This document shows positions 1-64,000 of a stretch of 64,000 bases of DNA, one piece after another. Under the pieces are notes generated by a model. The model saw only the letters and a list, made by a program, of their open reading frames with translations. It made no database searches and was not told the DNA's origin. Made by a program: the position numbers and the translations under genes. Source of the stretch: an uncultured bacterium. Its GTDB lineage: Bacteria; Auribacterota; Erginobacteria; Erginobacterales; Erginobacteraceae. Within the stretch, counting starts at the first letter, position 1, and the number at the start of each line of letters is the position of its first letter. The stretch covers positions 1,791 through 65,790 of the forward strand of contig CAWGIE010000045.1 of assembly GCA_963822585.1 (NCBI GenBank), given 5' to 3'.

Positions 1-1
1 C

Positions 2-304
2 TCGAAAGAAGCCTGGACCCCGGGGATGGATTTTCCGGTCACCGAGATAAAAGGCGGAATTGTTTCCCGGATGCTGAAACGCCCGGACCTGATCGACGCC
101 CTGGTCATGATTACGGACGAGCAGGCCCGGGAAATAACGCATCGATTATGGAAAGAGGAGGGTTTGTACTGCGGCGTTTCTTCCGGGGCCAACGTCTATT
201 ACGCCCTGCGGGAAGCCCGTGAGGCCAAGGGCAAGAAGACGATCGTCACCCTTCTCAACGACCATATGAACAGGTATCTGACCGAAGAACGGTATGTTAC
301 CTGA
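2..304 (+). CDS. PLP-dependent cysteine synthase-family protein, C-terminal fragment (truncated by window start)
   Basis: Frame open from position 2; ITDEQAREITHRLWKEEGLYCGVSSGAN...KTIVTLLND...RYL matches the CysK/CysM C-terminal motifs. Confidence 0.8.
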   Translation, partial: SKEAWTPGMDFPVTEIKGGIVSRMLKRPDLIDALVMITDEQAREITHRLWKEEGLYCGVSSGANVYYALREAREAKGKKTIVTLLNDHMNRYLTEERYVT

Positions 305-359
305 CGGCCTCTTCAGGCTGCTCTTTCTTCCAAGACGGTTATCGGTTGTCCCTCGAGCC

Positions 360-385
360 AACCCGATTGATGAATAAATCGGGTT
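360..385. terminator. Hairpin downstream of the cysteine synthase-like gene
   Basis: AACCCGATT-N8-AATCGGGTT inverted repeat. Confidence 0.4.
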
Positions 386-556
386 AATCCCGTTAATAAT
401 CCCTCCCCGAAGCCCCCTTATTTAACACCGCACGCTTTACCTTATTTGTTAAATAAGAAAACGCGCCGCGGCGATCCGATCTTTCCTTTTATTCAGCTGG
501 ATTGATTTCAGCGCCCGATCTATAATCTTTTCCGCCTGCATAAAGGAGGGAAAACC

Positions 557-1774
557 ATGGTGGGAATGAAAACGATACCGGCCGGAGCGGCGGTTGGAAT
601 TATGCTGCTCTGGGGGTCGCCGGCAAGCCCGGGAATGGACGAGCGCCCCGCGGCCGTGGGAAAGAATGCCCTCATCTCCATCGAGGGGACCACGGTCACC
701 TACCGGGGACCGATCAACGAAGAGAACACCCGGCGTTTTCTCGACCTGGTGAAGGGAAAAGACCTGAAGACCCTGGTAATCACCTCCGGGGGAGGGGACA
801 TCAACACCGGGATGGAGATGAGCCGGTGGGTCTTCGATAACAAGGTCGACGTCGTGGTCGAGGGGATGTGCATGTCTTCCTGCGCCAATTATATCTTCAC
901 GGCGGGGAAGAAGAAGATCATCCGGCCCGGCGCCATAGTCGCCTGGCACGGAAACGCCCTCCAGGACGGCGGAGACTGGGAGGAATCCTTTCTCCGGTCC
1001 ATCCGGGAGACGCTGGCGAAGCTCCCCCCGGAAGAGCGGGAGAAAGTGGACGTTAAGAAAGCCCGGGAAGACGCCATGGCATATATCCGGGAGTGCAAAC
1101 GGAAGCAGGCCGAGTTCTTCCGCCGGATCGGCGTCGATGAGTATGTCTGCCGGGTGGGCGATGAAGAATACGGCGCCCGGGATTTCTTCATCCTCTCGGT
1201 GAAGGACATGGAGCGTTTCGGGATCACGGGGATCGAAGCCCCGGAGGGATATGAGAAAACCGATCTCTCCCGGTTCAACCGGGAGAAACCGGAGAGCCCG
1301 GTGGAATATATTCAGATTGCCCCCGCCCGGCACTCTCCTCCTCCCGCCGGGATGAGCGGGGAAGGCGTCCCCGATGAGAGAATGAAAGAAACGTCGACGG
1401 CCGTGCATTGTCTCGCCTCCGGCTTGGGAGCGCTGTCTTCCGAAGATAATTTTATCGATATCATCCGTGCCTTCATCGATCCCATCCGTTTCTTCGCCGA
1501 CGCCACGGGGTATTTCTTCGTCTATGATACCAAAGGCGTCGTCATCGCCCACGCGGCGGACAAAAACCTGGTCGGGAAAAATCTCTACGATCTGCGGGAC
1601 AAGACCGGGAAATATTTCATCCGGGAGAAGATCGCCGCGGCAAAGAGCGGGGGCGGTTACGTGGATTACTACTGGCCGGACCCGACGACCAAGAAAGTCG
1701 GGAAAAAACGCGTCTACGTCGAGATGATCCCCGGGACAAACTACCTGATCGGCTCCGGGGTTTATTTCGATTAG
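557..1774 (+). CDS. Secreted protein: N-terminal ClpP/crotonase-like domain fused to a C-terminal single Cache domain
   Basis: RBS AAGGAGG; signal-like N-terminus; LVITSGGG...VVVEGMCMSSCANYIF...AWH; C-terminal GYFFVYD..GVVIAH...LVGKNL..LRD..GKYFI...GGGYVDYYW...KRVYV...IGSGVY (sCache_2-like). Confidence 0.7.
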   Translation: MVGMKTIPAGAAVGIMLLWGSPASPGMDERPAAVGKNALISIEGTTVTYRGPINEENTRRFLDLVKGKDLKTLVITSGGGDINTGMEMSRWVFDNKVDVVVEGMCMSSCANYIFTAGKKKIIRPGAIVAWHGNALQDGGDWEESFLRSIRETLAKLPPEEREKVDVKKAREDAMAYIRECKRKQAEFFRRIGVDEYVCRVGDEEYGARDFFILSVKDMERFGITGIEAPEGYEKTDLSRFNREKPESPVEYIQIAPARHSPPPAGMSGEGVPDERMKETSTAVHCLASGLGALSSEDNFIDIIRAFIDPIRFFADATGYFFVYDTKGVVIAHAADKNLVGKNLYDLRDKTGKYFIREKIAAAKSGGGYVDYYWPDPTTKKVGKKRVYVEMIPGTNYLIGSGVYFD

Positions 1775-1852
1775 CCGCCGGGGGACCGGGGGAGTTGGCG
1801 ACTGGAGTATCGCGTTTCTGATTTCCTCCCCCTCGGCGGGGGTTTTTGAGAT

Positions 1853-1880
1853 TTGACATCGCTCTCGATTCTGCTATATT
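1853..1880 (+). promoter_or_regulatory. Sigma-70-type promoter for tRNA-Arg
   Basis: TTGACA-N16-TATATT with extended -10 TG, about 70 bp upstream of the tRNA. Confidence 0.6.
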
Positions 1881-1949
1881 CCCCCCACGATCAGTGGGCA
1901 GGTAAGGTTCCTTATCCCTTACCCCTTATCCCTCCCTACTGTATTTCTA

Positions 1950-2023
1950 GCGCCCGTAGCTCAGATGGATAGAGCGCTTGCCTCCGGAGCAAGAGGTCGC
2001 GCGTTCGAATCGCGCCGGGCGTA
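1950..2023 (+). tRNA. tRNA-Arg (CCG), CCA not encoded
   Basis: Cloverleaf: acceptor GCGCCCG/CGGGCGT, D arm GCTC/GAGC, anticodon arm CTTGC-CTCCGGA-GCAAG, T arm GCGCG-TTCGAAT-CGCGC. Confidence 0.96.
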
Positions 2024-2075
2024 TTGAAGCAGGGATAAGGGGGAAGTAGTAAGGGATAAGGAGATTTATCTTGGG

Positions 2076-2109
2076 CCCTCTCCCGTTATTAATGACGGGA
2101 GAGGGTTTT
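2076..2109 (+). terminator. Intrinsic terminator after tRNA-Arg
   Basis: CCCTCTCCCGT/ACGGGAGAGGG stem followed by TTTT. Confidence 0.7.
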
Positions 2110-2117
2110 AAGTAGGC

Positions 2118-2226
2118 GGATAGAGCGCCCCGACACCTCCGGTGTCGGGGAGGTCGCGCGTTCTCAGCCGGAGGCTGATGCGCCTCCGGCGCAGAATCGC
2201 GCCGGGCGTATTGAAGCAGGGATAAG
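2118..2226 (+). pseudogene. Degenerate tandem copy of the tRNA-Arg 3' two-thirds plus downstream flank, with altered anticodon arm and a 30-bp insertion in the T loop
   Basis: GGATAGAGCG, AGGTCGCGCGTTC and GAATCGCGCCGGGCGTATTGAAGCAGGGATAAG are identical to parts of 1967-2039; the 5' acceptor strand is missing. Confidence 0.85.
2164..2193. mobile_element. 30-bp double-hairpin insertion element (copy 1)
   Basis: TCAGCC-GGA-GGCTGA + TGCGCC-TCC-GGCGCA splits the T loop TTC|GAAT relative to the intact tRNA. Confidence 0.8.
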
Positions 2227-2416
2227 ATTTAAGGGATAAGGGGTAAGAGTGCTGCCTGCGGCCCCTCTCTCGACCAGAATGGCGGGAGAGGGGATTTTTT
2301 TAACCTGGATAGAAGACTTCGATCAAACGGGGATGGCTGACACTCATTTGATCGGCGGCGTTTTTCAATCTTAATTCCCTCTCCTGCCGGCCGCCGACGG
2401 CCGGCCGGAGAGGGAA

Positions 2417-2914
2417 TTAGCTCCATTCTTCTTTAAGAGTGTCCCGGCGGGGCTTGTAGACGGTCTCGTAGAAGTAGCGCTGGGACTTGAGCAGGGGCTT
2501 GCCCGCCTCCCGGCAGATGGCGACCGCCTCCTTCCAGGCTTTCCGGAACTGCTCCTTATCCGGGAAACGGTCGGCGATCTGTCTCCGGAAGGACTGAGGG
2601 GTCTGCACCTCGTCCCCGATCATGAACAGGGTCTTCCCGTCCAGCTTCACCGAGTAGGCCATCTCGTCGCCGAGGAGGTAGGGCTGGAAGGACTCGGTGA
2701 GGGCCTTCGCCTTCGCCGGGGAGATCGTGACGTGGGGAAGCTTGACCTTTCCCGGTTTCCCGTGTCCCCGTCCTTTCTTGAATCCCCGCTTGGCGGCGGC
2801 GTAGAAGATGGCCCGGTTGAGGCCGAAGCTCTTGGCCGAGCTGACCGGCAGGCCGAGCACATAGGCCCGGGCCGCCTGGAGTATCGCCATTACCTGGAAC
2901 CGTCCGATCGCCAT
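2417..2914 (-). CDS. Hypothetical basic protein (165 aa)
   Basis: RBS AAGGAGG upstream; host-like codon usage; N-terminal GRFQVMAILQAARAY...GLNRAIFYAAAKRGF looks conserved, function not recognised. Confidence 0.75.
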   Translation of the reverse strand: MAIGRFQVMAILQAARAYVLGLPVSSAKSFGLNRAIFYAAAKRGFKKGRGHGKPGKVKLPHVTISPAKAKALTESFQPYLLGDEMAYSVKLDGKTLFMIGDEVQTPQSFRRQIADRFPDKEQFRKAWKEAVAICREAGKPLLKSQRYFYETVYKPRRDTLKEEWS

Positions 2915-3142
2915 TTCAATACCCTCCTTGAACTACGAATTACGCGAATTACGCGAATTGTTCCCCCGCGTCGCCCTCTTTCTTGACACCAAGACACCAA
3001 GGCTCTGAGATAAATAAATGGGGACTGTCTTTATCGCCAGCGAAGCGTTCCTCCATTTCCTACAAGCCGCCTCCGGCGGCGATCCTACAAGGGCGCAGCC
3101 CGATCCCACAAGCGACCCCGAAGTCTTTTCGGGGGAGCGATC

Positions 3143-3736
3143 CTACCGCCCTTTTATCTTCCTCCAGAACTCACTGGCCTCGGGGCAGTCTCTTCCCACC
3201 AAATATTTCGAGTTCAGTTTCTTGATCACGATCCCCTCGCCGCCGTCGGCAATCGCCCGGTTCAGTTCTTCCTCCAGGTCGGTAAACGGTCTGCCCTCGA
3301 TCAGACGGAAGGGTTCTTCCCAGGGGAGTGTCTTGAGGATGGCCTTGCGCTCTTCCAGGGAGTGATCCCCCATGAAGCTGCCCCCGTGATAGACAAGGTC
3401 GAAGATGTAAATGATCGGCTGGACGTTTTTCTTCCCGGATAAAGCAGTGGGAATGAAGCGGCGTCCGCCTTCGGCGTAAAGTTCGGCGTCGAGGAGCGTC
3501 CCCGGGGGGATGAGCTTCTTCGCGATCGCGGCCGGGCCCGGGAGCTTGGCCGTCCAGTCCGGTGCTTTCTTCAGCCGTCTCCCCCAGAACTCGACTTCGC
3601 CGTCCGGGCGGCGGAGCACCTGCAGCCGCCAGCCGTCGATCTTCGGCTCCACGATCCAGTCCTCTTTCTTCAGCTTCTCCCCGAAGTAGGGGATGGGCTG
3701 GAGGAGCCAGATGGGGGAGAGGGGGGAAGAGTTCAT
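3143..3736 (-). CDS. Minimal ATP-dependent DNA/RNA ligase-like protein (adenylation domain only)
   Basis: Motif I EPKIDGWR, III LLDAEL, IIIa YIFDL, IV EGIVIK, V WRKIK; ends right after motif V with no OB fold. Confidence 0.85.
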   Translation of the reverse strand: MNSSPLSPIWLLQPIPYFGEKLKKEDWIVEPKIDGWRLQVLRRPDGEVEFWGRRLKKAPDWTAKLPGPAAIAKKLIPPGTLLDAELYAEGGRRFIPTALSGKKNVQPIIYIFDLVYHGGSFMGDHSLEERKAILKTLPWEEPFRLIEGRPFTDLEEELNRAIADGGEGIVIKKLNSKYLVGRDCPEASEFWRKIKGR

Positions 3737-3983
3737 GAATGTTTGCCTTTTGTATGATTGACTATTGTAGCTTAATACAAAGAAGAAGTGAAGTGGAGTG
3801 ATGGAGTATTGGAGTGATGGAATGACAAAACAAGAATAAAGAATGAGTAAAATAAAACTGAACGTTCACCATTCAACGTCCAACGCTCAACGTTCAACGA
3901 GGCATTCTTATCGCTCCCGACGACCAGGGAGCCCGGCCCGATGAGCAGGTTATGCCCCGGTATCTCCAAGCTGCGCAGTCCTT

Positions 3984-4718
3984 TTATGTTTTTGCCGCGC
4001 AGTCAATAAGTAGATCAACTAATTTTTTAGGATGGGTGATCATCATGTCATGAGGCAGGTTGACTACCCGGCAGTCCTGGCCTGCCGCTTTCAGTCTTGC
4101 GAAGGCGGCCAGATGAGCTTTTTTCGAGGCGGGGCTGAACTGGTCGGCGCAGAGAATGTAGGAGACGGGGATGGGTCCGCTGCCGGGCTGGAAGGGGCCC
4201 GCTTTTTCGGTCAACGCGTTGTAGGGCATCGGCGTGAGCAGGGACTTCGCCCAGGCGATGTCCTTCGGCTCCCTGATGCCGAAGGCTTCCGGGGAGGGGG
4301 AGGGGATGACGGGCACTATGCCGCGGGGGGTGTTCAGTTCCCGGACCATCTGGGAGAAGGCGGGCGCGATATCCACCACCGATTGCGCGCCCCGGGGGAG
4401 GGCGGCGTCGAGGTAGATCAGTCGCCCGATCCGCTCCGGCGCCACCCCGGCGACCCCCGAGATTACCATCCCGGCGTAGCTGTGCCCGACCAGGGCGACG
4501 TTCCGGAGGTCGTTCTCCTTGAGAACCTCTATAATATCATTCACGTGGGTGGAGAGCGTGATAGCGGGGGAGAGAATGCCGCTCCGGTCTCCCAGCCCGG
4601 AAAGCGTGGGCGCGGTGACCCCGTACCCTTTCCCCCGGAGGAGCGGAAGCACCTTCTCCCAGCACCATCCTCCGTGCCAGGCGCCGTGGACGAGCAGGAA
4701 GTGGAGTATAGTTTTCAT
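3984..4718 (-). CDS. Alpha/beta hydrolase (methylesterase-like)
   Basis: FLLVHGAWHGGWCW, nucleophile elbow GHSYAG, C-terminal HDMM; ATG at 4718. Confidence 0.9.
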   Translation of the reverse strand: MKTILHFLLVHGAWHGGWCWEKVLPLLRGKGYGVTAPTLSGLGDRSGILSPAITLSTHVNDIIEVLKENDLRNVALVGHSYAGMVISGVAGVAPERIGRLIYLDAALPRGAQSVVDIAPAFSQMVRELNTPRGIVPVIPSPSPEAFGIREPKDIAWAKSLLTPMPYNALTEKAGPFQPGSGPIPVSYILCADQFSPASKKAHLAAFARLKAAGQDCRVVNLPHDMMITHPKKLVDLLIDCAAKT

Positions 4719-5012
4719 ATGACCAGTATAAACCACGAAGAACACGAAGTACACGAAGCGGTAGCATTATATTTATTTCGGTTCTCTCCCCTTTTGTGTG
4801 GATAAATGGACGTAATAACTAACTCCTTCTGGGAATTATCAGGCAACAGCCCCTTAAACCTAAATTTCCCTTGGCTGTAACCGATCTCGCCAACTCTCTC
4901 AGTATTCGTTTCGATAATTATTGTCATGATCCCCGGGAGTACGTTAAAAAAAAGAAGTGCCCAAAGTGACTCAAGTGCGCTAAAGTGTCTTGCGTTAATT
5001 TGAGGATACACG

Positions 5013-5756
5013 ATGAGAAAGGATGGAAGGAAGAACGATGAGCTGCGCCCGGTGAAGATCGTCCCCGGCTTCGTGGAGATGGCCGCCGGTTCGGCCCTGG
5101 TTGAGATGGGACGCACCCGGGTCGTCTGCACCGCCTCCGTGGAGGACCGCCTCCCTCCCTGGCTTCACCAGGCCCAGCTGAAGAGCCCGGAGAAGCGGGG
5201 CTGGATCACCGCCGAGTATTCGATACTGCCCGGCGCCGGCCCCCGGCGCACGGTCCGGGAAGCGACCACCGGCAAGAGATCGGGGCGGACACTGGAGATC
5301 CAGCGCCTGATCGGACGGTCGCTCCGGTCGGTCGCCGACTTGAAAAAACTCGGTCCCCGGACGGTCTGGATAGACTGCGACGTCATCCAGGCGGACGGCG
5401 GCACCCGCGCGGCCTCGGTCACCGGGGGGTTCGTCGCTTTGGTCCTGGCCCTGGAGAAGATGAAGGAAGAAGGGTTGATCGACGCCGTTCCCGTCCGGGA
5501 GCACCTGGCCGCGGTCAGCGCCGGGATCCGGGACGGAGAAGTCCTGCTCGACCTCGACTACGAAGAGGACAGTACGGTCGATGTCGATTGTAACGTGGTC
5601 ATGATGGAGAACGGCGAACTGATCGAGGTCCAGGGGACCGGGGAAAAAAGAGGTTTCAGCCGGGAACAGTTGTCGAAGATGCTGGACGTCGCCGCCGCCG
5701 CGATTCAAAAGTTAATCTCGCTGCAGAAAAAAGCAATCGAGAAGGGAAAGATATAA
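5013..5756 (+). CDS. rph: Ribonuclease PH
   Basis: GWITAEYS, EIQRLIGRSLR, DCDVIQADGGTR, LDLDYEEDS, EVQGTGE. Confidence 0.97.
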   Translation: MRKDGRKNDELRPVKIVPGFVEMAAGSALVEMGRTRVVCTASVEDRLPPWLHQAQLKSPEKRGWITAEYSILPGAGPRRTVREATTGKRSGRTLEIQRLIGRSLRSVADLKKLGPRTVWIDCDVIQADGGTRAASVTGGFVALVLALEKMKEEGLIDAVPVREHLAAVSAGIRDGEVLLDLDYEEDSTVDVDCNVVMMENGELIEVQGTGEKRGFSREQLSKMLDVAAAAIQKLISLQKKAIEKGKI

Positions 5757-5774
5757 TATATCACGGATAGAATA

Positions 5775-5868
5775 GTGGAGTAATGGAGTGATGGAGTGAT
5801 GGGATGCCGGCTCCGGCCTGAGGCGCGTAACCCAACACTCCACTACTCCCATACTCCATCACTCCCAT
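5775..5868. repeat. Fold-back repeat family A (TGGAGTRA tandem units plus reverse-complement arm); other copies at ~3793-3824, 6561-6658, 47388-47471, 58392-58569
   Basis: GTGGAGTAATGGAGTGATGGAGTGATGG ... CCAACACTCCACTACTCCCATACTCCATCACTCC. Confidence 0.85.
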
Positions 5869-5910
5869 TCATCCGCCCGAGGCGGAGCCGAGGGCTAAGG
5901 AGCAATCACC

Positions 5911-6519
5911 ATGGAAATAGTCGTGGCCAGTCATAATCAGGGCAAGGTGGCGGAATTAAGAAAGCTGCTGGAGCACCTTCCGGTCAAGATTTATTCGCTG
6001 GATGATTTCGAGATCATCCCGGAGGTGAAGGAGGACGGGGAGACCTACGCCGAGAACGCGCTTAAGAAAGCCCGCGCCGTCTACCAGGCGACGGGGAAGA
6101 TATCCCTGGCTGACGACTCCGGGCTGGAGGTGGACGCCCTGCAGGGCGAGCCCGGAGTGCGCTCGGCCCGGTACGGGGGTGAGGAACTCACCGATCACGA
6201 GAGGAACATGAAGCTCCTGGAGCGGATGGCGGACGTCCGGGATGAAGCCCGGGGCGCCACCTTCCAGTGCTGTCTGGCCATCATCGGGCCGAAAGGGATG
6301 GAGAAAATCGTCACCGGTTCCTGCCGGGGCACCATCACCCGCGCGCCCCAGGGGGGGAGCGGCTTCGGGTATGACCCGATCTTCCTCCCCTGTGAGTATA
6401 AGAACACCTTCGCGGAACTCTCCCCGGAGATCAAGAACCGGATCAGCCACCGCGCCCGGGCCCTGGAAAAGGCCGCCCTCTTTCTGGACGGGTACATCTA
6501 TTCCGAGACGCACCGGTGA
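5911..6519 (+). CDS. rdgB: Non-canonical purine NTP pyrophosphatase (RdgB/Ham1)
   Basis: ASHNQGK, ENALKKA, ADDSGL, PGVRSAR, GFGYDPIF, KNRISHR. Confidence 0.96.
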   Translation: MEIVVASHNQGKVAELRKLLEHLPVKIYSLDDFEIIPEVKEDGETYAENALKKARAVYQATGKISLADDSGLEVDALQGEPGVRSARYGGEELTDHERNMKLLERMADVRDEARGATFQCCLAIIGPKGMEKIVTGSCRGTITRAPQGGSGFGYDPIFLPCEYKNTFAELSPEIKNRISHRARALEKAALFLDGYIYSETHR

Positions 6520-6729
6520 GGGGGGGGAATTCCTTGCAAGACCCTTCGTGTGATTGTTCGGGAGTACTGGAGTAATGGAGTGTTGGAGTGATGGGCCCCC
6601 GGCTCACCGCCATTCCATCATTCCATCACTCCACCACTCCATCATTCCATCACTCCATGTTTGATTGACAGCCCGTGTTACTTTGTCTGAAACCATGTAT
6701 TTTCTGAGTCAATGCTCTGACACTCTGCC

Positions 6730-7893
6730 ATGATATTCCTCCTCGCTTTCCTGATGAACGTCTCCACCGGGCTGCTGGTCCTGGGCAACCCGCTCCTGGC
6801 TCTCCGGCTCTTCCATGCCGACGCCTTCATGCTCGGTCTCCTGGGGACGGTTCCTTCCATTATTTACGCCCTGGTCTGCCTCGGCAGCGGTGTCTGGGCC
6901 GATCGGATCGGGCCCCGGAGGATGATCGTTATCGCCTGTTTGAGCCTGGTCCTGGTCTACTGCTCGATCTTCCTGGTCGCCCGGTTTCGCCATCTTCTCC
7001 TCCTGGCCGCTTTCTGGGGGATCGGGGGGGCGCTCTTCTGGCCGGCGATGATCCGCTGGCTGGGAGAGGACGAACGCGAGGACCGGCTGCGGCAGCGGAT
7101 CGGGAGCTATAACATCGCCCTGATCGGGGGGATCATGCTCGGCCCGCCTCTGGCCGGAGCGGTCTTCCCGATCAACTACCGTTATCCGTTCCTGCTGGCG
7201 GCGTTTCTGGTCGGCGTGATTCTGGCCATACTGGCGATCGTGCGGCGGAAAAGGGTCCGCCTGCCGGAATCGCCGCCCGGGCTGCCGGAAGAACCGGGTG
7301 AACAAGCAGTCCCCGGTTTCATCTACGTCGGCTGGGCGGCCAACTTCGCGGCCTGGTTCGCGATCGGCGCCTGCCAGTCTCTCTTCCCGAAACTGGCCCT
7401 CTCTCTCCCGGTCCCGATCGGCGACCGGATGCTGGGGATCCTGATCGCCCTCATCCCCGCCGGCGAGATCACGGTCTTCGCCTTCCTCCGGAAACTCCGC
7501 CACTGGCATTATCGGTACCGCTACCTCCTCTTCTTCCAGGCGCTGGGGATGGGGGGACTCCTCGTCCTGGCGCTGAACAGCACCCCCGGACTTTTCATCC
7601 CCGGGTTCCTGGCGATCGGTTTCGCGGGGGGGATGACCTATTTTTCCAGCATCTACTACAGCGTGCACCGCCAGGAAGGGAAGGGGAGAAAAAGCGGCCT
7701 CCACGAGTCATTCCTGGGGTTCGGCGTCGCTTTGGGTCCCCTCTGCGGAGGCCTGGCGGCCGGCCGGCTGGGGCTGCGCGCTCCCTATCTGCTCGCCGCC
7801 GGCGTTTTCGCGGCCAGCATCGCCGTTCAGTATGTTCTGCTCCGCTGTTTCACCGCGGGACGTTCTCTCCCGGGAAATCATCAAGGAGGGTAA
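6730..7893 (+). CDS. MFS transporter
   Basis: About 12 hydrophobic segments; motif A GVWADRIGPRR. Confidence 0.85.
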   Translation: MIFLLAFLMNVSTGLLVLGNPLLALRLFHADAFMLGLLGTVPSIIYALVCLGSGVWADRIGPRRMIVIACLSLVLVYCSIFLVARFRHLLLLAAFWGIGGALFWPAMIRWLGEDEREDRLRQRIGSYNIALIGGIMLGPPLAGAVFPINYRYPFLLAAFLVGVILAILAIVRRKRVRLPESPPGLPEEPGEQAVPGFIYVGWAANFAAWFAIGACQSLFPKLALSLPVPIGDRMLGILIALIPAGEITVFAFLRKLRHWHYRYRYLLFFQALGMGGLLVLALNSTPGLFIPGFLAIGFAGGMTYFSSIYYSVHRQEGKGRKSGLHESFLGFGVALGPLCGGLAAGRLGLRAPYLLAAGVFAASIAVQYVLLRCFTAGRSLPGNHQGG

Positions 7894-7894
7894 G

Positions 7895-9571
7895 ATGAAG
7901 ACAGACCGATACAACATCGTCGGGGCGATATTCGCCGCCTGCGCCGGAACGGTGCTCTTCGCGGGTGTACCGCCCGCACCGGCCTGGAACTGGACCATGG
8001 ATTATCAGGCCGCCGACGTTCTCTGGGCGACGGCCGCCTCTGATCCCCTTCATGCCTGGGCGGGGGGGAATTCCGGTCTAATCTATGCCTACGAGAATGA
8101 ATCCTGGAGTCTCCAGACCAGGATCGTGGGTCGAACGATCCGCTCGCTCTATGCTGTTGACGAAAACCACGTCTGGGCGGGGACGGACAGCGGGAATATC
8201 TTCTTCTTCAACGGTGTTGTCTGGTCGTTTCAGACCCGGCTCAGCGGAGGGGTCGGATCGATAAACAGCCTCGCCGGCACCGGCTCGGTCAATGTCTGGG
8301 CCGCTTCCGCCGCTCATAAAATCTACTATTACAACGGCTCCTTCTGGTCATTGAGCACGGATGTGAACATCAACGACCTTTATGCCGTCTCCGCTCTCGA
8401 CACGGCGCATGTCTGGGTCGGGGGACAGGACGGGATGGTTTATTTCTTCGATGGCGCCGGATGGACGGTGCAGACCGATCTCGGCACCGCCAGCGTTTAT
8501 GAAATCCTTTCCTTCCCTGACGATCTTGTTCTGGCGGTAACCGGCGGGGGCCCGGGTGCCGTTTTCATGAGCCGCGACGGCGGCGCCGCTTGGTACCGCG
8601 ATGTCGGCTCGGCGTACTCGATCAACACCGCGGCGGCGGTCGCCTCCTCCAAAATATGGCTTGGCCTTTCCAACGGTAAGATTTTCGGTCTCGACGGCCA
8701 GGCTCTCTGGGCAGAGGAGACCGATGTGAAACAATACATCAATGACATTGATAACCTGGGCCGGACCGGGGCCCTGATGGTCGATTACTGGGGAAGAATT
8801 TTCCGGGCCGACCCGAATACGATGCCGGAATTGAACGTCTCTTCCGGGGATTTCGACGGGAACGGTGTCTCCGATTTCGCCCTCTTCCGGCCTGTCCCCG
8901 GGCTCTGGGCGGTTCGGGGGGTGACCCGGGCCTACTTCGGACAATACGGCGACACCCCCGTCCCCGGAGACTATGACGGCGCCGGCCGGGCCCAGATCGC
9001 GGTATTTCGCGACGCCGCCGGTCTCTGGGCCGTCCGGGGCGGCGGCCGGGTCTATTTCGGGAGAGAATTCGATAACCCGGTGCCGGGCGACTACGACGGG
9101 GACGGGACCGCCGAACCGGCGATCTTCCGCGCCTCTCCAGGACTGTGGTCGGTGAAAGGAGTGAGCCGCCTCTACTTCGGGACCTGGGGCGACATCCCCG
9201 TCCCCGCCGACTATAACGGCGACGGCGTCGCCGCCCCGGCTATTTTCCGCCGCTCATCCGGTCTCTGGGCGGTGAGGGGGATCACCCGGCGCTATTTCGG
9301 CTCCGCGGCCGACGTGCCCCTCCCGGCCGATTACGACGGTGACGGCACCGCCGAAATCGGGATCTTCCGCCCCCGGTCCGGCATGTGGGCGGTGGCCGGC
9401 CTGACCCGGTTTTACCATGGCCGGAGAGGGGACTTCGCCGTCAACGGGAATTTTTCCGGCCCCGGTCCCGCCGGCGCCGGGATCTTCCGCCCCGCGACCG
9501 GCCTCTGGTCGATCCGGAGCGGCCCCCGGGTCTACTTCGGCTCCCGTTCCGACGTCCCCGTCACCCGGTAG
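7895..9571 (+). CDS. Secreted protein with an N-terminal beta-propeller-like region and C-terminal FG-GAP/VCBS-like repeats
   Basis: RBS GGAGG; signal peptide; repeated VWAG...G.I...G..WS.QT blades; about six GDYDGDG.A..AIFR...GLW.VRG..R.YFG repeats. Confidence 0.85.
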   Translation: MKTDRYNIVGAIFAACAGTVLFAGVPPAPAWNWTMDYQAADVLWATAASDPLHAWAGGNSGLIYAYENESWSLQTRIVGRTIRSLYAVDENHVWAGTDSGNIFFFNGVVWSFQTRLSGGVGSINSLAGTGSVNVWAASAAHKIYYYNGSFWSLSTDVNINDLYAVSALDTAHVWVGGQDGMVYFFDGAGWTVQTDLGTASVYEILSFPDDLVLAVTGGGPGAVFMSRDGGAAWYRDVGSAYSINTAAAVASSKIWLGLSNGKIFGLDGQALWAEETDVKQYINDIDNLGRTGALMVDYWGRIFRADPNTMPELNVSSGDFDGNGVSDFALFRPVPGLWAVRGVTRAYFGQYGDTPVPGDYDGAGRAQIAVFRDAAGLWAVRGGGRVYFGREFDNPVPGDYDGDGTAEPAIFRASPGLWSVKGVSRLYFGTWGDIPVPADYNGDGVAAPAIFRRSSGLWAVRGITRRYFGSAADVPLPADYDGDGTAEIGIFRPRSGMWAVAGLTRFYHGRRGDFAVNGNFSGPGPAGAGIFRPATGLWSIRSGPRVYFGSRSDVPVTR

Positions 9572-9725
9572 TCGTCGGCGGTTCCCCCAGAGGTTTGATC
9601 GGCCGGTTACCGTCCTTTCGTACTGTATTTTGGTGTTGGATGTTGCCATCCCCAGAACGGTATGGTAGGATCATTTCCCTGTAATTTTTCGGACCCCGCT
9701 TGCTCGGGGTGGAGAAAAAAATATC

Positions 9726-11087
9726 ATGAAAACTGCTTTTTTCTGCCAGGAGTGCGGGTACAAGTCGTTGAAGTGGCTGGGGAAATGCCCCGGCTGCGGG
9801 GGCTGGAACACCCTGGTCGAAGAGCAGGTCGAGGCCGAGCAGAAAGGGACCCGTTCCCACCCCCGCTGGGAGAGGCAGAAGCCGGTCCCGATCAGCGAGA
9901 TCAAGCCCCGGGCCGATATCCGGACCCGGACCGGGATCAAGGAGCTTGACCGGATACTGGGCGGGGGGGTCGTGGCCGGCTCACTGGTCCTGGTCGGCGG
10001 CGAGCCGGGGATCGGCAAGTCGACGATCCTCCTCCAGGCCAGCAACGCGCTTTCCGCCGCCGAGAAGACGGTCCTTTACGTGAGCGGGGAAGAGTCGGTC
10101 GAACAGTCGAAGCTCCGGGCCGAACGCTTGGGCGCCTCCTCGCCGGGGCTCTACCTGGTCTCCGAGACCAACCTCGACCTGATCCAGGAATACATCAGGG
10201 AAGTCCAACCTTCTCTGGTCGTGATCGATTCCATCCAAACCGTCTTCCACCCGGAGGTAACCTCGGCCCCGGGGAGCATCTCCCAGGTCCGGGAGTGCGC
10301 CGCCCGCCTCCTGGTCACGGCCAAGTCGGAGGGGTTCGCCATCTTCCTGGTCGGCCACGTGACCAAAACGGGGGAGATCGCCGGTCCCCGGGTGCTCGAG
10401 CACATGGTGGACACCGTCCTTTACTTCGAGGGCGACCGGCATCACGCCTACCGGATCCTGCGGGCGGTCAAAAACCGCTTCGGCTCCACCGACGAGATCG
10501 GGATTTTCCAGATGTCGGAGCGGGGGCTGCAGGAGGTGAAGAACCCCTCCGAGATCTTCCTCTCCCAGAGGGAGCCGGGGCTGACCGGTTCGGTGGTCGT
10601 CCCCTGTCTGGAAGGGAAGCGGCCGATCCTGGTCGAGATCCAGGCCCTGACCGCCTGCACCGGCCTTGCCATCCCCCGCCGGCGGGCGACCGGGCTGGAC
10701 GTGAACCGGGTCTTGATCCTGATGGCGGTCCTGGAGCGGCGGGCGGGCCTCCGTCTTCAGGACAAGGACGTCTTCGTCAACGTGGTGGGGGGGGTGAAGA
10801 TTTCCGAGCCGGCGGCCGACCTGGGGGTAGTGGCGGCGGTAGCCTCCAACGTGAAGAACGCCCCCATCCCGGCGGAGACGGTGATCATGGGCGAGGTCGG
10901 GCTGGGGGGAGAGGTTCGGGCCGTCCGGCAGATCGAGCAGCGGTTGAAGGAAGCGGCCAAACTCGGCTTCCGGCGGGCGATCATCCCCGCCGCCGGGGCG
11001 GACGAGATCAAGAAGATCAAGGGCTTGGAGATCGTCCCCGTCCGGAAGATCCGGGAAGCATTGAATGCCGCATTGCAAAAACAGTAA
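9726..11087 (+). CDS. radA: DNA repair protein RadA/Sms
   Basis: CQECG...WLGKCPGC zinc finger, GEPGIGKST, KNRFG, Lon-like C-terminus. Confidence 0.98.
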   Translation: MKTAFFCQECGYKSLKWLGKCPGCGGWNTLVEEQVEAEQKGTRSHPRWERQKPVPISEIKPRADIRTRTGIKELDRILGGGVVAGSLVLVGGEPGIGKSTILLQASNALSAAEKTVLYVSGEESVEQSKLRAERLGASSPGLYLVSETNLDLIQEYIREVQPSLVVIDSIQTVFHPEVTSAPGSISQVRECAARLLVTAKSEGFAIFLVGHVTKTGEIAGPRVLEHMVDTVLYFEGDRHHAYRILRAVKNRFGSTDEIGIFQMSERGLQEVKNPSEIFLSQREPGLTGSVVVPCLEGKRPILVEIQALTACTGLAIPRRRATGLDVNRVLILMAVLERRAGLRLQDKDVFVNVVGGVKISEPAADLGVVAAVASNVKNAPIPAETVIMGEVGLGGEVRAVRQIEQRLKEAAKLGFRRAIIPAAGADEIKKIKGLEIVPVRKIREALNAALQKQ

Positions 11088-11176
11088 TCGGTAATCAGTA
11101 ATCGGTAATCAGTCCGTTGCTGGCCAAGATCACTGATCACCGATTACCGATCACTGATTACTGATCGCCGATCACC
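11082..11176. repeat. Fold-back repeat family D (CAGTAAT/GATTACT 7-mers); second copy at 12729-12845
   Basis: CAGTAATCGGTAATCAGTAATCGGTAATCAGT ... GATCACTGATCACCGATTACCGATCACTGATTACTG. Confidence 0.85.
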
Positions 11177-11217
11177 AACAGTAATTCGCATATCGTTTTT
11201 TCGTTTAAGTGAGCATC

Positions 11218-11922
11218 ATGAAAACCGGGGTCGTAATCGTCGCGGCGGGGGACGGGAAGAGGATGCCGGGGAAGGAAAAGCTCCTCCATCCCCTCCACGG
11301 CGTTCCTCTTCTGGCGATGACGCTTGCCGCCTACCAGGGACACCCGGGGATTGACGCCATCGTTCTGGTGGCCGGCGCCCGGGTTCGCGACCGGTTCGAG
11401 GAAGATATCCGGGACCGCTACGGGATCTCCAAAGTCGTCGCCGTGGCGGCGGGGGGTCCCCTGCGCCAGGACTCGGTTTATAACGGGCTGCGGGCCTTCC
11501 CGGCGCCGCCTGACGTGGTCCTCATTCATGACGGGGACCGCCCGTTCATCGAGGCCGCGGTTGTCACCGCCGTTCGGGAGGGCGCCGCCGCCGGCGGGGC
11601 GATCTCCGCCGTCCCGGCCAAGGATACGGTAAAAAGAGTGGACGGGGAGGGGGTAATCATCGATACTCCGGCCCGGGAAGGGCTCTGGCTGGCCCAGACA
11701 CCGCAGGGGTTTCCCTACCAAACCATCCTGGAGGCTCATGAGGCCGCCCGGAAAAAAGGCTGGGCCGCCACCGACGACTCCTCGCTGGTCGAACGGCGGG
11801 GTGGCCGGGTCCGGGTAGTGAGAGGGAGCTACGATAATATCAAGATAACGACCCCCGAAGATCTCGCCCAGGCGGAGGTGATCATGAAAAGCAGGATGGT
11901 GCGCAACGGCGAGATGGAATAA
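11218..11922 (+). CDS. ispD: 2-C-methyl-D-erythritol 4-phosphate cytidylyltransferase
   Basis: VAAGDGKRM, RQDSVYNGL, LIHDGDRP, AQTPQGF, TDDSSLVE, NIKITTPEDL. Confidence 0.96.
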   Translation: MKTGVVIVAAGDGKRMPGKEKLLHPLHGVPLLAMTLAAYQGHPGIDAIVLVAGARVRDRFEEDIRDRYGISKVVAVAAGGPLRQDSVYNGLRAFPAPPDVVLIHDGDRPFIEAAVVTAVREGAAAGGAISAVPAKDTVKRVDGEGVIIDTPAREGLWLAQTPQGFPYQTILEAHEAARKKGWAATDDSSLVERRGGRVRVVRGSYDNIKITTPEDLAQAEVIMKSRMVRNGEME

Positions 11923-11990
11923 GACAGTTATTCCCGGTCTGCATCAGGGGGGTTATTAAATACGGGATTTTAAAAAGAGAAATCCGGCAG

Positions 11991-12198
11991 TGTAGGATCG
12001 TCCTTTCGCTTTCGCGACAGGACTTGTAGGATCAGAATGCCTGCGGCATTCTTTGTAGTAATTGCAGGATCGCTTCGCTTGCAGTTCAGCAAGCCTTGCC
12101 TCCGGCAAGGCGATACTACATTTCCTACATCTCCTACAAGTCCTTCACGGAGTGAAGGACGATCCTGCATAAATTCGCGAACGAAGTGAGCTAATTTA
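11991..12198 (+). repeat. ~210-bp branched palindromic element, copy 1 (MITE/REPIN-like)
   Basis: Terminal inverted repeat TGTAGGATCGTCCTT...AAGGACGATCCTGCA, nested internal stems, 3' TAAATT...AATTTA hairpin. Confidence 0.9.
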
Positions 12199-12199
12199 T

Positions 12200-12682
12200 A
12201 TGAGAGTCGGGTTCGGATACGATATTCACCGGCTGGTCGAGGGCCGGCGGCTGATCCTGGGGGGCGTGGAGATCCCGCATGATCGCGGGCTGCTCGGGCA
12301 CTCGGACGCCGATACTCTGACCCATGCCGTCATCGACGCCCTCCTCGGCGCCGCCGGGCTGGGCGATATCGGGCGGCATTTCCCCGACACCGACGAGCGG
12401 TACCGGGGAATAGCGAGCCTGGAGCTGCTGGAGGAGACGGCGGCGAAGGTCCGCGCGGCCGGTTTCGAAATCGGGAACATCGACGTCACGGTTGTTCTCC
12501 AGGAACCGAAACTGGCCCCCCTGGCCGGGAAAATGAGGAACATCCTGGCCGGGACCCTGGGGGCCGAACCGTCCCGGATCAATATCAAGGCGGCCACCAA
12601 CGAGGGGCTGGACGCGGTCGGGAGGGGAGAGGCGATCGCCGCCTGGGCGGTGGCGTGTGTGATTGAAAAGCAGGGCGCCTGA
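12200..12682 (+). CDS. ispF: 2-C-methyl-D-erythritol 2,4-cyclodiphosphate synthase
   Basis: [37 protein letters not shown]. Confidence 0.97.
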
Positions 12683-12857
12683 AAGAGCTTCCGTTGCCGG
12701 AAGTTCAGACCTGTTATGTATATAGATGAGTAATCAGTGATCGGTTATCAGTAACCAGTCGGCCCACCCGGATCTCTCCTGGAAAGCCCGCTCACCGATT
12801 ACTGATTACTGATCACTGATCACTGATTACTGATTACTGATTACCAGGACCCTAGTA

Positions 12858-14351
12858 ATGACCGAACTACATGTGTACAACACGCAACATCGGCAAAAAG
12901 AACTCTTTCAGCCACTGGAGCCGGGCCACGTGCGGATGTACGTCTGCGGCGTCACCGTGTATGATTTCTGCCATCTTGGTCACGCCCGCTGCTACGTCGC
13001 TTTCGATATCATCTACCGCTATCTTCAATACCTCGGCTATCAGGTCACCTATGTCCAGAATATCACCGACCTCGACGACAAGCTGATCAAGCGGGCGCGG
13101 GACAACGGCGGGGAAGGGGACGTGAAGGAACGGGTGGCAGACCTGGCCCGGACGTTCACCGCCGCCTATTTCGAGGACATGGAACGGTTGAACGTTCTGC
13201 GGGCGGATTCCTATCCGACGGCTACCGGGCACATCGGGGAGATGCAGGAGATCGTCTCCGGCCTGATCGAGAAGGGATATGCCTACCAGCGGGGAGGGGA
13301 CGTTTATTTCGAGGTCGCCGCCTTCCCGGACTACGGCGCCCTCTCCGGTAAGAAGACCGACGAACTCCAGGCCGGTGCCCGGGTCAAGGTGGACGAAAAG
13401 AAGAAGAGCCCGCTCGATTTCGCCCTCTGGAAGGGCGCCGCGCCGGGGGAACCGTCCTGGTCCAGTCCCTGGGGAGAGGGTCGGCCGGGGTGGCATATCG
13501 AGTGCAGCGCCATGAGCATGAAGCTGCTGGGGCCGACCTTCGACATCCACGGGGGTGGCCAGGACCTGGTTTTCCCCCACCACGAGAACGAACGGGCCCA
13601 GTCGGAGGCGTTCTCGGGAGAGCCCTTCGCCCGCTACTGGCTTCACAACGGCTTCGTCACCATTAACCAGGAGAAGATGTCAAAGTCGCTGGGAAATGTC
13701 TTCAACCTACGGGATATCTTCCGGGCCTATTCCCCCCGGGTGGTGCGGTTTTTCCTCCTCAGCCAGCATTACCGCAGTCCCGTCGACTACAGCGAAGACG
13801 CCCTGAAGGAAGCCGGACGCGCCCTCTTCCGGCTTGATCATTGCTATGGGATGGCCCTGAAGGAGATGGGTGATTTTTCTTCTGTTTCGCCGGATGAAGA
13901 CGCGATGGGTAAGTTCGAGGAGGCGATGAACGACGATTTTAATACCGCGGCGGCCCTGGCGATAGCCTTTACATTGGCGGAAGAATGGTACCGTGATTAT
14001 CGCAAACCGAAATTAATGGAAGGACTCAAGCCGAAAATGGCGGCTTTGAAGAATATCTGCTCCATTTTAGGGATTGAATTGTATGATCCCATTAATGACC
14101 TGTTGAAAGATGCCGAACCGATAGATAGTGCGGATTATATTTCCCTGGCTGACCGAATCATTTTTGGGAACCGACTGACGGAAGGGAATCTTACCATTCT
14201 GCTTGGTTGCCGAGAGACGGCCCGAAAAAACAAGGACTGGCACTGGGCCGATCGGATCAGGGATTATCTGAAAAAAAGAGATATAACGGTAGCGGACAAA
14301 CCCGGTCAACCGTCATCCGCGGTTTATTATCCCGAACAACTTGATGATTAG
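12858..14351 (+). CDS. cysS: Cysteine--tRNA ligase
   Basis: MYVCGVTVYD..HLGH, DFALWK, GRPGWHIECS, DIHGGG.DL.FPHHENE, KMSKS. Confidence 0.98.
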   Translation: MTELHVYNTQHRQKELFQPLEPGHVRMYVCGVTVYDFCHLGHARCYVAFDIIYRYLQYLGYQVTYVQNITDLDDKLIKRARDNGGEGDVKERVADLARTFTAAYFEDMERLNVLRADSYPTATGHIGEMQEIVSGLIEKGYAYQRGGDVYFEVAAFPDYGALSGKKTDELQAGARVKVDEKKKSPLDFALWKGAAPGEPSWSSPWGEGRPGWHIECSAMSMKLLGPTFDIHGGGQDLVFPHHENERAQSEAFSGEPFARYWLHNGFVTINQEKMSKSLGNVFNLRDIFRAYSPRVVRFFLLSQHYRSPVDYSEDALKEAGRALFRLDHCYGMALKEMGDFSSVSPDEDAMGKFEEAMNDDFNTAAALAIAFTLAEEWYRDYRKPKLMEGLKPKMAALKNICSILGIELYDPINDLLKDAEPIDSADYISLADRIIFGNRLTEGNLTILLGCRETARKNKDWHWADRIRDYLKKRDITVADKPGQPSSAVYYPEQLDD

Positions 14352-14409
14352 TGGACCACGTTTAGATGATAAGGAAGAAGGTTACTGGATTCAGAATGCT
14401 TCATTTTCC

Positions 14410-14435
14410 CTTCGTGATCTTCGTGTCCTTCGTGG
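14410..14435. repeat. Repeat family B (ACCACGAAG-type 9-mers and reverse complement); others at ~4731-4758, 27800-28041, 28890-28917, 35906-35931, 49733-49816, 55455-55552
   Basis: CTTCGTGATCTTCGTGTCCTTCGTGGT, and ACCACGAAGGACACGAAGTTCACGAAG on the other arm. Confidence 0.85.
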
Positions 14436-14480
14436 TTTTTTATACAGCAGAGTGACAAGAAATCAAGGAGATGTAAAATT

Positions 14481-15131
14481 ATGAAAGGGACATTCATTAC
14501 CTTTGAGGGAGGGGAAGGGAGCGGGAAGAGCACCCAGGCCCGGCTCCTGGCCGGTTATCTGAAACAGGCCGGCTATGATGTGGTGGCGACCCGGGAACCG
14601 GGGGGAACCGGGATCGGGGACGCCATCCGGGGGATTCTCCTCGACCCGGAACTGACGGAGATGGGGAACGTCACCGAACTTCTCCTCCTGGCGGCCAGCC
14701 GGGCCCAGAACGTCTGTGAGAGGGTCAAGCCGGCGCTGGAAAGGGGAGCGGTGGTGATCTGCGACCGCTTTATCGACAGCACCCTCGCCTACCAGGGCTA
14801 CGGGCGCAAATTCGATCTCAAGCTGCTCGCCGCCCTCAACCGTCTGGCGACCGGGGGGGTGACGCCGGACCTGACCATCCTCCTCGACCTCCCGGTGGAG
14901 GTCGGACTGGGGCGGGCCAAGGCCCTCGACAAGGGGGAAGCGAAAGACGGGAAGGGAGACCGGATCGAGCAGGAAGACATCGAGTTCCACCGGAGACTGC
15001 GCCAGGGATTTCTGGAGTTAGCGGAGAAGGAGCCGGCCCGTTTCCGGCTGATACCGGTAAAAGAGGATATCGAAGCCACCCAGCGCCAAGTCAACGCGCT
15101 CGTGGAAGAGTTCCTGAAAAGCAGGAAGTAA
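14481..15131 (+). CDS. tmk: Thymidylate kinase
   Basis: FITFEGGEGSGKSTQ, TREPGGT, CDRFIDSTLAYQG, PDLT..LD. Confidence 0.97.
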   Translation: MKGTFITFEGGEGSGKSTQARLLAGYLKQAGYDVVATREPGGTGIGDAIRGILLDPELTEMGNVTELLLLAASRAQNVCERVKPALERGAVVICDRFIDSTLAYQGYGRKFDLKLLAALNRLATGGVTPDLTILLDLPVEVGLGRAKALDKGEAKDGKGDRIEQEDIEFHRRLRQGFLELAEKEPARFRLIPVKEDIEATQRQVNALVEEFLKSRK

Positions 15132-15164
15132 AGTCTTATTTTTTCTTCGAAAAAATAAGATTGT

Positions 15165-15274
15165 GCAAGCCTTGCCGCAGGCAAGGCGATCCTACATTTA
15201 CTACATCTACTACAAGTCCTGAACGGAGTGAAGGACGATCCTACATAAATTCGCGAGCGCAGCGAACTAATTTA
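15165..15274 (+). repeat. ~210-bp element, copy 2 (3' half only)
   Basis: GCAAGCCTTGCC-GCA-GGCAAGGCGATCCTACA...GGAGTGAAGGACGATCCTACATAAATT...CTAATTTA. Confidence 0.9.
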
Positions 15275-15276
15275 TA

Positions 15277-16410
15277 ATGCTCTGGGACACCATACAAGGC
15301 CAGGAGGGGGCGGTGACCTATCTCCGCCAGGCGGTCAGGAAAGGGCGGGTGGTCAATGCCTACCTCTTCCAGGGGCCGGAGGGGGTAGGCAAAAAGTTGA
15401 CCGCCACCGTCTTCGCCCGGGCCCTCAACTGCCGGATGAAACCGGGGGAAGGATGCGGATCCTGCCTCGACTGCCGGGAGATCGCGGGTGGCTCTCATCC
15501 TGACGTGCACTGCGTCTCCCCGGAGAGCAAGGGCCGCTGGATTGTGATCGATCAAATCCGCGGCATGCAGCGGCTGGTCTATCTTAAGACCCAGAGAGAC
15601 AACTGGAAGGTGTTCATCATCGACGACGCGGACCGGATGAACACGAATACCCAGAATGCTTTTCTGAAGACCCTGGAGGAACCGCCGGAACGGACCGTTC
15701 TGATCCTGGTTACCCGTCAGCCCGATTTTCTGCTCCCGACCATCCGGAGCCGCTGCCAGCGGGTTTCCTTTTCCCCCTGGACGTTCAGCATGATGAAGTT
15801 GTTTTTGGCCGAGCAGGCCGGCCTGTCGGAGGACGAGTGCTACGTACTCCACTGTATTTCCGGCGGCCGTCCCGGCCGGGCGTTGCGCCTTTCCCGGGGG
15901 GGGATCATGGAAACCCGGAAAGAAGTGATCGCGCCCCTGGCCAAAGAGGGATTCTCATCCGCCCGTGACCTGATCGACCGGGCGCGGACCTGGATGGATT
16001 ACCTGGGCCGACGCAGCCGGGCCCTCACCGACGAACTGGCGGCGGAGCGGGCCGAGTTGGCGGAAGCCCTGGAGCCGTCTCAGCGCAAGGCGCTGGAGGA
16101 ACGGGATAACGCCGCCGTCGCCGCCGGAGAGCGTGCGGAGCTGGAAATGATTTTTGAATTGATCTTCAGCTGGATCCGTGATTTGTTTGTGTATCGATCG
16201 GTCGGCACCGACGCCCCGCTCATCAACCGGGACCTGGCCCCTCTGCTCCCGTCCGCCGCCGGTCAGCGGGATGCCGCCCGGCTGCGGCAGATGATGGAAT
16301 GGGTGGAAAAAAGCCGCGGGTGGGCTCTGAAAGCGGGAGGAAAATCTTCCCGGCAGATGATTTTCGAGAACATGCTGATCCAGCTCGGATACTGGCAGCC
16401 CCGCGGATGA
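15277..16410 (+). CDS. holB: DNA polymerase III delta-prime subunit
   Basis: AYLFQGPEGVGK, C...CGSC..C, HPDV, IIDDADRM, NAFLKTLEEPP, TIRSRCQ; follows tmk. Confidence 0.93.
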   Translation: MLWDTIQGQEGAVTYLRQAVRKGRVVNAYLFQGPEGVGKKLTATVFARALNCRMKPGEGCGSCLDCREIAGGSHPDVHCVSPESKGRWIVIDQIRGMQRLVYLKTQRDNWKVFIIDDADRMNTNTQNAFLKTLEEPPERTVLILVTRQPDFLLPTIRSRCQRVSFSPWTFSMMKLFLAEQAGLSEDECYVLHCISGGRPGRALRLSRGGIMETRKEVIAPLAKEGFSSARDLIDRARTWMDYLGRRSRALTDELAAERAELAEALEPSQRKALEERDNAAVAAGERAELEMIFELIFSWIRDLFVYRSVGTDAPLINRDLAPLLPSAAGQRDAARLRQMMEWVEKSRGWALKAGGKSSRQMIFENMLIQLGYWQPRG

Positions 16411-16465
16411 ATGTCTCTACCCCCGAGCTATACAGGGGAATTAACGTGTCAAGGTAAACTGTATC

Positions 16466-17293
16466 ATGGATGAGCTGGTTCAGATTCGGAGACGGGAATA
16501 CGGCCGGGATCAGTACTATCAGAGGGGAGATCTTCCCCTCGAGGTGGGAATGTACTGCGTTCTGGAAGCCGAACGGGGGATCGACTACGGGAAAATCCTC
16601 TCCTTCCCCACCGCTGTCCGGGCGGAAGACCAGAAAAAGCTCCCCCGGAAAGTGATCCGGATCATGACCGAAGAGGACCACCGGCAGGTTGAGGAGAACC
16701 GGGCAAGCGCCATCCAGGCCTTCGCGGTCTGTCATGAAAAGGTGGGCGAGAAAGCGATCCCCATGAAACTGGTGGTGGCGGAATATTCGTTCGACCGCAG
16801 CCGCCTCCTTTTCTACTTCACGGCCGAAGGCCGGGTCGATTTTCGCGAGCTGGTCAAGGACCTGGCCGCGGTCTTCAAGACCCGGATCGAACTGAGGCAG
16901 ATCGGGGTCCGGGATGAGGCCAGGATCCGGGGCGGGATCGGCCCCTGCGGGATTCATCTCTGCTGTTCAGCCTTTATTCGGAGGTTCGATCCCGTCAATA
17001 TCCGGATGGCCAAGAACCAGCGCCAGCCCCTGGACCCCGAGAAGATCTCCGGGGTCTGCGGAAGACTTTTCTGTTGTCTCCGCTACGAGGATGAATTTTA
17101 CCGATGCGCCGGCCGGCGCTTCCCCAAAGACGGCGCCGTGGTCATCACTCCCCGCGGGGAAGGGAAGGTGATCGATCTCAACTACATTAAGGAGATCGTC
17201 CTGGTGGAGTTGGAAAACGACCTGAAACTGGAATTCCCCCTCACCGACATTAAAATCAAGGCCGGCGGCGAGGCCCCCTCCGAGCCCGAGTGA
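16466..17293 (+). CDS. PSP1 domain protein (YaaT/RicT-like)
   Basis: FYFTAEGRVDFRELVKDLA..FKTRIELRQIGVRDEA, GGIGPCG..LCC, KISGVCGRLFCCLRYE. Confidence 0.93.
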   Translation: MDELVQIRRREYGRDQYYQRGDLPLEVGMYCVLEAERGIDYGKILSFPTAVRAEDQKKLPRKVIRIMTEEDHRQVEENRASAIQAFAVCHEKVGEKAIPMKLVVAEYSFDRSRLLFYFTAEGRVDFRELVKDLAAVFKTRIELRQIGVRDEARIRGGIGPCGIHLCCSAFIRRFDPVNIRMAKNQRQPLDPEKISGVCGRLFCCLRYEDEFYRCAGRRFPKDGAVVITPRGEGKVIDLNYIKEIVLVELENDLKLEFPLTDIKIKAGGEAPSEPE

Positions 17294-17294
17294 G

Positions 17295-18902
17295 ATGGCG
17301 GAAAAATACTACATAACCACCCCCATTTACTACGTCAACGACCGGCCGCATATCGGCCATTCCTACACCACCATCGCCGCCGACGTTCTCGCCCGCTACC
17401 GGCGGCTGAAAGGCGAGGAAGTTTTTTTTCTGACCGGGACCGACGAACACGGGATCAAGATCTGCAAGGCCGCCGCCGGACAGGGGATGATGCCCTCAGA
17501 GCTCGCCGACCGGGTCGTCGTCCACTTCCGTGACCTCTGGAAGAAGCTTGACATCAGCTACGATGACTTCATCCGGACCAGCGAACCACGCCACCGGGAA
17601 CGGGTTCAGATCCTGGTCCGCCGTCTGCTCGAGCGGGGGGAGATCTACCGGGGCAGATACGACGGCTGGTACGACGAGGGGGAAGAGGAGTTCGTGACCG
17701 AGAACACCGCCCGGGAGAACGACTATAAAAGCGCTCTCAGCGGGCTTCCCCTCATCCGTCACGCCGAGGAAAGCTACTTCTTCCGCCTTCGCCGCTGGGT
17801 CCCCCGTCTGATCGAGTACATCGAAACTCACCCGGAGTTCATCATGCCCCCCTCCCGGCGCAACGAGGTCCTCAGCAAATTGAAACTGGGGGTGGAGGAC
17901 CTGAGCATCTCCCGGCAGGCGGCGAAATTGATGAACTGGGGGATCCCGATGCCCGATGATCCCCGGTGCAGCGTGTATGTCTGGATCGACGCCCTTTCCA
18001 ACTATATCACCGCCCTGGGATACCCTCCCCGCGAGGAGGGGGAAGATGAGCTGTACAACGCCTGCTGGCCGGCCGCCGTTCAGCTGATCGGGAAGGACAT
18101 CCTCTGGTTCCACGCCGTGTACTGGTCCTGTCTGCTGATGGCCCTGGAGCTGCCCCTCCCGGTGACCATCTTCGCCCACGGCTGGTGGACGAACCGGGGG
18201 AAAAAAATGTCCAAGTCGCTGGGCAACTTTGTTTCCAGCGAGGACATCTCGGCCATCTGCGACGCGTTTTCCATCGACTATTACCGTTATTTCCTTCTTC
18301 GCGCGGTCAGGTTCGGGGAGGACGGTAATTTTTCCGGTGAGAAATTGGTCGATATCTATAACACCGAACTGGCGAACGGCATCGGCAACCTGCTCAGCCG
18401 GACGGTCAGAATGGTGGAAAAATACTCCGGCGGCGGCATCGAGCGGCCCCGGGCGTCCGGTTCCGAGGAAGAGGAGGAAGTGATCGCCGCCGCCCGGGAA
18501 CTCACCGGCCGTTCCGACGGGCACATGAACCGGTTTGAACTTCAATCCTACCTGGACAACATCGTGCGGCTGGAGACCGCGGCCAATCGGTATATTGAAA
18601 AAACCCGGCCCTACAAACTGGCCGGGGAACCCGGTGAGCGGGCACGCCTGTCGCGTATTTTGTCTACCTGCGCGGAAGCCGTTCGGATAATTTTGCTCTA
18701 CCTGCAGCCGGTGATGCCCGAGAAGTCCGTCCTCGGTCTGCGGATGCTCGGGGTTGACCCGGACGGAAAAGATATGTATACACTTCCGGCAGAGTGGGGG
18801 GGATATGAGTGGACCCGGCCGGCAACCAAGGGAGCGCCGCTCTTTCCCAAGGTAAGGGATATTCCCCCTTTTCTTTCCGGAGATACCGCTACCGGGGCCT
18901 GA
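17295..18902 (+). CDS. metG: Methionine--tRNA ligase (short form, no C-terminal Trbp domain)
   Basis: YITTPIYYVND.PHIGH, LTGTDEHG, YVWIDAL.NY, GKDI..FH, KMSKSLGN. Confidence 0.97.
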   Translation: MAEKYYITTPIYYVNDRPHIGHSYTTIAADVLARYRRLKGEEVFFLTGTDEHGIKICKAAAGQGMMPSELADRVVVHFRDLWKKLDISYDDFIRTSEPRHRERVQILVRRLLERGEIYRGRYDGWYDEGEEEFVTENTARENDYKSALSGLPLIRHAEESYFFRLRRWVPRLIEYIETHPEFIMPPSRRNEVLSKLKLGVEDLSISRQAAKLMNWGIPMPDDPRCSVYVWIDALSNYITALGYPPREEGEDELYNACWPAAVQLIGKDILWFHAVYWSCLLMALELPLPVTIFAHGWWTNRGKKMSKSLGNFVSSEDISAICDAFSIDYYRYFLLRAVRFGEDGNFSGEKLVDIYNTELANGIGNLLSRTVRMVEKYSGGGIERPRASGSEEEEEVIAAARELTGRSDGHMNRFELQSYLDNIVRLETAANRYIEKTRPYKLAGEPGERARLSRILSTCAEAVRIILLYLQPVMPEKSVLGLRMLGVDPDGKDMYTLPAEWGGYEWTRPATKGAPLFPKVRDIPPFLSGDTATGA

Positions 18903-19074
18903 TGGAAATTAGTTTTTTCGCTCCGCCCCGAAGTTTTAATCGGGGGAGAAAAAGAATGTAAATTGGAAGAGGCCGGGGTTGGGGGATAGAATGGTTGCCT
19001 GAAAACTGTCCGTATATTCAGGAAAGACATTTGAACAGTCTGTTGAATCTATTTTTTGCGGAGCAAAAAATAAA

Positions 19075-20034
19075 GTGAAGATACTGCTGACCGGAGGGGC
19101 CGGTTTCATCGGATCGCACCTGGCCCGGGCCCTCCTCGAAGAGGGGCACCGGGTGGTGATCGTCGATAATTTCAACGACTATTACGACCCCCGCCTGAAA
19201 GAAGCGAACCTGGCCCCCCTGCGTCAAAACCCGCTCCTGGAAGTAGCGGAGGCCGACATCCGCGACCGGTCGCGGATGGATGAGCTTTTCGCCCGGCACC
19301 GTTTCCCGGCGGTCATTCATCTGGCCGCCCGGGCCGGGGTGCGTCCCTCTCTGGAGCGCCCGCGCATTTACCAGGACGTCAACGTCGGCGGAACGCTGGT
19401 CCTGCTCGAAGGGGCCCGGCGGTCGGGTACGGAAAAATTCATCTTCGCCTCCTCCTCTTCGGTATACGGGGACTGCCCGCGGCAGCCCCTGAAGGAAAGC
19501 GAGCCGGCCCTCCAGCCCATATCTCCCTACGGCCTGACCAAGCTGAACGGGGAACACCTCTGCCGGATCTTTCACCGGCAGTACGGATTGCGGATCGCCG
19601 CCTTGCGCTTTTTCACCGCTTACGGCCCGCGCCAGCGTCCGGACATGGCGATTCATTATTTCAGCCGCCGGATCGTCCGGGGGGAGGAGATCCCGGTATA
19701 CGGGGACGGGAATTCCCGCCGGGACTACACCTACATCGACGATATCGTCGCCGGGATCCTCTCCTCACTCCGGGCCGATTACGGTTTCGAGATTTTCAAC
19801 CTGGGAGGAGGGCACTCCGTCACCCTGGCGGAACTGATCGACCTGCTGGGCGAAAAACTAGGGACCCGTCCGGTTTTAAAACGGCTGCCCTTCCAGCCCG
19901 GGGATGTCATGGCCACCCTGGCCGATGTCGGTAAGGCCCGCGCTTTGCTTGACTACCGTCCCCAAACCACCTTGCCCGAAGGGCTGGAATCCTTTGTCAG
20001 CTGGTTCCGGGCGGAAGAGAAGGAGGCTTCGTGA
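19075..20034 (+). CDS. NAD-dependent epimerase (UDP-glucuronate 4-epimerase-like)
   Basis: GGAGFIG, HLAARAGVR, ASSSSVYG, YGLTK, RFFTAYGPRQRPDMA, RDYTYIDD. Confidence 0.92.
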   Translation: MKILLTGGAGFIGSHLARALLEEGHRVVIVDNFNDYYDPRLKEANLAPLRQNPLLEVAEADIRDRSRMDELFARHRFPAVIHLAARAGVRPSLERPRIYQDVNVGGTLVLLEGARRSGTEKFIFASSSSVYGDCPRQPLKESEPALQPISPYGLTKLNGEHLCRIFHRQYGLRIAALRFFTAYGPRQRPDMAIHYFSRRIVRGEEIPVYGDGNSRRDYTYIDDIVAGILSSLRADYGFEIFNLGGGHSVTLAELIDLLGEKLGTRPVLKRLPFQPGDVMATLADVGKARALLDYRPQTTLPEGLESFVSWFRAEEKEAS

Positions 20035-22391
20035 GCCGACCGGGGAAAAAGGAGCGTTTCATCCGTCATGCCGGCGCCCTGCTGCTGATTTCCGGGCTTG
20101 CCGTCGTCGTCGTCGCCTGCGGCAGTTCCGGCGCCTTCGAGCCTTCCCCCGCTCCTGATTCCGGGAGCGGCGGGGACGGCGGCCTTGTCGACCAGAACTG
20201 GCCCGGGGCTCCGACGCCGCCCGAATTTGCCGGAGAGATCCTCGAGCCGCCCCCGGAGTTCACCCCCACTGCCACCGTGCCGGCGGGGGTGCTGACGCCG
20301 TCTCCCACACCCGTCCCCACCCCCCTGTCGGCCATTGTCTGCGAGGGAGACCGGGTGCGCTACCGGGACAACGGGAAGACGATCGTGGCCGAGGGCAACG
20401 TCCGGATCGGGTACAAAAACATGACGCTGACCGCGGACCGGGTCACCGTTTATGTGGACCGGAAAGAGGCCTACGCGGATGGTAATGTGACCCTGACCCA
20501 GTGGAACAACGTCATCACCACCGACAAGATCAGGTACGATTTTATCCGGGAGCAGGGCATCATGGCGCCGGGAGTCGGGTATTACGCTCCCTGGTACGGC
20601 CGCTCGGGAACGGTGGAAGCTGACGGGAACGAGAAGGTCACCTTTCTCGAGGGGAGCGCCTCCACCTGCGATGAAGACGAACCTCACTACCATCTCGAGG
20701 CCAAGAAGCTCGTCATCTATCCCGATGAAGAGCTGGTCGCGTATAACAATGTCCTCTACATCGGCGATCTTCCTGTTTTCTGGCTTCCCTATTACCGGAA
20801 AACCTTGAAAGACGACTGCCGGGGGTTCTTCGTCTATCCCGGTTTCCGAAACAACTGGGGCTTCTTCTTCCTCTCCGGGTATCACTGGTGCGCCCCGGGG
20901 ATACAGACGACCCTGCACCTGGATTACCGCTACCTGCGGGGACTGGCCTACGGACTGGATGGAAAATTCTACGTGGGCGGTTCCGGCCGGGGCCAGTGGC
21001 AGACCTACTATCTCCAGGACGACCGGTATGAAGAGAGCGAGGGAGAGTATACCAAAAAGGAACGATACCTGATCAATCTGGTCTATAAACAGAACCTGAT
21101 CTACCGGATAGGGGGGACCCTCTCCGTCAACTACCTGAGCGATTCCACCATCCGGAAGGACTTCTTCCGCCGGGAGTACGATGCCGATTCACAGCCTGAC
21201 TCTTTTCTCTACCTGAGCCGGCGCTGGCAGGACATCACCCTGAGCTTTGAGGTCAGACCGCGTCTGAACGAATTCTACCAGGTTGTCGAAAAGCTGCCGG
21301 AGGCAAAACTCCAGGTCCAGGAAATCCAGCTCGGGGACAGCGATTTTTATTACCAGGGGATCAATTCCTTCTCCAACTTTCAGAAGAAATACGCCAACGA
21401 AGCCTCCGCCCGGTACGCATCCGCCCGTTTCGATACCTTTCATCAGCTCAGCTACTCGAAAAAGTTCTTCGGCTGGCTTAATTTCTATCCCGCGGTCAGC
21501 ATCCGGGGCGATTTCTATTCCCGGGGACCGGGCGAGACCGAGCCCTCGGGTTCCTCCGTCTCCCCGGCCGTCACCACCGCCCCGACGCCCCGGCCGACCC
21601 CGTCGCCCGAGCCTCGCGACCGGCGCGATTTCTGGCGCGAGGTCTTCGCCTACAGCGTCGGGGTATCGACCGATATCTACGGTATCTACCCGGCCCGAAG
21701 CGACTGGCTGGAGATCGACAAGCTGCGGCATGTCATCACCCCCTCGGTGGACTACATTTTCGTCAACAATCCCAGCGTCTACTACGAGGACGTCTACCAA
21801 TTTGACAAGATCGACAAGATACAGAGAGAGAATTACTTCGCGCTCAACCTCCGCAACCAGCTTCAGACCAAGCGCTACCGGAGGAGCGGAGAGATGAGCT
21901 GGACCCTGGCCGACCTGATCCTCTCCACCCCGCTTTACACCAAGCCGGACCGGGACAATGACGGGCGCCTGATAGGGAACCTGGATACCCACCTCGAGAT
22001 CATTCCCTTCTCCTATATCGGGCTCGATCTCGACAACAAGTACAATACCTATGACAACCGGTTTATCGAGAACTCCCTGGATATCTGGGTGAAACCGGAG
22101 GATGACTGGTGGGTGACTTTTTCACATTACTACCGCCGGCAAAAAGACCGCAACCTGGTGGGTGCGGAGGTGTACCTCCGGATCAATCCTCTCTGGGCTT
22201 TCAAGGTATATGGCCGGTATGACACCGTCGCGGGACAATTCGATCAGGAGACGGTCACCATTTACCGGGACCTGCATTGCTGGACCTCCTACCTCCAGTT
22301 CGTGAGGAGGGAAGATGAGAACGAATACTCCATTTATCTCGCCCTGTGGATCAAGTCGTTTGCAAAGTCCCCGCTCAATCTGAGCAATTAA
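20031..22391 (+). CDS. lptD: LPS-assembly protein LptD-like outer-membrane protein
   Basis: Signal region with VVVAC; OstA-like AEGNVRI...LTADRV; STCD..PHY; aromatic-rich barrel; C-terminal YRDLHCW. Confidence 0.75.
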   Translation: MSRPGKKERFIRHAGALLLISGLAVVVVACGSSGAFEPSPAPDSGSGGDGGLVDQNWPGAPTPPEFAGEILEPPPEFTPTATVPAGVLTPSPTPVPTPLSAIVCEGDRVRYRDNGKTIVAEGNVRIGYKNMTLTADRVTVYVDRKEAYADGNVTLTQWNNVITTDKIRYDFIREQGIMAPGVGYYAPWYGRSGTVEADGNEKVTFLEGSASTCDEDEPHYHLEAKKLVIYPDEELVAYNNVLYIGDLPVFWLPYYRKTLKDDCRGFFVYPGFRNNWGFFFLSGYHWCAPGIQTTLHLDYRYLRGLAYGLDGKFYVGGSGRGQWQTYYLQDDRYEESEGEYTKKERYLINLVYKQNLIYRIGGTLSVNYLSDSTIRKDFFRREYDADSQPDSFLYLSRRWQDITLSFEVRPRLNEFYQVVEKLPEAKLQVQEIQLGDSDFYYQGINSFSNFQKKYANEASARYASARFDTFHQLSYSKKFFGWLNFYPAVSIRGDFYSRGPGETEPSGSSVSPAVTTAPTPRPTPSPEPRDRRDFWREVFAYSVGVSTDIYGIYPARSDWLEIDKLRHVITPSVDYIFVNNPSVYYEDVYQFDKIDKIQRENYFALNLRNQLQTKRYRRSGEMSWTLADLILSTPLYTKPDRDNDGRLIGNLDTHLEIIPFSYIGLDLDNKYNTYDNRFIENSLDIWVKPEDDWWVTFSHYYRRQKDRNLVGAEVYLRINPLWAFKVYGRYDTVAGQFDQETVTIYRDLHCWTSYLQFVRREDENEYSIYLALWIKSFAKSPLNLSN

Positions 22392-22422
22392 AATCCGGGC
22401 GCACAGCGCCCGGATTTTAATT
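22386..22422. terminator. Hairpin / bidirectional terminator after the lptD-like gene
   Basis: AATTAAAATCCGGGCGC-ACA-GCGCCCGGATTTTAATT perfect inverted repeat. Confidence 0.7.
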
Positions 22423-22597
22423 TCGAATTCCCTTACCGGGATTATTCATGAAGAGCGAAAATGTGCGTTACTACTCACGCTATTCCTGGCATTGTTCAAA
22501 ACTAAATTAGCTCCGCCGGCGCTAATTTAAACTGTACAATCAAAAACTCGCTTGTTACTATGGCGGGCTTTATTTTTATCTACCTCAGGAGGTTTTG

Positions 22598-23887
22598 ATG
22601 AATGTTACTATTATCGGGACGGGTTATGTCGGCCTGGTAACCGGGGCCACTCTGGCGGAACTGGGTAACCGGGTTATCTGTGTCGACAACAATGAAGAGA
22701 AGATCGCCATGCTGAACCAGGACGGGATCCCCATTTACGAACCCGGTCTGAAGGAGATGGTGCGTTCGGCCCGGCAAGCCGGGAGAATGTCGTTTATAAC
22801 TTCGATCGGAGAGGGAGTACGGGCTTCCGATATCATTTTTATCGCCGTCAGCACCCCCCCAAAGGAAGATGGTTCGGCGGATTTGAGCGCGGTCGCGGCG
22901 GTGGCGCGGGAAGTGGCCGAGAACCTGAACGGTTACAAGGTGATTGTGGACAAGAGCACCGTCCCCGTGAAGACCGGGGAAAAGGTCGCCGAGACGATAA
23001 AGCGCTACAGCAAGGGCAGCGGTGATTTCGATGTCGTTTCCAACCCTGAATTTCTCCGTGAGGGATCGGCCATCTATGATACCTTCCACCCGGATCGGAT
23101 CGTTATCGGGACCTCGAGCAAGCGCGCGGCCGATCTCCTGATCGAGCTCTACAAACCTCTGGCCGCGCCGGTCATCGTTACCGATATCAACAGCGCCGAG
23201 ATTATCAAGCACGCCGCCAATTCCTTTTTGGCCACCAAGATATCGTTCGCCAATGCCCTGGCTCATATCTGCGAGGCGTCGGGCGCGAACGTGGAAGAAG
23301 TGACCCGGGGCGTGGGACTGGACAACCGGGTCGGGAGCAAGTTTCTCAACGCGGGCGTCGGCTACGGCGGGTCCTGTTTCCCGAAAGACGTCTCGGCCTT
23401 TATCGCCATCGCCGAAGAACTGGGTTATGATTTCCGTCTGCTGAAAGAGGTGGAGCGGATAAACGAGGAGCAGGCCGAGTACTTCTTCAACAAGATCAAG
23501 GAAACCCTCTGGGTGCTCGAGGGCAAGTTGATCGGCGTGCTGGGACTGGCCTTCAAGCCCGATACCGACGACATGAGAAATGCGCCCTCGGTGAAGATCA
23601 TTCAGCGTTTGCTGGCGGAAGGAGCGAAGATCAAGGCCTTCGACCCCAAGTCGATGGAGAAGGCGAAAGAATACCTCCCCGGCATTGAGTACTGCGGCAA
23701 TCCCTATCAGGTTGCCGAGCAAGCCGAAGCCCTGATTATCGTTACCGAGTGGAATGAATTCAAGGAAATGGATCTGAAGAAGATCAAGAGCCTTCTCCAT
23801 CAGCCGATCATCATTGACGGCCGCAACATCTACGACCCCGAGAAAATGGAGAGTTTGGGATTTATTTACAAGAGCGTGGGCAGGTAA
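22598..23887 (+). CDS. ugd: UDP-glucose/GDP-mannose dehydrogenase family protein
   Basis: GTGYVGL, KSTVP, SNPEFLREG, GYGGSCFPKD, LGLAFKPDTDD, DGRN. Confidence 0.93.
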   Translation: MNVTIIGTGYVGLVTGATLAELGNRVICVDNNEEKIAMLNQDGIPIYEPGLKEMVRSARQAGRMSFITSIGEGVRASDIIFIAVSTPPKEDGSADLSAVAAVAREVAENLNGYKVIVDKSTVPVKTGEKVAETIKRYSKGSGDFDVVSNPEFLREGSAIYDTFHPDRIVIGTSSKRAADLLIELYKPLAAPVIVTDINSAEIIKHAANSFLATKISFANALAHICEASGANVEEVTRGVGLDNRVGSKFLNAGVGYGGSCFPKDVSAFIAIAEELGYDFRLLKEVERINEEQAEYFFNKIKETLWVLEGKLIGVLGLAFKPDTDDMRNAPSVKIIQRLLAEGAKIKAFDPKSMEKAKEYLPGIEYCGNPYQVAEQAEALIIVTEWNEFKEMDLKKIKSLLHQPIIIDGRNIYDPEKMESLGFIYKSVGR

Positions 23888-23889
23888 AA

Positions 23890-23982
23890 CGCAGAGCGCA
23901 GAGGGCATAGAGCATAGAGCACGTGGTTCCAGCGGGGCCGATTTTCCCCCGGCGCTCTGCGCTATGCCCTCTGCGCTTTGCA
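23890..23982. repeat. Fold-back repeat family E (GCAGAGC/GCATAGA 7-mers); second copy at 63277-63359
   Basis: CGCAGAGCGCAGAGGGCATAGAGCATAGAGC ... GCTCTGCGCTATGCCCTCTGCGC. Confidence 0.85.
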
Positions 23983-24045
23983 TTTTATGATATCTCCGGT
24001 AATCCGGGAAAATTTTCCATTTGTTGAGAGACGCATAATTTTGTC

Positions 24046-24980
24046 GTGAAGATATTAGTCACAGGCGGGGCCGGGTTCATCGGGTCGCATATTGTCAGGG
24101 CCCTGGTCGAGGGAGGTGACCGGGTCTGGGTGATCGACGATTACTCGACCGGCCGGGCGGAAAACCTTGACGACATCCGGTCCCGGATCACCGTGGTCGA
24201 GGGGGATATTCGGGATGAATCGGTTGCCGGTCCGGTCCTGCGGGAAGTCGAGGGGGTCTTTCACCAGGCGGCGCTGCCCTCGGTTCCCCGCTCATTCGCC
24301 GATCCGGTCGGGACCACCTCCGTCAATGCCGCCGGCACGCTGAACCTGCTCGAAGCAGCCCGAAGGAGCCGGATCCGCCTTTTTGTCTTCGCCTCCTCGT
24401 CGTCGGTATACGGGGATGTCGGGGGCGGCGCCAAGCGGGAAGACCTGCCGCCCTGTCCGCTCTCTCCCTACGCGGCCAGCAAGCTGGCCGGGGAGAATTA
24501 CTGCCGGCTCTACTGGAAGCTGTACGGCTTGCCCGCGATCAGCCTTCGCTATTTCAATGTCTTCGGTCCCGGCCAGGATCCGGCCTCGCAGTACGCCGCC
24601 GTTCTTCCCCTGTTTATCACGGCCATTCTCCGGGGCGAGTCCCCGGTTATTTACGGCGACGGCCGGCAAAGCCGGGACTTTACTTATGTCGATAACGTGG
24701 TCCGGGCCAACCTGGACTGTCTTTCCGCTCCCCCGGAAGCCAGGGGGAGCTCTTCAACGTCGCCTGCGGCGAGGAGACGGGCCTCCTGACCGTCCTGGAT
24801 ATTTTGCGCGACGCCTCGGGAGCATCGGTCTCCCCGGTTTTTGAAGCGCCCCGGCTTGGAGATGTCCGTCATTCGCTGGCCGATATCGGGAAGGCCCGTG
24901 AAGTCCTGGGTTACCGTCCCCAGGTATCATTTTCCGAGGGGTTGAAAAGAACGTTTAAATATTTTAAAAACAAGGAATGA
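24046..24980 (+). pseudogene. NAD-dependent epimerase (WbpP/VI-polysaccharide-like) with an apparent 1-nt frameshift in G5 at 24743-24747
   Basis: GGAGFIG, HQAALPSVPRS, YAASK, RYFNVFGP, RDFTYVDNVV; adding one G restores GELFNVACG...GDVRHSLADIGKAREVLGY...EGLKRT ending at TGA 24978-24980. Confidence 0.85.
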
Positions 24981-24989
24981 GGATACTGA

Positions 24990-25200
24990 GAATGATGAAA
25001 TCCGAATGACGAATGACGAAAGAATGACGAAATACGAATGACGAATAACGAAAAAATGACGAAATTCGAATGACGAATGACGAAAGAATGACGAAATCCG
25101 AATGACGAATGACGAAAGAATGACTAAATCCGAATGACGAATGATGAAAAAATGACGAAATCCGAATGACGAATGACGAAAGAATGACGAAATCCGAATG
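24990..25200 (+). repeat. Minisatellite of ~6.6 x 32-bp units (family C), with inverted arm at 25277-25328; relatives at 50841-50912 and 56780-56972
   Basis: Unit GAATGACGAAATCCGAATGACGAATGACGAAA starts at 24990, 25022, 25054, 25086, 25118, 25150, 25182. Confidence 0.95.
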
Positions 25201-25397
25201 TTAAAGCGGTGCCTGCGGGAGTTATTCGCGCCTTCGTGCGGCTTGAGAAAAGGCCAAGGTTGAGTGATGAGGGTTGGTCATTCGTCATTAGGGTTTCTTT
25301 CGGATTTCGTCATTCGGGTTTCGTCATTAAATCAATTTATAATGCCCCAACAGTATCAACTACTTTCAAATAGCAATTCATTCCGAGGAGATAAACC

Positions 25398-26498
25398 ATG
25401 ACGGTCCCATTACTTGACCTTCCGGCGCAGTACCGTGAGATCCAGCCCGATCTCGAGAAAGAAGTCATCGAAATCCTGCGCAGCGGCCGTTACATCAAGG
25501 GCTCCCGGATGGAGGCCCTGGAGGAGGAGCTGGCGCTCTACTGCGGGGTCACTAAGGCCATCGCCTGCGCTTCCGGGACCGACGCCATCCTCCTGGCCCT
25601 GATGGCGCTGGAAGTCGGCGCCGGCGACGAGGTGATCACCACCCCGTACACGTTCTTCGCCACCGGCGGGAGCATTTCCCGTCTGGGCGCGCGCCCGGTC
25701 TTCGTGGACATCGACCCCGACACCTACAACATAAACCCCGCCTTGATCGAGGAAGCCGTGACCGGAAAAACGGCGGCGATTATCCCGGTTCACCTCTACG
25801 GACAATGTGCCGACATGGACCCGATCCTGGAGCTGGGGCGCCGGAAAACCATCCCGGTGATCGAGGACGCCGCCCAGGCGATCGGAGCTCTCTACCGGGG
25901 AAAGAAAGCGGGTTCGATGGGGACTGTCGGCTGCTTCAGCTTCTTCCCCTCGAAAAACCTGGGGGCCTGCGGTGACGGCGGGTTCATGACCACCGGCGAC
26001 GACGCCCTGGCCGAACTGTTGACCATTCTCCGCGAGCATGGCGCCCGGCCGAAATACTATCATCGGATGATCGGCATCAACAGCCGCCTGGACGCCCTCC
26101 AGGCCGGGATCATTCTGGTCAAGCTTCCCCACCTGGAAAAATGGCACCAGGGCCGCCGGAAGAATGCCGCTTTCTATGACGAGCACCTCCAGGATCTCCC
26201 CCTGACGCTGCCCCGGGTGAGCGATGACTGCGTGAGCGTCTTCAACCAGTACGTTATCCGCACCCCCCGGCGGGACGCTCTCCGCGAGCACCTGCGGAAG
26301 CGGGGGATCGGAAACGAGATTTATTATCCCGTCCCCCTCCATCTCCAGGAATGCTACCGGGACCTCGGATACCGGGAAGGCTCCCTGCCGGAGGCGGAGA
26401 AGGCGGCCCGGGAGACCCTGGCCATCCCGATCTATCCCCAGCTGACGGAAGAACAGCTGGAGGAGGTCGTTTCTGCAATTAAAGATTTTTTCGGTTAA
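25398..26498 (+). CDS. DegT/DnrJ/EryC1/StrS family PLP-dependent aminotransferase
   Basis: ASGTDA, GDEVITTPYTF, PVHLYGQ, EDAAQAIG, SFFPSKNLG..GDGG, NSRLD. Confidence 0.95.
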   Translation: MTVPLLDLPAQYREIQPDLEKEVIEILRSGRYIKGSRMEALEEELALYCGVTKAIACASGTDAILLALMALEVGAGDEVITTPYTFFATGGSISRLGARPVFVDIDPDTYNINPALIEEAVTGKTAAIIPVHLYGQCADMDPILELGRRKTIPVIEDAAQAIGALYRGKKAGSMGTVGCFSFFPSKNLGACGDGGFMTTGDDALAELLTILREHGARPKYYHRMIGINSRLDALQAGIILVKLPHLEKWHQGRRKNAAFYDEHLQDLPLTLPRVSDDCVSVFNQYVIRTPRRDALREHLRKRGIGNEIYYPVPLHLQECYRDLGYREGSLPEAEKAARETLAIPIYPQLTEEQLEEVVSAIKDFFG

Positions 26499-26532
26499 AA
26501 CGAGCACCCCTGGTGCAAGGTATTTCATTAAC

Positions 26533-26695
26533 GAAATTCCAAATAACAAATCCCAAATTACAAACAAATCTCAAATTCCAATGACCAAAATAACAAACGA
26601 CTGGTCCATATCTAGAGGTGTAGGCTGTCCGTTTTGGTCATTGGAATTTTGAATTTGTGATTTATTTGTTATTTGGTGCTTGGGATTTGGGATTT
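26533..26695. repeat. Fold-back repeat family F (AAATCCC/AAATTCC 7-mers); others at 52369-52616 and 60378-60613
   Basis: GAAATTCCAAATAACAAATCCCAAATTACAAACAAAT ... TTGGAATTTTGAATTTGTGATTTATTTGTTATTTGGTGCTTGGGATTTGGGATTT. Confidence 0.85.
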
Positions 26696-26712
26696 TTCTC
26701 AGGTGAATTGTT

Positions 26713-27783
26713 ATGAGTAAGATAGCTAACAATGGCAATACAGGAGACGAATTCAAACCGAGTGGTTTAGCCACCGCGATCGGGAGCTTCCCGCATACCG
26801 ATCCGGAAGCGGCCCTGGAGTTGATCCACCGGTATCTTCCGGAGGCGCCCGCCTGGCCCCAGCTGCCCAAACGCGGCCTGAAGGAGAATATGTGTCCGCA
26901 GTTCAGCAAGGGGATGCCCGCCCTGATTCTGGATATCGAGGGGGGCAAGATCTTTTTCAGAATCGATGACGGTCTCGCCGCCGAACTGGAAGCTTTCTAC
27001 CTGAAACTGATCGAAGAGGACCTGGAATTTTTCGGTCTTACTCCGGACTACGCTCTGGGGTTTTATTCCCTGGTGAAGTATCTGGCTTCGGGACACCGTT
27101 TTCCCACTATCAAGGGGTGCGTGACGGGCCCGATCACCTTCGGTCTCACCATCACCGACCAGAACCGGAAGCCGTCTCTCTATAACGAGGAAATATTCGA
27201 CGCCATCACGAAGACCATCGCCCTGAAAGCGCGCTGGCAGGTGGGGAAATGCGCGCCTTACTGCGACCGGGTCCTCATCTTCATCGATGAACCGTACCTG
27301 GCGTCGGTCGGCTCCGCTCTGGTCAGCCTCCAGGTCGGGGAGGTGATCGCAAAATTGAATGAAGTGATTGCCGGGATTCACCAGGCGGGGGCCCTGGCCG
27401 GGATTCACTGCTGCGCCAATACCGATTGGTCGATCCTGATGAAGACGGATGTCGATGTCCTCAGCTTCGATGCTTTCGGCTACGCGAAAAACTTGCTTCT
27501 CTATGCCGGGCACGTCCGGGATTTTCTGGATCGGGGAGGCTTCCTGGCCTGGGGGATTACTCCCTCCACCGCGGATATTGAGAACGAGGACGCCGACTCG
27601 CTCTGGCCGCGTCTGGCGGACTCCTGGAAAAGACTGGAAGAGGAAGGGATACCCCGCGGCAAACTGGTTGAGAAATCCCTGATCACGCCCAGCTGCGGCA
27701 TGGGGACGGTGACCCCGGAGCAATGCGAGAAGATTCTCCGGGTGAATCTCGAGATATCGGAAAAAGTCAAGTCCCTCGGGTAA
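26713..27783 (+). CDS. Single-domain (core) MetE-like methionine synthase / methyltransferase
   Basis: TAIGSFPH, WPQLP, KG.VTGP.T, IFIDEP, GIHCC, SFDA, LAWG, ITPSCG; only one barrel (356 aa). Confidence 0.8.
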   Translation: MSKIANNGNTGDEFKPSGLATAIGSFPHTDPEAALELIHRYLPEAPAWPQLPKRGLKENMCPQFSKGMPALILDIEGGKIFFRIDDGLAAELEAFYLKLIEEDLEFFGLTPDYALGFYSLVKYLASGHRFPTIKGCVTGPITFGLTITDQNRKPSLYNEEIFDAITKTIALKARWQVGKCAPYCDRVLIFIDEPYLASVGSALVSLQVGEVIAKLNEVIAGIHQAGALAGIHCCANTDWSILMKTDVDVLSFDAFGYAKNLLLYAGHVRDFLDRGGFLAWGITPSTADIENEDADSLWPRLADSWKRLEEEGIPRGKLVEKSLITPSCGMGTVTPEQCEKILRVNLEISEKVKSLG

Positions 27784-28083
27784 TTCCTCATAAAATCAAA
27801 CCACGAAGGACACGAAGTTCACGAAGAAGATTTTAAAAGAGTAATTTGTATCCTTCGTGATTTCCAGGGGATGTTAAAATTCGGCGTATCTCAAAATATG
27901 GCACCAACGTAAACTCCGCTAAAATGCCTCTCTGAATCCCCGGTCTACGGGATTGTTATCTGTTGGCATTATCATCAGCTACTCCGCAATTATTCCTTCG
28001 TGATTTTCTTGATCTTCGTGTTCTTCGTGTCCTTCGTGGTGATATAATTTTGTCGGCGTTCAGGTAATAAGGATCGTATTGTC

Positions 28084-28851
28084 ATGACAACAATCATCGG
28101 TATCTGCGGTAAGGGCGGCGTGGGAAAGACCACCGTGGCCGCGCTGCTGGTCCGGTATTTGCTCGAGAAAGGCCGTCGACCGATTCTGGCGGTGGACGCC
28201 GATCCCAACGCCAACCTGGGCCGGGTGCTGGGGATCTCCCCGGAAGGGGACGTGGGCACCATCTGCGACGAACTGTTGGAGGAAACGAAGAAGAAACCCG
28301 GGACCTTGAGCAAGCAGGAACTGCTGAGGATGGGTCTGGAGGAGAGTATCGCGGAGGCGGACGGATACGACCTGATTACGATGGGCCGTCCCGAAGGGCC
28401 CGGCTGTTATTGTTATCCGAATCAGATTCTCAGGAACATCCTGCAGTCGATCTCCTCCCAGTATCCGGTGATGGTGGTTGATAATGAAGCCGGCCTGGAA
28501 CATCTCAGCCGCCGTCTCCTCCGCCGTCTCGATCTTCTCCTGATCGTTTCCGGGCCCAGCCCCCGGGGGCTGAAGACCGCCGCCCGGATCCGTGAGCTGG
28601 TCCGGGAGCTGAAGATCGAGGTCGGCGACGAGCACGTCATCGTCAACGCCGCGGCCGGCGAAACCGACTGGGCCGCGTTGGCGGCACCCCTGGGCTTCTC
28701 TCTCTCCGGCATTCTCCCCCGGGATCCCGTCGTCGAGGAGTACGACCTGGACGACCGGTCCCTCCTCGACATACCGGACACCTCGACCGCTTTCCGTGCC
28801 GCCGCCTCTCTCTTCGATACCATTTTGCCTCCTCTTTTCCGCCCGGAGTAA
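28084..28851 (+). CDS. cooC: CooC/AcsF family Ni-insertion ATPase
   Basis: GKGGVGKTT, VDADPN, MGRPEGPGCYC, DNEAGLEHLSR. Confidence 0.9.
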   Translation: MTTIIGICGKGGVGKTTVAALLVRYLLEKGRRPILAVDADPNANLGRVLGISPEGDVGTICDELLEETKKKPGTLSKQELLRMGLEESIAEADGYDLITMGRPEGPGCYCYPNQILRNILQSISSQYPVMVVDNEAGLEHLSRRLLRRLDLLLIVSGPSPRGLKTAARIRELVRELKIEVGDEHVIVNAAAGETDWAALAAPLGFSLSGILPRDPVVEEYDLDDRSLLDIPDTSTAFRAAASLFDTILPPLFRPE

Positions 28852-28936
28852 TACATACACAGAAGAATTAGGCTGCTCTCTCCCGGTATCTTCGTGTACT
28901 TCGTGTTCTTCGTGGTGTACAATAACCCGGTTTTTT

Positions 28937-29692
28937 ATGAATTCTCACGAAAAAATAATGCGGGAACTGCTCTACGACTTCCGCCGCTTCTTCGATCAGA
29001 TGAAGGCGGATGGGGTCGAAGCCGTTGAGACCGGCCGTCCTCCCCGGGAGCGGCGGACGAAAAAAAACCGTCCGGCGCTGGCCCGGCGGCCGGTTGAGCC
29101 GCCCTCCGGCAGTCAAGCCCCGCCCTCCGTCCAGGCCCGTTTCGCGGACCTGGTCGGACGAATCTGCGTCTGCCGGAAGTGCCCTCTGGCCGAGACCCGG
29201 AAGAAAGCGGTGCCGGGGGAGGGGGGACACGGGAATCGGATTCTCCTTGTCGGGGAAGGGCCGGGGGCGGAAGAAGACCGCCTGGGGCGCCCCTTCGTCG
29301 GCCGGTCCGGTCAGCTGCTGGACAAAATCCTCTCCTCGATCGAGCTTTCCCGGAACGACGTTTACATCACCAATATCGTGAAATGCCGGCCTCCCAACAA
29401 CCGCGACCCCCAGTCCGACGAGGTGATCGCCTGCTGGCCTTACCTGGACGAACAGATCAAGCTCCTGCAACCCCGGGTGATCGTGACTCTCGGCTCCCCG
29501 GCGGTGAAGACGCTCCTCGATACCGAGACCGGGATCGGCCGCCTCCGGGGGCGGTTCCATGACTACAAGGGGATACCGCTTCTCCCCACCTATCACCCCG
29601 CCTATTTACTTCGCGCCTATACCCCGGAAAACAGAAAAAAGGTCTGGCAGGATGTAAAGATGCTGCGGGATTTTTTACAGAAGCCGGAGTGA
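28937..29692 (+). CDS. Family-4 uracil-DNA glycosylase
   Basis: C..CPL, VGEGPG..ED..GRPFVG, TNIVKCRPP.NRDP, TYHPAY. Confidence 0.95.
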   Translation: MNSHEKIMRELLYDFRRFFDQMKADGVEAVETGRPPRERRTKKNRPALARRPVEPPSGSQAPPSVQARFADLVGRICVCRKCPLAETRKKAVPGEGGHGNRILLVGEGPGAEEDRLGRPFVGRSGQLLDKILSSIELSRNDVYITNIVKCRPPNNRDPQSDEVIACWPYLDEQIKLLQPRVIVTLGSPAVKTLLDTETGIGRLRGRFHDYKGIPLLPTYHPAYLLRAYTPENRKKVWQDVKMLRDFLQKPE

Positions 29693-29791
29693 TGGCAAAG
29701 AGCCGGGGCTCGCTGTCTTACTACTGCATCACGCCACCACTCCGGTTCCGGGAAGTTCGACAACACTGCTGCGTACCGTTGTCGTTACGGG

Positions 29792-30001
29792 CTAATTTTC
29801 CCTCCGATATTCCAGGATATCCCCCGGCTGACACTCCAGCACCTCGCATATCTTCTCCAGGGTTGAGAAACGGATGGCCTTTGCCTTCCCCGTTTTTAAG
29901 ATGGAGAGGTTCTGTGAGGTTATTTCCACCCGCGCGGCCAGAGTGTTCAGACGCATCTTGCGGGTCGCCAGCATGATGTCCAGATTAACGATGACGGGCA
30001 T
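29792..30001 (-). CDS. Cro/C1-type HTH regulator (YozG-like)
   Basis: MPVIVNLD.ML..RKM...LA....NLSILKTGKAKAIRFSTL..IC..L.CQPGDIL. Confidence 0.92.
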   Translation of the reverse strand: MPVIVNLDIMLATRKMRLNTLAARVEITSQNLSILKTGKAKAIRFSTLEKICEVLECQPGDILEYRREN

Positions 30002-30012
30002 GGCGATCCTCC

Positions 30013-30555
30013 TTATACGGTCAGCTCGCAGTCTTCCTGGAGTTTGCGGCCTTCCTCCATCACCCAGGACATGGTGGCGATCATCAGGCCGATCACGAGA
30101 ATGATCAGGGCCAGAAACCCATCCGTCAACAGAGTGAACGAGCCGGACCAGTGCAGCTTTGCCCATACGTAATACGGAGCCGTCAGCAACATGACCCGCC
30201 CTAAATATTTTAGCTGGGCAACGGTCCTGCCGGTGAAAATATCTCCCTGGGCGAAGAAGCTGAAAAGCCGGTAGATGCACCAGAGGCCGCGCGTTACCAG
30301 TACGAAACCGGCCGCATAGGTGAGAATCGTCACGATCGAAGCGCCCGGCCGGTGTACTTCTTTCACCGTAACCACATGTTCGCCGTTTTCATCAATTGTC
30401 GTTCTGGTTGTTGTTTTATACAGGGCGGGTAAACGATAGAACGCGACCAACAGGGCGAGAATGACGAAGCCCACGATGAATATCGCGAAGATAGAACGTA
30501 CGTTCCGGCTCACTTTTTTGATTTTTTTTACTGCCGATTGTGTTGGATTATTCAT
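30013..30555 (-). CDS. DUF2975-like membrane protein
   Basis: Four hydrophobic segments, G.IFT, C-terminal VMEEGRKLQEDCELTV; directly upstream of the YozG-like HTH gene. Confidence 0.8.
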   Translation of the reverse strand: MNNPTQSAVKKIKKVSRNVRSIFAIFIVGFVILALLVAFYRLPALYKTTTRTTIDENGEHVVTVKEVHRPGASIVTILTYAAGFVLVTRGLWCIYRLFSFFAQGDIFTGRTVAQLKYLGRVMLLTAPYYVWAKLHWSGSFTLLTDGFLALIILVIGLMIATMSWVMEEGRKLQEDCELTV

Positions 30556-30636
30556 GTACTCAGCATCTCCATCAGTGAATATTTTGGTTGCGGTCTTTAC
30601 TTTTCGGGACCTGTATCATCCCGGTGTTTCGGTCCA

Positions 30637-31104
30637 TCAATTCTTTTGATCGGGCCACCAGGTGACCTCTGGAAAATGAGATTTGACCTGATCGGTGCAG
30701 ACCAGGTGTTCAAGCTTGGCTGATATATCCCGGTAAGAACCGGGATTAATATTCAAGGCCAGCTGATCGACTGCGGGCGCGCCGTCCTTTTCAGTGATGA
30801 TGAAGATGCGCCCCTTCCGGAGGAGATATTTCTGATCCCCGATCTCCATGGTTATGGAATCGGCTGCAACATTCAATTTCGCCCCGGAGGAAATCTGATA
30901 AGCGCCGTGCCATGTGGCATGCGGTTTCACCTGATCTTCGAAAGATGCTTCCTTTAGATCGGTGAAGATGACGAAGACAATCTCGTCACCACGGGCACCC
31001 CATCTTGCGTTGATGTCGCCCCACGAGTGAACTCCCTCGCTTCGTCTGCCGCAGCCGCACAGAGCAAAAGCCAGACAGAGGGTCATACCGGTCCATACCT
31101 TCAT
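30637..31104 (-). CDS. Putative lipoprotein
   Basis: RBS AGGAGG; lipobox-like LCGC after a hydrophobic stretch. Confidence 0.65.
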   Translation of the reverse strand: MKVWTGMTLCLAFALCGCGRRSEGVHSWGDINARWGARGDEIVFVIFTDLKEASFEDQVKPHATWHGAYQISSGAKLNVAADSITMEIGDQKYLLRKGRIFIITEKDGAPAVDQLALNINPGSYRDISAKLEHLVCTDQVKSHFPEVTWWPDQKN

Positions 31105-31158
31105 GCTACACCTCCTTTTGGGGAAGATATCCACTCCCCTAATTTGAAGTTTGGGGCC

Positions 31159-31187
31159 GTTATAGTATAATACATCATCTAAGTCAA
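31159..31187 (-). promoter_or_regulatory. Sigma-70-type promoter for the lipoprotein-DUF2975-HTH unit
   Basis: TTGACT-N17-TATAAC on the minus strand. Confidence 0.6.
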
Positions 31188-31260
31188 GAAAAATATATTG
31201 TTATTCGATAATTTTTATCCTTTGATCATTATATCAGGGAATGCCATGATTTTTCCCTAA

Positions 31261-31422
31261 GTACACCGGTTCATAAATACGGTGATATTCGTCCGCAGAT
31301 GCATCCCGAGCTGCTGCGTTGCTCGTCGGTCAAATACCACAAGGGTATTCTCCCTCCTCGCGCCTGGCATCTCGGGCGCCTCTACGCCCTCGATATAACA
31401 CCGTATTTATGAACAGGTGTAC
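31261..31422. mobile_element. 162-bp MITE-like element with ~30-bp imperfect terminal inverted repeats
   Basis: GTACACCGGTTCATAAATACGGTG...CACCGTATTTATGAACAGGTGTAC; TAA on both flanks; no ORF of note. Confidence 0.75.
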
Positions 31423-31593
31423 TAAGCCATATTTGGATGGTGAAAGTTCCCGGAGTTCCCCGCATCAATCTGTTCTTTTCAGCCCGAACTGTCAGTGTTA
31501 TCATAACCGGGAGATCAATAATAAAGTCCACTCGATGTTTGACGTTGAACAGGCTGCCCGGGGGTGGGGTTGGATGTTCAAACTATTAAATCG

Positions 31594-33843
31594 ATGAGCC
31601 TTCATCTACACAATCATGCCGCCTGTTACGCCGAGGTCGTCGTCAACCTTCCGGCCGATCTTATCCTCACCTATCGAATTCCCGACGATCTTCAGGGGAT
31701 CGTGCGGGTCGGCCACAAGGTCCTCGTTCCTTTGGGCGGAACCCGCGCCACCGGGTTTGTGACCGCCCTGGTAGAGGACGCCCCCACCGGCAAGCAGCCC
31801 CGGCCTCTGATCCGGATCGTGGAAGCGGAGCCGTACTTCGGGGAGAACCTGGTCTCGCTGATCCGTTGGGTCTCCCGGTATTATTTCTGTTCCTTCCCCC
31901 GGGCCTTTAAGACCGCCATCCCGTCCCCGGTCCGCAACGGCAAAAAAGCGCCCCTTCTCCAGCAGGCTGCTCTCTCCGTTTCACTGGAAAAAGCCCGGGA
32001 AGCACTCCCTGCCCTGGACAAGAAGGCTCCCCGGCAGGCGGCCCTCCTCAATTGCCTGTTGGGGAAGGGGGGGGGGCCGATGATCGTCGCTGACCTCCTG
32101 AAAGCCTCTTCTTCCTCCCGCGGTTCTCTCTTCGCCCTCGAGAAAAAGGGGTTTGTCTCCGTGTCCGGGGAAGACCGCTATGCCGCACTGCGGAAGAGAG
32201 AGGAGATCCTGCCCACCAGTCCCCTCCGTCTGACCGGGGAACAGGAGGTTGCTTTCCGAGCGATCGGGGAAGTCGTGGAGACAGGAGTTTTCCGGGTTTT
32301 TCTCCTTCATGGAATCACGGGCAGCGGGAAGACCGAGATTTATCTCCAGGCCATCTCGCGAGTGCTGGAGAAAGGGCAAGGCGCGATCGTTCTGGTCCCG
32401 GAGATATCCCTGACCCCGCAGACCGGGGAGAGGTTCCGTTCCCGCTTCGGAGAAGAAGCGGTCATTATTCACAGTGCCCAATCGCCGGGCGAGCGTTTTG
32501 AAAGCTGGCGGCGGATCGCCTCCGGCCGCGCCCGGGTGGTCATCGGTCCCCGTTCGGCCGTCTTCGCGCCCCTGGAGAACCCCGGCCTGATTATCGTCGA
32601 CGAGGAACATGAGACGTCATACAAGCAGTCCGCGGTCAGCCCTTTTTATCATGCCCGCGACGTGGCCGTGATGCGGGGCAAGATCGAAGGCTGCGGCGTC
32701 ATCCTGGGATCGGCGACCCCGTCGATTGAAAGTTACTATAACCAGCGGGAGGGGAAGTACGCGCTTCTCTCCCTGCGGACCCGGCCCGAGGAGGCGATGC
32801 TCCCGACCGTGAAGATCGTCGATATGCGCGCCGAACGGGAACGGCAGAAGGGGGGGATCTCTTTTTCGGACGCCCTGCTGGTGTCGATGAAGGATAATCT
32901 GGACGCGGGGAGGCAGACGATCCTTTTCCTGAACCGCCGGGGGTTCTTCACCGTTCTCGTCTGTCCGGACTGCGGCTATGTCTCCCGCTGCAGCCACTGC
33001 AGCGTTTCGCTGACCTATCATAAGCGAACCGGACGCCAGGTCTGCCACATCTGCGGCTATACCGTGCCGCCCCCGCGCCGCTGCCCGGTCTGCCGCTCGA
33101 CGCGCCTGACATTTACCGGCCGGGGGACCCAGCGCATCGAAGAACAGATCGGGAAGATATTCCCCCGGGCCCGCGTCCGGAGGATGGATACCGACGCGGT
33201 CGGCGAACGCGATGCCCATCGCCGGATACTGGAGGAATTCAAAGCCGGTCGGATCGACATCCTGGTCGGGACCCAGATGATCGCCAAGGGGCTTGATTTC
33301 CCCAACGTGACCCTGGTCGGGGTGATCATGGCCGATACGGCGTTGAGCCTGGCCGATTTTCGTGCCACCGAGTACACCTTTCAGGTCGTGACCCAGGTCG
33401 CCGGCCGGGCCGGGCGGGGCGAGCTGAAGGGAACGGTCATCGTCCAGACCTATTCTCCGCGCCATCCCGCCCTGCTCGCCGCCGTCCGTCAGGAGTATGG
33501 TCCGTTCTTCGAAAAGGAGATCAGGTTCCGGGAGGAGCTGGGGTATCCACCTCTCAATCACTTCATCAGTGTGACGGTCCTCTCCCGTAATCAGGATAAG
33601 AGCCTGCGGATCTGCGAGCATCTTGGCCGTCTGCTCGCCCCCGCTCTCGATCGGGAGGACGAGATCATGGGGCCGGCCCCGCCCCCGATCGAACGGATCC
33701 GGGGCCGCTATCGGCACCAGCTGCTGATCAAGACCAGGGGGGTGGGTTCCACTCTCCGGGCGCTGCGGGAAGTCCTTCCGGGAGTGGGGCGCGCCCGCGA
33801 CATCAAGATCGAGGTCGATGTCGATCCGATCTCTATGTTATAA
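31594..33843 (+). CDS. priA: Primosomal protein N' (replication restart helicase)
   Basis: LLHGITGSGKTEIY, VPEISLTPQ, DEEH, GSATP, FLNRRG, Cys-rich zinc region, GTQMIAKGLDFP, QVAGRAGR. Confidence 0.97.
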   Translation: MSLHLHNHAACYAEVVVNLPADLILTYRIPDDLQGIVRVGHKVLVPLGGTRATGFVTALVEDAPTGKQPRPLIRIVEAEPYFGENLVSLIRWVSRYYFCSFPRAFKTAIPSPVRNGKKAPLLQQAALSVSLEKAREALPALDKKAPRQAALLNCLLGKGGGPMIVADLLKASSSSRGSLFALEKKGFVSVSGEDRYAALRKREEILPTSPLRLTGEQEVAFRAIGEVVETGVFRVFLLHGITGSGKTEIYLQAISRVLEKGQGAIVLVPEISLTPQTGERFRSRFGEEAVIIHSAQSPGERFESWRRIASGRARVVIGPRSAVFAPLENPGLIIVDEEHETSYKQSAVSPFYHARDVAVMRGKIEGCGVILGSATPSIESYYNQREGKYALLSLRTRPEEAMLPTVKIVDMRAERERQKGGISFSDALLVSMKDNLDAGRQTILFLNRRGFFTVLVCPDCGYVSRCSHCSVSLTYHKRTGRQVCHICGYTVPPPRRCPVCRSTRLTFTGRGTQRIEEQIGKIFPRARVRRMDTDAVGERDAHRRILEEFKAGRIDILVGTQMIAKGLDFPNVTLVGVIMADTALSLADFRATEYTFQVVTQVAGRAGRGELKGTVIVQTYSPRHPALLAAVRQEYGPFFEKEIRFREELGYPPLNHFISVTVLSRNQDKSLRICEHLGRLLAPALDREDEIMGPAPPPIERIRGRYRHQLLIKTRGVGSTLRALREVLPGVGRARDIKIEVDVDPISML

Positions 33844-33880
33844 TTTCCCTCTCTCCGGTCTTTCACCGGAGAGAGGGAAA
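33844..33880. terminator. Hairpin after priA
   Basis: TTTCCCTCTCTCCGG-N7-CCGGAGAGAGGGAAA. Confidence 0.65.
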
Positions 33881-33886
33881 TTATAG

Positions 33887-34744
33887 ATGATGAAAAAAAA
33901 CGTCTACAGGATTTTTCTCATCTGCTGCTTTCTCTCGATGATCTCCACCGGCCCGCTGGCAGGGGCAATAAAGACCGTTCAACAGTACAAGGCGGAGACC
34001 GGGCTGCCGGAGACAGCGGCCTCCTTCCATTTTACCGTGTTCAGCGAGAACGCGGATTTCTCCCGGCGGGCGCTTGACCGGCTGGAGAAAGCGCTGGAGA
34101 AAATTCAGGCCGATCTTCAGGTCAAACGCAGCCTCCGGAAACGCTGCCTGGTCTTTATCTGGAAGAACCGCCTGGATTATCTCGAAAAGATCGCGGCGAT
34201 GGGGGACCCCGGCCTGGCCTTCACCGGCGGCTTCTCCGTCTCGGCGGTGGACCGGCTCCCGCACCAGCTCTACCTTTACAACTCGGACGAACTCTTCGAT
34301 ACGGTCATCCCCCATGAACTGGGACATCTGGTTCTGGAGGTGACGTTGAACGGCTCCAGGCAGTATCGGGTCCCCCTCTGGCTCCACGAAGGATTTGCCC
34401 AGTGCCAGGAAGAGAAGGACTATGCCCCGGTCGCCCGTTCCCTGGCCGAAGGGGGGGGCAAAGGACTGATCCCCCTGGGAGAGCTTACGGCGATCAGCGC
34501 CTACCCGGAAGACCCCGGGAGGAGGCTCCTCTTTTATCGGGAAGCGGAGGGGCTGGTCCGCTTTCTCATCGCCGAACAGACCTCGCCGGGAGAGTTTTTT
34601 TACCTGGCCCGGAAGATGGTCTTCTGGGCTGAAGACCTGGAACCGGCGCTCCGGTCCCGGTATGGCGGAAAATTTTCCACCCTCAACCAACTGGAGGAGA
34701 TATGGATACGCGACCTGCGGCACTATTTTGGAGACGAAGAATAG
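33887..34744 (+). CDS. Secreted peptidase MA-like (gluzincin) protein
   Basis: Signal peptide; VIPHELGH ... PLWLHEGFA. Confidence 0.75.
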   Translation: MMKKNVYRIFLICCFLSMISTGPLAGAIKTVQQYKAETGLPETAASFHFTVFSENADFSRRALDRLEKALEKIQADLQVKRSLRKRCLVFIWKNRLDYLEKIAAMGDPGLAFTGGFSVSAVDRLPHQLYLYNSDELFDTVIPHELGHLVLEVTLNGSRQYRVPLWLHEGFAQCQEEKDYAPVARSLAEGGGKGLIPLGELTAISAYPEDPGRRLLFYREAEGLVRFLIAEQTSPGEFFYLARKMVFWAEDLEPALRSRYGGKFSTLNQLEEIWIRDLRHYFGDEE

Positions 34745-35235
34745 CCTTCGCGGCGGTTTTCTGCCTGGCCTTGTCGGCCGCCGCCTTCGCCCAGACGTTG
34801 AACCGGGGGAAGCTGTTCGAGATCAAAACCTTCCGCCCGGTGCGGCTGAGCGGCGACAACGTTGTCTATGAGTTCAACGGGAAGGACCTTGATAAGGGGC
34901 TGGAGCTTGCCTTCCGGATCAAGTCGGCCGGAGAATTCCCCGGCGTTTATTTCCAGGTCACCCTCTTCGACAGCAAGATGCGGCCGATCCGGAATGGGAT
35001 CCAGGGCGTCTTCTCCGATGAAGATAACCGCCAGACCTCCGCGATCCGCTCCAGCTATGTTTCCGGCTCCGTCCGGCGGATCGACGGCTTCAAGGGGAAA
35101 CGGACCTATACCCTCACCTTCATCCCCGGCGAATCGTACAAGTACGCCCTGGCCGAGGTCGGAAACGGCGACGAGAAGATCTACGCCGTCTATCCCCGGA
35201 CTGCCAAGCTGGCAGACCTCTTGCCCCGGCAGTAG
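34702..35235 (+). CDS. Hypothetical secreted protein
   Basis: Signal peptide ending AFA; overlaps the upstream gene; host-like codon usage. Confidence 0.65.
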   Translation: MDTRPAALFWRRRIAFAAVFCLALSAAAFAQTLNRGKLFEIKTFRPVRLSGDNVVYEFNGKDLDKGLELAFRIKSAGEFPGVYFQVTLFDSKMRPIRNGIQGVFSDEDNRQTSAIRSSYVSGSVRRIDGFKGKRTYTLTFIPGESYKYALAEVGNGDEKIYAVYPRTAKLADLLPRQ

Positions 35236-35245
35236 GGAAGGGGAA

Positions 35246-35480
35246 TGTAGTATCGTCCTTTCGCTTTCGCGACAGGACTTTTAGGATCAGAATGCCTTCG
35301 GCATTCTTTGTGGGAATTGTAGGATCGCGTTCTGCCGGCCCCGCCGGCCGCAGTTCAGCAAGCCGTGCCTCCGGCACGGCGATACTACATTTACTACATC
35401 TCCTGCAAGTCCTGAACGGAGTGAAGGACGATCCTACATAAATTGGCTCACTGCCTTTCAAAAGGCAGTGAGCCAATTTA
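35246..35480 (+). repeat. ~210-bp element, copy 3 (expanded internal hairpins)
   Basis: TGTAGTATCGTCCTTTCGC...AAGGACGATCCTACA; GCCGTGCC-TCC-GGCACGGC; ends at the cdd stop codon. Confidence 0.9.
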
Positions 35481-35891
35481 TTACAGCCCCAATTTATGGG
35501 GCCCGAACATCTCCGGGTAGAGCTCGGTGAAACGGGTCTCCCGGATCTCGCCGCCGGTATTGGCGGCCAGGATCAGCAGATCCCCCCGGTCGAATTCGGC
35601 CAGGCTCTGCCGGCAGATGGCGCAGGGGAAAGGGGGGGGTGAAGCATCGGTGAGGACCAGTAGCGCTCTGAACGCGGTCTCCCCGGCGGCGACCGCCGCG
35701 GCCAGGGCGTTTCCTTCCGCGTGGGTGGTGGTGGTGAAGGCCGCATTCTCCACGTTGCACCCGCTGTAATAGTTTCCTCCGGCGGTCAGGACAGCCGCTC
35801 CCACCAGGTAGTTGCTGTAGGGAGCATGGGCGTGCCTCCTGGCTTCCCCGGCACGGCGCAGCAGTTCATCTTTCTGTTCCCGTGAAATCAT
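35481..35891 (-). CDS. cdd: Cytidine deaminase
   Basis: APYSNY.VGAA, GCNVENA, HAE, PCAICRQ. Confidence 0.93.
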   Translation of the reverse strand: MISREQKDELLRRAGEARRHAHAPYSNYLVGAAVLTAGGNYYSGCNVENAAFTTTTHAEGNALAAAVAAGETAFRALLVLTDASPPPFPCAICRQSLAEFDRGDLLILAANTGGEIRETRFTELYPEMFGPHKLGL

Positions 35892-36215
35892 ACCCGGGAA
35901 TACTACCACGAAGTACACGAAGTACACGAAGAAAAATTAATAAATAGTGGCAAGAGGGGGTAATAGGGAACCGGTCACAACTGACCCATCATTCCATTAC
36001 CCCGCCGGTCATTATTTCTCATCATTCACCACCGGCCGAGCAGCGTCCTATTTGAGCCATAAAGGCACACTGTCGGGATAGTTATCAGAAACTGTGCCAT
36101 AATTACCCGCCAATACATTCCGCCGGTACAGTTATTGTAAAGTTGCTATTTCACTATATATTTATATGCAGGCAGTTATATTAAATATTTTATTTTTCTG
36201 AATATTTATTATATA

Positions 36216-36231
36216 TGGCACGTTAATTGCT
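36216..36231 (+). promoter_or_regulatory. Sigma-54 (-24/-12) promoter upstream of dnaK
   Basis: TGGCAC-GTTAA-TTGCT matches consensus TGGCAC-N5-TTGCW; preceded by an AT-rich tract. Confidence 0.75.
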
Positions 36232-36284
36232 CTTATTACCAGTGCCAGCAGAATAATATATCTAAAACAAGGAGGAAAAATAAA

Positions 36285-38222
36285 ATGCCTAAGGTAATCG
36301 GAATAGATCTGGGCACCACCAATTCGTGTATGGCGGTGATGGAAGGGAAGGATCCGAAAGTTATCCCCAACGCCGAAGGAAGCCGGACCACTCCTTCCGT
36401 CGTTGCCTTCACCAAAACGGGGGAACGGCTGGTCGGGCAGCCCGCCAAACGGCAGGCTATCACCAACCCGGCCAACACCATTTTCTCGATCAAGCGGTTT
36501 ATGGGTCGCCGGTTTGACGAGGTTCAGTCGGAGATCAAGCTCGTCCCCTACAAAGTTATCAAAGCTTCCAACGGCGACGCTCGGGTCGAGGTGGAGGGGA
36601 AGGTATATTCTCCCCCCGAGATCTCGGCCATGATACTCCGGAAGCTGAAGCAGGACGCGGAAGCCCATCTGGGCGATAAGGTCAGCGGCGCGGTCATCAC
36701 CGTCCCGGCCTATTTCAACGACAGCCAGCGCCAGGCGACCAAAGACGCCGGCAAGATCGCCGGTCTCGAAGTCCCCCGGATCATCAACGAGCCGACGGCG
36801 GCTTCCCTGGCCTATGGCCTGGAAAAGAAGAAAGATGAGAAGATCGCCGTCTTCGACCTCGGGGGAGGGACCTTCGATATCTCGATTTTGGAGATCGGCG
36901 AGGGCGTTTTCGAGGTAAAATCGACCAACGGCGATACCCACCTGGGCGGCGACGATTTCGACCAGCGGATCATCGATTGGATTGCCAGCGAGTTCAAGAA
37001 AGACCAGGGGATCGACCTCAAACAGGACCCAATGGCGTTGCAGAGGCTGAAGGAAGCCGCCGAGAAGGCGAAGTGCGAGCTCTCCAGTACCATGGAGACC
37101 GAGATCAATCTGCCCTTTATCACCGCCGACGCCTCCGGCCCCAAGCACCTCTCCATGAAGCTGACCCGGGCCAAGCTGGACTCCCTCTGTGAGGATCTGA
37201 TCGAGCGGACCAGAAAGCCCTGCGAGCAGGCTCTCAAGGATGCCGGCCTGACCAAGGAAGGCATCAATGAAGTTATCCTGGTCGGCGGGATGACGAGGAT
37301 GCCGGCGGTCCAGGAGATGGTCAAGAAGCTCTTCGGAAAAGAACCCCACAAAGGGGTCAACCCGGACGAGGTCGTGGCCATCGGCGCCGCCATCCAGGCC
37401 GGTGTCCTCCAGGGAGACGTCAAGGACGTGCTCTTGCTGGACGTGACGCCGCTCTCCCTGGGGATCGAGACCCTGGGCGGCGTGATGACCCGGCTGATCG
37501 ATCGCAACACGACCATCCCGACCAAGAAGAGCGAAATTTTCTCCACCGCCGCCGACAGTCAGACCCAGGTCGAGATCCACGTCCTCCAGGGCGAGCGCGA
37601 GATGGCCGCCAACAACCGGACGATCGGGAAGTTTCATCTGACCGGGATCCCGCCGGCCCCCCGGGGCGTGCCCCAGATCGAGGTCTCGTTCGACATCGAC
37701 GCCAACGGCATCCTGAACGTTTCCGCCAAGGACCTGGGGACGGGAAAGGAACAGAATATCACCATCACCGCCTCCAGCGGTCTCTCCGAGAATGAGGTGG
37801 AGAAGATGGTGAACGAGTCCAAGCAGCACGCCGATGAGGACAAGAAGCTGCGCCAGGCGGTTGACGCCAAGAACCAGGGGGACGCGGCCGTGTACCAGAC
37901 CGAGAAGCTCCTCAAGGAGAATGAGGACAAGATCGGCGCCGACTCCAAAGCCAAGATCGAGGCCGCGATCGAACGCCTGAAAGCGGCCCTCAAAAAAGAG
38001 AATGCGGACGAGATTAAGTCCGCCACGGAAGGCCTCAACCAGGTCTGGCATTCCGTGAGCCAGGAGATGTATCAGCAGGCCACCGCCGCCGGCCAGGGCG
38101 CCCCGGGCGCCGGACCGGGCGCGGGACCCCAGGGTCCGCCTCCTCCGGGCGCGGAACAGGGACCTCCCCCGGAGGGCGAGGTGATCGACGCCGAGTTCGA
38201 GGTCGAAGACGATAAAAAGTAA
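36285..38222 (+). CDS. dnaK: Chaperone DnaK
   Basis: [51 protein letters not shown]. Confidence 0.99.
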
Positions 38223-38366
38223 AAGCAGAACAGGAAACAAGGGAAGAAAAGGAGGTGGTGAGCGATACTGGCATAAGAATTAATCAAGCGGCAATAAAAT
38301 GTTTTGAACTGGAAAAGTAAAACTAAAATTTTTCGAAGAAAAATTTTATAAAGGAGGCTGAGCTTT

Positions 38367-40314
<1,948 letters not shown>

Positions 40315-40350
40315 TTTTTCTTCTCCTTCGGGAAAGAAAAATTTCCGGAA

Positions 40351-40385
40351 AGGCGGCCCCGCCATGCGGCGGGGCCGCCTTTTTT
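40351..40385 (+). terminator. Intrinsic terminator after groEL
   Basis: AGGCGGCCCCGCC-ATGC-GGCGGGGCCGCCT followed by a T run. Confidence 0.85.
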
Positions 40386-40421
40386 CTTCTCTGATAAAGC
40401 GATATCGGGTATGTTTTACCC

Positions 40422-41162
40422 ATGGAAGAAAAAGCCTTCATGCCGGATCCCGTGCTCTGGCTGCTTCACCTTTTTTATCCCCGGGAGTGCGTTCACTGCG
40501 GGCGGCTGCTCGAATACCGGAACCGGGAATATCTCTGTCCTGCCTGCCGTCCCTTGCTTTTCCCGATCAAGGACGCGGTCTGCGAGAAGTGCGGACGTCC
40601 CCTGGAGGGGGAGGTGCTCCCCCCGGTGGAATGCCCCCCCTGCCGGGAGAAAGCTCCGGCCTTCCGTCGCGCTCGGGCGGCCTTCCTTCTCACCGGGGCC
40701 GGGAAGAGTCTGGTTCTGGGCTACAAGTACGGTCGCAACCCCTATCTCTCGGGGACGGCGGTTTCCCTGCTCCACGGGGCTTTTCTGGCCCGCTTCCGCC
40801 GCCCGGATTACGATTTTATCCTGCCGGTGCCGCTCCACCCCCGCAAGGAGCGGGAACGGGGCTTCAACCAGTCCGCGCTCCTGGCTGCCGGCCTCGGCCG
40901 CCGGACCGGTATCCGCCTGGCGGGGAAAGGACTGATCCGGGACCGTTATACGGGAACGCAGACCCGGCTGAGCAGAAAGGAGAGACAGAAGAACGTCCGG
41001 GGAGCGTTCCGGGTTTTATCCGTCGACCGTTTCCGCGGCCGGTCGCTTCTTCTGATCGATGACGTCTACACCACCGGCGCCACCGTCAACGAGTGCGCGA
41101 AGGTCCTGGTGAAGGCGGGAGCGAAGAATGTTGACGTGTTGACGTTGGCCCGGGCGGTGTGA
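40422..41162 (+). CDS. comF: ComF family protein (double zinc ribbon plus PRTase-like domain)
   Basis: C..C motifs, PVPLH..K.RERGFNQS, LLIDDVYTTGAT. Confidence 0.9.
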   Translation: MEEKAFMPDPVLWLLHLFYPRECVHCGRLLEYRNREYLCPACRPLLFPIKDAVCEKCGRPLEGEVLPPVECPPCREKAPAFRRARAAFLLTGAGKSLVLGYKYGRNPYLSGTAVSLLHGAFLARFRRPDYDFILPVPLHPRKERERGFNQSALLAAGLGRRTGIRLAGKGLIRDRYTGTQTRLSRKERQKNVRGAFRVLSVDRFRGRSLLLIDDVYTTGATVNECAKVLVKAGAKNVDVLTLARAV

Positions 41163-41303
41163 GTGAAAAGGACCGAACATCCAACAGTGAACGCCGAACT
41201 TCGAACGCCCCTGGCTGGGGCATGAAAAAAAGCCATCGATAGTCCGATCGGTCCGATCCGACCGATCCGTCCGATCAGTGATCAACAAAGGCCGAGTAGG
41301 GAA

Positions 41304-42053
41304 ATGAAAACTCATGCGAAAATCCGCCTTCACAAGTACCTCTCCCAGGCCGGGGTCGCCTCCCGGAGGGAAGGGGAAAGGCTGATGCGCGGAGGGCGGG
41401 TGACGGTCAACGGTCTCCCGGCGCGCGAACCGGGTACGGTCATCGATCCGGCAACCGATCTGGTCGAAGTAGACGGGCGCCCCGTCCGGCCGGAGAAGAA
41501 AATGTACCTGATGCTGAACAAGCCGGCCGGCTACCTGTGTTCCCTTCGGGATCGATTCGGGGACCGTCTGGTGACCGAACTGACCGCCGGGATCCCCGAG
41601 CGGCTCTATCCTGCCGGACGGCTGGACCTGGATTCGGAAGGTCTCCTGATCATGACCAACGACGGCGCCTTTGCCCAGAACCTGACCCACCCTTCCCACC
41701 GGGTGACCAAGACGTACCGCCTGCAGCTGGGCGCGCCCCTCTCCGCGCGGCAGGAGGAGCGGCTGGTAAAGGGAGTCCGGCTCGACGACGGTTTCCGGAC
41801 CGCCCCCGCCCGGGTGAGGATCCTCTCCCCCGACCGCCGGAGGATAGAAGTCGTGATCGGGGAAGGGAAAAAACGGCAGGTGAAGCGGATGCTGCTGGCG
41901 GTGGGAAACCGGGTGAAATCACTGGAACGGACCGCGATCGGTCCCCTGACCCTGGGAAGTCTTCCCCGGGGGAAATGGCGCCCGCTGACGCCGGCGGAAA
42001 TTAATTCTTTAAAAGCGCCCGCAAAAAACGATAATTGCCCGGGCGGTAGCTGA
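41304..42053 (+). CDS. rRNA pseudouridine synthase (RsuA/RluB family)
   Basis: S4 domain RL.KYLSQAG.ASRR; NKP.GY; GRLD.DSEGL; EGKKRQV. Confidence 0.93.
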   Translation: MKTHAKIRLHKYLSQAGVASRREGERLMRGGRVTVNGLPAREPGTVIDPATDLVEVDGRPVRPEKKMYLMLNKPAGYLCSLRDRFGDRLVTELTAGIPERLYPAGRLDLDSEGLLIMTNDGAFAQNLTHPSHRVTKTYRLQLGAPLSARQEERLVKGVRLDDGFRTAPARVRILSPDRRRIEVVIGEGKKRQVKRMLLAVGNRVKSLERTAIGPLTLGSLPRGKWRPLTPAEINSLKAPAKNDNCPGGS

Positions 42054-42092
42054 AACCGCCCGGTCGGAATTTTAGAAAGCGAAATCCAACAG

Positions 42093-42300
42093 TGTAGTAT
42101 CGTCCTTTCGCTTTCGCGTAAGGATTTGTAGGATCAGAATGCCTGCGGCATTCTTGGTAGAAATTGTAGGATCGCTCCGCTTGCAATTCGGCAAGCCTTG
42201 CCTCCGGCAAGGCGATCCTACATTTACTACAACTACTACAAGTCCTTCACGAAGTGAAGGACGATCCTGCATAAATTTGCGAGCTCCGCGAGCTAATTTA
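42093..42300 (+). repeat. ~210-bp element, copy 4
   Basis: TGTAGTATCGTCCTTTCGC...GTCCTTCAC-GAA-GTGAAGGACGATCCTGCA...CTAATTTA, upstream of the clpB RBS. Confidence 0.9.
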
Positions 42301-42315
42301 TAATAGGAGGTCACA

Positions 42316-44958
42316 ATGGACTTCAGCAAATTCACCCTGAAAGCGCAGCAGGCCCTGAAGGCGGCCCAGGACCTGGCCTCGGATCACAACCAGCAGGAGA
42401 TCGCTCCCGCGCATCTTCTCCTGGCCCTTCTCGATCAGGAGGAGGGGCTCACCCGCCCGATCCTGCGGAAGCTCTCGGTCGACCCGGAGGAGGTGAAGAC
42501 CCGGGCCGACGAGGTCGTCTCCCAAATCCCCCAGGTGTACGGCGCCGGCCCCCAGACGGCGTATCTTTCCCCCCTGCTCAACAAGGTCCTCAATACCGCC
42601 TGGGACGAGGCGAAGAAACTGAAGGACGAGTACCTGAGCGTGGAGCACCTCCTGCTCGCCCTGGCCGAATCGGACTCCCCGGCCGGGAAGATCCTCCGCG
42701 ATCTCGGGGTCACCCGGGACGCCATCCTCCAGGTCCTGGTCGAGATTCGGGGGAGCCAGAGGGTGGTCGATCAAAATCCGGAGGAAAAATACGAGGCGCT
42801 AACCCGCTTTGCCCGAGATCTGACGGATCTGGCCCGGAGAGGAAAACTCGACCCGGTGATCGGACGGGACGACGAGATCCGCCGGGTCATCCAGGTCCTC
42901 TCCCGGCGGACCAAGAACAACCCGGTCCTGATCGGGGAGCCGGGGGTGGGGAAGACCGCCATCGCCGAGGGGTTGGCCACCCGGATCATGACCGGGGACG
43001 TGCCGGAGGGGCTGAAGGACAAGCGTTTGCTCGCTCTCGATATCGGGGCGCTGGTGGCGGGGGCGAAATACCGCGGGGAATTCGAGGACCGGCTCAAGGC
43101 GGTCCTGGCCGAGGTGGAGAAGGCCGCGGGGCAGATCATCCTCTTCATCGACGAACTGCATACCATCGTCGGCGCCGGCGCCGCCGAAGGGGCGGTTGAC
43201 GCCTCCAACATGCTCAAGCCGGCCCTGGCCCGGGGCGAACTCCGCTGCGTCGGCTCCACCACCCTTGACGAGTACCGCAAGTACATCGAGAAGGACGCGG
43301 CCCTGGAGCGCCGGTTTCAGCCCGTCTTTGTCGGGGAGCCGTCGGTTGAGGCGACGATCGCCATCCTCCGGGGACTGAAGGAGCGCTACGAGGCCCACCA
43401 CGGGGTCCGGATCACCGATCCGGCCCTGATCGCCGCCGCCACCCTTTCCGACCGCTACATCAGCGACCGTTTTCTCCCCGACAAGGCCATCGATCTGATC
43501 GACGAGGCGGCCTCCCGTCTCAAGATCGAGATCGATAGCATGCCGATCGAGGTGGACGAGGTGGAGCGGAAGATCATGCGGCTGGAGATCGAAAAACAGG
43601 CTTTGAAAAAAGAGAAGGACAAGGCGAGCAAGGAACGGCTGGTCGCGCTCAACCAGACCCTGGAGAACCTGAAGGAAGAGAGCAAGGGCCTCAAGGCCCA
43701 CTGGCAGAATGAGAAGAAGGCCATCTCCGCGATCCGCGCCCTGCTGGAACGGCTCGACGCCATCAAGGTCGAGGAGGCGGCCGCCGAGCGGGAGGGGAAC
43801 CTGGAAAAAGCCGCCCAGCTCCGGTACGGGGAGAAGATCGAACTCCAGAAGAAACTGGAGGAGGCCAACCGGCGTCTGAACGAGCTGCAGAAGGACCGCC
43901 AGATGCTCAAGGAGGAGGTGACCGAGGACGACATCGCCGAGGTGGTGGGCAGCTGGACCGGCATCCCGGTCAACCGGCTTCTGGAAGGGGAGATGGAGAA
44001 GCTGATCCGGGTCGAGGAACGGCTGCACCGGCGGGTGATCGGGCAGGAAGAGGCGATCGGGGCCGTTGCCAACGCCATCCGGCGGGGGCGGGTGGGGATG
44101 TCCGATCCCAATCGGCCGCTCGGCTCCTTTATCTTCATGGGGCCTACCGGGGTGGGCAAGACCGAGCTGGCCAAGGCCCTGGCCGAGTACCTTTTTGACG
44201 ACGAGAAATCGATGGTCCGGCTGGACATGTCCGAGTACCAGGAGAAGCATACCGTCTCCCGCCTGATCGGCGCTCCTCCCGGGTATGTCGGCTATGATGA
44301 AGGCGGCCAGCTGACCGAAGCGGTCCGCCGGCGTCCCTACTCGGTTATTCTCTTCGACGAGATCGAGAAGGCCCACCCGGACGTCTTCAACGCCCTTCTC
44401 CAGATCCTGGATGACGGGCGGATGACCGACGGGAAGGGACGGGAGGTCAACTTCAAGAACACGGTCGTGATCATGACCTCCAACATCGGGTCCCCGATCA
44501 TCCAGGAATACTCCGGCAAGAACCCCGAGGAGATGAAGGAGAAGGTGATGGAGGCCCTCCGCCAGCGGTTTCGCCCCGAATTCCTCAACCGGGTGGACGA
44601 GATCATCATCTTCACCGGTCTCAACCGTGACGAGATCAAACAGATCGTCGACCTTCAAGTCGCCCATCTTGCCCGCCGGCTGGCCGGGCGGAAGATGAGC
44701 ATCGATCTCACCGAGCGGGCCAAGGAGCACCTGGCCCGGATCGGCTACGATCCGTCTTTCGGCGCCCGGCCCCTCAAGCGACTGATCCAGCGGCAGATCG
44801 AGAACCCTCTGGCCCTCCGGATCCTGGAGGGCGAGTTCCAGGACGGCGACGCGATCGAGGCGGATTACGATCCGAAAAAGGACGCCCTCGTCTTTAAAAA
44901 GCTGAAGTCCGCGGCAAAGGAAGAAGATACGTCATCCGAATCCGGACAGGGTGACTGA
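42316..44958 (+). CDS. clpB: Chaperone ClpB
   Basis: Clp N domain, two AAA+ modules ([16 protein letters not shown]), long coiled-coil middle domain. Confidence 0.97.
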
Positions 44959-45085
44959 AGCTGTCCGTCATAAAAGGGCTAAATAAAAAGGAACCAGTAA
45001 TTAAAATGGCGGAGGGTATATAGGTACTTTCGCACGAATGTGCGAATAGTTGGTGGCGGCGTTGGATTGTTACGAGAGGGAGATA

Positions 45086-45397
45086 ATGTCTGATACCGGG
45101 GATATCCTGATCAAGAAGTTGGAAGAGACCTTTAAAGGAGTATCCTGCCATCGGCGGATCAGGATAATTAAATTGCTTTTTCCCGATCGTGAAAAGAACC
45201 TCGGGGAGATAGCAGGCAGGATCGGGTTGTCCATACGCAGCACTTCAAAACATCTTATTCAGCTGGAGAAAGCCGGTTTTTTAACAAGTCGACAATCGGG
45301 CTTTTTCAAGATATACCGAATCAATCCGGCTTCCGATGATATCGTGAAAAAGGTTATCCTGCTGGTGATCAGGAATCCTGTTCAACATGAGAGATAG
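45086..45397 (+). CDS. ArsR/SmtB-like winged HTH regulator
   Basis: R.RII.LL...GEIA......STSKHL..LEKAGF..SR..G...YR. Confidence 0.75.
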   Translation: MSDTGDILIKKLEETFKGVSCHRRIRIIKLLFPDREKNLGEIAGRIGLSIRSTSKHLIQLEKAGFLTSRQSGFFKIYRINPASDDIVKKVILLVIRNPVQHER

Positions 45398-47327
45398 CGC
45401 GTCCATCATCTTCTGCGTCTGCCTGCTGGTGGTCCTCAACCTGCTTGCTTTTTCTCCTGCTTTGACCGGCTCTTTTCTCAACTGGGATGACGAGGAAAAC
45501 GTTGTCTTTCATCGTGGAATCAGGACAGCCGGGCCGGAGAACATCCTCTGGATATTCACCGACTTCACCGTCGGTGATTTTAAGCCCCTGGCCTGGATCA
45601 GTTACGCCTTCGATTATACTTTCTGGCGGCTGAACCCATTCGGTTACCATTTCGGGAACATCCTGGTCCACGCCGCCTCGGCGGTACTGGCTTTCTCCCT
45701 GCTCTGCCGCCTGGGGAGGCGTCTTCGTCCCGCCGGGGAAATTTCTCCGGTCTTCGCGGCCTTCGCCGCCGCCGTGTTTTTTTCGCTTCATCCGCTCCGG
45801 GCGGAATCGGTGGCCTGGATCAGCGAGAGAAAGGACGTTCTCTGCTGTTTCTTCTACCTGGCGTCAGTTGCGGCCTATCTCCATTATCGCGAACGGCGCC
45901 GGCGGGGATGGTACACGGCTTCATTGCTCTTCGCCCTCCTGGCCATGCTCGCCAAGCCGATGGCCGTTACCATCCCCGTCGTCATGATCCTGGCCGATCT
46001 TCTTTTCGGTAAAACCGGTCTCCCGACCGGGAAGGGGATCAGGTGTCGCGCGATCGAGCAGATACCCTTCCTCCTGCTGGCGATCGCGGTCGGAGTGGTC
46101 GCCCTGCTCGGACAGACACGGCTCCAGGCGCTGGTCCCGCTGGCAACAATCGGTCCCGGAGAACGGGTGCTCATGGCCGGCAATACGATGGTCTTTTACC
46201 TGGAGAAGCTTTTACTCCCGGTCTCGGTCTCGGCCGCTTATCCGGCCGCGGCCACGTTCCCGTTTGTTCCCCTGGCCGCGCTGCCCTCCCTGGCCGTCCT
46301 GGCGTCGATCACGGTTTTGGCGGTCGCTCTCCGGCGCCGGGGGACGAGAGGAGTTCTGTTTTTCTGGTTCTGGTTCGTGGTTTCGATCCTGCCGGTCAGC
46401 GGTCTTTTCCCGGCCGGGATGGCCGCGGCGGCAGACCGGTTCACGTATATCCCTTCCTTCGGGATCGCGGGGCTGCTTTTCTGCGGCCTCGCCGGGCTGG
46501 GGGCACCACCGCGCCGATGGCTGCTTCTCCTTCCGGTCCTGGCGGGAGCGGCCTGCCTGCTCATCCTTGCCTTCAGCCGGGCGGAAGTCTGGAGAGAATC
46601 GGAAACGCTCTGGGCGGACGCGGTCGCTCAGTACCCCGCCACACCGATGGCCCAGGCCCACCTGGGGCAACTTCTCTATCAGCGGGGGGCGGACGACGCC
46701 GCGATCGGCCATCTCCGCAGCGCCTTGGAGATGATGGATGCCGATCCGATGGCTCGGGGGGATATCATCTTCGCCGTGAAGAGCAACCTGGCCCGGGCGC
46801 TCGGACGTTCCGGCTCTCCGGAGGAAGGGGCGGCGCTCCTGGAGGAGATATTGTCGAGCCGCGACGACTGGGTGACTCACCACTCCCTGGCCGGCCTGTA
46901 TTCCCGGATGGGGAAAAAGGAGCAAGCCCTGCGGGAGTACGAGAAGGTGCTCATGGCCCGGCCCGGTTTCGTGCCCGCGTTATGTGAGTATGGTCTTCTC
47001 CTGGCCCAGTCCGGTCAACCCGACCGGGCGATCGAGGTATACAACCGGGCTCTGGCCGTTCTCCCGGATAGCCCGCGGGCGCGCTATAATCTCTCTCTGG
47101 CTTATCTCGATCGGGGCGACCCCGGCCGGGCGATCGCGCTTCTGGAGAAACTGGCGGAAGAATACCCCGATGTTCCCCGGGTCGCCGAAGCGCTGGCGAT
47201 CGCCTACCGGGTCGCGGGGCGCCCCGAAGAGGGGCAGGGAATCCGGCCGGTCCCGGTCTCGAGCGGGGAGGATAACGTGCCTTACAGCAAAGGCGAGCGC
47301 CCGGATGTTTTGATACCGATCAGGTGA
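45387..47327 (+). CDS. TMTC-like membrane glycosyltransferase (GT-C fold) with C-terminal TPRs
   Basis: F.NWDD, FKPL, GYH..N...H, HPL.AESVAWISERKD, ADRF.YIP, W.....LW, TPR repeats. Confidence 0.8.
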   Translation: MRDSASIIFCVCLLVVLNLLAFSPALTGSFLNWDDEENVVFHRGIRTAGPENILWIFTDFTVGDFKPLAWISYAFDYTFWRLNPFGYHFGNILVHAASAVLAFSLLCRLGRRLRPAGEISPVFAAFAAAVFFSLHPLRAESVAWISERKDVLCCFFYLASVAAYLHYRERRRRGWYTASLLFALLAMLAKPMAVTIPVVMILADLLFGKTGLPTGKGIRCRAIEQIPFLLLAIAVGVVALLGQTRLQALVPLATIGPGERVLMAGNTMVFYLEKLLLPVSVSAAYPAAATFPFVPLAALPSLAVLASITVLAVALRRRGTRGVLFFWFWFVVSILPVSGLFPAGMAAAADRFTYIPSFGIAGLLFCGLAGLGAPPRRWLLLLPVLAGAACLLILAFSRAEVWRESETLWADAVAQYPATPMAQAHLGQLLYQRGADDAAIGHLRSALEMMDADPMARGDIIFAVKSNLARALGRSGSPEEGAALLEEILSSRDDWVTHHSLAGLYSRMGKKEQALREYEKVLMARPGFVPALCEYGLLLAQSGQPDRAIEVYNRALAVLPDSPRARYNLSLAYLDRGDPGRAIALLEKLAEEYPDVPRVAEALAIAYRVAGRPEEGQGIRPVPVSSGEDNVPYSKGERPDVLIPIR

Positions 47328-47542
47328 TGACGGAGCGGTTGACGGGGAGCCGTGCCGGGGGTAAACGACGAAGAGGTTCGGTGCGTTATGGAGTAATGGA
47401 GTGGTGGAGTAATGGGGTGAGGGGGGCCGGGAGACTTCCCACACTCCATTATTCCATCATTCCAGTACTCCCGGTTACTGGTTCTCCGATAGTGGCAAGA
47501 TCAACAGATCGGGCGCATATGTATAGCGGCCAGGCGCCCTCC

Positions 47543-48037
47543 TCACTCCGACTCCCACCACTGCCGCCACAGTTGAGCGTATTTTTTAATCCAGTCGTTG
47601 GCGGCGTCCGAGCCGACATCGTGGCCGATCTTCTCGGATTCAAGCCACTTGTGCCTGAGGATCTGCTCCATCTGATTCCGGGAGGAAAGTTCCATCCTCT
47701 TCTCGCGCCAGATTCGGGCGTAGTTCTTCATCCAGTCCTCGATGGTTTCCTGGATGCTGACCCAGCGGCAATATCGCTGTGAAAGGAAATAGCGGTGGAC
47801 CTGGATGGCCTTCCATTCCGCCGGACTGAAACGTTTCCCTTCCGGAGGAGTCTCTCCCGTCTGGGCCTCAATCGCTTTTTCGTGTTCCTGCCACATCTCG
47901 GCGTAGTTCTTGAGCCAGTCCGCGATGACTTCTTTGAGTCCGACCTCACGGCCCGCTTTCTCGGAGAGAAAGTACTTATGAACGTGAATCGCGCTCCATT
48001 CAGCGGGACTGAAATAATACACGGATTTTGGTTTCAT
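47543..48037 (-). CDS. Protein of three tandem DUF4032-like repeats
   Basis: Three units of I..H[KR][YW]..S[EQ]...V....DW.K.YA..W. Confidence 0.75.
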   Translation of the reverse strand: MKPKSVYYFSPAEWSAIHVHKYFLSEKAGREVGLKEVIADWLKNYAEMWQEHEKAIEAQTGETPPEGKRFSPAEWKAIQVHRYFLSQRYCRWVSIQETIEDWMKNYARIWREKRMELSSRNQMEQILRHKWLESEKIGHDVGSDAANDWIKKYAQLWRQWWESE

Positions 48038-48171
48038 GGCGCTGAAAAAAGCGGCTATACTATCACTTGTACCATCTATGGCGGGAAAAAATACCCTAAA
48101 AATATCCCGGATGCAAATAAAAAATGATCGTAATTGACCGGCCCGGTGCCCCGCTGATAGGGTAAAAATCG

Positions 48172-49716
48172 ATGAATAACGATCTTGATATCGGCGAACT
48201 GCTGATGGTGGGGTTTGCAGGCGAAGAGCCGGACGCCCTGCTTCGCCGGTATATCCTCGAGTGGCGGGTAGGGGGGGTGATTATATTCCAGAGAAATATT
48301 CGGGACCCTGATCAGCTCGCCCGTCTCTGCGGGGAATGTCAACAACTGCGGCGGGAGGTAGCCGATACCCCGCTCCTGGTGGCGATTGATCAGGAAGGAG
48401 GAACGGTTGCACGGCTGAGAGAGGGGGTGACCGCCTTTCCCGGGAACAGGGCGTTGGGATTCGCGGGGACGCCCGGAGACGCCTATCGCCAGGGATTGGT
48501 GACCGGCCGCGAGCTGCGCGCTTCCGGAATCAACATGAACCTGGCTCCGGTTCTGGATCTGTATTCCCCGGAAGGCAGCCACAGTCTCGGGCTTCGGTCG
48601 TTGGGGAGCGATCCGGAAAAGGTGGCCTCACTGGGCGCGAAGTTGGTCCGGGGGATGCAGGACGCGGGGATCGCGGCGACCGCCAAACACTTCCCGGGGA
48701 AGGGATCGGCCCGGCGGGATTCCCATCAGGAACTGCCGGTTATCCGGACGCCGGCGAGTCTGATCCGGCAGCGGGACCTGGTCCCTTTCCGGACGGCGGT
48801 GCGGGCCGGGGTGAAGGCGGTGATGACCTCGCACGCCGCCTACCCGGCTCTTGACGGGGGCCGAGTCCGGCCGGCCACGCTTTCCCGGCCCATCATGACC
48901 CTGCTTCTCAGGGGCGAGCTGCATTTCCGGGGGGTTCTCATCAGCGATGACCTGGGGATGGGCGCCGTCGGCTCCGGGTATCCCGTCCCGGACGCCGCGC
49001 TGGCCGCTCTCCGGGCCGGGGTGGACATGCTTCTTCTCTGTCATTCGCCGCTTGATCGGGAACGGACGCGGGAGCTTCTGGCGGCGCGCGGGAAGACGGA
49101 CACGGAAACCGGGGACAGGATCGCGGAAAGCCGGGGGCGGCTCGCCGCCCTCAAGGCGGAACTTCTCCGGCCGGTCCCGGATTCCGGGACCGGGCCCGCG
49201 AATGGGAACGGACTCGCGCTCCGGCTGGCCCGGGGGGCCGTGTCCGCGGCGGGGATATCCGGGAAGACGTCCCCGGCGATCGGGGGAAAGCCGTTCCTCC
49301 TGGTCTGGTTCGAGCCGGAGCAGACTGTCGAGGTCGAGGACGCGTCCCCGGCCGGGGAGGGTCCGGCCGCCGCTTTCCGGGAGGCGGGGCTCACGGTTGA
49401 AATCATCACGCTCCCTCTCCGACCCGGGCCGGGAAAGAATGAAAAAGTGCTCGCCGCCGTTTCCCGCGACCGACCGGTCGTCATCTGCGCTTGTGACGCG
49501 TACCGTTTCCCGGAGCAGCGGGAATTGATCGCGGCCGTTCTTTCCCGCCGACCGGACGCGGTTCTGGCGGTGGTGCGGGATCCCCGCGATGCCGGGATCT
49601 TCCCCCGGGCGGCAACGGTAATCGTTACCCGCGGCCACGGCCCTTTATCCATCCGGGCCCTGGCCGAAGTCCTGGCCGGAAAACTAATTCCAGTGAGAGA
49701 AAACCGCGGCAAGTAG
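48172..49716 (+). CDS. nagZ: Beta-N-acetylhexosaminidase (GH3, NagZ-like)
   Basis: GGVIIFQRN, AIDQEGG.V.R, NLAPVLD, KHFPG.G...DSH, SDDLGM. Confidence 0.9.
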   Translation: MNNDLDIGELLMVGFAGEEPDALLRRYILEWRVGGVIIFQRNIRDPDQLARLCGECQQLRREVADTPLLVAIDQEGGTVARLREGVTAFPGNRALGFAGTPGDAYRQGLVTGRELRASGINMNLAPVLDLYSPEGSHSLGLRSLGSDPEKVASLGAKLVRGMQDAGIAATAKHFPGKGSARRDSHQELPVIRTPASLIRQRDLVPFRTAVRAGVKAVMTSHAAYPALDGGRVRPATLSRPIMTLLLRGELHFRGVLISDDLGMGAVGSGYPVPDAALAALRAGVDMLLLCHSPLDRERTRELLAARGKTDTETGDRIAESRGRLAALKAELLRPVPDSGTGPANGNGLALRLARGAVSAAGISGKTSPAIGGKPFLLVWFEPEQTVEVEDASPAGEGPAAAFREAGLTVEIITLPLRPGPGKNEKVLAAVSRDRPVVICACDAYRFPEQRELIAAVLSRRPDAVLAVVRDPRDAGIFPRAATVIVTRGHGPLSIRALAEVLAGKLIPVRENRGK

Positions 49717-49881
49717 AGCAATGAAGTAATTAACCACGAAGGACACGAGGAACACGAAGGACTGTTGAGAAAATAAGTATGTTTTGATTGATTAAAATCT
49801 TCGTGAACTTCGTGTCCAGGGTAGATTTGTCGTAACTGCTTTGTAGTGCTCAGGAATTTCAAGAAAAGATATATCCAATAA

Positions 49882-50088
49882 TGTAGTATCGCCCTTTCGC
49901 TTCGCTTCCGGGCTTGTAAGATCAGAATGCCTTCGGCATTCTTTGTAGTAATGGTAGGATCGCTTCGCTTGCAGTTCAGCAAGCCTTGCCGGAGGCAAGG
50001 CGATACTACATCTCCTGCAATTCCTACAAGTCCGAAACGAAGTGAAGGACGATCCCGCATAAATGTGCGACCAACGGGAGCTAATTTA
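49882..50088 (+). repeat. ~210-bp element, copy 5
   Basis: TGTAGTATCGCCCTTTCGC...GCCTTGCC-GGA-GGCAAGGC...AAGGACGATCCCGCA...CTAATTTA. Confidence 0.9.
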
Positions 50089-50090
50089 TC

Positions 50091-50846
50091 ATGAAGATCA
50101 CGCTTATCGGCACCGGCGTTTCCAGCCCCTCGCTTCGGCGCTCCTCACCCGGCCTGGTGATGGAAGCGGGAGAGGAGAAGCTCCTCTTCGACTGCGGTCC
50201 GGATATCCTCCGGGGGATGCTCGCGGCCGGTTTCCGGCACCGGGACATTGACCGGATCCTGGTTAGCCATTTTCATCCCGATCATACCCTGGGTCTGGGC
50301 CATTATCTCTTCGCCTCCCGGTATGACCTGGAGCCGCGCCGCCGGGATCTTTTGATTGCCGGCCCCCCCGGTATGGAAGAACTGATGGAGCGTTTCAACT
50401 CTCTCTATCCCCGGTGGCTGGAAGGGAAGGGATACCGGGTCCTGGTTCATGAGATTGACGACCACCGCTGGTCCGGCCGGGGCTGGCGGATGCGGACGGC
50501 CCCGGTCCGGCACAACCCCGAGAGTATCGCCTACCGGGTAGAGGACGGCCGGGGAATATCGGTTGTCTATTCCGGAGATACCGGTTACTGCGATTCCCTG
50601 GTCAGCCTGTCCCGGTCCGCCGACCTCCTGATCTGCGAATGTTCCTTCCCGGACGGGCGGGGCGGGTCGATGCACCTCGGGCCCAAAGAGGTCGGGATCG
50701 TCGCCTGGCGGGCAAAGGTGAAGAAGGTCCTCTTAACCCATATGTACTCTCTTTGCGATGAGATAGACGTGGTCAGGGAATGCAAAAAGGAGTTCCCCGG
50801 AGAAGTGCTCCGTGGCGAGGACGGGATGAAAATAAATGTCGAATGA
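50091..50846 (+). CDS. MBL-fold metallo-hydrolase (RNase Z/AtsA-like)
   Basis: IGTG, FDCG, SHFHPDH, VRH, YSGDT, ECS, H, LTH. Confidence 0.88.
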   Translation: MKITLIGTGVSSPSLRRSSPGLVMEAGEEKLLFDCGPDILRGMLAAGFRHRDIDRILVSHFHPDHTLGLGHYLFASRYDLEPRRRDLLIAGPPGMEELMERFNSLYPRWLEGKGYRVLVHEIDDHRWSGRGWRMRTAPVRHNPESIAYRVEDGRGISVVYSGDTGYCDSLVSLSRSADLLICECSFPDGRGGSMHLGPKEVGIVAWRAKVKKVLLTHMYSLCDEIDVVRECKKEFPGEVLRGEDGMKINVE

Positions 50847-50995
50847 CGAAATCCGAATGACGAAACCCGAAGAAATAACGAAATTCGAATGACGAAATGC
50901 GAGGCAATGACGAATACCCCGGTTGAAATGTGCGGGGGAAATGAAATCATGTGCACTGGTGCTATTCCGGTGAAAACATAACCGGAGAGATACCC

Positions 50996-52396
50996 ATGGG
51001 AGATACACTATTTTTCCCCGAAGGGGGAAAAATACATTTTGTCGGCATCGGAGGCGTGGGAATGAGCGCGCTGGCCCAGCTCGCCCGCTGGCAGGGACGG
51101 GCGGTGAGCGGGTCCGACCGCTTCTTCGACCGGGGCGAGGCGCTCGACCTTCGCCGATGCCTGGAAGGGGAGGGGATCGTTATCTTTCCCCAGGACGGAT
51201 CGGGGGTGGAAAACGCCGCCGAAGCGGTGAGCTCGGCGGCGGTGGAGGCGGAGATACCCGATCTCCGGGCGGCGGTGAAGGCCGGGGTTCCGGTAACCGG
51301 CCGGGGCGAGTATCTTCTGCGTCTTTCCCGGGGACGGAAATCACTGGCGGTGGCCGGAACGAACGGCAAGTCCACCACATCCGCCCTCCTCAGCTGGATC
51401 TTGGCCGAAAACGGGTACGACCCCACCTTTGTCATCGGGGCTTCTCTGGCGAAGAAAGGGAGGGGGTGGGGGAATGCCCGGTCGGGGGAATCGGAGTGGT
51501 TCTGCTTCGAGGCGGATGAAAGCGACGGCGTCCTGGAACGGTATCTCCCCACCTATGGCGTGATCACCAACATCTCGCCGGATCACTTCGAGATCGAACG
51601 CCTGAGGGATATCTTCACCCGCTTCGCCGGGAACTGCCGGAAAGAGGTCGTGCTCAACGCCGACTGCCCGGAAAGCCGGCTGATCCGGACCGGGGTCGTT
51701 CCGTCGGTCACCTTCTCAATTCATTCTCCTTCCGATTTTCGCGCTCGGGAGATCGAGACCGGCCCCGGGAAATCATCTTTCACGGTCCGGGGTGAACGGT
51801 TTGATCTCCCCCTCCCGGGGATCCATAATGTCTATAACACTCTGGCCGCGCTCGCGGCTGTTTCCCTGGCCGGCCTGGCCCCGGCCCGCGCCGCGGCGGC
51901 AGTGGCTTCCTTTCCGGGGGTCAGGAGAAGGATGGAAATTGTTTATTCGTCGGCTGACCTGGTTGTGATTGATGATTACTCCCACAACCCGGCCAAGATC
52001 GCCGCCGCCCTGGAAGCGGCCCGGCTGTACGGCCTCCCGGTGACCGCGGTTTATCAGCCCCACGGTTTCGCCCCCCTGCGCCGGCTCCATCGCGAGCTGG
52101 CCGCCGCCTTTTCCCGAGGGCTTCGCTCCGGCGACCGGCTGTTGCTCCTCCCCGTCTATTATCCGGGCGGGACGGTGGAGACCGGCTTCGGCTCCGCCGA
52201 CCTGGCCGCCGAAATTACCGGGCCGGCGGCAGTGGGGGTTCAAGCGGACCAGGAGGGTGTTCTCTCCTCTCTCGGCCGGCCGGGCCGGGGGCTATTCCTG
52301 GTCATGGGCGCCCGCGACCCCGGGTTGAGCGCTCTCGCCCGCCGAATTTCCCGGCTGCTCGCCGGGGAAAAATCACAAATCCCAAATCCTAAATAA
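50996..52396 (+). CDS. MurC/Mpl-family ligase
   Basis: HFVGIGGVGMS.LA, SGSD, AGTNGKSTT, EADESDG, DH, HN, GVRRR, DDYSHNP, YQPH. Confidence 0.88.
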   Translation: MGDTLFFPEGGKIHFVGIGGVGMSALAQLARWQGRAVSGSDRFFDRGEALDLRRCLEGEGIVIFPQDGSGVENAAEAVSSAAVEAEIPDLRAAVKAGVPVTGRGEYLLRLSRGRKSLAVAGTNGKSTTSALLSWILAENGYDPTFVIGASLAKKGRGWGNARSGESEWFCFEADESDGVLERYLPTYGVITNISPDHFEIERLRDIFTRFAGNCRKEVVLNADCPESRLIRTGVVPSVTFSIHSPSDFRAREIETGPGKSSFTVRGERFDLPLPGIHNVYNTLAALAAVSLAGLAPARAAAAVASFPGVRRRMEIVYSSADLVVIDDYSHNPAKIAAALEAARLYGLPVTAVYQPHGFAPLRRLHRELAAAFSRGLRSGDRLLLLPVYYPGGTVETGFGSADLAAEITGPAAVGVQADQEGVLSSLGRPGRGLFLVMGARDPGLSALARRISRLLAGEKSQIPNPK

Positions 52397-52563
52397 CAAA
52401 CAAATCCCAAATCACAAATTCAAAATCACAAACTCACTCAGCACTTACAACCCCGAGCAAATTACGCCGGAGGTATTGACCTGCTACTTCGGATTTCGTC
52501 ATTAGTAGCGCCGCAGGCGCTAATTTATTTTGATTATTGTAATTTGTAATTTGTTTGTTATTT

Positions 52564-52593
52564 TCAGCCCGAGGCTGATCAGCCTTTGGCTGA
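52564..52593. mobile_element. 30-bp double-hairpin insertion element (copy 2)
   Basis: TCAGCC-CGA-GGCTGA + TCAGCC-TTT-GGCTGA splits GTTATTT|GGTGCTT, which is uninterrupted in the family F copy near 26668-26681. Confidence 0.8.
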
Positions 52594-52630
52594 GGTGCTT
52601 GTTATTTGGAATTTTAGTATCAATACCAGT

Positions 52631-54028
52631 ATGACTCAAACAAATAACCAGGTCAAAATAACCAGCTACAGAGAAGCTCTGGACTATCTGTACGGTCTTC
52701 GTCTTTTCGGGACCAAGCTGGGACTCCATAATATCCGCCGTCTTTTGGAACTCATGGGTGATCCCCACCGCGGCCTGGTTTTTTACCATATCGCGGGGAC
52801 GAACGGGAAAGGGTCGGTGGCGGCGCTGCTCCAGGGTTTGCTCCGGACTACCCACCGCCGGGTGGGCCTCTTCATTTCTCCCCATCTGGAGGATTTCCGG
52901 GAACGGATCCGGATCAATGACCGGCTGATAACACCCCGGGAAGTAGCCGCCGGGGTGAAAGAGATCCGGCCGTTGCTGGAGGTTGTTTCCCGGAGCCCGG
53001 GATGCTCGCACCCGACCTATTTCGAAGCCGTGACCGCGCTCGCCTGCGGATATTTCGCCGCCCGGAAGGTCGACGCTGTCGTCTGGGAAGTCGGGCTGGG
53101 GGGACGGCTGGACGCCACCAATGTGGTCAGACCCCGGGTCTCGGTTATCACCACGATCTCCCTTGAACACCAGAAATACTTGGGGAGAAGCATCGATTCG
53201 ATCGCCCGGGAGAAGGGCGGGATCATTAAAACCGGGATTCCTCTGGTGACGTCCGTGCGAAACCGGAAGGCTCTGTCGCGCTTGCGGCTGATCGCCCGGC
53301 GGAAGAAGGCCCCCCTGATCGAGGTCGACGCTCTCTATGAGGAAGAGGTTGCCGGACGGGGCCTGAAAGGGCAGTTGCTAACCGTCACGGGTCCCCGGCG
53401 CGTCTATCCCGGTATCTTTCTTCCGCTTCCGGGAGACCACCAGGTAAAGAACTGCGCCGCGGCATTCGCTGCCTGGGAGGTCTCCGATCCCCGCTCCGGC
53501 GATGTCGGGACGGCGCGGATCCGGCAGGCCATCCGGCGGGTCTCCTGGCCGGCCCGGTTTGAATTATTCCCCGGCTCGCCGGATGTTATACTGGACGGAG
53601 CGCATAACCGGTCCGGTGCCGCGGTCTGCGCGAAAACCATCCGGCAGCTGGTCCCCGGCCGCCCGGTTCTCCTTATTCTGGGAACACTGGCCGACAAGGA
53701 CGTCAACGCCCTCTGCCGTTCGCTGGTCCCCCTGGCCTGGAAAGTGATCGCCGTCCGGCCGGAGGGGGATCGCGGACTCGCCGCCGCCGACCTGGCCCGG
53801 GTCTGCCGCCGGTACGCGGGCCCGCGAAAAATCCCCGTGCTGACCCGTAAATCACTTGAGTCGGCCCTTGATTACTGCTACCGTATTTGTCTTCCCGGTC
53901 GGCCGGCCCCGGGATCGGGTCTGCCGCTGATCGTCATCACCGGGTCTCTCCGGTTGGTCGGCCCGGCCCGGAGCATGGTCAACAATAGAGTTCCTCTACC
54001 AGGTATTAAAAATGTGTCTCAACGGTAA
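52631..54028 (+). CDS. folC: Folylpolyglutamate synthase / dihydrofolate synthase
   Basis: HIAGTNGKGS, SPHL..FRERI, EVGLGGRLDATN, IAREKGGI.K, WPAR, LDGAHN, TGS. Confidence 0.95.
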   Translation: MTQTNNQVKITSYREALDYLYGLRLFGTKLGLHNIRRLLELMGDPHRGLVFYHIAGTNGKGSVAALLQGLLRTTHRRVGLFISPHLEDFRERIRINDRLITPREVAAGVKEIRPLLEVVSRSPGCSHPTYFEAVTALACGYFAARKVDAVVWEVGLGGRLDATNVVRPRVSVITTISLEHQKYLGRSIDSIAREKGGIIKTGIPLVTSVRNRKALSRLRLIARRKKAPLIEVDALYEEEVAGRGLKGQLLTVTGPRRVYPGIFLPLPGDHQVKNCAAAFAAWEVSDPRSGDVGTARIRQAIRRVSWPARFELFPGSPDVILDGAHNRSGAAVCAKTIRQLVPGRPVLLILGTLADKDVNALCRSLVPLAWKVIAVRPEGDRGLAAADLARVCRRYAGPRKIPVLTRKSLESALDYCYRICLPGRPAPGSGLPLIVITGSLRLVGPARSMVNNRVPLPGIKNVSQR

Positions 54029-54133
54029 TGTGTATCGCCAGGTCATTGCGGGGCTCGCAATGACGATCTCGGATTAGCGTAATCTATATTTTGCTCTCCT
54101 GATTAATAAACGATTTCAGGTGGTTACAGAGGT

Positions 54134-55309
54134 ATGACCCGGAAACAGACAACCGCGATCGTCAACGCGCTCATTCTCCGCCCCGGATTCCCTCCCGTCC
54201 GCGGCGGCGTTCTGATCTCCGCCGGCCGGATCGAGCGCCTTTTCCCGGAAGGCGTGGCCGCCCCTGATTTTGTCGCCGAAGTCATTGACGCCCGGGGGAA
54301 TTACCTTGCCCCCGGTTTTATCGATCTCCACGTCCATGGAGGGGGAGGGGATGATTTTAACGATGATGACGGCCGTAAGACCGTAAAGATCGTCAACTTT
54401 CTGGCCCGTTTCGGGACCACATCCGTCCTTCCCACCATCGCCACCCCTTCCCGGACTCATTTGCTGGAGACCGTTGCCCGGATCGCTTCCCTGTGTAAAA
54501 GCAGGAAAGTTGGCGATCGGGTACTGGGGATCAATCTGGAAGGACCGTATATCAGCATCGGGAAGCGGGGGGCCCAGCCCCTTCGATTCATCAGGAACCC
54601 CTCGAAAACGGAGGTCGCGGAACTTCTGGAAGCGGCCGACGGCGCCATCAAGATAATGACCGTGGCCCCGGAGGTTCGCGGGGCGATCTCCCTGATCAAG
54701 CTGCTCAAACGATCCGGCGTCATCCCCGCGATCGGCCATACCATCGCCGATTACGATACCACCCGTTCGGCGATCCGGGCCGGCCTCTCCTATGTCACCC
54801 ATATATTCAACAGCTATCCCCCTCTGCACCACCGTCAACCGGGGGCGATCGGTGCCATCCTGGAATCCGATCGTCTGAACGTCGAAATCCTTTGTGACGG
54901 AGTACACCTGTCACCGGTGATCGTCCGGCTGATCGCCCGCCTGAAGCCGCTGGAGAAGCTTCTCCTGGTCACCGACGGCATCGCGGTTCTGGGGCGGCGG
55001 GTCAAGAAGTTCACCATGGGCGGCCGGGAAGTGATAGTGGATAAGAATGAGGCCCGCCTCCCGGACGGGACCCTGGTCGGCAGCATGGTACCGATGAATC
55101 ACGCGCTGAACAATTTTATGCGGTTCACCGGTTGCCCTCTCCCTGACGCTCTTTTTCTGGCCACCGCTAACCCGGCCCGTCTACTTGGTCTCGAAGACAG
55201 GAAAGGGGACATCCGTCACGGCATGGACGCCGATCTGGTCATCATGGACAAGCACTGCATGGTGAAGCGGACAATCATCGCCGGGGAGACGGTGTACCGC
55301 AAATCCTGA
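54134..55309 (+). CDS. nagA: N-acetylglucosamine-6-phosphate deacetylase
   Basis: PGFIDLHVHG, LEGPY, TVAPE, GHT, THIFN, DGVH, VTDG, NPA. Confidence 0.93.
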   Translation: MTRKQTTAIVNALILRPGFPPVRGGVLISAGRIERLFPEGVAAPDFVAEVIDARGNYLAPGFIDLHVHGGGGDDFNDDDGRKTVKIVNFLARFGTTSVLPTIATPSRTHLLETVARIASLCKSRKVGDRVLGINLEGPYISIGKRGAQPLRFIRNPSKTEVAELLEAADGAIKIMTVAPEVRGAISLIKLLKRSGVIPAIGHTIADYDTTRSAIRAGLSYVTHIFNSYPPLHHRQPGAIGAILESDRLNVEILCDGVHLSPVIVRLIARLKPLEKLLLVTDGIAVLGRRVKKFTMGGREVIVDKNEARLPDGTLVGSMVPMNHALNNFMRFTGCPLPDALFLATANPARLLGLEDRKGDIRHGMDADLVIMDKHCMVKRTIIAGETVYRKS

Positions 55310-55383
55310 AAGTGAACCTTGCACATTCATTCGGATTTCGTCATTAGCAGCGCCGAAGGCACTGTATTCTCCTCCTCCCGGGA

Positions 55384-55412
55384 TTGAAATCGGGCGAGAG
55401 AGATGGTATTAT
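55384..55412 (+). promoter_or_regulatory. Sigma-70-type promoter upstream of the CsgG-like gene
   Basis: TTGAAA-N17-TATTAT with extended -10 TG. Confidence 0.5.
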
Positions 55413-55596
55413 TACTATTTCGGAATTTCGAAAACGTAGAAAAAACAGATAATCACCACGAAGAACACGAAGTACACGAAGAAAGATAGGAAAAATATCA
55501 TGCTTATTTTATTCTCCCCGATTTCCTTCGTGACCTTCGTGTCCTTCGTGGTTAAAAGATGCGCCGCAGGCGCTCATTAATAACGGGAGGGATGAT

Positions 55597-56511
55597 ATGA
55601 GTTCATTGGGAAGGAAGGGATGCGTGTTGTTAGGAGTTCTCCTGGCGGCGGGATGTCTGCTGTCGGCGTCTGGCGCTCAAGCCGCGCCCAAGAAGACGAT
55701 CGCCGTCTCCGAGTTCGATAACAAATCGGGCTGGAGCGGCAGCTGGAAGATCGGCTGGGGGATGCAGGAGATGATGGCCACCGCTCTGGTCGACACCGGT
55801 AAGTTCACGGTGCTGGAACGTCAGGATCTCGACGCTATCATGGCTGAACAGGACCTTGGCGCCAGCGGCCGGACCGGTGAAGGCTCCGCGGCGGCGATCG
55901 GCAAGCTGGGGAAAGCCCAGATCCTGATCTCGGGGGCGGTTACCGAGTTCGAGGAAAAGAAGGGCGGTGAGGGCGCCGGGATCGGATTTAAAGGTTTCCG
56001 GATCGGCGGCAGTCATGAACAGGCCCACGTGGCGATCAACGTCCGGATCTATGACACCAGCAGCGGCGAGGTCCTCGACTCCATCCGGGTGGAAGGCGCG
56101 GCCGATGCCGGCGGCCTCAAGCTCGGCTACAGCAACGCCGATTTCGGGGGCGACCTGGGCGGTTTCCGGAAGACCCCCCTGGGCGAAGCCACCCAGCAGG
56201 CCATTGACGAGGCCGTCCAGAAGATAGCCTCCCGGCTGAAAAGCGTCCCCTGGCAGGGGAAACTGATCAAGGCCACCCCTTCCAAGGTGTATCTCAACGC
56301 CGGCAGCGAGGGGGGGGTCAGCGACGGGATGGAGTTCGATGTTTACCGCCAGGGGGAAGCCCTGGTCGATCCCGACACCGGGATGACGCTGGGGGCGGAA
56401 ACGGAGAAGGTCGGCCGGATTAAAGTCACCGATGTCAAAGATAAGTTCTCCATCGCCTCCGTCGTCTCCGGTTCCGACATGCAGCGGGGCGATCTGGTAA
56501 AATCCGAATAA
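55597..56511 (+). CDS. CsgG/HfaB-family protein with an FlgT-like C-terminal domain
   Basis: Signal peptide; IAV..F.NKS, L..TGKF.VLER..L..I..EQ, G.VTEF; C-terminal VYLNAGS..GV..G. Confidence 0.8.
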   Translation: MSSLGRKGCVLLGVLLAAGCLLSASGAQAAPKKTIAVSEFDNKSGWSGSWKIGWGMQEMMATALVDTGKFTVLERQDLDAIMAEQDLGASGRTGEGSAAAIGKLGKAQILISGAVTEFEEKKGGEGAGIGFKGFRIGGSHEQAHVAINVRIYDTSSGEVLDSIRVEGAADAGGLKLGYSNADFGGDLGGFRKTPLGEATQQAIDEAVQKIASRLKSVPWQGKLIKATPSKVYLNAGSEGGVSDGMEFDVYRQGEALVDPDTGMTLGAETEKVGRIKVTDVKDKFSIASVVSGSDMQRGDLVKSE

Positions 56512-56742
56512 ATGTTCCGCTGGTTCCTCAAGCTTGTTCTGATCCTGCTGGCGGCAGCCCTCCTTTACGGGTTATGGCTGCTCTACCAGGATAAACCCCC
56601 GGAAGAAAAGCAGCAGATCCGGGAGGGAATGGTCCGGACCGTCAAAGACGCGGGCCGGACCGTGGCCGAGGCCGGGCGCCGGGTGGTGAAGAAGGGGCAG
56701 CAGATGTTGCAAAAAGGAGAGGAAGGGGAGAAAGAAGAGTAG
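56512..56742 (+). CDS. Small single-pass membrane protein
   Basis: ATG abuts the upstream stop; N-terminal TM helix and charged tail. Confidence 0.6.
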   Translation: MFRWFLKLVLILLAAALLYGLWLLYQDKPPEEKQQIREGMVRTVKDAGRTVAEAGRRVVKKGQQMLQKGEEGEKEE

Positions 56743-57014
56743 GGTGACGAGGTTTGCGCCGCTTTTAAGTGGAATAACGATAAATGACTAAATCCGAATG
56801 TCGAATGTCGAAAGAATGACAAAGCACCTCCGCCCAAGCGGCTTCGGCGCTCTCGCGAAGGCGGATGACGAAATGTGCTCCGGTCGGCCGAAGCGTGCCG
56901 CCGAAAGGGAGATGGGGAATTCAGTCATTTGACAGTGGGATTTCATTCGGATTTCGTCATTCGGATTTGGTCATTTAGAATCCGGGATAAATTCCCCGAA
57001 TTCTTGAATTCATC

Positions 57015-58361
57015 ATGCCTTCTCTTATCCCAGCCGCCCGCAGGTTCTACCTCCGCACCTTCGGCTGCCAGATGAACCGGCATGACTCGGAACGGATCGC
57101 CGGTATGCTGGAAGCCCGGGGTTGGCGCCGCTCCCGGAACGCGGAGAAGGCGGACCTGATCCTCCTCAATACCTGCAGCGTCCGCGATCACGCGGAAGCG
57201 CGGGTCCTGGGTCGACTGGAGGCCTATCGCCGGGAAAAGAAAAAGCGCCCCCAGGTGGCGATAGGCGTGCTCGGCTGCATGGCCCAGGTACGGGGAGAGC
57301 TGCTCCGGGATCGGTTTCCGGAGCTGGATCTGATACTGGGACCCGGGTGTTTCGGCCGTCTCCCCGCCGAAGCGGCCGCCGCTCTATCCGGATCCGGTCC
57401 CCGGGTGGCCGACTCTTTCGACCCGGACGGGAATTTTTTCCGCGGCCCTTGCCTCCGGGAGAACTCCCTCTGCGCCTGGGTCACCGTGATGCGGGGATGC
57501 GACAATTTCTGCTCCTATTGCGTGGTCCCCTTTGCCCGGGGTCGGGAGATAAGCCGCTCTCCCGACGAAATCGTCGAAGAGGTCAGGTCGCTGGGGGAGG
57601 GGGGATACCGGGAGATCACCCTCCTCGGCCAGAATGTCAATTCCTACCGGGGGATGAGTCTTTCCGGGTCCGGCGTGGACTTTCCCGGGCTGCTGCGCCG
57701 GGTAAACGCTGTTTCCGGGATCGATCGGATCCGCTTCATCACTTCCCATCCGAAGGACATTTCCCCGGACCTGATCAGGGCGATCGGGGAATTGGAGAAG
57801 GTCTGCGAATCCCTGCACTTCCCCGCTCAGTCCGGTTCCGACGCCGTGCTTGAAAAAATGAGGCGGGGATACACCAGAGACGAATACCTGGCCAAGGCGC
57901 GGAGCCTGCGGGAGGCGGTCCCGGACATTTCTCTTGCTTCCGATTTTATCGTCGGTTTCCCGGGGGAGACCGATGCCGACTTCACCCGGACGCTGGACCT
58001 GGTCCGGGAAGTCCGTTTTGAGAGGATTTTCGCTTTCGCCTATTCTCCCCGGCCGAAGACGGCCGCAGCCGCTTTCCCCGACGATGTCCCCCCGGAGGTG
58101 AAAGCCGCCCGGCTACAGGAACTGCTGGCTCTCCAGAAGACGATATCCGGAGGGAAGAATCGGGAGTTGATCGGGAAAACCGTGGAAGTTCTGGTCGAGG
58201 GAAGGAACCGGAAATACGGCGACCGGGCGGAGGGAAGGACCCGGGGTGGGCAGATGGTCTTCTTCCCCTGGGAGGAAGGGATAAAAGGGGAGATCGTCCC
58301 GGTCCGGGTCGAACGGGCCACGGAGGCGAGTTTGTTTGGTAATCGGGTGGATGGTAATTAA
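57015..58361 (+). CDS. miaB: tRNA-i6A37 methylthiotransferase
   Basis: TFGCQMN.HDSE, NTCSVR, GCMAQ, GCDNFCSYCVVP, LLGQNVNSY, TSHP, IVGFPGET, TRAM domain. Confidence 0.96.
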   Translation: MPSLIPAARRFYLRTFGCQMNRHDSERIAGMLEARGWRRSRNAEKADLILLNTCSVRDHAEARVLGRLEAYRREKKKRPQVAIGVLGCMAQVRGELLRDRFPELDLILGPGCFGRLPAEAAAALSGSGPRVADSFDPDGNFFRGPCLRENSLCAWVTVMRGCDNFCSYCVVPFARGREISRSPDEIVEEVRSLGEGGYREITLLGQNVNSYRGMSLSGSGVDFPGLLRRVNAVSGIDRIRFITSHPKDISPDLIRAIGELEKVCESLHFPAQSGSDAVLEKMRRGYTRDEYLAKARSLREAVPDISLASDFIVGFPGETDADFTRTLDLVREVRFERIFAFAYSPRPKTAAAAFPDDVPPEVKAARLQELLALQKTISGGKNRELIGKTVEVLVEGRNRKYGDRAEGRTRGGQMVFFPWEEGIKGEIVPVRVERATEASLFGNRVDGN

Positions 58362-58594
58362 TGGTAATGTACTGTTATACCGGTCAGAGAGGGAATAATG
58401 GAGTGCTGGAGTGTTGGAGTATTGGAGTAATGGAAGCCGGGCCCCCACCATTTCATTACTCCATCACTCCAGGTTACTAAGTATCGGACACGATAACTTT
58501 TTCGGGTTTACTATATATCGGGTAATTACGCACTTCAACACTCCACTACTCCATCATTCCATTACTCCAGCTTCATTATCCCAACCATGCCTGT

Positions 58595-60367
58595 TTGTCA
58601 AGAAAGATTAAAAAACACGCCCTGATCCCGATCTGGCGCCGCCCCTGGCTGCTGGCGGCGGCCGTGCTTCTGGTCTACGCCAACTCCTGGAGCAACCCCT
58701 TCATCCTCGATGACGCGACTCACATTCTCCAGAATCGGCGGATCGGGGAATGGAAAAACTGGACGGAGATTTTTCGGGAGCCGTTCTTCCTCTTCCCGGA
58801 GGCCGGACTTGCTCAGTATTACCGCCCCCTGACCAAGCTGACCTACAAGGTGGAGTGGCTTCTTTTCGGGGATCGCCCCTTCGGCTACCACCTGGTCAAT
58901 ACTCTCCTCCACGCCCTCAACACGATCCTCCTCTACCTGGTCTGCCGGCGCTTGGGCGCGCGGGCGCGACCGGCTTTCCTGGCCGCGCTTATCTTCGGTA
59001 TCCACCCGCTCCAGACCGAAGAGGTGAGCTACATCTCCGGGCTGGGCGGTCTCGCTTCCGTTTCCGGGATTCTGGCCTCACTCTATTGTTTGATCGGGTT
59101 TTTGAAAAAGCGGCGGTTCGCCTGGTACTTCTCATCCATTTTCTTTTTTCTCATCGGGCTTCTTTACAAGGAAGTCGCCCTGCTGGCCCCGGTACTGCTG
59201 GTCTGGATGGCGTTGACGGCCCTCCCCTCCGGTGAGGAAGATCGTCTTCGCGGTCCGGCGCTGGCCGGATATATCCTTCCGTTTTTCCTGCTTGCCGGCG
59301 GTTACCTGGTCCTGCGTTCCTTCTTCCTGGTCCGGACCGACTTCACGGCCGGTCTCACCGGCGGCCTCTGGCTCCGGTTTTTGACCTTCGGAAAAGGGAT
59401 CTGGATCTACCTGGGGCTGGCGCTCTTCCCGTTTGGGCTCCATTTTTACCGATCCCTGGCGCTGCTCTCTCATGGCTGGCATTTCCTGCCGCTTCTGCTC
59501 CTGGGCGGATGCGCCCTCGGCCTGGCCCGGAGTATTCGCCCCCCCGGGCGCCCGACTTCTCTCTTCGCCTTCGGGTTCGGCAGCTTCCTGATCGGCCTCC
59601 TCCCCTTTTCCGGGGTCAACCCCATTTTCCTGGAAAGGGGATTCCTTTACTGGGGGGAACACTTCATGTATCTCCCCCTGGCCGGTCTGGGAATGGTCCT
59701 GGCGGCCGCCTTTAACTGCCGGAGAAAATACCCCGGTGCCGGTCCGGCCCGGATCTGCCTGGCTCTGATTATCTGTGTCATGGCTTTTCTCACTGTCCGT
59801 CAGAATACATTCTGGTCCGACGAGACGGCCTTTTTCGAGAGGATGGTCAGGTACGAATCGAATCTTTTCCGGACCGCCGGGCTGCTGGGGATCGCCTATT
59901 ACAAGGAAGGGCGGATTGAAGAGGCGGTGGCGGCGGATCTCCGCGCCCGGAAAATCCTTATTGACCGGAATGCCGTCTCTTCCGGGAAAGAATTGCCTCC
60001 GATGGACAGGTATCAGTTGAAGATCATCCTCTGGCGGGTGTCGCAGGGCTTCCGGAGCCTGCGCCGGTACGGCGAGGCCGAGGAGGCGGCCCGGGAACTG
60101 CTGGAGATTACTCCGGAAGGGTATGAAGGACGCTATCTGCTCGGCCGCGCCCTCCTGGCCGCCGGCGACGTGAAGGGAGCCCGGCCCTACCTGGAGGAGG
60201 CGTACCGGTTGCAACCGGATAACTTTGAGGTCGCCCGGGCGCTGATCGTCTGCTACCGGCGGCTGGGAGAGGATAAGCGGGCCCAGGCGGTATGGAGTGC
60301 GGCCTCCCGGCGGATCCCCGCATTCCGCCAGGCCCGGGATATCTTGAAGCAGCGATATCAAAAATGA
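58595..60367 (+). CDS. Second TMTC-like membrane glycosyltransferase with TPRs
   Basis: F.LDD, YYRPL, GYH.VN..LH, HPLQTEEV.YIS, KE, EHFMYLP, TPRs; TTG start is uncertain. Confidence 0.78.
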   Translation: MSRKIKKHALIPIWRRPWLLAAAVLLVYANSWSNPFILDDATHILQNRRIGEWKNWTEIFREPFFLFPEAGLAQYYRPLTKLTYKVEWLLFGDRPFGYHLVNTLLHALNTILLYLVCRRLGARARPAFLAALIFGIHPLQTEEVSYISGLGGLASVSGILASLYCLIGFLKKRRFAWYFSSIFFFLIGLLYKEVALLAPVLLVWMALTALPSGEEDRLRGPALAGYILPFFLLAGGYLVLRSFFLVRTDFTAGLTGGLWLRFLTFGKGIWIYLGLALFPFGLHFYRSLALLSHGWHFLPLLLLGGCALGLARSIRPPGRPTSLFAFGFGSFLIGLLPFSGVNPIFLERGFLYWGEHFMYLPLAGLGMVLAAAFNCRRKYPGAGPARICLALIICVMAFLTVRQNTFWSDETAFFERMVRYESNLFRTAGLLGIAYYKEGRIEEAVAADLRARKILIDRNAVSSGKELPPMDRYQLKIILWRVSQGFRSLRRYGEAEEAARELLEITPEGYEGRYLLGRALLAAGDVKGARPYLEEAYRLQPDNFEVARALIVCYRRLGEDKRAQAVWSAASRRIPAFRQARDILKQRYQK

Positions 60368-60678
60368 TATGCTTGCAAAAATCCTAAATCCTAATTTCTA
60401 AATCCTAAATAAATGCAAAATTAAAAATCCAAATGCACAAAATGATCACCCCTTGGGCAGTGCAAAGGGAACAGGTCTATCTATAATATCTGAGACGGCT
60501 TTTCCTCCCTCCAATTCGTTTCGAAGAATCCGCCTTGATGTGCTGCCGGTGGAGGTTTCGGTCATTTGGATTTGAATATTGTTTAGGATTTAGATATTAG
60601 GATTTAGGATTTGTTCCTTGAAGATTCTCTATACCGAAACGTGAGAACTTTCATCCAGAAAAATATAATATATGACTG

Positions 60679-63278
60679 ATGAGTAAGCTCACACCCATGA
60701 TGAAGCAGTACCGGGCGCTGAAAGCGTCGGTCAGGGACGCGATCCTTCTCTTCCGGCTCGGTGATTTTTACGAGATGTTCGGCGAAGACGCGAAGATCGC
60801 GGCCCCCATCCTGGAGATCGCCCTCACCGCCCGCCACACCACCCCCATGTGCGGGATACCTCATCATGCCGCCTCCGGTTATATCGCCCGACTGCTCAAA
60901 GCGGGTAAGAAAGTCGCCGTCTGCGAACAGGTGGAAGACCCCCGACAGGCCAAAGGCATCGTCAAGCGCGACATCATCCGGATCATCACCCCGGGCACGG
61001 CGGTCGAGGAGGAACTATTGAAGAGCTCCGCCTCCAATTACCTGGCGGCGGTCCATCAGATGGGCCAGGTCTACGGGTTCGCCTATATCGAGCTCTCCAC
61101 CGGCGAGTTCAAGGCGGCCGAACTGTCATCCCGGGACGCCCTCCGGAACGAACTGGAACGGGTCAGCCCCAGCGAATGCCTGGTCTCGGGCACTCTGGCC
61201 CCCCGGCTGAAGGACCTGCTTTCCTTTCTGCCGGAGACGGTCCTCACCCCTCTCGAGGATTGGTTTTTCGATTACGACCTGGCCTACGCCGCCCTGAAAA
61301 AGCAGTTCGGAACGGCCAGCCTGGACGGATTCGGCTGCCAGCAGATGATACCCGGGATCGGGGCCGCCGGGGCGATCATCGGCTACGTCGGCGAGAATCT
61401 GCGATCATCGCTCTCCCATGTTCATTCCCTCTCCGTCTTTTCCCCGGCCGCGTTCATGGTGATGGACGCCGTCTCCCAGCGCAACCTGGAGATCATCGAG
61501 CCCCTGCGGGGGGGCGACCGTTCCGCCACCCTGATCGGGGTCCTCGATCGGACGGTGACTTCAATGGGGAGCCGGACCCTGCGGACCTGGTTGCTCCAGC
61601 CCCTGCTCGATCCGAAAGAGATCGAGAAAAGGCTTGATGGCGTCGAGGAACTGACGTCCCGCCGGGACGCCCTGGCGGATATCCGCCAGGGCCTGAAAGG
61701 GATCCGGGATATCGGGAGGATCATGGGGCGGGTCGCCTGCGGACGGACCAACGCCCGCGAGCTGGCCGGGCTTCGGGAATCGCTTTCTTCCCTCCCCCCC
61801 TCCGGGAGGCGCTCGGGGTTCTGGAGTCCTCCCTCCCGCGGGCGGCGGCGGCGGATCTCGAGGTCACACCGGAGCTGGGCGCCCTCTTGGAAAAATCCCT
61901 GGTTGATAATCCTCCCCTCGCCCTCAAGGAGGGGGGGATGATCAGGAGCGGTTACCACCCGCCCCTCGATGAACTGCACGCGCTGGCCCGGGACGGGAAA
62001 AACTGGATCAGCCGTTTCCAGGAAGAGGAGATCGCCCGCACCGGGATCAAGTCGCTGAAGGTCCGGCATAACAAGGTCTTCGGATATTACATCGAAGTCA
62101 CCCGCCCGAACCTTCCTCAGGTCCCGGAGAACTACCTGCCCAAGCAGACCCTGGTCAACGCGGAGCGGTTCATAACAGAAGAGCTGAAGAACTATGAGAA
62201 CAAGGTCCTGGGGGCCCAGGAAAAAGCGGCGGCACTGGAATACCGGCTCTTCGAGGAGATCAGGGAGGAGGTGAAAAAAGAAACCACCGCGGTCCAGCGC
62301 TGCGCCCGGGCGGTGGGGGTGATCGACGCGCTCTCCGCTCTGGCGGAGGTTGCCGTCGGCAATCGGTATGTCCGGCCGTCCGTCGATTCCTCCGACCGAC
62401 TGGAGATCGTGAATGGACGGCACCCGGTGATCGAGCGGATACTGGTGGATGAGCGCTTCGTGGGGAACGACACTTTCATGGACGGGGAAGAGAACCAGAT
62501 CGCCATCATTACCGGCCCCAATATGGCGGGCAAATCCACCTATATCCGGCAGGTTGCCCTGATCGTGCTCATGGCCCAGGTGGGAAGCTTCGTCCCCGCC
62601 GACTCGGCCCGGATCGGGGTGGCGGACCGGATATTTACCCGGGTGGGCGCTTCCGACGAACTGGCCCGGGGCCAGTCCACCTTCATGGTGGAGATGATCG
62701 AGACGGCGAATATTCTCCACCACGCGACCCCCCGCAGCCTGGTCGTTCTCGATGAGATCGGCCGGGGTACCAGCACTTTTGACGGAATCAGTATCGCCTG
62801 GGCGGTGGCCGAGTATCTTCACGATCACCCGGCCTCCCGGGCCCGGACCCTCTTCGCTACCCATTATCACGAGCTGACCGAACTGGAGCTGACGCTCCGG
62901 GGAGTGAAAAACTACAACGTGGCGGTGAGGGAATGGAACGACGAAGTGATCTTCCTGAGAAAAGTGCTTCGCGGCGGCACCGACAAGAGCTACGGGATCC
63001 AGGTGGCCCGGCTGGCCGGTCTGCCCCGCGCGGTCATTGAACGGGCCCGGATCATCCTGACCAACCTGGAGGATGAATCTCTCTCCGCTGACGGGCTGCC
63101 GAAGTTCGCCGGCTCCCCCGGGGGCAGGGATCCGGGCGTCGGCCGGCAGCTCTATCTTTTCGAGACGTCGACTCACCCGGTCCTGGCCGAGCTGAAAAAT
63201 ATCAATCTCGACCACCTGACGCCTTTCGAAGCCATGCAGCGCTTGCGGTCGATGAAAGACCGGGTGTTGGAAGATTGA
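60679..63278 (+). pseudogene. mutS: DNA mismatch repair protein MutS with an apparent 1-nt frameshift in C7 at 61794-61800
   Basis: N half TPMMKQY..GDFYE.F; C half ITGPNMAGKST, STFMVEM, DEIGRGT, ATHYHEL, SYGIQVA; adding one C joins the two frames. Confidence 0.93.
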
Positions 63279-63574
63279 GCGCAGAGCGTAAAGAGCATAG
63301 CCACCGGGGGAGCAACGCTATGTTCTATGCCCTATGCGCTATGCTCTTTGCCCTCTGCGTGACGCTTTTATTTAGATGTTACCCTCGATATAATATGGTA
63401 TTATTACTAAGTTAAAGATATTAATGACGTGTTGCTTCGGGATTTTTTCCGAAATCCGTCGGGATAATGATATCTCTGAATAAATGAATCGGGACAATAA
63501 CTGTCAAAATACTAAACAATAGAGTGTCCCCACTACAGCTTGGCGACGAATAGTTTTTTTACTTTAGGCACTTC

Positions 63575-63604
63575 TCCGCCGGAGGCGGATCAGCCTCTGG
63601 CTGA
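63575..63604. mobile_element. 30-bp double-hairpin insertion element (copy 3)
   Basis: TCCGCC-GGA-GGCGGA + TCAGCC-TCT-GGCTGA inside an ACTTTAG(G/A)CACTT tandem repeat. Confidence 0.75.
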
Positions 63605-63670
63605 AAACTTTAGACACTTGAGAACGTTGCCCGAGCGAAGCGATGGCTACGTTCCAGAGGAGCACACCCT

Positions 63671-63892
63671 ATGCGCGTCATGGCGGAATTGACCATGCCC
63701 AAGGATTACAAGGATGAACCCGTCTTCTATGAGATGATCAAGCGGTTTGATGTCGTTCCCACGATCATAGAAGCATCGTTCTCCACCGATATCGGCTGGG
63801 CATACATCAAGCTGGAGGGGGAGGATTCGGAGATCGACCGGCTGGTGGAGTTCCTGAAATCAAAGAACATCATCGTTGATGTCCGGTCATAA
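63671..63892 (+). CDS. Stand-alone NIL domain protein
   Basis: RBS GAGGAG; L..P.....EPV.Y..IK.F.V..TI..A......GW....LEG...EI......L....I.V. Confidence 0.75.
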   Translation: MRVMAELTMPKDYKDEPVFYEMIKRFDVVPTIIEASFSTDIGWAYIKLEGEDSEIDRLVEFLKSKNIIVDVRS

Positions 63893-64000
63893 CCCGTTTC
63901 CTGCCCGTGGCCGATAGGCATGAATCGGGGTGATTATTCTCCCTCGGGCAGAGTTACACCCTCGCTTCTACGGGTAATGCGCTCTATTGTGAGCCGGCCG

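Follow-up and report, generated by a model that had tools for sequence, protein, structure and literature searches.

The window analysed here is a 64,000-nucleotide stretch of contig CAWGIE010000045.1 (positions 1,791 to 65,790; assembly GCA_963822585.1) from an uncultured bacterium of the Erginobacteraceae, and all positions are counted from its first nucleotide. ARAGORN and Rfam agree on a single tRNA in the window, a functional tRNA-Arg(CCG) at 1950-2023 on the forward strand (66.6 bits), which shows 100% identity to its counterpart in G005, a member of the same family. For the tRNA-Arg transcription unit, a sigma-70-like promoter (TTGACA-16-TATATT) is predicted at 1853-1880 of the same strand (11/12 matches; 0.1 expected in shuffles), and a TTGAC..TGCTATATT box was also found upstream of the orthologous tRNA in G001, of the same genus, and in G004 and G005. 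The leader at 1900-1933, likewise on the forward strand, carries CCTTATCCC(T) short repeats that are complementary to the GGGATAAGG repeats of both trailers described below, with 16/16 complementarity to 2232-2247 in the inverted-repeat search.

From position 1967 onwards the tRNA gene also constitutes unit 1 of a tandem repeat, all of it on the forward strand. The gene is followed by trailer 1 (2024-2117), which contains GGGATAAGG-type short repeats, a hairpin at 2076-2105 that carries T4 only and is a weak terminator, and the junction TTTTAAGTAGGC. Unit 2 (2118-2210) is a 5′-truncated and remodelled copy of the tRNA, extending from the D-loop to the 3′-end, and is no tRNA gene. Trailer 2 (2211-2301) consists of GGGATAAGG repeats and a terminator hairpin (2262-2293) followed by T7 (2295-2301). 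Next comes TGGATAGA at 2306-2313 and then a third hairpin at 2372-2419, whose CCCTCTCC/GGAGAGGG stem has its loop filled by a GC-rich palindrome, GCCGGCCG-CCGA-CGGCCGGC. Since GGATAGA is found again at 2307-2313, one period after 2118, this hairpin may close a decayed third unit, and from the period and the motifs 2306-2419 is tentatively regarded as its remnant. The 94 nt between gene and copy (2024-2117) contained no integrase, no cargo and, on both strands, no ORF; the ORF list gave a 65-aa frame at 2229-2426 of the reverse strand, without support.

The units were compared by segment-wise alignment; MAFFT misaligned them around the inserts. Direct repeats were detected between 1967-1977 and 2118-2128 (11/11, spacing 151), 1993-2006 and 2150-2163 (14/14, spacing 157), 2007-2060 and 2194-2247 (54 nt, 85%, spacing 187) and 2073-2105 and 2260-2292 (76%, spacing 187). 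An earlier sequence-only reading of this DNA had described both the tandem repetition of the block from the D-loop through the flank and the three hairpins; the direct repeats bear out the former, and the inverted-repeat search recovered all of the latter.

Unit 2 lacks the 5′ acceptor and D-stem strand and is located behind a terminator-like hairpin. Its tRNA-derived blocks (11/11, 14/14 and 17/17) together with 16 nt of flank are identical to the gene in 58/58 positions, whereas the distal flank is identical in 49/80. Two replacements or insertions interrupt this identity, both as the sequence-only reading had stated. Firstly, the 15-nt anticodon arm has become 21 nt, by the exchange for a perfect 10-bp hairpin at 2128-2150 (CCCCGACACC-TCC-GGTGTCGGGG) that keeps CCTCCGG and folds as single-stranded DNA with -15.2 kcal/mol, compared to -7.0 kcal/mol for the parent arm. 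This hairpin belongs to a loose CCCGAC...GTCGGG class with 36 copies in the genome and 5 in the reversed control. Secondly, exactly 30 nt (2164-2193) separate GTTC from GAATC in the T-loop, while that of the parent is empty; the insert is a double-hairpin module, TCAGCC-GGA-GGCTGA + TGCGCC-TCC-GGCGCA, located at TTC^GAA. T-arm and module together fold as single-stranded DNA with -21.4 kcal/mol on either strand, about three times more stable than the parent T-arm (-6.9 kcal/mol). The insert adds exactly 30 nt and duplicates no target bases, unlike a MITE, which combines terminal inverted repeats with a target-site duplication. No tRNA was called in the copy (2118-2210) by ARAGORN or Infernal, even at E up to 10, and the Rfam families retrieved for the locus, at the gathering score as well as at E up to 10, contained the real tRNA only, the matches to CrfA, RsmW and miRNAs being due to chance. 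The particular value of the locus is that the intact reference copy 94 nt upstream exposes each change base by base.

A single tRNA-Arg(CCG) with a single trailer and a single terminator was present in 5/5 relatives examined, namely G001 and the family members G002-G005. The duplication is therefore lineage-specific, the second copy being absent even from the congener. The second hairpin with its T7 is orthologous to the terminator of the single-copy locus in G001, and the alignment scores to the trailers of G001 and G003 were 93/95 for the trailer of unit 2 and 70/76 for that of unit 1. By this comparison trailer 2 is probably the ancestral trailer, and unit 2 is probably the displaced original 3′-part, older than unit 1. 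A long-dead copy should show point changes, so the full identity in the 58 positions calls for a recent event, gene conversion or selection. Elsewhere, four exact copies of the 11-nt D-loop block were found, all of them chance matches in coding DNA. In G003, which belongs to another genus, the same architecture occurs twice after tRNA-Arg(TCT). There, too, it starts at GGATAGAGC, the CCCCGACA stem swap keeps the local anticodon loop, and the module has the same orientation. The same swap of the anticodon arm was identified in the pseudo-tRNA-Arg copies of L252 and L253. This recurrence at the tRNA-Arg(TCT) of G003 looks more deterministic than random colonisation.

The 30-nt module is one of a family. 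It consists of two 15-nt hairpin units in inverted arrangement, T-NN-GCC-NGA-GGC-N'N'-A and T-NN-GCC-TCN-GGC-N'N'-A, both beginning with T-NN-GCC, and is flanked by TTN and NAA. A structural pattern allowing up to 2 substitutions detected 76 double modules in the genome, and the perfect 15-nt unit was present in 166 copies as opposed to 8 in the reversed-genome control. All perfect doublets (46/46) have the same order, with the purine-rich loop (NGA or NAA) first and none reversed, and three of the 46 have irregular second loops. The modules prefer the T-loops of tRNA fragments, which hold 19/76 of them beside 10/46 tRNA genes; the genome has 1050 TTCGAA sites, and only 55 T-arm-like sites. 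Their orientation is biased, the TGCGCC unit being first at 8/10 loci, and the copy in unit 2 is inverted relative to 17/19 T-loop modules. A second repeat family contains both filled and empty module sites (attattg^aaattccgaag). Modules are also nested in one another and occur in non-tRNA contexts in both orientations. Two of the further copies revealed by the pattern scan lie in the window, at 52564-52593 (C45:54354) inside TTGTAAT/TTGTTAT short tandem repeats and at 63575-63604 (C45:65365) flanked on both sides by CTTTAGGCAC repeats, neither with an assigned strand. At the G001 counterpart of the former, the contigs end inside the repeat.

Among the 46 tRNAs of the genome, a copy of the own tail was found downstream of 14 and upstream of none. 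Such copies accompanied 1/34 tRNAs in G002, which is free of modules, and 2/30 in G001. Remodelling recurs at the flanks of other tRNA genes, where the sequence-only reading had suggested looking, and the locus in the window is an ordinary member of its class. In silico removal of the module restored a convincing tRNA at 1/69 sites, a pseudo-tRNA-Ser, and the modules are consequently no introns of working tRNA genes.

Across 41 related genomes the module pattern was detected in five: G000, the genome of the window (n = 29), G001 (n = 30), G003 (n = 39), G004 (n = 3) and G027 (n = 2), the last two matches being one palindromic site read on both strands. The reversed pattern gave 0 matches in the same 41 genomes. 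A metagenome scan revealed at least 120 stretches with the module pattern, and among the matches listed were MAGs labelled Patescibacteria, Chloroflexota, Planctomycetota, Omnitrophota, Ignavibacteria, Bacteroidota, Binatia and others. Five distant genomes contained 3 to 18 module sites each, with 0 in the control. The module is found in the T-loop of a tRNA fragment also in L028, L068, L069, L095 and L046, in a D-loop context in L005/L103, and in tandem short-repeat contexts in G000 as well as in CPR genomes. T-loop modules occupy orthologous places in three genera, in spacers that are otherwise unalignable, and those conserved across genera include modules in the spacer of the rRNA operon, a region whose transcription is certain. 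An identical 61-nt unit of T-arm and module stands in tandem on a contig from an unrelated public run. The four public runs matched to the locus yielded only tRNA-like or module-like pieces of other organisms and left the flanks uncovered; no RNA run was listed for the locus and the best DNA run shares 0.10 of its words, so that these runs carry no weight on expression or assembly. The viral contig collection contained one match, and the module is accordingly not phage-borne. In the literature searched, which excluded the supplements of PMC11893778, this arrangement was not described, and the matches to the module sequence were primers only.

We regard it as rather likely that unit 2 is a displaced, dead 3′-part of the tRNA and that tiny hairpin repeats have colonised it at the DNA level, these repeats being most similar to the cyanobacterial SDRs, to REPINs and to the Ssn/SRM repeats. 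The course of events may be depicted as follows: unit 1, a segment that begins in the D-loop and takes in its own trailer and weak terminator, would now complete the working tRNA-Arg(CCG) gene, and the older 3′-part with its trailer and terminator (unit 2), together with the still older remnant (unit 3), would have been pushed downstream. The displaced copy, dead as a tRNA, would then have been remodelled by small GC-rich palindromic modules settling in the loops of existing hairpins. The 30-nt double hairpin would have landed at the exact middle of the T-loop palindrome TTC^GAA, the CCCCGAC...GTCGGGG hairpin would have taken the place of the anticodon stem, and in the third terminator hairpin the loop would have been filled by the GC palindrome. 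The 30-nt module would behave as a non-autonomous single-strand-hairpin element, spreading via single-stranded hairpin DNA. The sequence-only reading had proposed, as one of two possibilities, a dead duplicate that records hairpin writing against an intact reference. This is close to the data as regards the lack of a tRNA call, the missing 5′-part, the position behind a terminator-like hairpin and an insert from a dispersed family with filled and empty sites, but the copy probably represents the original 3′-part, displaced, and no fresh duplicate.

A hairpin-specific nuclease may drive such a process, and the candidates are the mini GIY-YIG proteins of other remodelled tRNA loci. Seven small ORFs of 81-95 aa with the GIY-YIG domain (PF01541) were identified in the genome, four of which sit in or beside split, hairpin-laden tRNA genes. 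The layouts include tRNA-Asp, terminator, GIY-YIG ORF and hairpin-laden 3′-fragment; pseudo-tRNA-Ser with module, GIY-YIG and tRNA-Ser; and split tRNA-Met with hairpins, GIY-YIG and tRNA-Met. A Bacteroidota contig also contains a GIY-YIG gene and a module-bearing tRNA fragment in tandem. The position of these four ORFs parallels the pairing of hairpin repeats with mini GIY-YIG genes of the Ssn type in Chenal et al. 2025 (PMC11893778), where hundreds of short SRM/NTS hairpin repeats are described along with ~94-aa single-domain GIY-YIG genes in an IS-like repeat-gene-repeat layout and where tRNA has no occurrence. A possible likeness to Ssn lies in the seven small ORFs and in C17:1181, a GIY-YIG gene of G000 flanked by inverted hairpin motifs. 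The differences are that the published SRM motif is not enriched in G000 (50 matches, compared to 34 in the reversed and 49 in the shuffled genome) and that the locus in the window has no GIY-YIG gene. SRM matches were found neither in the locus nor within 600 nt of the seven small ORFs. The mini proteins of the genome share only 24-34% mutual identity, have UPF0213 proteins as their best solved relatives and gave no more than weak sub-threshold matches in NCBIfam. GIY-YIG is present in 41/41 genomes and is therefore uninformative as a correlate of the module. A Y1 transposase (PF01797) was rejected as mobiliser, being present in 36/41 relatives regardless of the module and not flanked by it; in G000, 0/8 PF01797 loci had modules on both sides at a distance of up to 1.5 kb, and a lone 15-nt unit lies 1.4 kb from one of these loci. 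That any one named enzyme is the driver we consider doubtful.

The GIY-YIG layouts raise an alternative, that the locus is what remains, after loss of the gene, of a selfish nuclease cassette borne by tRNA. An Ssn-like mini GIY-YIG gene would once have stood between the first terminator and unit 2, and the hairpins would be the cassette's own recognition or immunity sites and no later colonists. The tRNA-Asp, tRNA-Ser and tRNA-Met loci, which retain the gene in the same layout, and the Bacteroidota contig are in favour of it, as is the report in PMC11893778 that Ssn nucleases bind single-stranded hairpin repeats and cut them. However, the 12 nt that separate terminator 1 from unit 2 contain no trace of a GIY-YIG frame, and only 3/19 T-loop modules are near a GIY-YIG ORF, all in the tRNA-Ser cluster. 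The failure of GIY-YIG presence to track the module across the 41 genomes, the unenriched SRM motif and the divergence of the mini proteins from each other, with their affinity to UPF0213, also speak against this alternative, and we find it unlikely.

A functional, tRNA-derived RNA was the other possibility of the sequence-only reading. Copy 2 would here be a structured trailer or small RNA of the tRNA-Arg transcript, for example a decoy or processing element, with the extended anticodon and T arms under selection. The conserved tRNA-derived blocks beside a diverged flank, a very stable fold (RNA z = -4.8) and the same architecture at the tRNA-Arg(TCT) of G003, local anticodon loop included, are consistent with it. 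So is the anticodon-arm swap in pseudo-tRNA-Arg genes of two unrelated metagenome contigs, which were 2 of the 17 matches of the scan for the unit-2 start, the other 15 being due to chance. The orientation bias and the placement of T-loop modules across genera, including the transcribed rRNA operon spacer, would also fit a function. Against this, the copy is missing at the orthologous locus in all five relatives and lies behind a terminator-like hairpin without a promoter of its own; the module also occurs self-nested and in both orientations outside tRNA contexts; both DNA strands fold equally well; and no Rfam family matched. A functional RNA is on this evidence improbable. Finally, that the tandem structure is an assembly artefact missing in the cell is hardly credible: the draft genome has 48 contigs and 7.8% estimated contamination and the locus is in no public run, but its longest exact repeat (33 nt) would be too short for a repeat-collapse misassembly, the same architecture was assembled independently at many loci in many genomes, and the tandem 61-nt unit recurs identically in an unrelated run.

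The favoured reading, a displaced tRNA end colonised by hairpin repeats, has several relatives among known systems. The small dispersed repeats SDR4-6 of heterocystous cyanobacteria were reportedly described by Elhai et al. 2008 (Genome Res 18:1484). SDRs are embedded in tandem short repeats and nested, and both features were seen for the 30-nt module too. To our knowledge, SDRs have no link to tRNA gene fragments. SDR5 inserts inside the HIP1 palindrome (PMC4390886), SDRs are reported only from Nostocaceae (PMC5861425) and their function was still without an answer as of 2026 (PMC13756078). Both kinds of element are very small dispersed hairpin modules (21-27 nt for SDRs, 30 nt here), and both insert precisely within a palindrome, HIP1 for SDR5 and TTC^GAA for the module. 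The likeness is one of form, and it sets a family reported only from Nostocaceae beside a module found in many phyla. The loci that most resemble the present one are in MAGs labelled as PVC group, by which the host here is no cyanobacterium.

REP sequences are defined by a conserved GTAG head 5′ of the palindrome, and this head is missing from the module units. In Bertels & Rainey 2011 (PMC3116915), REPINs are short palindromic units repeated as an inverted doublet, with single units resembling decay products and with hairpins formed in single-stranded DNA. The module resembles REPINs in the inverted doublet of palindromic units and likewise in single units that look like decay products and in hairpins of single-stranded DNA. 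It differs in having 30 nt without a spacer and in flanking no Y1 gene at any of the eight loci, and its consensus is common to several phyla, whereas REPINs are species-specific. Integrating elements may also leave partial tRNA genes behind, with attL and attR as the repeats (van der Gulik et al. 2023, PMC9897764). In both cases an intact gene is followed by a direct repeat of the 3′-part of the tRNA, the older piece being the one displaced, and the tRNA-Gln of G001 is a clean example of such a displaced 3′-part. At the locus studied here, however, only 94 nt without integrase or cargo separate gene and copy, the copy starts in the D-loop, and the fragments are systematically remodelled by hairpins.

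In E. coli tyrT, tandem tRNA-linked repeats include the 3′-end of the tRNA and are associated with rtT RNA. This analogy, drawn already in the sequence-only reading, stands for the gross layout of tandem units containing the tRNA 3′-end but not for rtT itself, which was not among the 14 Rfam matches of the locus at E up to 10; moreover, dispersed hairpin modules have remodelled the units of this locus, and 14/46 tRNA genes are affected. In Neurospora mitochondria GC-rich palindromes flank tRNA genes, and Allomyces mitochondria contain double-hairpin elements. These are likewise small, mobile, GC-rich single or double hairpins near tRNA genes or in intergenic DNA, but they are organellar and unrelated in sequence, and we know of no insertion into the T-loops of tRNA fragments in these mitochondrial systems.

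A bolder interpretation is possible, although we would not call it probable: a widespread and undescribed hairpin-guided DNA system may home to tRNA genes in many phyla, displace a part of the gene and turn the arms of the cast-off end (anticodon arm, T-loop and terminator loop) into GC-clamped hairpins drawn from a limited set of shared forms. Its conserved signature would be the 30-nt module and its engine a single-strand hairpin nuclease, mini GIY-YIG/Ssn-like or other. If so, the locus in the window would be a gene-less unit of that system, and the site-specific stem swap with the loop kept, which recurs in the tRNA-Arg copies of unrelated organisms, would represent a programmed event and no decay. 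Mobile hairpin repeats of very small size, which one cyanobacterial family is known to have as SDRs, would be extended to many phyla and tied to the T-arm of tRNA genes as a defined and almost universal target. Mobile DNA classically lands in tRNA genes, and the marking or disarming of cast-off tRNA ends by conserved hairpins would bear on the turnover of integration sites and on the confusion caused by partial tRNAs in annotation. It may also bear on the role of mini GIY-YIG single-strand nucleases outside Neisseria, and the 30-nt module provides an easily searched marker for such loci.

The tRNA-Arg(CCG) gene (1950-2023, + strand; ARAGORN, and 66.6 bits against the Rfam tRNA model) is the sole tRNA gene in the window. 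A near-consensus promoter (1853-1880, +) precedes it, and this box is also kept at the orthologous loci of the congener G001 and of two other family members, G004 and G005. A 5′-truncated second copy follows (2118-2210, +), and the tRNA-linked repeat claimed by the sequence-only reading was recovered by repeat search and by segment-wise alignment. In this alignment, copy and gene are identical in the D-loop block GGATAGAGCGC (11/11), in the variable region with the T-stem 5′ strand (14/14), and in the 3′ half of the T-loop with the acceptor 3′ strand and 16 nt of trailer (33/33). The anticodon arm comprises 15 nt in the gene and 21 nt in the copy, where the 10-bp stem said to replace it is indeed a perfect hairpin, CCCCGACACC-TCC-GGTGTCGGGG (2128-2150), and the 30-bp insert reported in the T-loop measures exactly 30 nt (2164-2193) and divides the loop between GTTC and GAATC. 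All three reported CCCTCTC...GAGAGGG-type hairpins are present, at the ends of unit 1, the gene from its D-loop onward with its trailer (2076-2105), and of unit 2, the copy with its trailer (2262-2293), and at 2372-2419, where an extra GC palindrome fills the loop. Since GGATAGA also recurs one period beyond 2118 (2307-2313), period and motifs weakly suggest a locus of three units in growing decay.

Short repeats of the CCTTATCCC type in the leader (1900-1933) are complementary to GGGATAAGG repeats in both trailers (2031-2054 and 2218-2247; 16/16 with 2232-2247), and a potential long leader-trailer stem therefore brackets tRNA-Arg. The G001 locus has the same leader-trailer logic in other words (CCACT/AGTGG, TTATCCC/GGGATAA). 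A contig from a marine metagenome (run X6) matches 2158-2241 with 33 extra letters at 2158/2159, a CCCGC...GGGG-type stretch within the T-stem 5′ strand, which is another hairpin-type insert in the copy of a relative. Of the neighbouring ORFs, that of 165 aa (2417-2914, −) was without match in a Pfam search, and the adjoining one of 197 aa (3143-3736, −) matched only the adenylation domain of ATP-dependent DNA ligases (PF01068, 7e-19).

Five relatives were examined, the congener G001 and four members of the same family, G002-G005, and each has at the orthologous locus a single tRNA-Arg(CCG), a single short trailer and a single terminator hairpin; the second copy is missing in 5/5, and the duplication is thus lineage-specific. 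Hairpin 2 (2262-2293) and the T7 run behind it are orthologous to the G001 terminator. Because the trailer of unit 2 aligns better to the G001 and G003 trailers (scores 93 and 95) than that of unit 1 (70 and 76), we infer that unit 2 may be the 3′ part that the tRNA-Arg gene originally had, now displaced; a 151-nt segment, from D-loop to weak terminator, would now complete the working gene. Such a history would make it less odd that the tRNA-derived blocks of units 1 and 2 are identical (58/58) and the distal flank is not (49/80), as the tRNA is conserved between lineages (100% identity between G005 and the window gene) and trailers are not likewise.

The 24-nt core of the T-loop insert has six exact occurrences in the draft genome (G000, 4.51 Mb). 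The module was described as two adjoining 15-nt hairpin units, T-NN-GCC-NNN-GGC-N′N′-A, and with at most two substitutions this structural pattern gave 76 copies; units with perfect 6-bp stems numbered 166, and the reversed genome, as control, gave 8. In 46/46 perfect doublets the purine-rich loop is that of the first unit (reverse order, 0); the doublet is thus an inverted dimer of fixed order, able to fold into a pair of mini-hairpins or a single 9-bp hairpin. First-unit loops read NGA or NAA, and three second loops were irregular. T-loops of tRNA fragments hold 19 of the 76 modules, behind 10 of the 46 tRNA genes: Thr-TGT, Gly-TCC, Ile-GAT (in the spacer of the rRNA operon), Leu-CAG, Leu-GAG, Leu-CAA, Ser-CGA, Pro-TGG (five tandem units), Pro-GGG and Arg-CCG of the window. 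Read in tRNA sense, 17 of these 19 have the TGCGCC unit in first place, and the window copy stands inverted. With 1050 TTCGAA sites in the genome against only 55 that resemble a T-arm, what is preferred is the T-arm and not the hexamer alone. The remaining modules lie within tandem short repeats or a composite repeat of roughly 200 nt, for which filled sites and empty ones are both present (attattg^aaattccgaag). Two further modules lie in the window (52564-52593 and 63575-63604). The stretch ACTACGAATTACGCGAATTACGCGAATT (2928-2981) belongs to a dispersed repeat that G001 and G003 carry in dozens of near-exact copies, and its words also open the ~200-nt composite repeat carrying family-b modules.

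The module pattern was found in 5 of 41 related genomes (G000, 29 matches; G001, 30; G003, 39; G004, 3; G027, 2, from one palindromic site read on both strands), and the reversed pattern in none. In G001, G003 and G004, T-loop modules follow the same tRNAs (Thr-TGT, Gly-TCC, Ile-GAT, Leu-CAG, Ser-CGA, Pro-TGG) in spacers that are unalignable. After tRNA-Arg(TCT) of G003, two tandem 108-nt units share the architecture of the window copy: the start GGATAGAGC, an anticodon stem changed to CCCCGACA/TGTCGGGG with the local loop retained, the local T-stem, a module oriented as in the window and the local acceptor end. A scan with one genome per species gave at least 120 stretches with the pattern; among the matches listed, every one comes from a MAG or a single-cell assembly, and the labels are Patescibacteria/CPR, Chloroflexota, Planctomycetota, Omnitrophota, Ignavibacteria, Bacteroidota, Binatia, Delta- and Gammaproteobacteria and others. 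Five such genomes had 3, 10, 12, 9 and 18 sites (control, 0), and only one viral contig had the pattern. The contexts are those of G000, namely T-loops of tRNA fragments, D-loops (L005, L103), tandem short repeats and nesting; T-loop fragments lie beside the parent gene at L028 (Ser), L068 (Asn), L095 (Val), L046 and L069, the last with a GIY-YIG ORF. Among 17 metagenome matches to the start of unit 2, two are pseudo-tRNA-Arg copies with the same anticodon-arm swap and 15 are chance matches.

We somewhat favour a DNA-level element residing in a cast-off tRNA end, a scar plus a repeat. The exact 30-nt indels, filled and empty sites, nesting, non-tRNA contexts and inverted copy at a palindromic target argue for it, as does the ssDNA fold, which is high and equal on both strands (−21.4 kcal/mol versus −6.9 for the parent T-arm). 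The copy is moreover absent from the orthologous loci of 5/5 relatives, sits behind a terminator-like hairpin and had no match in an Rfam search. A functional RNA made from the tRNA-derived copy seems unlikely: the unchanged tRNA blocks, the recurring Arg architecture, the biased module orientation (8/10 loci) and the modules conserved at orthologous sites, one within an rRNA operon, are consistent with it, but the filled and empty sites, nesting, non-tRNA contexts and both-strand ssDNA stability point to the DNA level.

The flanks of other tRNA genes, to which the sequence-only reading had drawn attention, also carry tRNA ends: 14 of the 46 G000 genes have at least one exact downstream copy of their own last 9 nt within 600 nt, and none has one upstream within 300 nt. 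Many of these tail copies are crowded with other GC-clamped hairpins, mainly CCCCG...CGGGG, and the CCCGAC...GTCGGG type that replaces the window anticodon arm occurs 36 times versus 5 in the control. Tail repeats were found at 1/34 tRNAs in G002, of the module-free genus g2, and at 2/30 in G001, where one is a plain fragment without hairpins after an insert of ~540 nt and shows the appearance of a classical cast-off tRNA end. At L234 of G001, downstream of tRNA-Gln(CTG), the ~540-nt insert has coding potential, precedes a clean unremodelled 3′ copy and resembles a small integrated cassette of the classical type. Within the spacer of the G000 rRNA operon (C8:82996-83319), tRNA-Ile is followed by its own inverted 3′ end, a unit of T-arm, module and acceptor, and the inverted copy again, an arrangement common to two genera (G003, L141). 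The first 23 nt of tRNA-Thr(TGT), acceptor 5′ strand and D-arm, recur exactly but inverted ahead of the T-arm and module unit in the downstream spacer of G003 (L149) and G001 (L132); units are therefore made of direct and inverted tRNA pieces. Another element, GGTGAGCTTG...GAGCGAA(G)CGAAGT, takes the place of the T-loop 5′ half in tandem tRNA-tail units after tRNA-Thr(CGT) of G000 (C19:150700-150955) and tRNA-Met of G002 (L187); it differs from the double hairpin, and one of its two genomes is without the module.

Y1 transposases were rejected as movers of the module, being ubiquitous in the phylum (36/41 genomes) and not flanking modules. A broken Y1 frame (1 TGA) at G000 C35:201600-203500 has arrays of a different hairpin, CCCAGGGATTCTCCCTGGG, on both sides, which is classical RAYT/REP-like and unrelated to the module. 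According to PMC11893778, Ssn proteins are GIY-YIG nucleases of ~94 aa, which bind ssDNA and cut it beside hairpin repeats in hundreds of copies. Of seven small GIY-YIG ORFs in G000, four lie at tRNA loci that are split and laden with hairpins (Met, Asp, Ser and one unnamed T-arm pair), and another stands between inverted hairpin motifs. At C23:68250-69750, a 94-aa ORF lies between an intact tRNA-Met and a tRNA-Met 5′ fragment capped by three CCCCG...CGGGG hairpins; its last 12 codons run into the intact gene, and two hairpin-laden 3′ fragments come after. The published SRM motif is not enriched in G000 (50 versus 34 and 49 in controls), GIY-YIG presence (41/41 genomes) does not track the module, the small proteins are mutually only 24-34% identical, the solved proteins most closely related to them are of the UPF0213 type, and no GIY-YIG gene lies at the window locus. 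These points leave the mini GIY-YIG connection a lead, to something that may work like a hairpin-repeat/nuclease pair, with putative membership.

A literature search for the combination of module and tRNA fragments found no description. The gross layout of the window locus is similar to that of the tyrT repeats of E. coli, and the modules resemble SDRs, REPINs and SRMs. The layout is also similar to that of partial tRNA genes at integration sites (PMC9897764). None of these systems is known to pair a multi-phylum 30-nt double hairpin with T-loop insertion in displaced tRNA ends, and the value of the window locus is that the intact reference gene lies 94 nt away.

Follow-up and report, generated by a model that had tools for sequence, protein, structure and literature searches.

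In this work we describe a 30-nt sequence, formed by two abutting 15-nt hairpins, that inserts exactly, as a single 30-nt unit, without duplication or loss at the target, and that has done so in many independent events, both in the genome of its uncultured host and in genomes of many phyla. This 30-mer is a real and strongly supported, tiny, non-autonomous mobile element, for which we infer a mechanism below, and we consider it highly probable that it is a mobile unit inserting independently. It was recognised in a 64-kb window (the whole stretch of DNA that was analysed), which is part of contig C45 of a host assembly of 4.51 Mb in 48 contigs, with 56% G+C, 89% completeness and 7.8% contamination.

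Filled and empty sites in the window and in the host genome

The window contains three twin-hairpin copies, exactly at the positions given in the first-pass annotation (Table 1), and the pattern of the single unit, TSMGCCNNNGGCKSA, has seven matches in these 64 kb against 0.20 expected, a number that was reached in none of 100 shuffles. The seven matches are the three doublets (six units) and one lone unit, which had also been correctly listed as a single relative and for which a search of the genome with the joined flanks returned no empty site. A further hairpin had been taken for an expanded relative; it does share the TCCGCC/GGCGGA outer stem, but it fails to match the pattern and encloses 25 nt.

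Table 1. Positions of the twin-hairpin copies, their relatives, empty sites and tRNA-derived features in the window
Feature	Position	Strand	Description
Twin hairpin, copy 1	2164..2193		TCAGCC-GGA-GGCTGA + TGCGCC-TCC-GGCGCA; in the T loop of the partial tRNA-Arg copy
Twin hairpin, copy 2	52564..52593		TCAGCC-CGA-GGCTGA + TCAGCC-TTT-GGCTGA; within an AT-rich dispersed repeat
Twin hairpin, copy 3	63575..63604		TCCGCC-GGA-GGCGGA + TCAGCC-TCT-GGCTGA; within the 'GTGCCTAAAGTT' repeat family
Lone 15-nt unit	5872..5886		TCCGCC-CGA-GGCGGA; pattern match
Hairpin with 25-nt interior	56829..56865		Outer stem TCCGCC/GGCGGA; no pattern match
Empty site, AT-rich repeat family of copy 2	26660..26689		GTTATTT|GGTGCTT, junction 26674|26675
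Empty site, another repeat family	56784..56805		ATGACTAAATCC|GAATG, junction 56795|56796
Intact tRNA-Arg(CCG)	1950..2023	+	T loop TTC 2004-2006 | GAAT 2007-2010, the empty site for copy 1
Partial tRNA-Arg(CCG) copy	2118..2226	+	Spans the D arm to 16 nt beyond the 3' end; 30-mer at TTC|GAAT

Two of the copies can be compared with an empty site inside the window itself. In the tRNA-Arg pair (2006|2007 versus 2163|2194) the sequences are identical over 14 nt to the left and 33 nt to the right, with exactly 30 nt between them, and in the AT-rich repeat pair (26674|26675 versus 52563|52594) they are identical over 10 nt to the left and 8 nt to the right of the insert. Both empty sites are therefore real and both insertions clean, which confirms the earlier observation, including that nothing had been duplicated or lost. 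Genome-wide, copy 2 has 23 empty sites and copy 3 has 20, and the repeat family of the other empty site in Table 1 has a doublet at contig C7:224513. An ATG at 52631 begins 37 nt downstream of copy 2. The site of this copy was also sought in three relatives (G001, G003 and G004), where the whole host repeat is absent or the contig ends there. Reads from three runs, which contained only 12-13% of the sampled words of positions 52000-61999, gave low-depth contigs without a joint skipping either 30-mer, at a coverage too thin to bear on filled or empty alleles.

The host genome as a whole contains 171 matches to the unit pattern, and 66 doublets in a slightly relaxed scan (47 with the strict doublet pattern). 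When the 30 nt of left flank of each doublet were joined to the 30 nt of right flank and searched against the genome, 43 of the 66 gave at least one gap-free empty site, with up to 69 empties for one repeat family, whereas the same test found empty sites for only 3 of 45 lone units, indicating that what comes and goes is the 30-nt doublet, not the single 15-nt unit. At least 15 mutually unrelated flank contexts were counted for the doublets, even by single-linkage clustering, which over-merges. Most of the doublets, moreover, are found within repeat families in which empty members far outnumber filled ones, and the order of the two units is constant within a family. These two features speak for a passenger, that is, of a 30-mer spreading only with larger repeats or by gene conversion and owing its stems to template-switch correction of quasi-palindromes; the finding of the same 30-mer in unrelated flank contexts across phyla argues against it, and the copies in genes described below bear on it directly.

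Hairpin structure, target site and tRNA-derived copies

Each half of the element has a 6-bp stem (T-S-M-G-C-C) and a 3-nt loop, so that the unit rule T-S-M-GCC-NNN-GGC-K-S-A is read twice in a fixed length of 30 nt. The stem covariation that had been noticed in the window is real: stems are perfectly complementary in 158 of the 171 genome matches and, in the loci of other genomes, 135 of 136 sites have two perfect stems, with four alternative stem dinucleotides in use, the pairing being kept although the pattern itself would permit mismatched combinations. The same 136 sites reveal a target preference, one of the possibilities raised in the first-pass annotation, with T (54%), T (81%) and Y (83%) at positions -3 to -1 and R (83%), A (75%) and A (53%) at positions +1 to +3, so the preferred site is the short palindrome TTY|RAA. 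The loops follow a rule as well, N-R-A in the first and T-Y-N in the second, which reads alike on both strands. Taken together, the loop and flank statistics describe an element that is dyad-symmetric in outline and yet keeps exact pairing inside each 15-mer. We found no flank-loop covariation across these sites that would hint at a guide sequence, and the idea that the loops pair with the flanks is thus unsupported. As single-stranded DNA, the twin hairpin is the predicted minimum-energy fold for two of the three window copies (-10.1 and -11.3 kcal/mol, with z about -4), while the copy at 2164, whose loops are complementary, is predicted to prefer one 9-bp hairpin (-12 kcal/mol).

The dyad symmetry of both element and target would fit a duplex-DNA route, in which a dif/lox-like site with 12-bp inverted arms and a 6-bp centre would be used by a dimeric recombinase or integrase acting at TTY|RAA. 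The two loop bases nearest the centre are complementary at 127 of the 136 sites, in accordance with such a centre, and the linked partial tRNA copies described below end at tRNA loops and resemble remnants of integrase att sites. However, duplex recognition would not need the covariation of stem with stem inside each 15-mer, and full complementarity between the two loops is limited to 18 of the 136 sites. Furthermore, no recombinase gene recurs beside the copies, where histidine kinases and FG-GAP proteins do, and we know of no recombinase whose outcome is a central blunt insertion without duplication. For these reasons we consider the duplex route unlikely.

The tRNA-Arg(CCG) gene that provides the empty site for copy 1 is the sole tRNA within the window. 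In its partial copy a 10-bp hairpin takes the place of the anticodon arm, and a same-genus genome (G001) has the orthologous tRNA-Arg locus without the partial copy. This arrangement is not restricted to tRNA-Arg. ARAGORN found 46 tRNAs in the host, 16 of which have extra 3'-tail copies within 1 kb, and partial copies with the 30-mer at the T-loop TTC|GAA derive from nine parent genes (Thr-tgt, Gly-tcc, Ile-gat, Leu-cag, Ser-cga, Pro-tgg, Pro-ggg, Leu-gag and Arg-ccg; a listing under Ser-gga corresponds to the same copies as Ser-cga and was not counted as a tenth parent gene). Some of these partial copies form tandem arrays of two to five beside an intact gene that is empty, and for tRNA-Ser there is one full-length copy that carries the insert, at a distance of 350 nt from the intact gene. 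Nine of ten tRNA-site copies have the same orientation, which gene conversion through the conserved GGTTC...GAATCC flanks could also produce, a point in favour of the passenger explanation. In other phyla, too, partial tRNA copies bearing the 30-mer adjoin intact tRNA genes, with the insert in the D loop (L028 and L034), the anticodon loop (L106) or the T loop (L116). Saturation of the available T loops was considered and ruled out by 45 T-arm-like hairpins (5-bp stem, TTCRANT loop) that carry no insert, and these empty hairpins also mean that site preference alone fails to explain why partial tRNA copies next to their parent gene are used almost exclusively. It is possible that the bias reflects counterselection of insertions in functional tRNAs, relics of integrase att sites or a duplication that accompanies insertion.

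In several phyla the inserts in tRNA-derived sequences occupy the D, anticodon or T loop. This, together with insertion into transcribed genes and the absence of target duplication, could also be accounted for by an RNA-mediated spread, in which the twin hairpin would enter exposed loops of transcripts by reverse splicing or ligation and be fixed in DNA through reverse transcription and recombination. This kind of route has been proposed for the double-hairpin elements of Allomyces because their flanking duplications are absent (PMC2800124). But an RNA route would not require the likeness of the element on both strands, many sites lack a predicted loop context (the rsmA codon TT|A, for instance), and RVT_1 was not found in two carriers, G042 with 53 copies and G044 with 23 copies in only 0.4 Mb, whose assemblies may be incomplete. 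We therefore see RNA-mediated spread as quite improbable.

Copies in genes and across phyla

A 0.4-Mb Patescibacteria assembly (G044) carries several copies within open frames, one of them in rsmA, and this copy is especially informative. In the corresponding RsmA protein (P0001) the stretch IFNNF-PPKADQPMAE-NISERA contains ten extra residues that are absent from all 39 closest homologues (P0002-P0040), with no other gap there. At the DNA level, exactly 30 nt are absent in all nine aligned metagenome loci, these nine being the best matched to the query of 80 related metagenome loci. In the closest of them, L178, the junction reads ...GATTT|AAATATTT, and aligned with the insert the comparison is ...GATTT|AAATATTTCAG in L178 versus ...AATTT[30 nt]AAATATTTCAG in G044, so that removal of the insert restores the codon TTA (Leu) found in the homologues. 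These alignments show that the rsmA 30-mer entered unique, conserved DNA cleanly, at a place that no repeat surrounds. Such an insertion, like the coding location of many sites in other genomes, goes against a 30-mer that spreads only as a passenger of larger repeats, an explanation that is already contradicted at least for the copies in coding sequence and that we hold to be very improbable overall.

Across phyla, 28 of 101 evaluable sites lie in long open frames, compared with 1282 of 2020 random positions. The frame S-A-x-G-G-S-A-x-G-G is used in 20 of these 28 coding sites, and 20 of the 28 have the TCCGCC/TCCGCC form, which is free of stop codons in every frame. At 29 sites the sequence without the insert belongs to a long frame, and at 27 of these the frame stays open with the insert, which suggests that coding copies are read through as opposed to being spliced out, and that selection filters the copies that survive. 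In gene-dense genomes, then, the element survives in coding sequence as an in-frame block of 10 codons; the in-frame insertions that had been envisaged were found both in rsmA and in other genes.

The host genome itself is different in this respect, since only 3 of its 66 doublets are in long open frames, versus 709 of 1000 random positions. A strongly intergenic distribution, and the stable predicted hairpins, would be consistent with a cis-acting signal kept by selection, such as a terminator, a site for protein binding or a stabiliser of RNA, which would recur through its usefulness. Nevertheless, the sequence ahead of the element is rich in T and that behind it rich in A, the reverse of the layout of an intrinsic terminator; the window copies have no family match in Rfam; a signal role is not plausible for in-frame copies within genes or for copies in dead tRNA fragments; and the element is patchy among relatives, as it was detected in 7 of 41 genomes. 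A selected signal thus seems to us a very remote explanation.

This last figure comes from a scan of the phylum with the strict doublet pattern, which found none in the other 34 genomes. The host gave 47 matches and the genome from its own genus 53; two genomes from other genera of the family had 44 and 4, and three more remote members of the phylum 11, 3 and 1. A reversed-pattern control gave 0 in all 41. Outside the phylum, a one-genome-per-species scan returned at least 119 matching stretches, against about 0.5 hits expected by chance according to our own arithmetic (2^-40 per position times 596 Gb, at equal base frequencies). Among the 80 titles listed there are many Patescibacteria lineages, Omnitrophota, Kiritimatiellae, Verrucomicrobiota, Lentisphaerae, Ignavibacteriota and Bacteroidota, as well as Gammaproteobacteria, Binatia, Thermodesulfobacteriota, a Prosthecochloris record and a Woesearchaeota archaeon, and 79 of these 80 are metagenome-assembled. 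In one locus, from a 'PVC group' record (L081), the 30-mer is within the same host repeat as copy 3. Five carriers from elsewhere have 43, 53, 7, 23 and 16 copies in 4.1, 1.4, 1.0, 0.4 and 1.9 Mb, respectively. The doublet pattern was also matched by 14 viral contigs, and one 50-nt query, a single variant with the common TCCGCC/TCCGCC form, gave no hit among 72,556 plasmids and 50,697 phage records.

Search for the mobilising machinery and comparable described elements

We found no mobilising enzyme beside the copies, nor by the presence of a protein family in the carriers tested. Within 1.2 kb of host doublets the recurring protein families are those of hybrid histidine kinases and of surface proteins of the FG-GAP or beta-helix type, with no nucleases or recombinases recurring within that distance. 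The first-pass annotation had linked the element to HUH/Y1 (RAYT) transposases, and this link has so far found no support. Y1_Tnp (IS200-like, including RAYT-like proteins) matches nine places in the host, one of them fused to a DnaA-type helix-turn-helix, and none of the nine has a perfect unit within 3 kb; an imperfect pattern match lies about 1.5 kb from the Y1 gene of C35. Four of these genes (two C31 copies, C35 and C23) are flanked by their own, different tandem REP-like hairpin repeats and two more (C33 and C36:323 kb) by their own inverted repeats. Likewise, none of eight Y1 genes in the carriers G041, G042 and G045 has a GCC-NNN-GGC hairpin unit within about 2 kb, and among the Y1 genes examined there was no cognate TnpA-Y1 with element ends matching the 30-mer. 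The presence of Y1 genes does not track carriage either: Y1_Tnp is found in 36 of the 41 genomes of the phylum, carriers and non-carriers alike, and a 251-aa Y1 protein without repeats of its own is absent in the carrier G001 and present in the non-carriers G009, G031 and G039. Moreover, the Y1 proteins of carriers from different phyla are at most about 37% identical, though the 30-mer is nearly the same everywhere.

The other families tested fared no better. The TnpB zinc ribbon was found in none of the five carriers G041-G045, and among G000, G001, G041, G042 and G044 there were matches to Y2_Tnp in two, RVT_1 in three and IS110 in three, so none of the four fits all carriers as the mover. 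A lone unit about 310 nt inside a 1.74-kb repeat with an IS110-type gene (in C7 and C17) was followed as a lead and discarded, as no unit is present at the other end of the repeat and IS110 was not found in G042 or G044. An autonomous copy, with a gene between a left and a right unit, was also looked for in G044, but its apparent lone units turned out to be doublets whose partners have slightly different stems (CCCGCC, TTCGCC and CCAGCC). In G042 (1.4 Mb, 53 copies), Y1_Tnp is the sole family present out of Y1_Tnp, TnpB zinc ribbon, Y2_Tnp, RVT_1 and IS110, and both of its Y1 proteins keep the HUH motif, which is a weak hint and the sole point in favour of a Y1 enzyme from the family searches. 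In summary, of the earlier proposal of a non-autonomous unit moved in trans, the exact independent insertion and the lack of an enzyme beside the copies are supported, and the Y1/RAYT part so far is not.

The IS200/IS605 family, which is present in both bacteria and archaea, comprises elements such as IS608 and ISDra2 that have hairpins at their ends, make no target duplication and reseal the donor precisely. These properties of IS608 and ISDra2 are summarised in PMC6006769. The 30-mer resembles this family and its palindrome-associated derivatives in having hairpins at both ends, no target duplication and an exact difference between filled and empty sites. With moderate confidence, the explanation that we favour overall is that of a very small non-autonomous mobile element, recognised through its hairpins and moved by an enzyme acting in trans along a route of the peel-and-paste kind. 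The two hairpins would be what the moving machinery recognises, because the stems covary inside each unit while the loops are only loosely constrained, and the enzyme would be encoded elsewhere. The likeliest route would be a single-strand, hairpin-guided cut-and-rejoin reaction of the IS200/IS605 'peel and paste' kind, leaving both donor and target without duplications, and we favour it because that family is known to leave neither a target duplication nor a donor scar. An excised 30-nt circle could, to judge by its sequence, fold into a 12-bp dumbbell capped by two triloops. On the other hand, the two strands of IS200/IS605 elements are not alike, a guide sequence directs their insertion to the 3' side of a specific tetra- or pentanucleotide, and tens of bases outside each hairpin are required. 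The 30-mer, in contrast, is strand-symmetric, has a symmetric target and no flank-loop covariation, and consists of only 30 nt. Its strand symmetry, its symmetric target and the lack of Y1 association count against this HUH/Y1 route, which we therefore hold to be less likely than not, even though we favour it over the others.

Several described elements are similar to the 30-mer in one or another respect. The palindromic elements of Rickettsia, which Ogata et al. reportedly described in 2000, are roughly 100-150 bp long and are not known outside one genus, while the 30-mer has 30 nt (10 codons) and is found in many phyla. The small dispersed repeats (SDR) of Nostoc and Anabaena were reportedly described by Elhai et al. 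in 2008 (Genome Res 18:1484) as eight sequence families, 21-27 nt long, proposed to be mobile and often inside larger repeats. We take them to be the closest bacterial case, although the likeness is one of description and they belong to another lineage and probably have other sequences. To our knowledge, spread across phyla, insertion in coding sequence and tRNA-loop sites, all of which the 30-mer presents, have not been described for SDRs. A citing text partly supports this description of the SDRs (PMC2884548).

REP/BIME and REPIN sequences are short palindromic dispersed repeats, often doublets, and an HUH-Y1 enzyme that binds hairpins is believed to move them in trans (PMC3116915, PMC3733652 and PMC6006769). 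REPs have a GTAG or CGTC tag, unpaired at one end of the palindrome (PMC3733652), and are accompanied by RAYT genes (PMC3116915). The units of the 30-mer begin with T-S-M-GCC and end with GGC-K-S-A without either tag, and no perfect unit lies within 2-3 kb of a RAYT (Y1) gene among the nine of the host and the eight of G041, G042 and G045. In addition, its two hairpins abut directly, in contrast to the one long hairpin of a REPIN. As regards the extragenic location of REPs, 3 of 66 copies in the host and 28 of 101 sites in other phyla are in long frames. The GC clusters of yeast mitochondria (GC42, for example) are short, palindromic, G+C-rich and mobile, with changes concentrated in the loops, and a DNA or an RNA route is debated for them (PMC4478555); they differ in a putative AG target-site duplication, which the 30-mer does not have.

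The closest resemblance is to the double-hairpin elements (DHEs) of fungal mitochondria, known from Allomyces, Schizosaccharomyces octosporus and S. osmophilus. In PMC10085805 and PMC2800124 they are described as short, G+C-rich and composed of two stem-loops, dispersed in intergenic regions and RNA genes, thought to be mobile, and with flanks free of duplications. The 30-mer is also short, G+C-rich, formed by two stem-loops, dispersed and free of flanking duplication, a likeness drawn from these descriptions. DHEs are reported there only from mitochondria, whereas the 30-mer occupies bacterial and archaeal chromosomes of many phyla, and it is further distinguished by its fixed length, its unit rule read twice and its TTY|RAA site. 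By analogy, then, the 30-mer is a prokaryotic double-hairpin element. Neither text searches nor searches with six typical 15-mers found a prokaryotic description of it in the literature, supplements, which may hold such sequences, being outside their scope. The suggestion that it is an undescribed system consequently stands for bacterial and archaeal chromosomes, for which no description was found, and has to be qualified by the very similar mitochondrial DHEs (PMC2800124 and PMC10085805).

In a wider interpretation, which we put forward only tentatively, the 30-mer might be the smallest self-contained transposable unit of prokaryotes, one that crosses phyla and domains (Patescibacteria, the PVC group, Bacteroidota, Ignavibacteriota and a Woesearchaeota record) and whose mover might be an enzyme class, or a shared structure-specific activity of the host, new to transposition. 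It would write 10-residue linkers into proteins and mark tRNA-derived sequences, and it might be a counterpart, possibly an ancestor, of the mitochondrial DHEs. If this is true, mobile DNA in bacteria and archaea would have a new lower size limit, a defined 30-nt substrate would be available with which to fish out a new hairpin-recognising transposition activity, and there would be a tractable prokaryotic parallel to the DHEs of mitochondria, whose mechanism has been open since their first description in the 1990s. The 30-mer also accounts for small in-frame insertions (S-A-x-G-G-S-A-x-G-G and related sequences) in proteins of uncultured lineages, and it can now be flagged as a source of assembly breaks and of mis-annotated tRNA fragments. 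Finally, its seamless insertion at a 6-bp site could be of interest to genome engineers.

Host repeats and possibly exchangeable units

Short tandem and inverted repeats, AT-rich or of the 'GGAGTGATGGAGT' type, are plentiful at 5770-5870 and 26530-26700 of the window, and the window's repeats of these types build long imperfect palindromes around intergenic regions. They are host repeats, that is, the landing places of the 30-mer (two abutting 15-nt hairpin units). In the 'GGAATTT|CAATAA' family, the host site is in some copies occupied by a variant doublet, with an 18-nt hairpin (CCCCGAT-NNNN-ATCGGGG) substituting for one unit and adjoining a TGCGCC unit, an indication that the arms of the doublet can be swapped.

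The two copies of a 1.74-kb repeat with an IS110-type transposase gene are 99.4% identical and contain, about 310 nt inside one end, a T-arm half and a single TGCGCC unit, reading GCGGGTTC-unit-CATCCAG. The IS may have inserted midway through a twin hairpin.

Locations and copy numbers of repeats, genes and hairpins in the genome containing the window (contigs C7 to C39) and in loci of two other genomes (L028, Patescibacteria; L088, Ignavibacteriaceae record)
Feature	Location	Copies or method
GAGCGAA(C/G)GAAGT(G/A)AGT motif	C19:150955, C35:112859, C19:511361; L028 around 6200-6300
'GGAATTT|CAATAA' family with variant doublet	e.g. C30:7840, C39:2748
1.74-kb repeat with IS110-type transposase gene	C7:246711-248452, C17:104716-106455	two
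Y1 (RAYT-like) genes	C31:802-2285, C31:10343-11826, C35:201975-203113, C23:61227-62701
AGCGCC...GGCGCT hairpin	genome-wide	75
TTTTCC...GGAAAA hairpin	genome-wide	102
AATGCC hairpin	genome-wide	51
CTTGCC hairpin	genome-wide	34
tRNA-Ser(GGA)-like sequence, 30-mer in D loop	L088 about 6500-6620	ARAGORN

Similar caps and RAYT-like genes

A GCC-NNN-GGC or CC-NNN-GG cap is common to many further hairpins genome-wide (e.g. window 52509-52523), among them the four kinds counted in the table; these hairpins are mostly the tips of longer stems within other repeat families. Each of the four Y1 genes listed has its own tandem hairpin repeats in its flanks, such as GTTGAACCCCGTTGGGGTTC and CACAGACATTCCTGTCTGTG, a classical REP-RAYT layout that occurs several times per genome.

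tRNA-derived sequences

The partial tRNA-Arg copy of the window has a perfect 10-bp hairpin (2128-2150) in place of the 5-bp anticodon stem, with the same loop core, CCTCCGG, as the original anticodon arm, and this looks like templated hairpin growth rather than drift. The L088 tRNA-Ser(GGA)-like sequence, which has no intact copy within 150 nt, is detected as a tRNA only once the 30-mer is taken out and may represent either a disrupted tRNA or a partial one. In other partial tRNA copies (Thr-cgt, Met-cat and Ser-gct), a second common motif, ...GAGCGAA(C/G)GAAGT(G/A)AGT..., adjoins the T-loop break; it is also found, reverse-complemented, next to a partial tRNA-Pro end in L028. Possibly this motif is the end of a further widespread element, one that targets tRNAs.

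Follow-up and report, generated by a model that had tools for sequence, protein, structure and literature searches.

Short-word arrays between the genes of an uncultured bacterium as probable arms of small selfish cassettes

Throughout the window, by which we mean the whole 64,000-nucleotide stretch analysed here from contig CAWGIE010000045.1 of an uncultured Auribacterota bacterium, short tandem words lie between genes, usually as a fold-back in which a left array and an inverted right array enclose a spacer. The flanking genes include rph, rdgB, radA, ispD, ispF, cysS, tmk, holB and metG, together with dnaK, groEL, clpB, mur ligases and mutS, identities that bear out the description of the neighbours as co-oriented housekeeping genes in an earlier sequence-only reading. 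Located by TRF, inverted-repeat search and stem scan, the features total 16 fold-backs and at least 14 lone arms, listed below with their mode of detection (no strand is assigned to any of them).

1910..2247: two AAGGGAT-word arrays (1910-1933 and 2218-2247), outward-facing, 284 nt apart; TRF, stem scan
2936..2959: lone arm, CGAATTACG x2.7; TRF
3794..3899: lone A arm (3794-3825) and AACGTTC array x5.6 (3861-3899); TRF
4734..4758: lone B arm, left-arm type; TRF
4956..4988: lone arm, AAGTGCC-type 9-nt words; read by eye
5776..5868: A fold-back (TGGAGTrA x3.4), spacer 27 nt, inverted arm, rph/rdgB gap; TRF, stem scan
6561..6658: A fold-back, gap between rdgB and an MFS gene; TRF, inverted repeat (85% complementary), stem scan
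11082..11176: D fold-back (CAGTAAT/CGGTAAT words), overlapping the radA stop, before ispD; TRF, inverted repeat, stem scan
12116..12144: lone array, CTACATCTC x2.6; TRF
12726..12844: D fold-back, ispF/cysS gap; TRF, inverted repeat, stem scan
14409..14434: lone B arm, right-arm type, CCTTCGTGA x2.9; TRF
15192..15214: lone array, CTACATCTA x2.6, tmk-holB gap; TRF
23885..23987: E fold-back (GCAGAGC/GCATAGA), overlapping the stop of a UDP-glucose dehydrogenase gene; TRF, inverted repeat (86%), stem scan
24989..25328: C fold-back (GAATGAC), left arm a 32-nt higher-order array x6.6 (24989-25200), right arm 25274-25328; TRF, inverted repeats
26534..26688: F-like fold-back (AAATyCC words); inverted repeat
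27800..28040: B fold-back (CACGAAGnn), three units per arm, spacer 185 nt; TRF, stem scan
28890..28914: lone B arm, right-arm type; TRF
35907..35931: lone B arm, left-arm type; TRF
41242..41276: array, GTCCGATCC x3.9; TRF
47388..47471: A fold-back, convergent gap; TRF, stem scan
49735..49759: lone B arm, left-arm type; TRF
50835..50914: lone C array; TRF
52370..52563: F-like fold-back (AAATCAC/AAATCCC), left arm overlapping the 3' end of a Mur ligase ORF; TRF, stem scan
55455..55552: B fold-back, three units per arm, spacer 12-44 nt; TRF, inverted repeat, stem scan
56781..56977: C fold-back, weaker periodicity; TRF, inverted repeat, stem scan
58392..58569: A fold-back; TRF, stem scan
60379..60612: F fold-back (AAATCCy); inverted repeat, 94%
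63280..63359: E fold-back, after mutS; TRF, stem scan

All six families that the earlier reading had named, A to F, were found where it placed them, and its four minor types (2934-2959, 3861-3899, 4956-4988 and 41241-41277) are genuine arrays; its repeat range, which began at 5775, is incomplete in that arrays also occur before that coordinate. The AAGGGAT pair represents either the halves of two elements or one rearranged element. At a TRF score of at least 30 the window holds 53 arrays of period 7-9 (25 at a score of at least 40), against 1-9 (and 0-1) in 20 first-order Markov resamples, and the arrays are therefore not explained by chance. A family with at least five copies in the genome has an array in 23 of the 43 window gaps that reach the 30-nt threshold of this count, and three further gaps among the listed features, missed by it (24981-25397, 4755-5012 and 35928-36284), raise the figure to ~26 of 43. 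Element relics thus occupy ~60% of window gaps, and the assertion that repeats fill nearly every one was too strong. In 28 of the 43 gaps the best stem from the stem scan exceeds that of all 30 shuffles, with periodic arms in 16 of those 28, weakly so in one.

Across the whole genome (4.51 Mb) TRF returns 2,432 rows of period 7-9, the merged arrays make up 2.0% of the sequence, and 30 word families account for 1,568 arrays, at least 70% of them intergenic. Arrays occur about equally often in the two orientations (forward/reverse: A 143/150, B 144/139, D 98/95, F 52/47), and the same families contribute 86, 96, 66 and 32 short fold-backs, respectively. Using gene calls from a crude purpose-made caller, arrays are present in 678 of 1,761 co-oriented, 103 of 261 convergent and 59 of 289 divergent gaps, the divergent gaps being poorer in arrays although longer (odds ratio 0.41, p = 5.6e-10). 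Most spacers are unique, as had been supposed, with the exception of 54 of 216 genome-wide that have a homologue at another locus.

Some copies carry a gene. In a full cassette, 0.45-0.65 kb long, a lone small gene is bracketed by a pair of inverted arrays built from the same lineage-specific 7-9-nt word. Such arrays enclose eight of the 11 solid TIGR02436 four-helix-bundle genes in this genome (13 matches in all; E 1e-16 to 1e-30 for the seven scanned) and four of its seven TIGR04256 GxxExxY genes; in total, 12 of the 18 sit within matched inverted arms, usually a single gene for each word family, and matched arms by TRF are absent from the other six. The enclosing words include A, B, D and F of the window. 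The AAGGGAT word likewise encloses a four-helix-bundle gene (G000:C26:112681-113232, G000 being this genome), the word of the lone arm at 2936..2959 lies left of a GxxExxY gene (G000:C30:19453), a word like that of 41242..41276 flanks a weak four-helix-bundle match (G000:C19:185899), and the AAGTGCC-type word of 4956..4988 is that of the arms at locus L009. The arms of the F fold-back at 60379..60612 are those of the F four-helix-bundle cassette at G000:C23:32759-33225, and the inner stem of the F-like fold-back at 26534..26688 contains ATGACCAAAA, which resembles the start of the F gene. Words C and AACGTTC, the latter in relative G004 (locus L138), enclose four-helix-bundle genes in relatives; the earlier reading had supposed that similar arms flank four-helix-bundle and GxxExxY genes in other bacteria. 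The arms are the ends of elements.

The cargo is either a four-helix-bundle protein ('23S rRNA IVS protein') or a small PD-(D/E)XK nuclease, with no transposase-family match; HEPN proteins, also suggested as cargo, were absent from the 15 ORFs scanned. Four-helix-bundle cassettes have about 4-6 units per arm (4.4-5.8), mostly of 7 nt, and solved relatives of their protein contain five chains per entry; proteins with different words are 18-27% identical, and two with D arms 71%. GxxExxY cassettes encode ~130 residues and have exactly three units per arm of 8-9 nt each. Residues E42, D82, E92 and K94 are invariant in 14 GxxExxY sequences, and the structure model (pLDDT 91.9) found Cas4, lambda exonuclease and Hjc as its best Foldseek rows, none at E <= 0.001 (best 6.5e-3, TM 0.46); catalytic E, D and ExK residues on a predicted alpha-beta core mark the protein as a putative PD-(D/E)XK member. 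In 16 of 17 cases the cargo gene reads in the same direction as the co-oriented genes beside it (p = 2.7e-4).

Gene-less copies exceed full cassettes roughly 100 to 1, and for big families (AACGTTC with 131 arrays, C with 42, E with 10) the genome, whose completeness is 89%, contains no cargo gene. How such copies arise can be read from family F, in which a gene-less element of 45 copies retains both ends of the F four-helix-bundle cassette, namely the first ~40 nt with the ATG and the 3' end. In this family alone, then, the element demonstrably descends from a gene-bearing parent: the gene has been lost from the cassette through deletion of the interior, and what is left multiplies as MITEs do. 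Two GxxExxY cassettes with CACnAAGA words are 94.7% identical over 414 nt, a likeness that ends at the outer ends of the arms, and no target-site duplication is visible at this one compared pair. One C element is nested within another element. Stacked arms recall a CRISPR array, an identity rejected on the ground that the stretches between the arms repeat too (G000:C35:209302-209708 and 216776-217260).

Orthologous gaps are unstable, as the sequence-only reading had anticipated in speaking of swapped repeat types: 13 such gaps with an array in at least one of six genomes carry the same word, another word or none. The gap of the A fold-back at 5776..5868 lacks an array in four family relatives, and that at 6561..6658 holds a shorter A fold-back in the same-genus genome G001. 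D-type words occupy the gap of 11082..11176 in G001, G005 and G007, CAGTAAG words that of 12726..12844 in G001, and the lone B arm at 14409..14434 is absent from its orthologous gap in G001. At tmk-holB (15192..15214) G001 has AATGGAGT x4.6, and three family relatives have a gap of 15-16 nt alone. On the time scale of genera, then, gaps acquire elements, shed them and exchange one for another. The same word is kept in the same-genus genome at five or six gaps, so many elements must sit still for long. Unit number also varies between relatives, reaching 14.6 in G013. An insertion between near-identical sequences was not caught, public runs carrying the stretch as short, low-depth contigs alone and no RNA run containing it.

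Gene and arms have spread jointly across phyla. For the four-helix-bundle protein with D arms, 487 related stretches were confirmed, of which the best 80 are 58-88% identical and span at least 10 phyla; among these 80, an array flanks 75 and stands on both sides in 56, and 33 of 61 left arms bear rGTrAyC-type words, of which there are four. Among GxxExxY relatives the arm word is CACGAAG at 100, 81, 71 and 61% identity, CATGAAG at 68%, CACGGAG at 66%, and CACAGAG, CGCAGAG or CGCAAAG at 50-55%, with a period of 9 nt in most and 8 in three, and ~three units (at most four) in each arm. As protein identity falls, the word of this lineage changes stepwise, without exception in every unit of the two arms, and word tracks protein likewise among F-type four-helix-bundle relatives, a co-change also expected from joint inheritance with homogenisation by copying. 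This genome has 226 exact B arms and G003 (orthologue 81%) has 164; they are absent from 60 of 79 genomes of the phylum, a reversed-pattern control occurring nowhere; G041 has 55 of them and no GxxExxY match at E <= 1e-10.

Taken together, the arrays are probably the terminal arms, mostly gene-less remnants, of small selfish cassettes lodged between genes. Their proposal as empty or non-autonomous cassette forms is supported by the cargo-bearing copies, the gene-less F element and the unstable gaps; that they are mobile is favoured by copy number, turnover and cross-phylum spread, but no mobility enzyme, target duplication or fresh insertion was found. Weighing against the cassette reading are the lack of transposase-like genes between the arms, the gaps that keep their word within the genus, the big families with no cargo here, the B arms of G041 with no GxxExxY match and the six cargo genes whose arms are unmatched. 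Since a change of word extends to every unit on both sides and parallels that of the protein, whereas the linkers drift freely, the word may be a cis site for the cassette's own protein lineage. Lying on the sense strand of host operons, cassettes would ride on host transcription, and in the transcript, pairing of the arms could give a stem of ~27 bp like that of an IVS, a possible substrate for RNase III. Movement might proceed by nuclease cutting at the arms, by cruciform resolution or by copying into sites of the same word. A bolder extension, which we put forward as possible though doubtful, holds that both cargo proteins are modular readers of short words: a four-helix-bundle pentamer would read about five heptamers, one per subunit, and GxxExxY three 7-nt cores spaced 9 nt, with a few residues re-tuning specificity as the word drifts (CACGAAG, CATGAAG, CACAGAG, CGCAGAG, CGCAAAG), and STRR, TAACTGA and GGGAATC repeats and the 23S IVS would be traces of one word-addressed family of selfish elements.

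The arrays might instead be operator-like rather than relics, belonging to a domesticated network in which the small proteins bind their word anywhere and regulate hundreds of array-adjacent genes. Such a network would account for word families that mostly pair a single cargo gene with tens to hundreds of arrays, for the parallel change of word and protein and for unit numbers that fit the protein class (4.4-5.8 for the four-helix bundle with its five-chain relatives, 3 for GxxExxY), and a post-transcriptional regulator has been proposed for TAACTGA repeats (MacGregor 2015, PMC4679880). We nonetheless consider it unlikely: the neighbours are ordinary housekeeping genes with no shared theme, array-rich families are missing their cognate gene in this genome, as is G041 despite its arms, orthologous genes in relatives have another word or none, and a conserved nuclease active site would be odd in a regulator.

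It is distinctly improbable, too, that the arrays are RNA hairpins of the REP kind, serving the host by stopping exonucleases, ending transcription or setting inter-cistron processing, with the small genes as occasional passengers. Depletion from divergent gaps, left arms that start at or right after stop codons and words kept within the genus at several gaps would all suit such hairpins, as would the predicted sense-RNA folds, in which seven of seven full cassettes form a terminal stem of 25-55 pairs, although such a stem is expected from inverted repeats alone. The arms themselves speak otherwise. Their stems have a median of 27 nt. Variable positions are not mirrored, and tend to match less often than chance would give: 25 of 77 for the B outer linker (24.4 expected), 7 of 77 for the B inner linker (11.7 expected), 3 of 55 for A linkers (17.5% expected) and 20 of 136 for D units (23.4% expected). 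Nor is there an excess of G:U over A:C among stem mismatches oriented by gene strand (151 against 161, p = 0.61). Both observations are new; they indicate that what is conserved is the repeated word, not a perfect stem, and weaken the RNase III step. The earlier view of the right arm as the reverse complement of the left accordingly holds for the word and fails for the variable positions. Hairpins would also require thirty words to do one job in one genome, and they sit poorly with words that swap or vanish at orthologous gaps, with word and cargo protein travelling together across phyla and with a 45-copy F element that is a deletion derivative of a cassette. Finally, plain microsatellites, arising by on-the-spot replication slippage with neither movement nor a link to the small genes, are scarcely credible, for slippage, although invoked for heptamer excess (cited in PMC4692102) and compatible with variable unit number and long growth (14.6 units in G013, the 32-nt array at 24989-25200, a 407-nt array on C35), gives no inverted partners at a set distance, cannot put one word at more than 100 loci or make a 45-copy element with a conserved interior, and leaves aside both the recurrence of a word beside its own protein in other phyla and the window excess of 53 arrays over 1-9 in resampled sequence.

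If the arrays are indeed cassette arms, the very large 'function unknown' families TIGR02436/PF05635 and TIGR04256/PF13366 gain a testable job, namely acting on the word arrays of their own genes, and should these proteins prove to read words, nature would have supplied a collection of small proteins that bind or cut nucleic acids and can be re-targeted. A ready test system exists in this genome's ~30 word families: several have one intact master gene, relatives provide word variants that differ step by step, and one gene-less derivative is present in 45 copies. For annotation, the relics are a risk, being mistakable for regulatory sites, CRISPR-like arrays or terminators. To our knowledge, the 7-9-base intergenic repeats of cyanobacteria, Xanthomonas, Beggiatoa and others have been recorded for decades with no accepted explanation, and we know of no established origin for the ORF-bearing inserts of 23S rRNA genes. 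As tandem 7-nt units in intergenic DNA the present arrays are STRRs, although STRR, like long simple-sequence repeat, is a descriptive class with no explanatory power alone; we found no published description of a word-armed cassette class in the literature.

REP sequences and REPINs are short intergenic palindromes in hundreds of copies, rare in divergent gaps, with about one RAYT master per family. The arrays share this dispersed, many-copy, divergent-poor distribution of palindromic repeats, and each family is tied to about one master gene flanked by the same repeats. An identity with REPIN/RAYT is rejected: the master is not a Y1/HUH transposase, and family arrays flank none of nine Y1-transposase (PF01797) and none of four reverse-transcriptase matches in the genome. 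The arms here are moreover tandem words rather than one palindrome, with ~30 families in this one genome. With MITEs the F element shares terminal inverted repeats, many copies, a conserved interior and a gene-bearing parent with internal deletion, but its parent does not encode any known transposase, the single pair of copies compared shows no target-site duplication, and the terminal repeats are short-word arrays with unmirrored variable positions.

Closer in their units are the intergenic tandem heptamers GGGAATC of Xanthomonas, with 70-75 convergent inverted pairs and unit numbers that differ between species, and GGGGAyT of Nostoc, read as G-quadruplex formers generally unassociated with mobile elements (Rehm et al. 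2015, PMC4692102). That study treats one word per genome against ~30 here, and it reports no four-helix-bundle link ('four-helix' and 'S23' occur 0 times; PMC4692102). The TAACTGA direct repeats of Beggiatoaceae, Cyanobacteria and Bacteroidetes, patchy across phyla, form intergenic arrays of 2-6 units just 5' of start codons (MacGregor 2015, PMC4679880) and are one base off the family D right-arm word; among the 61 relatives of the D-type four-helix-bundle protein with a left arm, six are flanked by AACTGAT-type words. Unlike the present arrays they are direct repeats with a single inverted case and were proposed as regulator binding sites, and that paper mentions S23, four-helix and intervening sequences 0 times each (PMC4679880). 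The nearest likeness in architecture is the helix 45 IVS of Coxiella burnetii, 428 nt long with a 28-bp terminal stem, an S23p ORF and cleavage by RNase III (PMC4990558): there as here, ~0.43 kb bounded by terminal inverted repeats that form a stem of ~28 bp holds one S23p (PF05635/TIGR02436) ORF in the loop and lies on a host transcript, and the IVS has been termed selfish and is thought to be horizontally acquired (PMC4990558). The elements described here differ in lying between protein-coding genes and not in rRNA (the 23S rRNA gene, G000:C8:83489-86543, 3,055 nt, is without a TRF array), in having arms of tandem words and a second cargo class, GxxExxY, that shares the design, and in the ~100 to 1 preponderance of gene-less copies. 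If our reading is correct, short intergenic repeats and 23S inserts would be faces of one widespread class of tiny cassettes.

The assembly from which the window comes (G000; window at C45:1791-65790; 4.51 Mb, 48 contigs, 89% complete, 7.8% contamination, 56% G+C) belongs to a small phylum, sampled here as 79 species-level genomes. Window genes lie on the + strand nearly throughout and have ordinary housekeeping functions.

Genes and other features of the window, with window positions
Genes: rph, rdgB, radA, ispD, ispF, cysS, tmk, holB, metG and sugar-nucleotide enzymes
Genes, continued: priA, dnaK, groES/EL, clpB, a nagZ-like gene, two Mur ligases, miaB/rimO-like, mutS
7832-9571: 579-aa ORF with no Pfam match, which looks like a repeat protein; it holds a 120-nt tandem repeat (9083-9373, x2.4, 70% matches)
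24046-24980: NAD-dependent epimerase ORF of 247 aa, ended by a stop at 24789; a separate 58-aa ORF (24804-24980) carries the C-terminal part, so that the gene is interrupted or mis-assembled
31257-31426: non-periodic inverted repeat in the divergent gap upstream of priA, with 32-nt arms, 91% complementary and 106 nt apart; not of the tandem-word kind
35439-35480: perfect 20-nt palindrome with a 2-nt loop, terminator-like, at the end of a convergent gap
60679-63278: mutS in two overlapping ORFs in different frames (60679-61941, domains I-III; 61887-63278, domains III-V), a split that is a frameshift or an assembly error

Tandem arrays of short words are far denser in the window than its composition predicts: TRF returned 92 rows, of which 53 had a period of 7-9 at a score of at least 30 and 25 at a score of at least 40, against 1-9 and 0-1 arrays respectively in 20 first-order Markov resamples of the window. 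They form 16 fold-backs, in which two inverted arms of a tandem word enclose a spacer, and at least 14 lone arrays. All six word families named in the sequence-only reading were recovered in place by TRF and the inverted-repeat listing, and its four "minor types" are likewise present. Its claim that fold-backs fill nearly every gap was overstated: arrays occur in about 26 of 43 window gaps, namely 23 of the 43 gaps of at least 30 nt with an array from a family having at least five genome copies, plus three gaps that this count missed. The best ungapped stem exceeded all 30 shuffles in 28 of the 43 gaps, with periodic arms in 16 of these, one weakly so.

Across the whole genome, TRF gave 4,695 rows (2,432 with period 7-9), and merging left 2,615 arrays spanning 91,203 nt, or 2.0% of the genome. 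Units were grouped by greedy clustering, as single-linkage joined everything into three groups; 30 families comprising 1,568 arrays were at least 70% intergenic by in-house gene calls, and arrays of GC-rich 9-mers were set aside as coding noise. Arrays occupy 678 of 1,761 co-oriented, 103 of 261 convergent and 59 of 289 divergent gaps (odds ratio 0.41, p = 5.6e-10), counts that are approximate because the gene caller was crude. An independent regular-expression scan found forward and reverse arrays in balance and many short fold-backs. In six public DNA sequencing runs, 7-14% of sampled words were found, in low-depth contigs of 151-450 nt; apparent "joints" or loose ends at arms in these runs were traced to identical words elsewhere in the genome or in different organisms. 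Among RNA runs, none was listed as containing the stretch.

Word families in the genome: array totals and enclosed genes, then counts from the regular-expression scan
A (TGGAGTrA): 261 arrays, one four-helix-bundle gene; 143 forward, 150 reverse, 86 short fold-backs
B (CACGAAGnn): 301 arrays, one GxxExxY gene; 144 forward, 139 reverse, 96 short fold-backs
C (GAATGAC): 44 forward, 55 reverse, 18 short fold-backs
D (CAGTAAT): 163 arrays, two four-helix-bundle genes; 98 forward, 95 reverse, 66 short fold-backs
E (GCAGAGC): 12 forward, 9 reverse, 5 short fold-backs
F (AAATCCy): 96 arrays, one four-helix-bundle gene; 52 forward, 47 reverse, 32 short fold-backs
CACnAAGA: 117 arrays, two GxxExxY genes

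The arms are the ends of an element that in its full form is a cassette, one small gene between inverted arrays of a single word. Fifteen ORFs enclosed by inverted array pairs 150-1,200 nt apart were scanned, of which seven encode four-helix-bundle "23S rRNA IVS" proteins (TIGR02436/PF05635), three encode GxxExxY proteins (TIGR04256/PF13366; one truncated), one is a response regulator between two elements and four have no match. That some copies would enclose such genes had been anticipated from the window, and both classes were indeed found between inverted arms. Whole-genome searches gave 13 TIGR02436 matches (11 solid) and eight to TIGR04256, the latter representing seven genes, one of them broken; matched inverted arrays of one word surround 8 of the 11 four-helix-bundle and 4 of the 7 GxxExxY genes, a further two genes have a single arm, and four have no arrays or unmatched ones. 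Among the enclosing words are those of window families A, B, D and F; the AAGGGAT, CGAATTACG and GTCCGATCC types occur around cargo genes and in the window alike. Cargo gene and word family correspond mostly one to one, and four-helix-bundle proteins share 18-27% identity between different words and 71% between the two D proteins. Where both neighbours share a strand, the cargo gene is on it too in 16 of 17 cases (p = 2.7e-4). Among other array-flanked loci, a 144-aa ORF (L011) was rejected as new cargo, being a resident secreted gene with a separate gene-less fold-back on either side, and ORFs of 93 and 75 aa (L013, L014) matched no family; a 44-aa remnant at L009 has no NCBIfam match (hhalign E 0.0011, probability 20%), and this locus may, on such weak support, contain the relic of a four-helix-bundle gene.

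Full cassettes lose their gene by deletion, as family F shows, and the resulting gene-less forms multiply. Of 216 spacers genome-wide, 54 are homologous to sequence at another locus, and the largest such group is an F element of about 190 nt in 45 copies (11 above a strict BLAST threshold), in which the sequence interior to the left arm resembles the first 40 nt or so of the F cassette, ATG included, and the right end matches the 3' end of that cassette. Full cassettes are duplicated as well: two CACnAAGA GxxExxY cassettes at separate loci are 94.7% identical over 414 nt, with a stop in one, and their similarity extends precisely to the outer arm ends and no further, with no target duplication visible at either copy. 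On contig C35 (209302-209708 and 216776-217260), the left arm and adjoining sequence are stacked in 7-9 tandem copies of 48-70-nt period beside a broken GxxExxY cassette, and a family C fold-back is nested in the CACnAAGA element between the stacked left arms and the right arms. A CRISPR-like array was excluded here, as the "spacers" themselves repeat.

Comparison of orthologous gaps shows that these elements turn over. The genes from rph to degT follow one another in unchanged order in G001 (same genus), G005-G007 (same family) and G013 (same order), and the gaps have the following contents.

Elements at orthologous gaps
rph-rdgB: A fold-back in G000 (gap 154 nt); none in G001, G005, G006 and G007 (gap 64-76 nt)
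rdgB-MFS: A in G000 and G001; ATCGCT hexamer fold-back in G005 and G007; none in G006; CAGTAAT x14.6 in G013
tmk-holB: CTACATCTA in G000; AATGGAGT x4.6 in G001; gap just 15-16 nt in G005-G007
ispF-cysS: CAGTAAT-type in G000; CAGTAAG-type in both G001 arms, with an unrelated spacer

Within the genus, the two genomes have a word in common at five or six gaps; at the family level most gaps differ, and in G013 all do. Stable retention of the same repeats across distant relatives, which together with a lack of cargo-bearing copies had been named as the pattern that would speak against mobile cassettes, was not the outcome, and words differ or vanish at the gaps. In the sister genus, fold-backs of 6-nt words (ATCGCT, CGATAC) lie at the rdgB-MFS and ispF-cysS gaps (G005, G007, G002), so the design is not restricted to units of 7-9 nt. 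A second kind of dispersed hairpin, with ends GTCATTGCGAG ... CTCGCAATGAC, occurs at window 54042-54064, at G000:C38:28239-28513 and in relatives (G007 radA-ispD, G006 ispD-ispF), at times nested in the spacers of word fold-backs.

Inverted arms could be conserved either as a stem or as copies of a word. The order of units at first seemed mirrored, since 135 of 173 stems outscored versions with permuted units, but these stems had been preselected for best pairing, which biases the test, and register tests show no mirroring. Orienting 263 stems by the strand of flanking genes gave 151 G:U against 161 A:C mismatches (p = 0.61), and so no sign that a sense RNA helix is under selection. For family B, 77 fold-backs whose cores are exact showed mirroring of 25 outer linkers (24.4 expected) and 7 inner linkers (11.7 expected); it was also seen in 3 of 55 A linkers (17.5% expected), 20 of 136 D units (23.4% expected) and 4 of 27 CACnAAGA bases (27% expected), and in these last three tests a re-deal null equalled or exceeded the observed value in 997-998 of 1,000 trials. 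With unmirrored linkers and no G:U excess, the arms consist of a conserved word arrayed in opposite directions, and their variable positions are free, or perhaps even actively unlike between arms, as might follow from avoidance of long perfect palindromes. Such arms fit sites read by a protein, and agree less readily with a stem maintained as such.

Arms of a conserved word also differ by cargo class. Families tied to GxxExxY genes have arms of three units (24-27 nt) with a narrow spread, and those tied to four-helix-bundle genes have arms of 4.4-5.8 units (28-40 nt), expanded now and then. The D four-helix-bundle protein has matches in two PDB entries of five chains each, 2rld and 2gsc; the 2gsc protein, Xcc0516, is an assembly of five four-helix bundles, going by the reference list of PMC3936711. 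No catalytic activity is evident for this class. In GxxExxY proteins, E42, D82, E92 and K94 are conserved in all 14 sequences, and a confident structure model (pLDDT 91.9) drew only PD-(D/E)XK nucleases (Cas4, lambda exonuclease, Hjc) among its top Foldseek rows, all weak (best E 6.5e-3).

Gene and word spread jointly, and far beyond the phylum. With the single D protein as query, a species-level genome collection yielded 487 confirmed related stretches, the best 80 of which (58-88% identity) come from PVC, Bacteroidota, Chloroflexota, Ignavibacteria, Desulfobacterales, Gemmatimonadota, Calditrichia, anammox bacteria and others; an array of period 6-10 lies beside 75 of these 80, on both sides in 56, and the left arm reads AATCAGT, AATCGGT, AACTGAT or ACTGATC in 33 of 61. 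D-type relatives at 68-72% identity with adjoining heptamer arrays were also seen in a Rickettsiales MAG (L039) and a Ca. Anammoxibacter MAG (L057). Within the phylum, relatives of the F protein at 60% identity or more carry AAATCCT-like words, and those at 50% or less carry others, including GAATGAC, the family C word (G003, G009), AACGTTC (G004) and AAATCCC (G023). The B GxxExxY protein gives a finer series, with a period mostly of 9 nt (8 in three loci), about three and up to four units per arm, and one word in all units of a given element.

Arm words of B GxxExxY relatives, by protein identity
100, 81, 71 and 61%: CACGAAG
68%: CATGAAG
66%: CACGGAG
50-55%: CACAGAG, CGCAGAG or CGCAAAG

Exact B arms number 226 in G000, 164 in G003, 55 in G041 and 12 in G001, are absent from 60 of the 79 phylum genomes and have no reversed-control counterpart anywhere; in G041, with its 55 arms, the GxxExxY search found nothing at E <= 1e-10.

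That every protein lineage acts on the word particular to it is, in our estimate, about as likely as not. Orientation, together with likeness to the Coxiella IVS (PMC4990558), suggests that transcription of the host operon takes in the cassettes; arms in the transcript could then pair into an RNase III-type stem, going by predicted folds and the same analogy. For the GxxExxY class, candidate steps for moving the DNA would be cleavage at the arms or resolution of an extruded cruciform, followed by copying into sites with the same word. In G000, family arrays flank none of nine Y1 transposases and none of four reverse transcriptases.

Published work touches on both halves of this system. In published papers on heptamer repeats, arrays are described without the genes: 70-75 convergent pairs, generally not associated with mobile elements, in Xanthomonas (Rehm 2015, PMC4692102), and TAACTGA repeats for which a regulator was proposed (MacGregor 2015, PMC4679880). 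23S_rRNA_IVP genes are noted as wedged within cas operons by Zhang and Ye (2013, PMC3936711), which agrees with insertion at operon junctions. A full-text search, outside subscription journals and bioRxiv supplements, found no literature tying the arrays to the two gene families. Closest in design are the ORF-bearing 23S IVS, from which the elements differ in location, and TRF found no IVS-type word arrays inside the G000 23S gene. The one rRNA operon (G000:C8:81133-86802) comprises a 16S of 1,598 nt, two tRNAs, a 23S of 3,055 nt and a 5S; this 23S exceeds the Rfam model by about 130 nt and has small expansions in the displayed part of the alignment. REPIN/RAYT systems are closest in population structure, and the elements differ from them with respect to the transposase. 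Though its parent has no transposase, the F element fits the description of a MITE.
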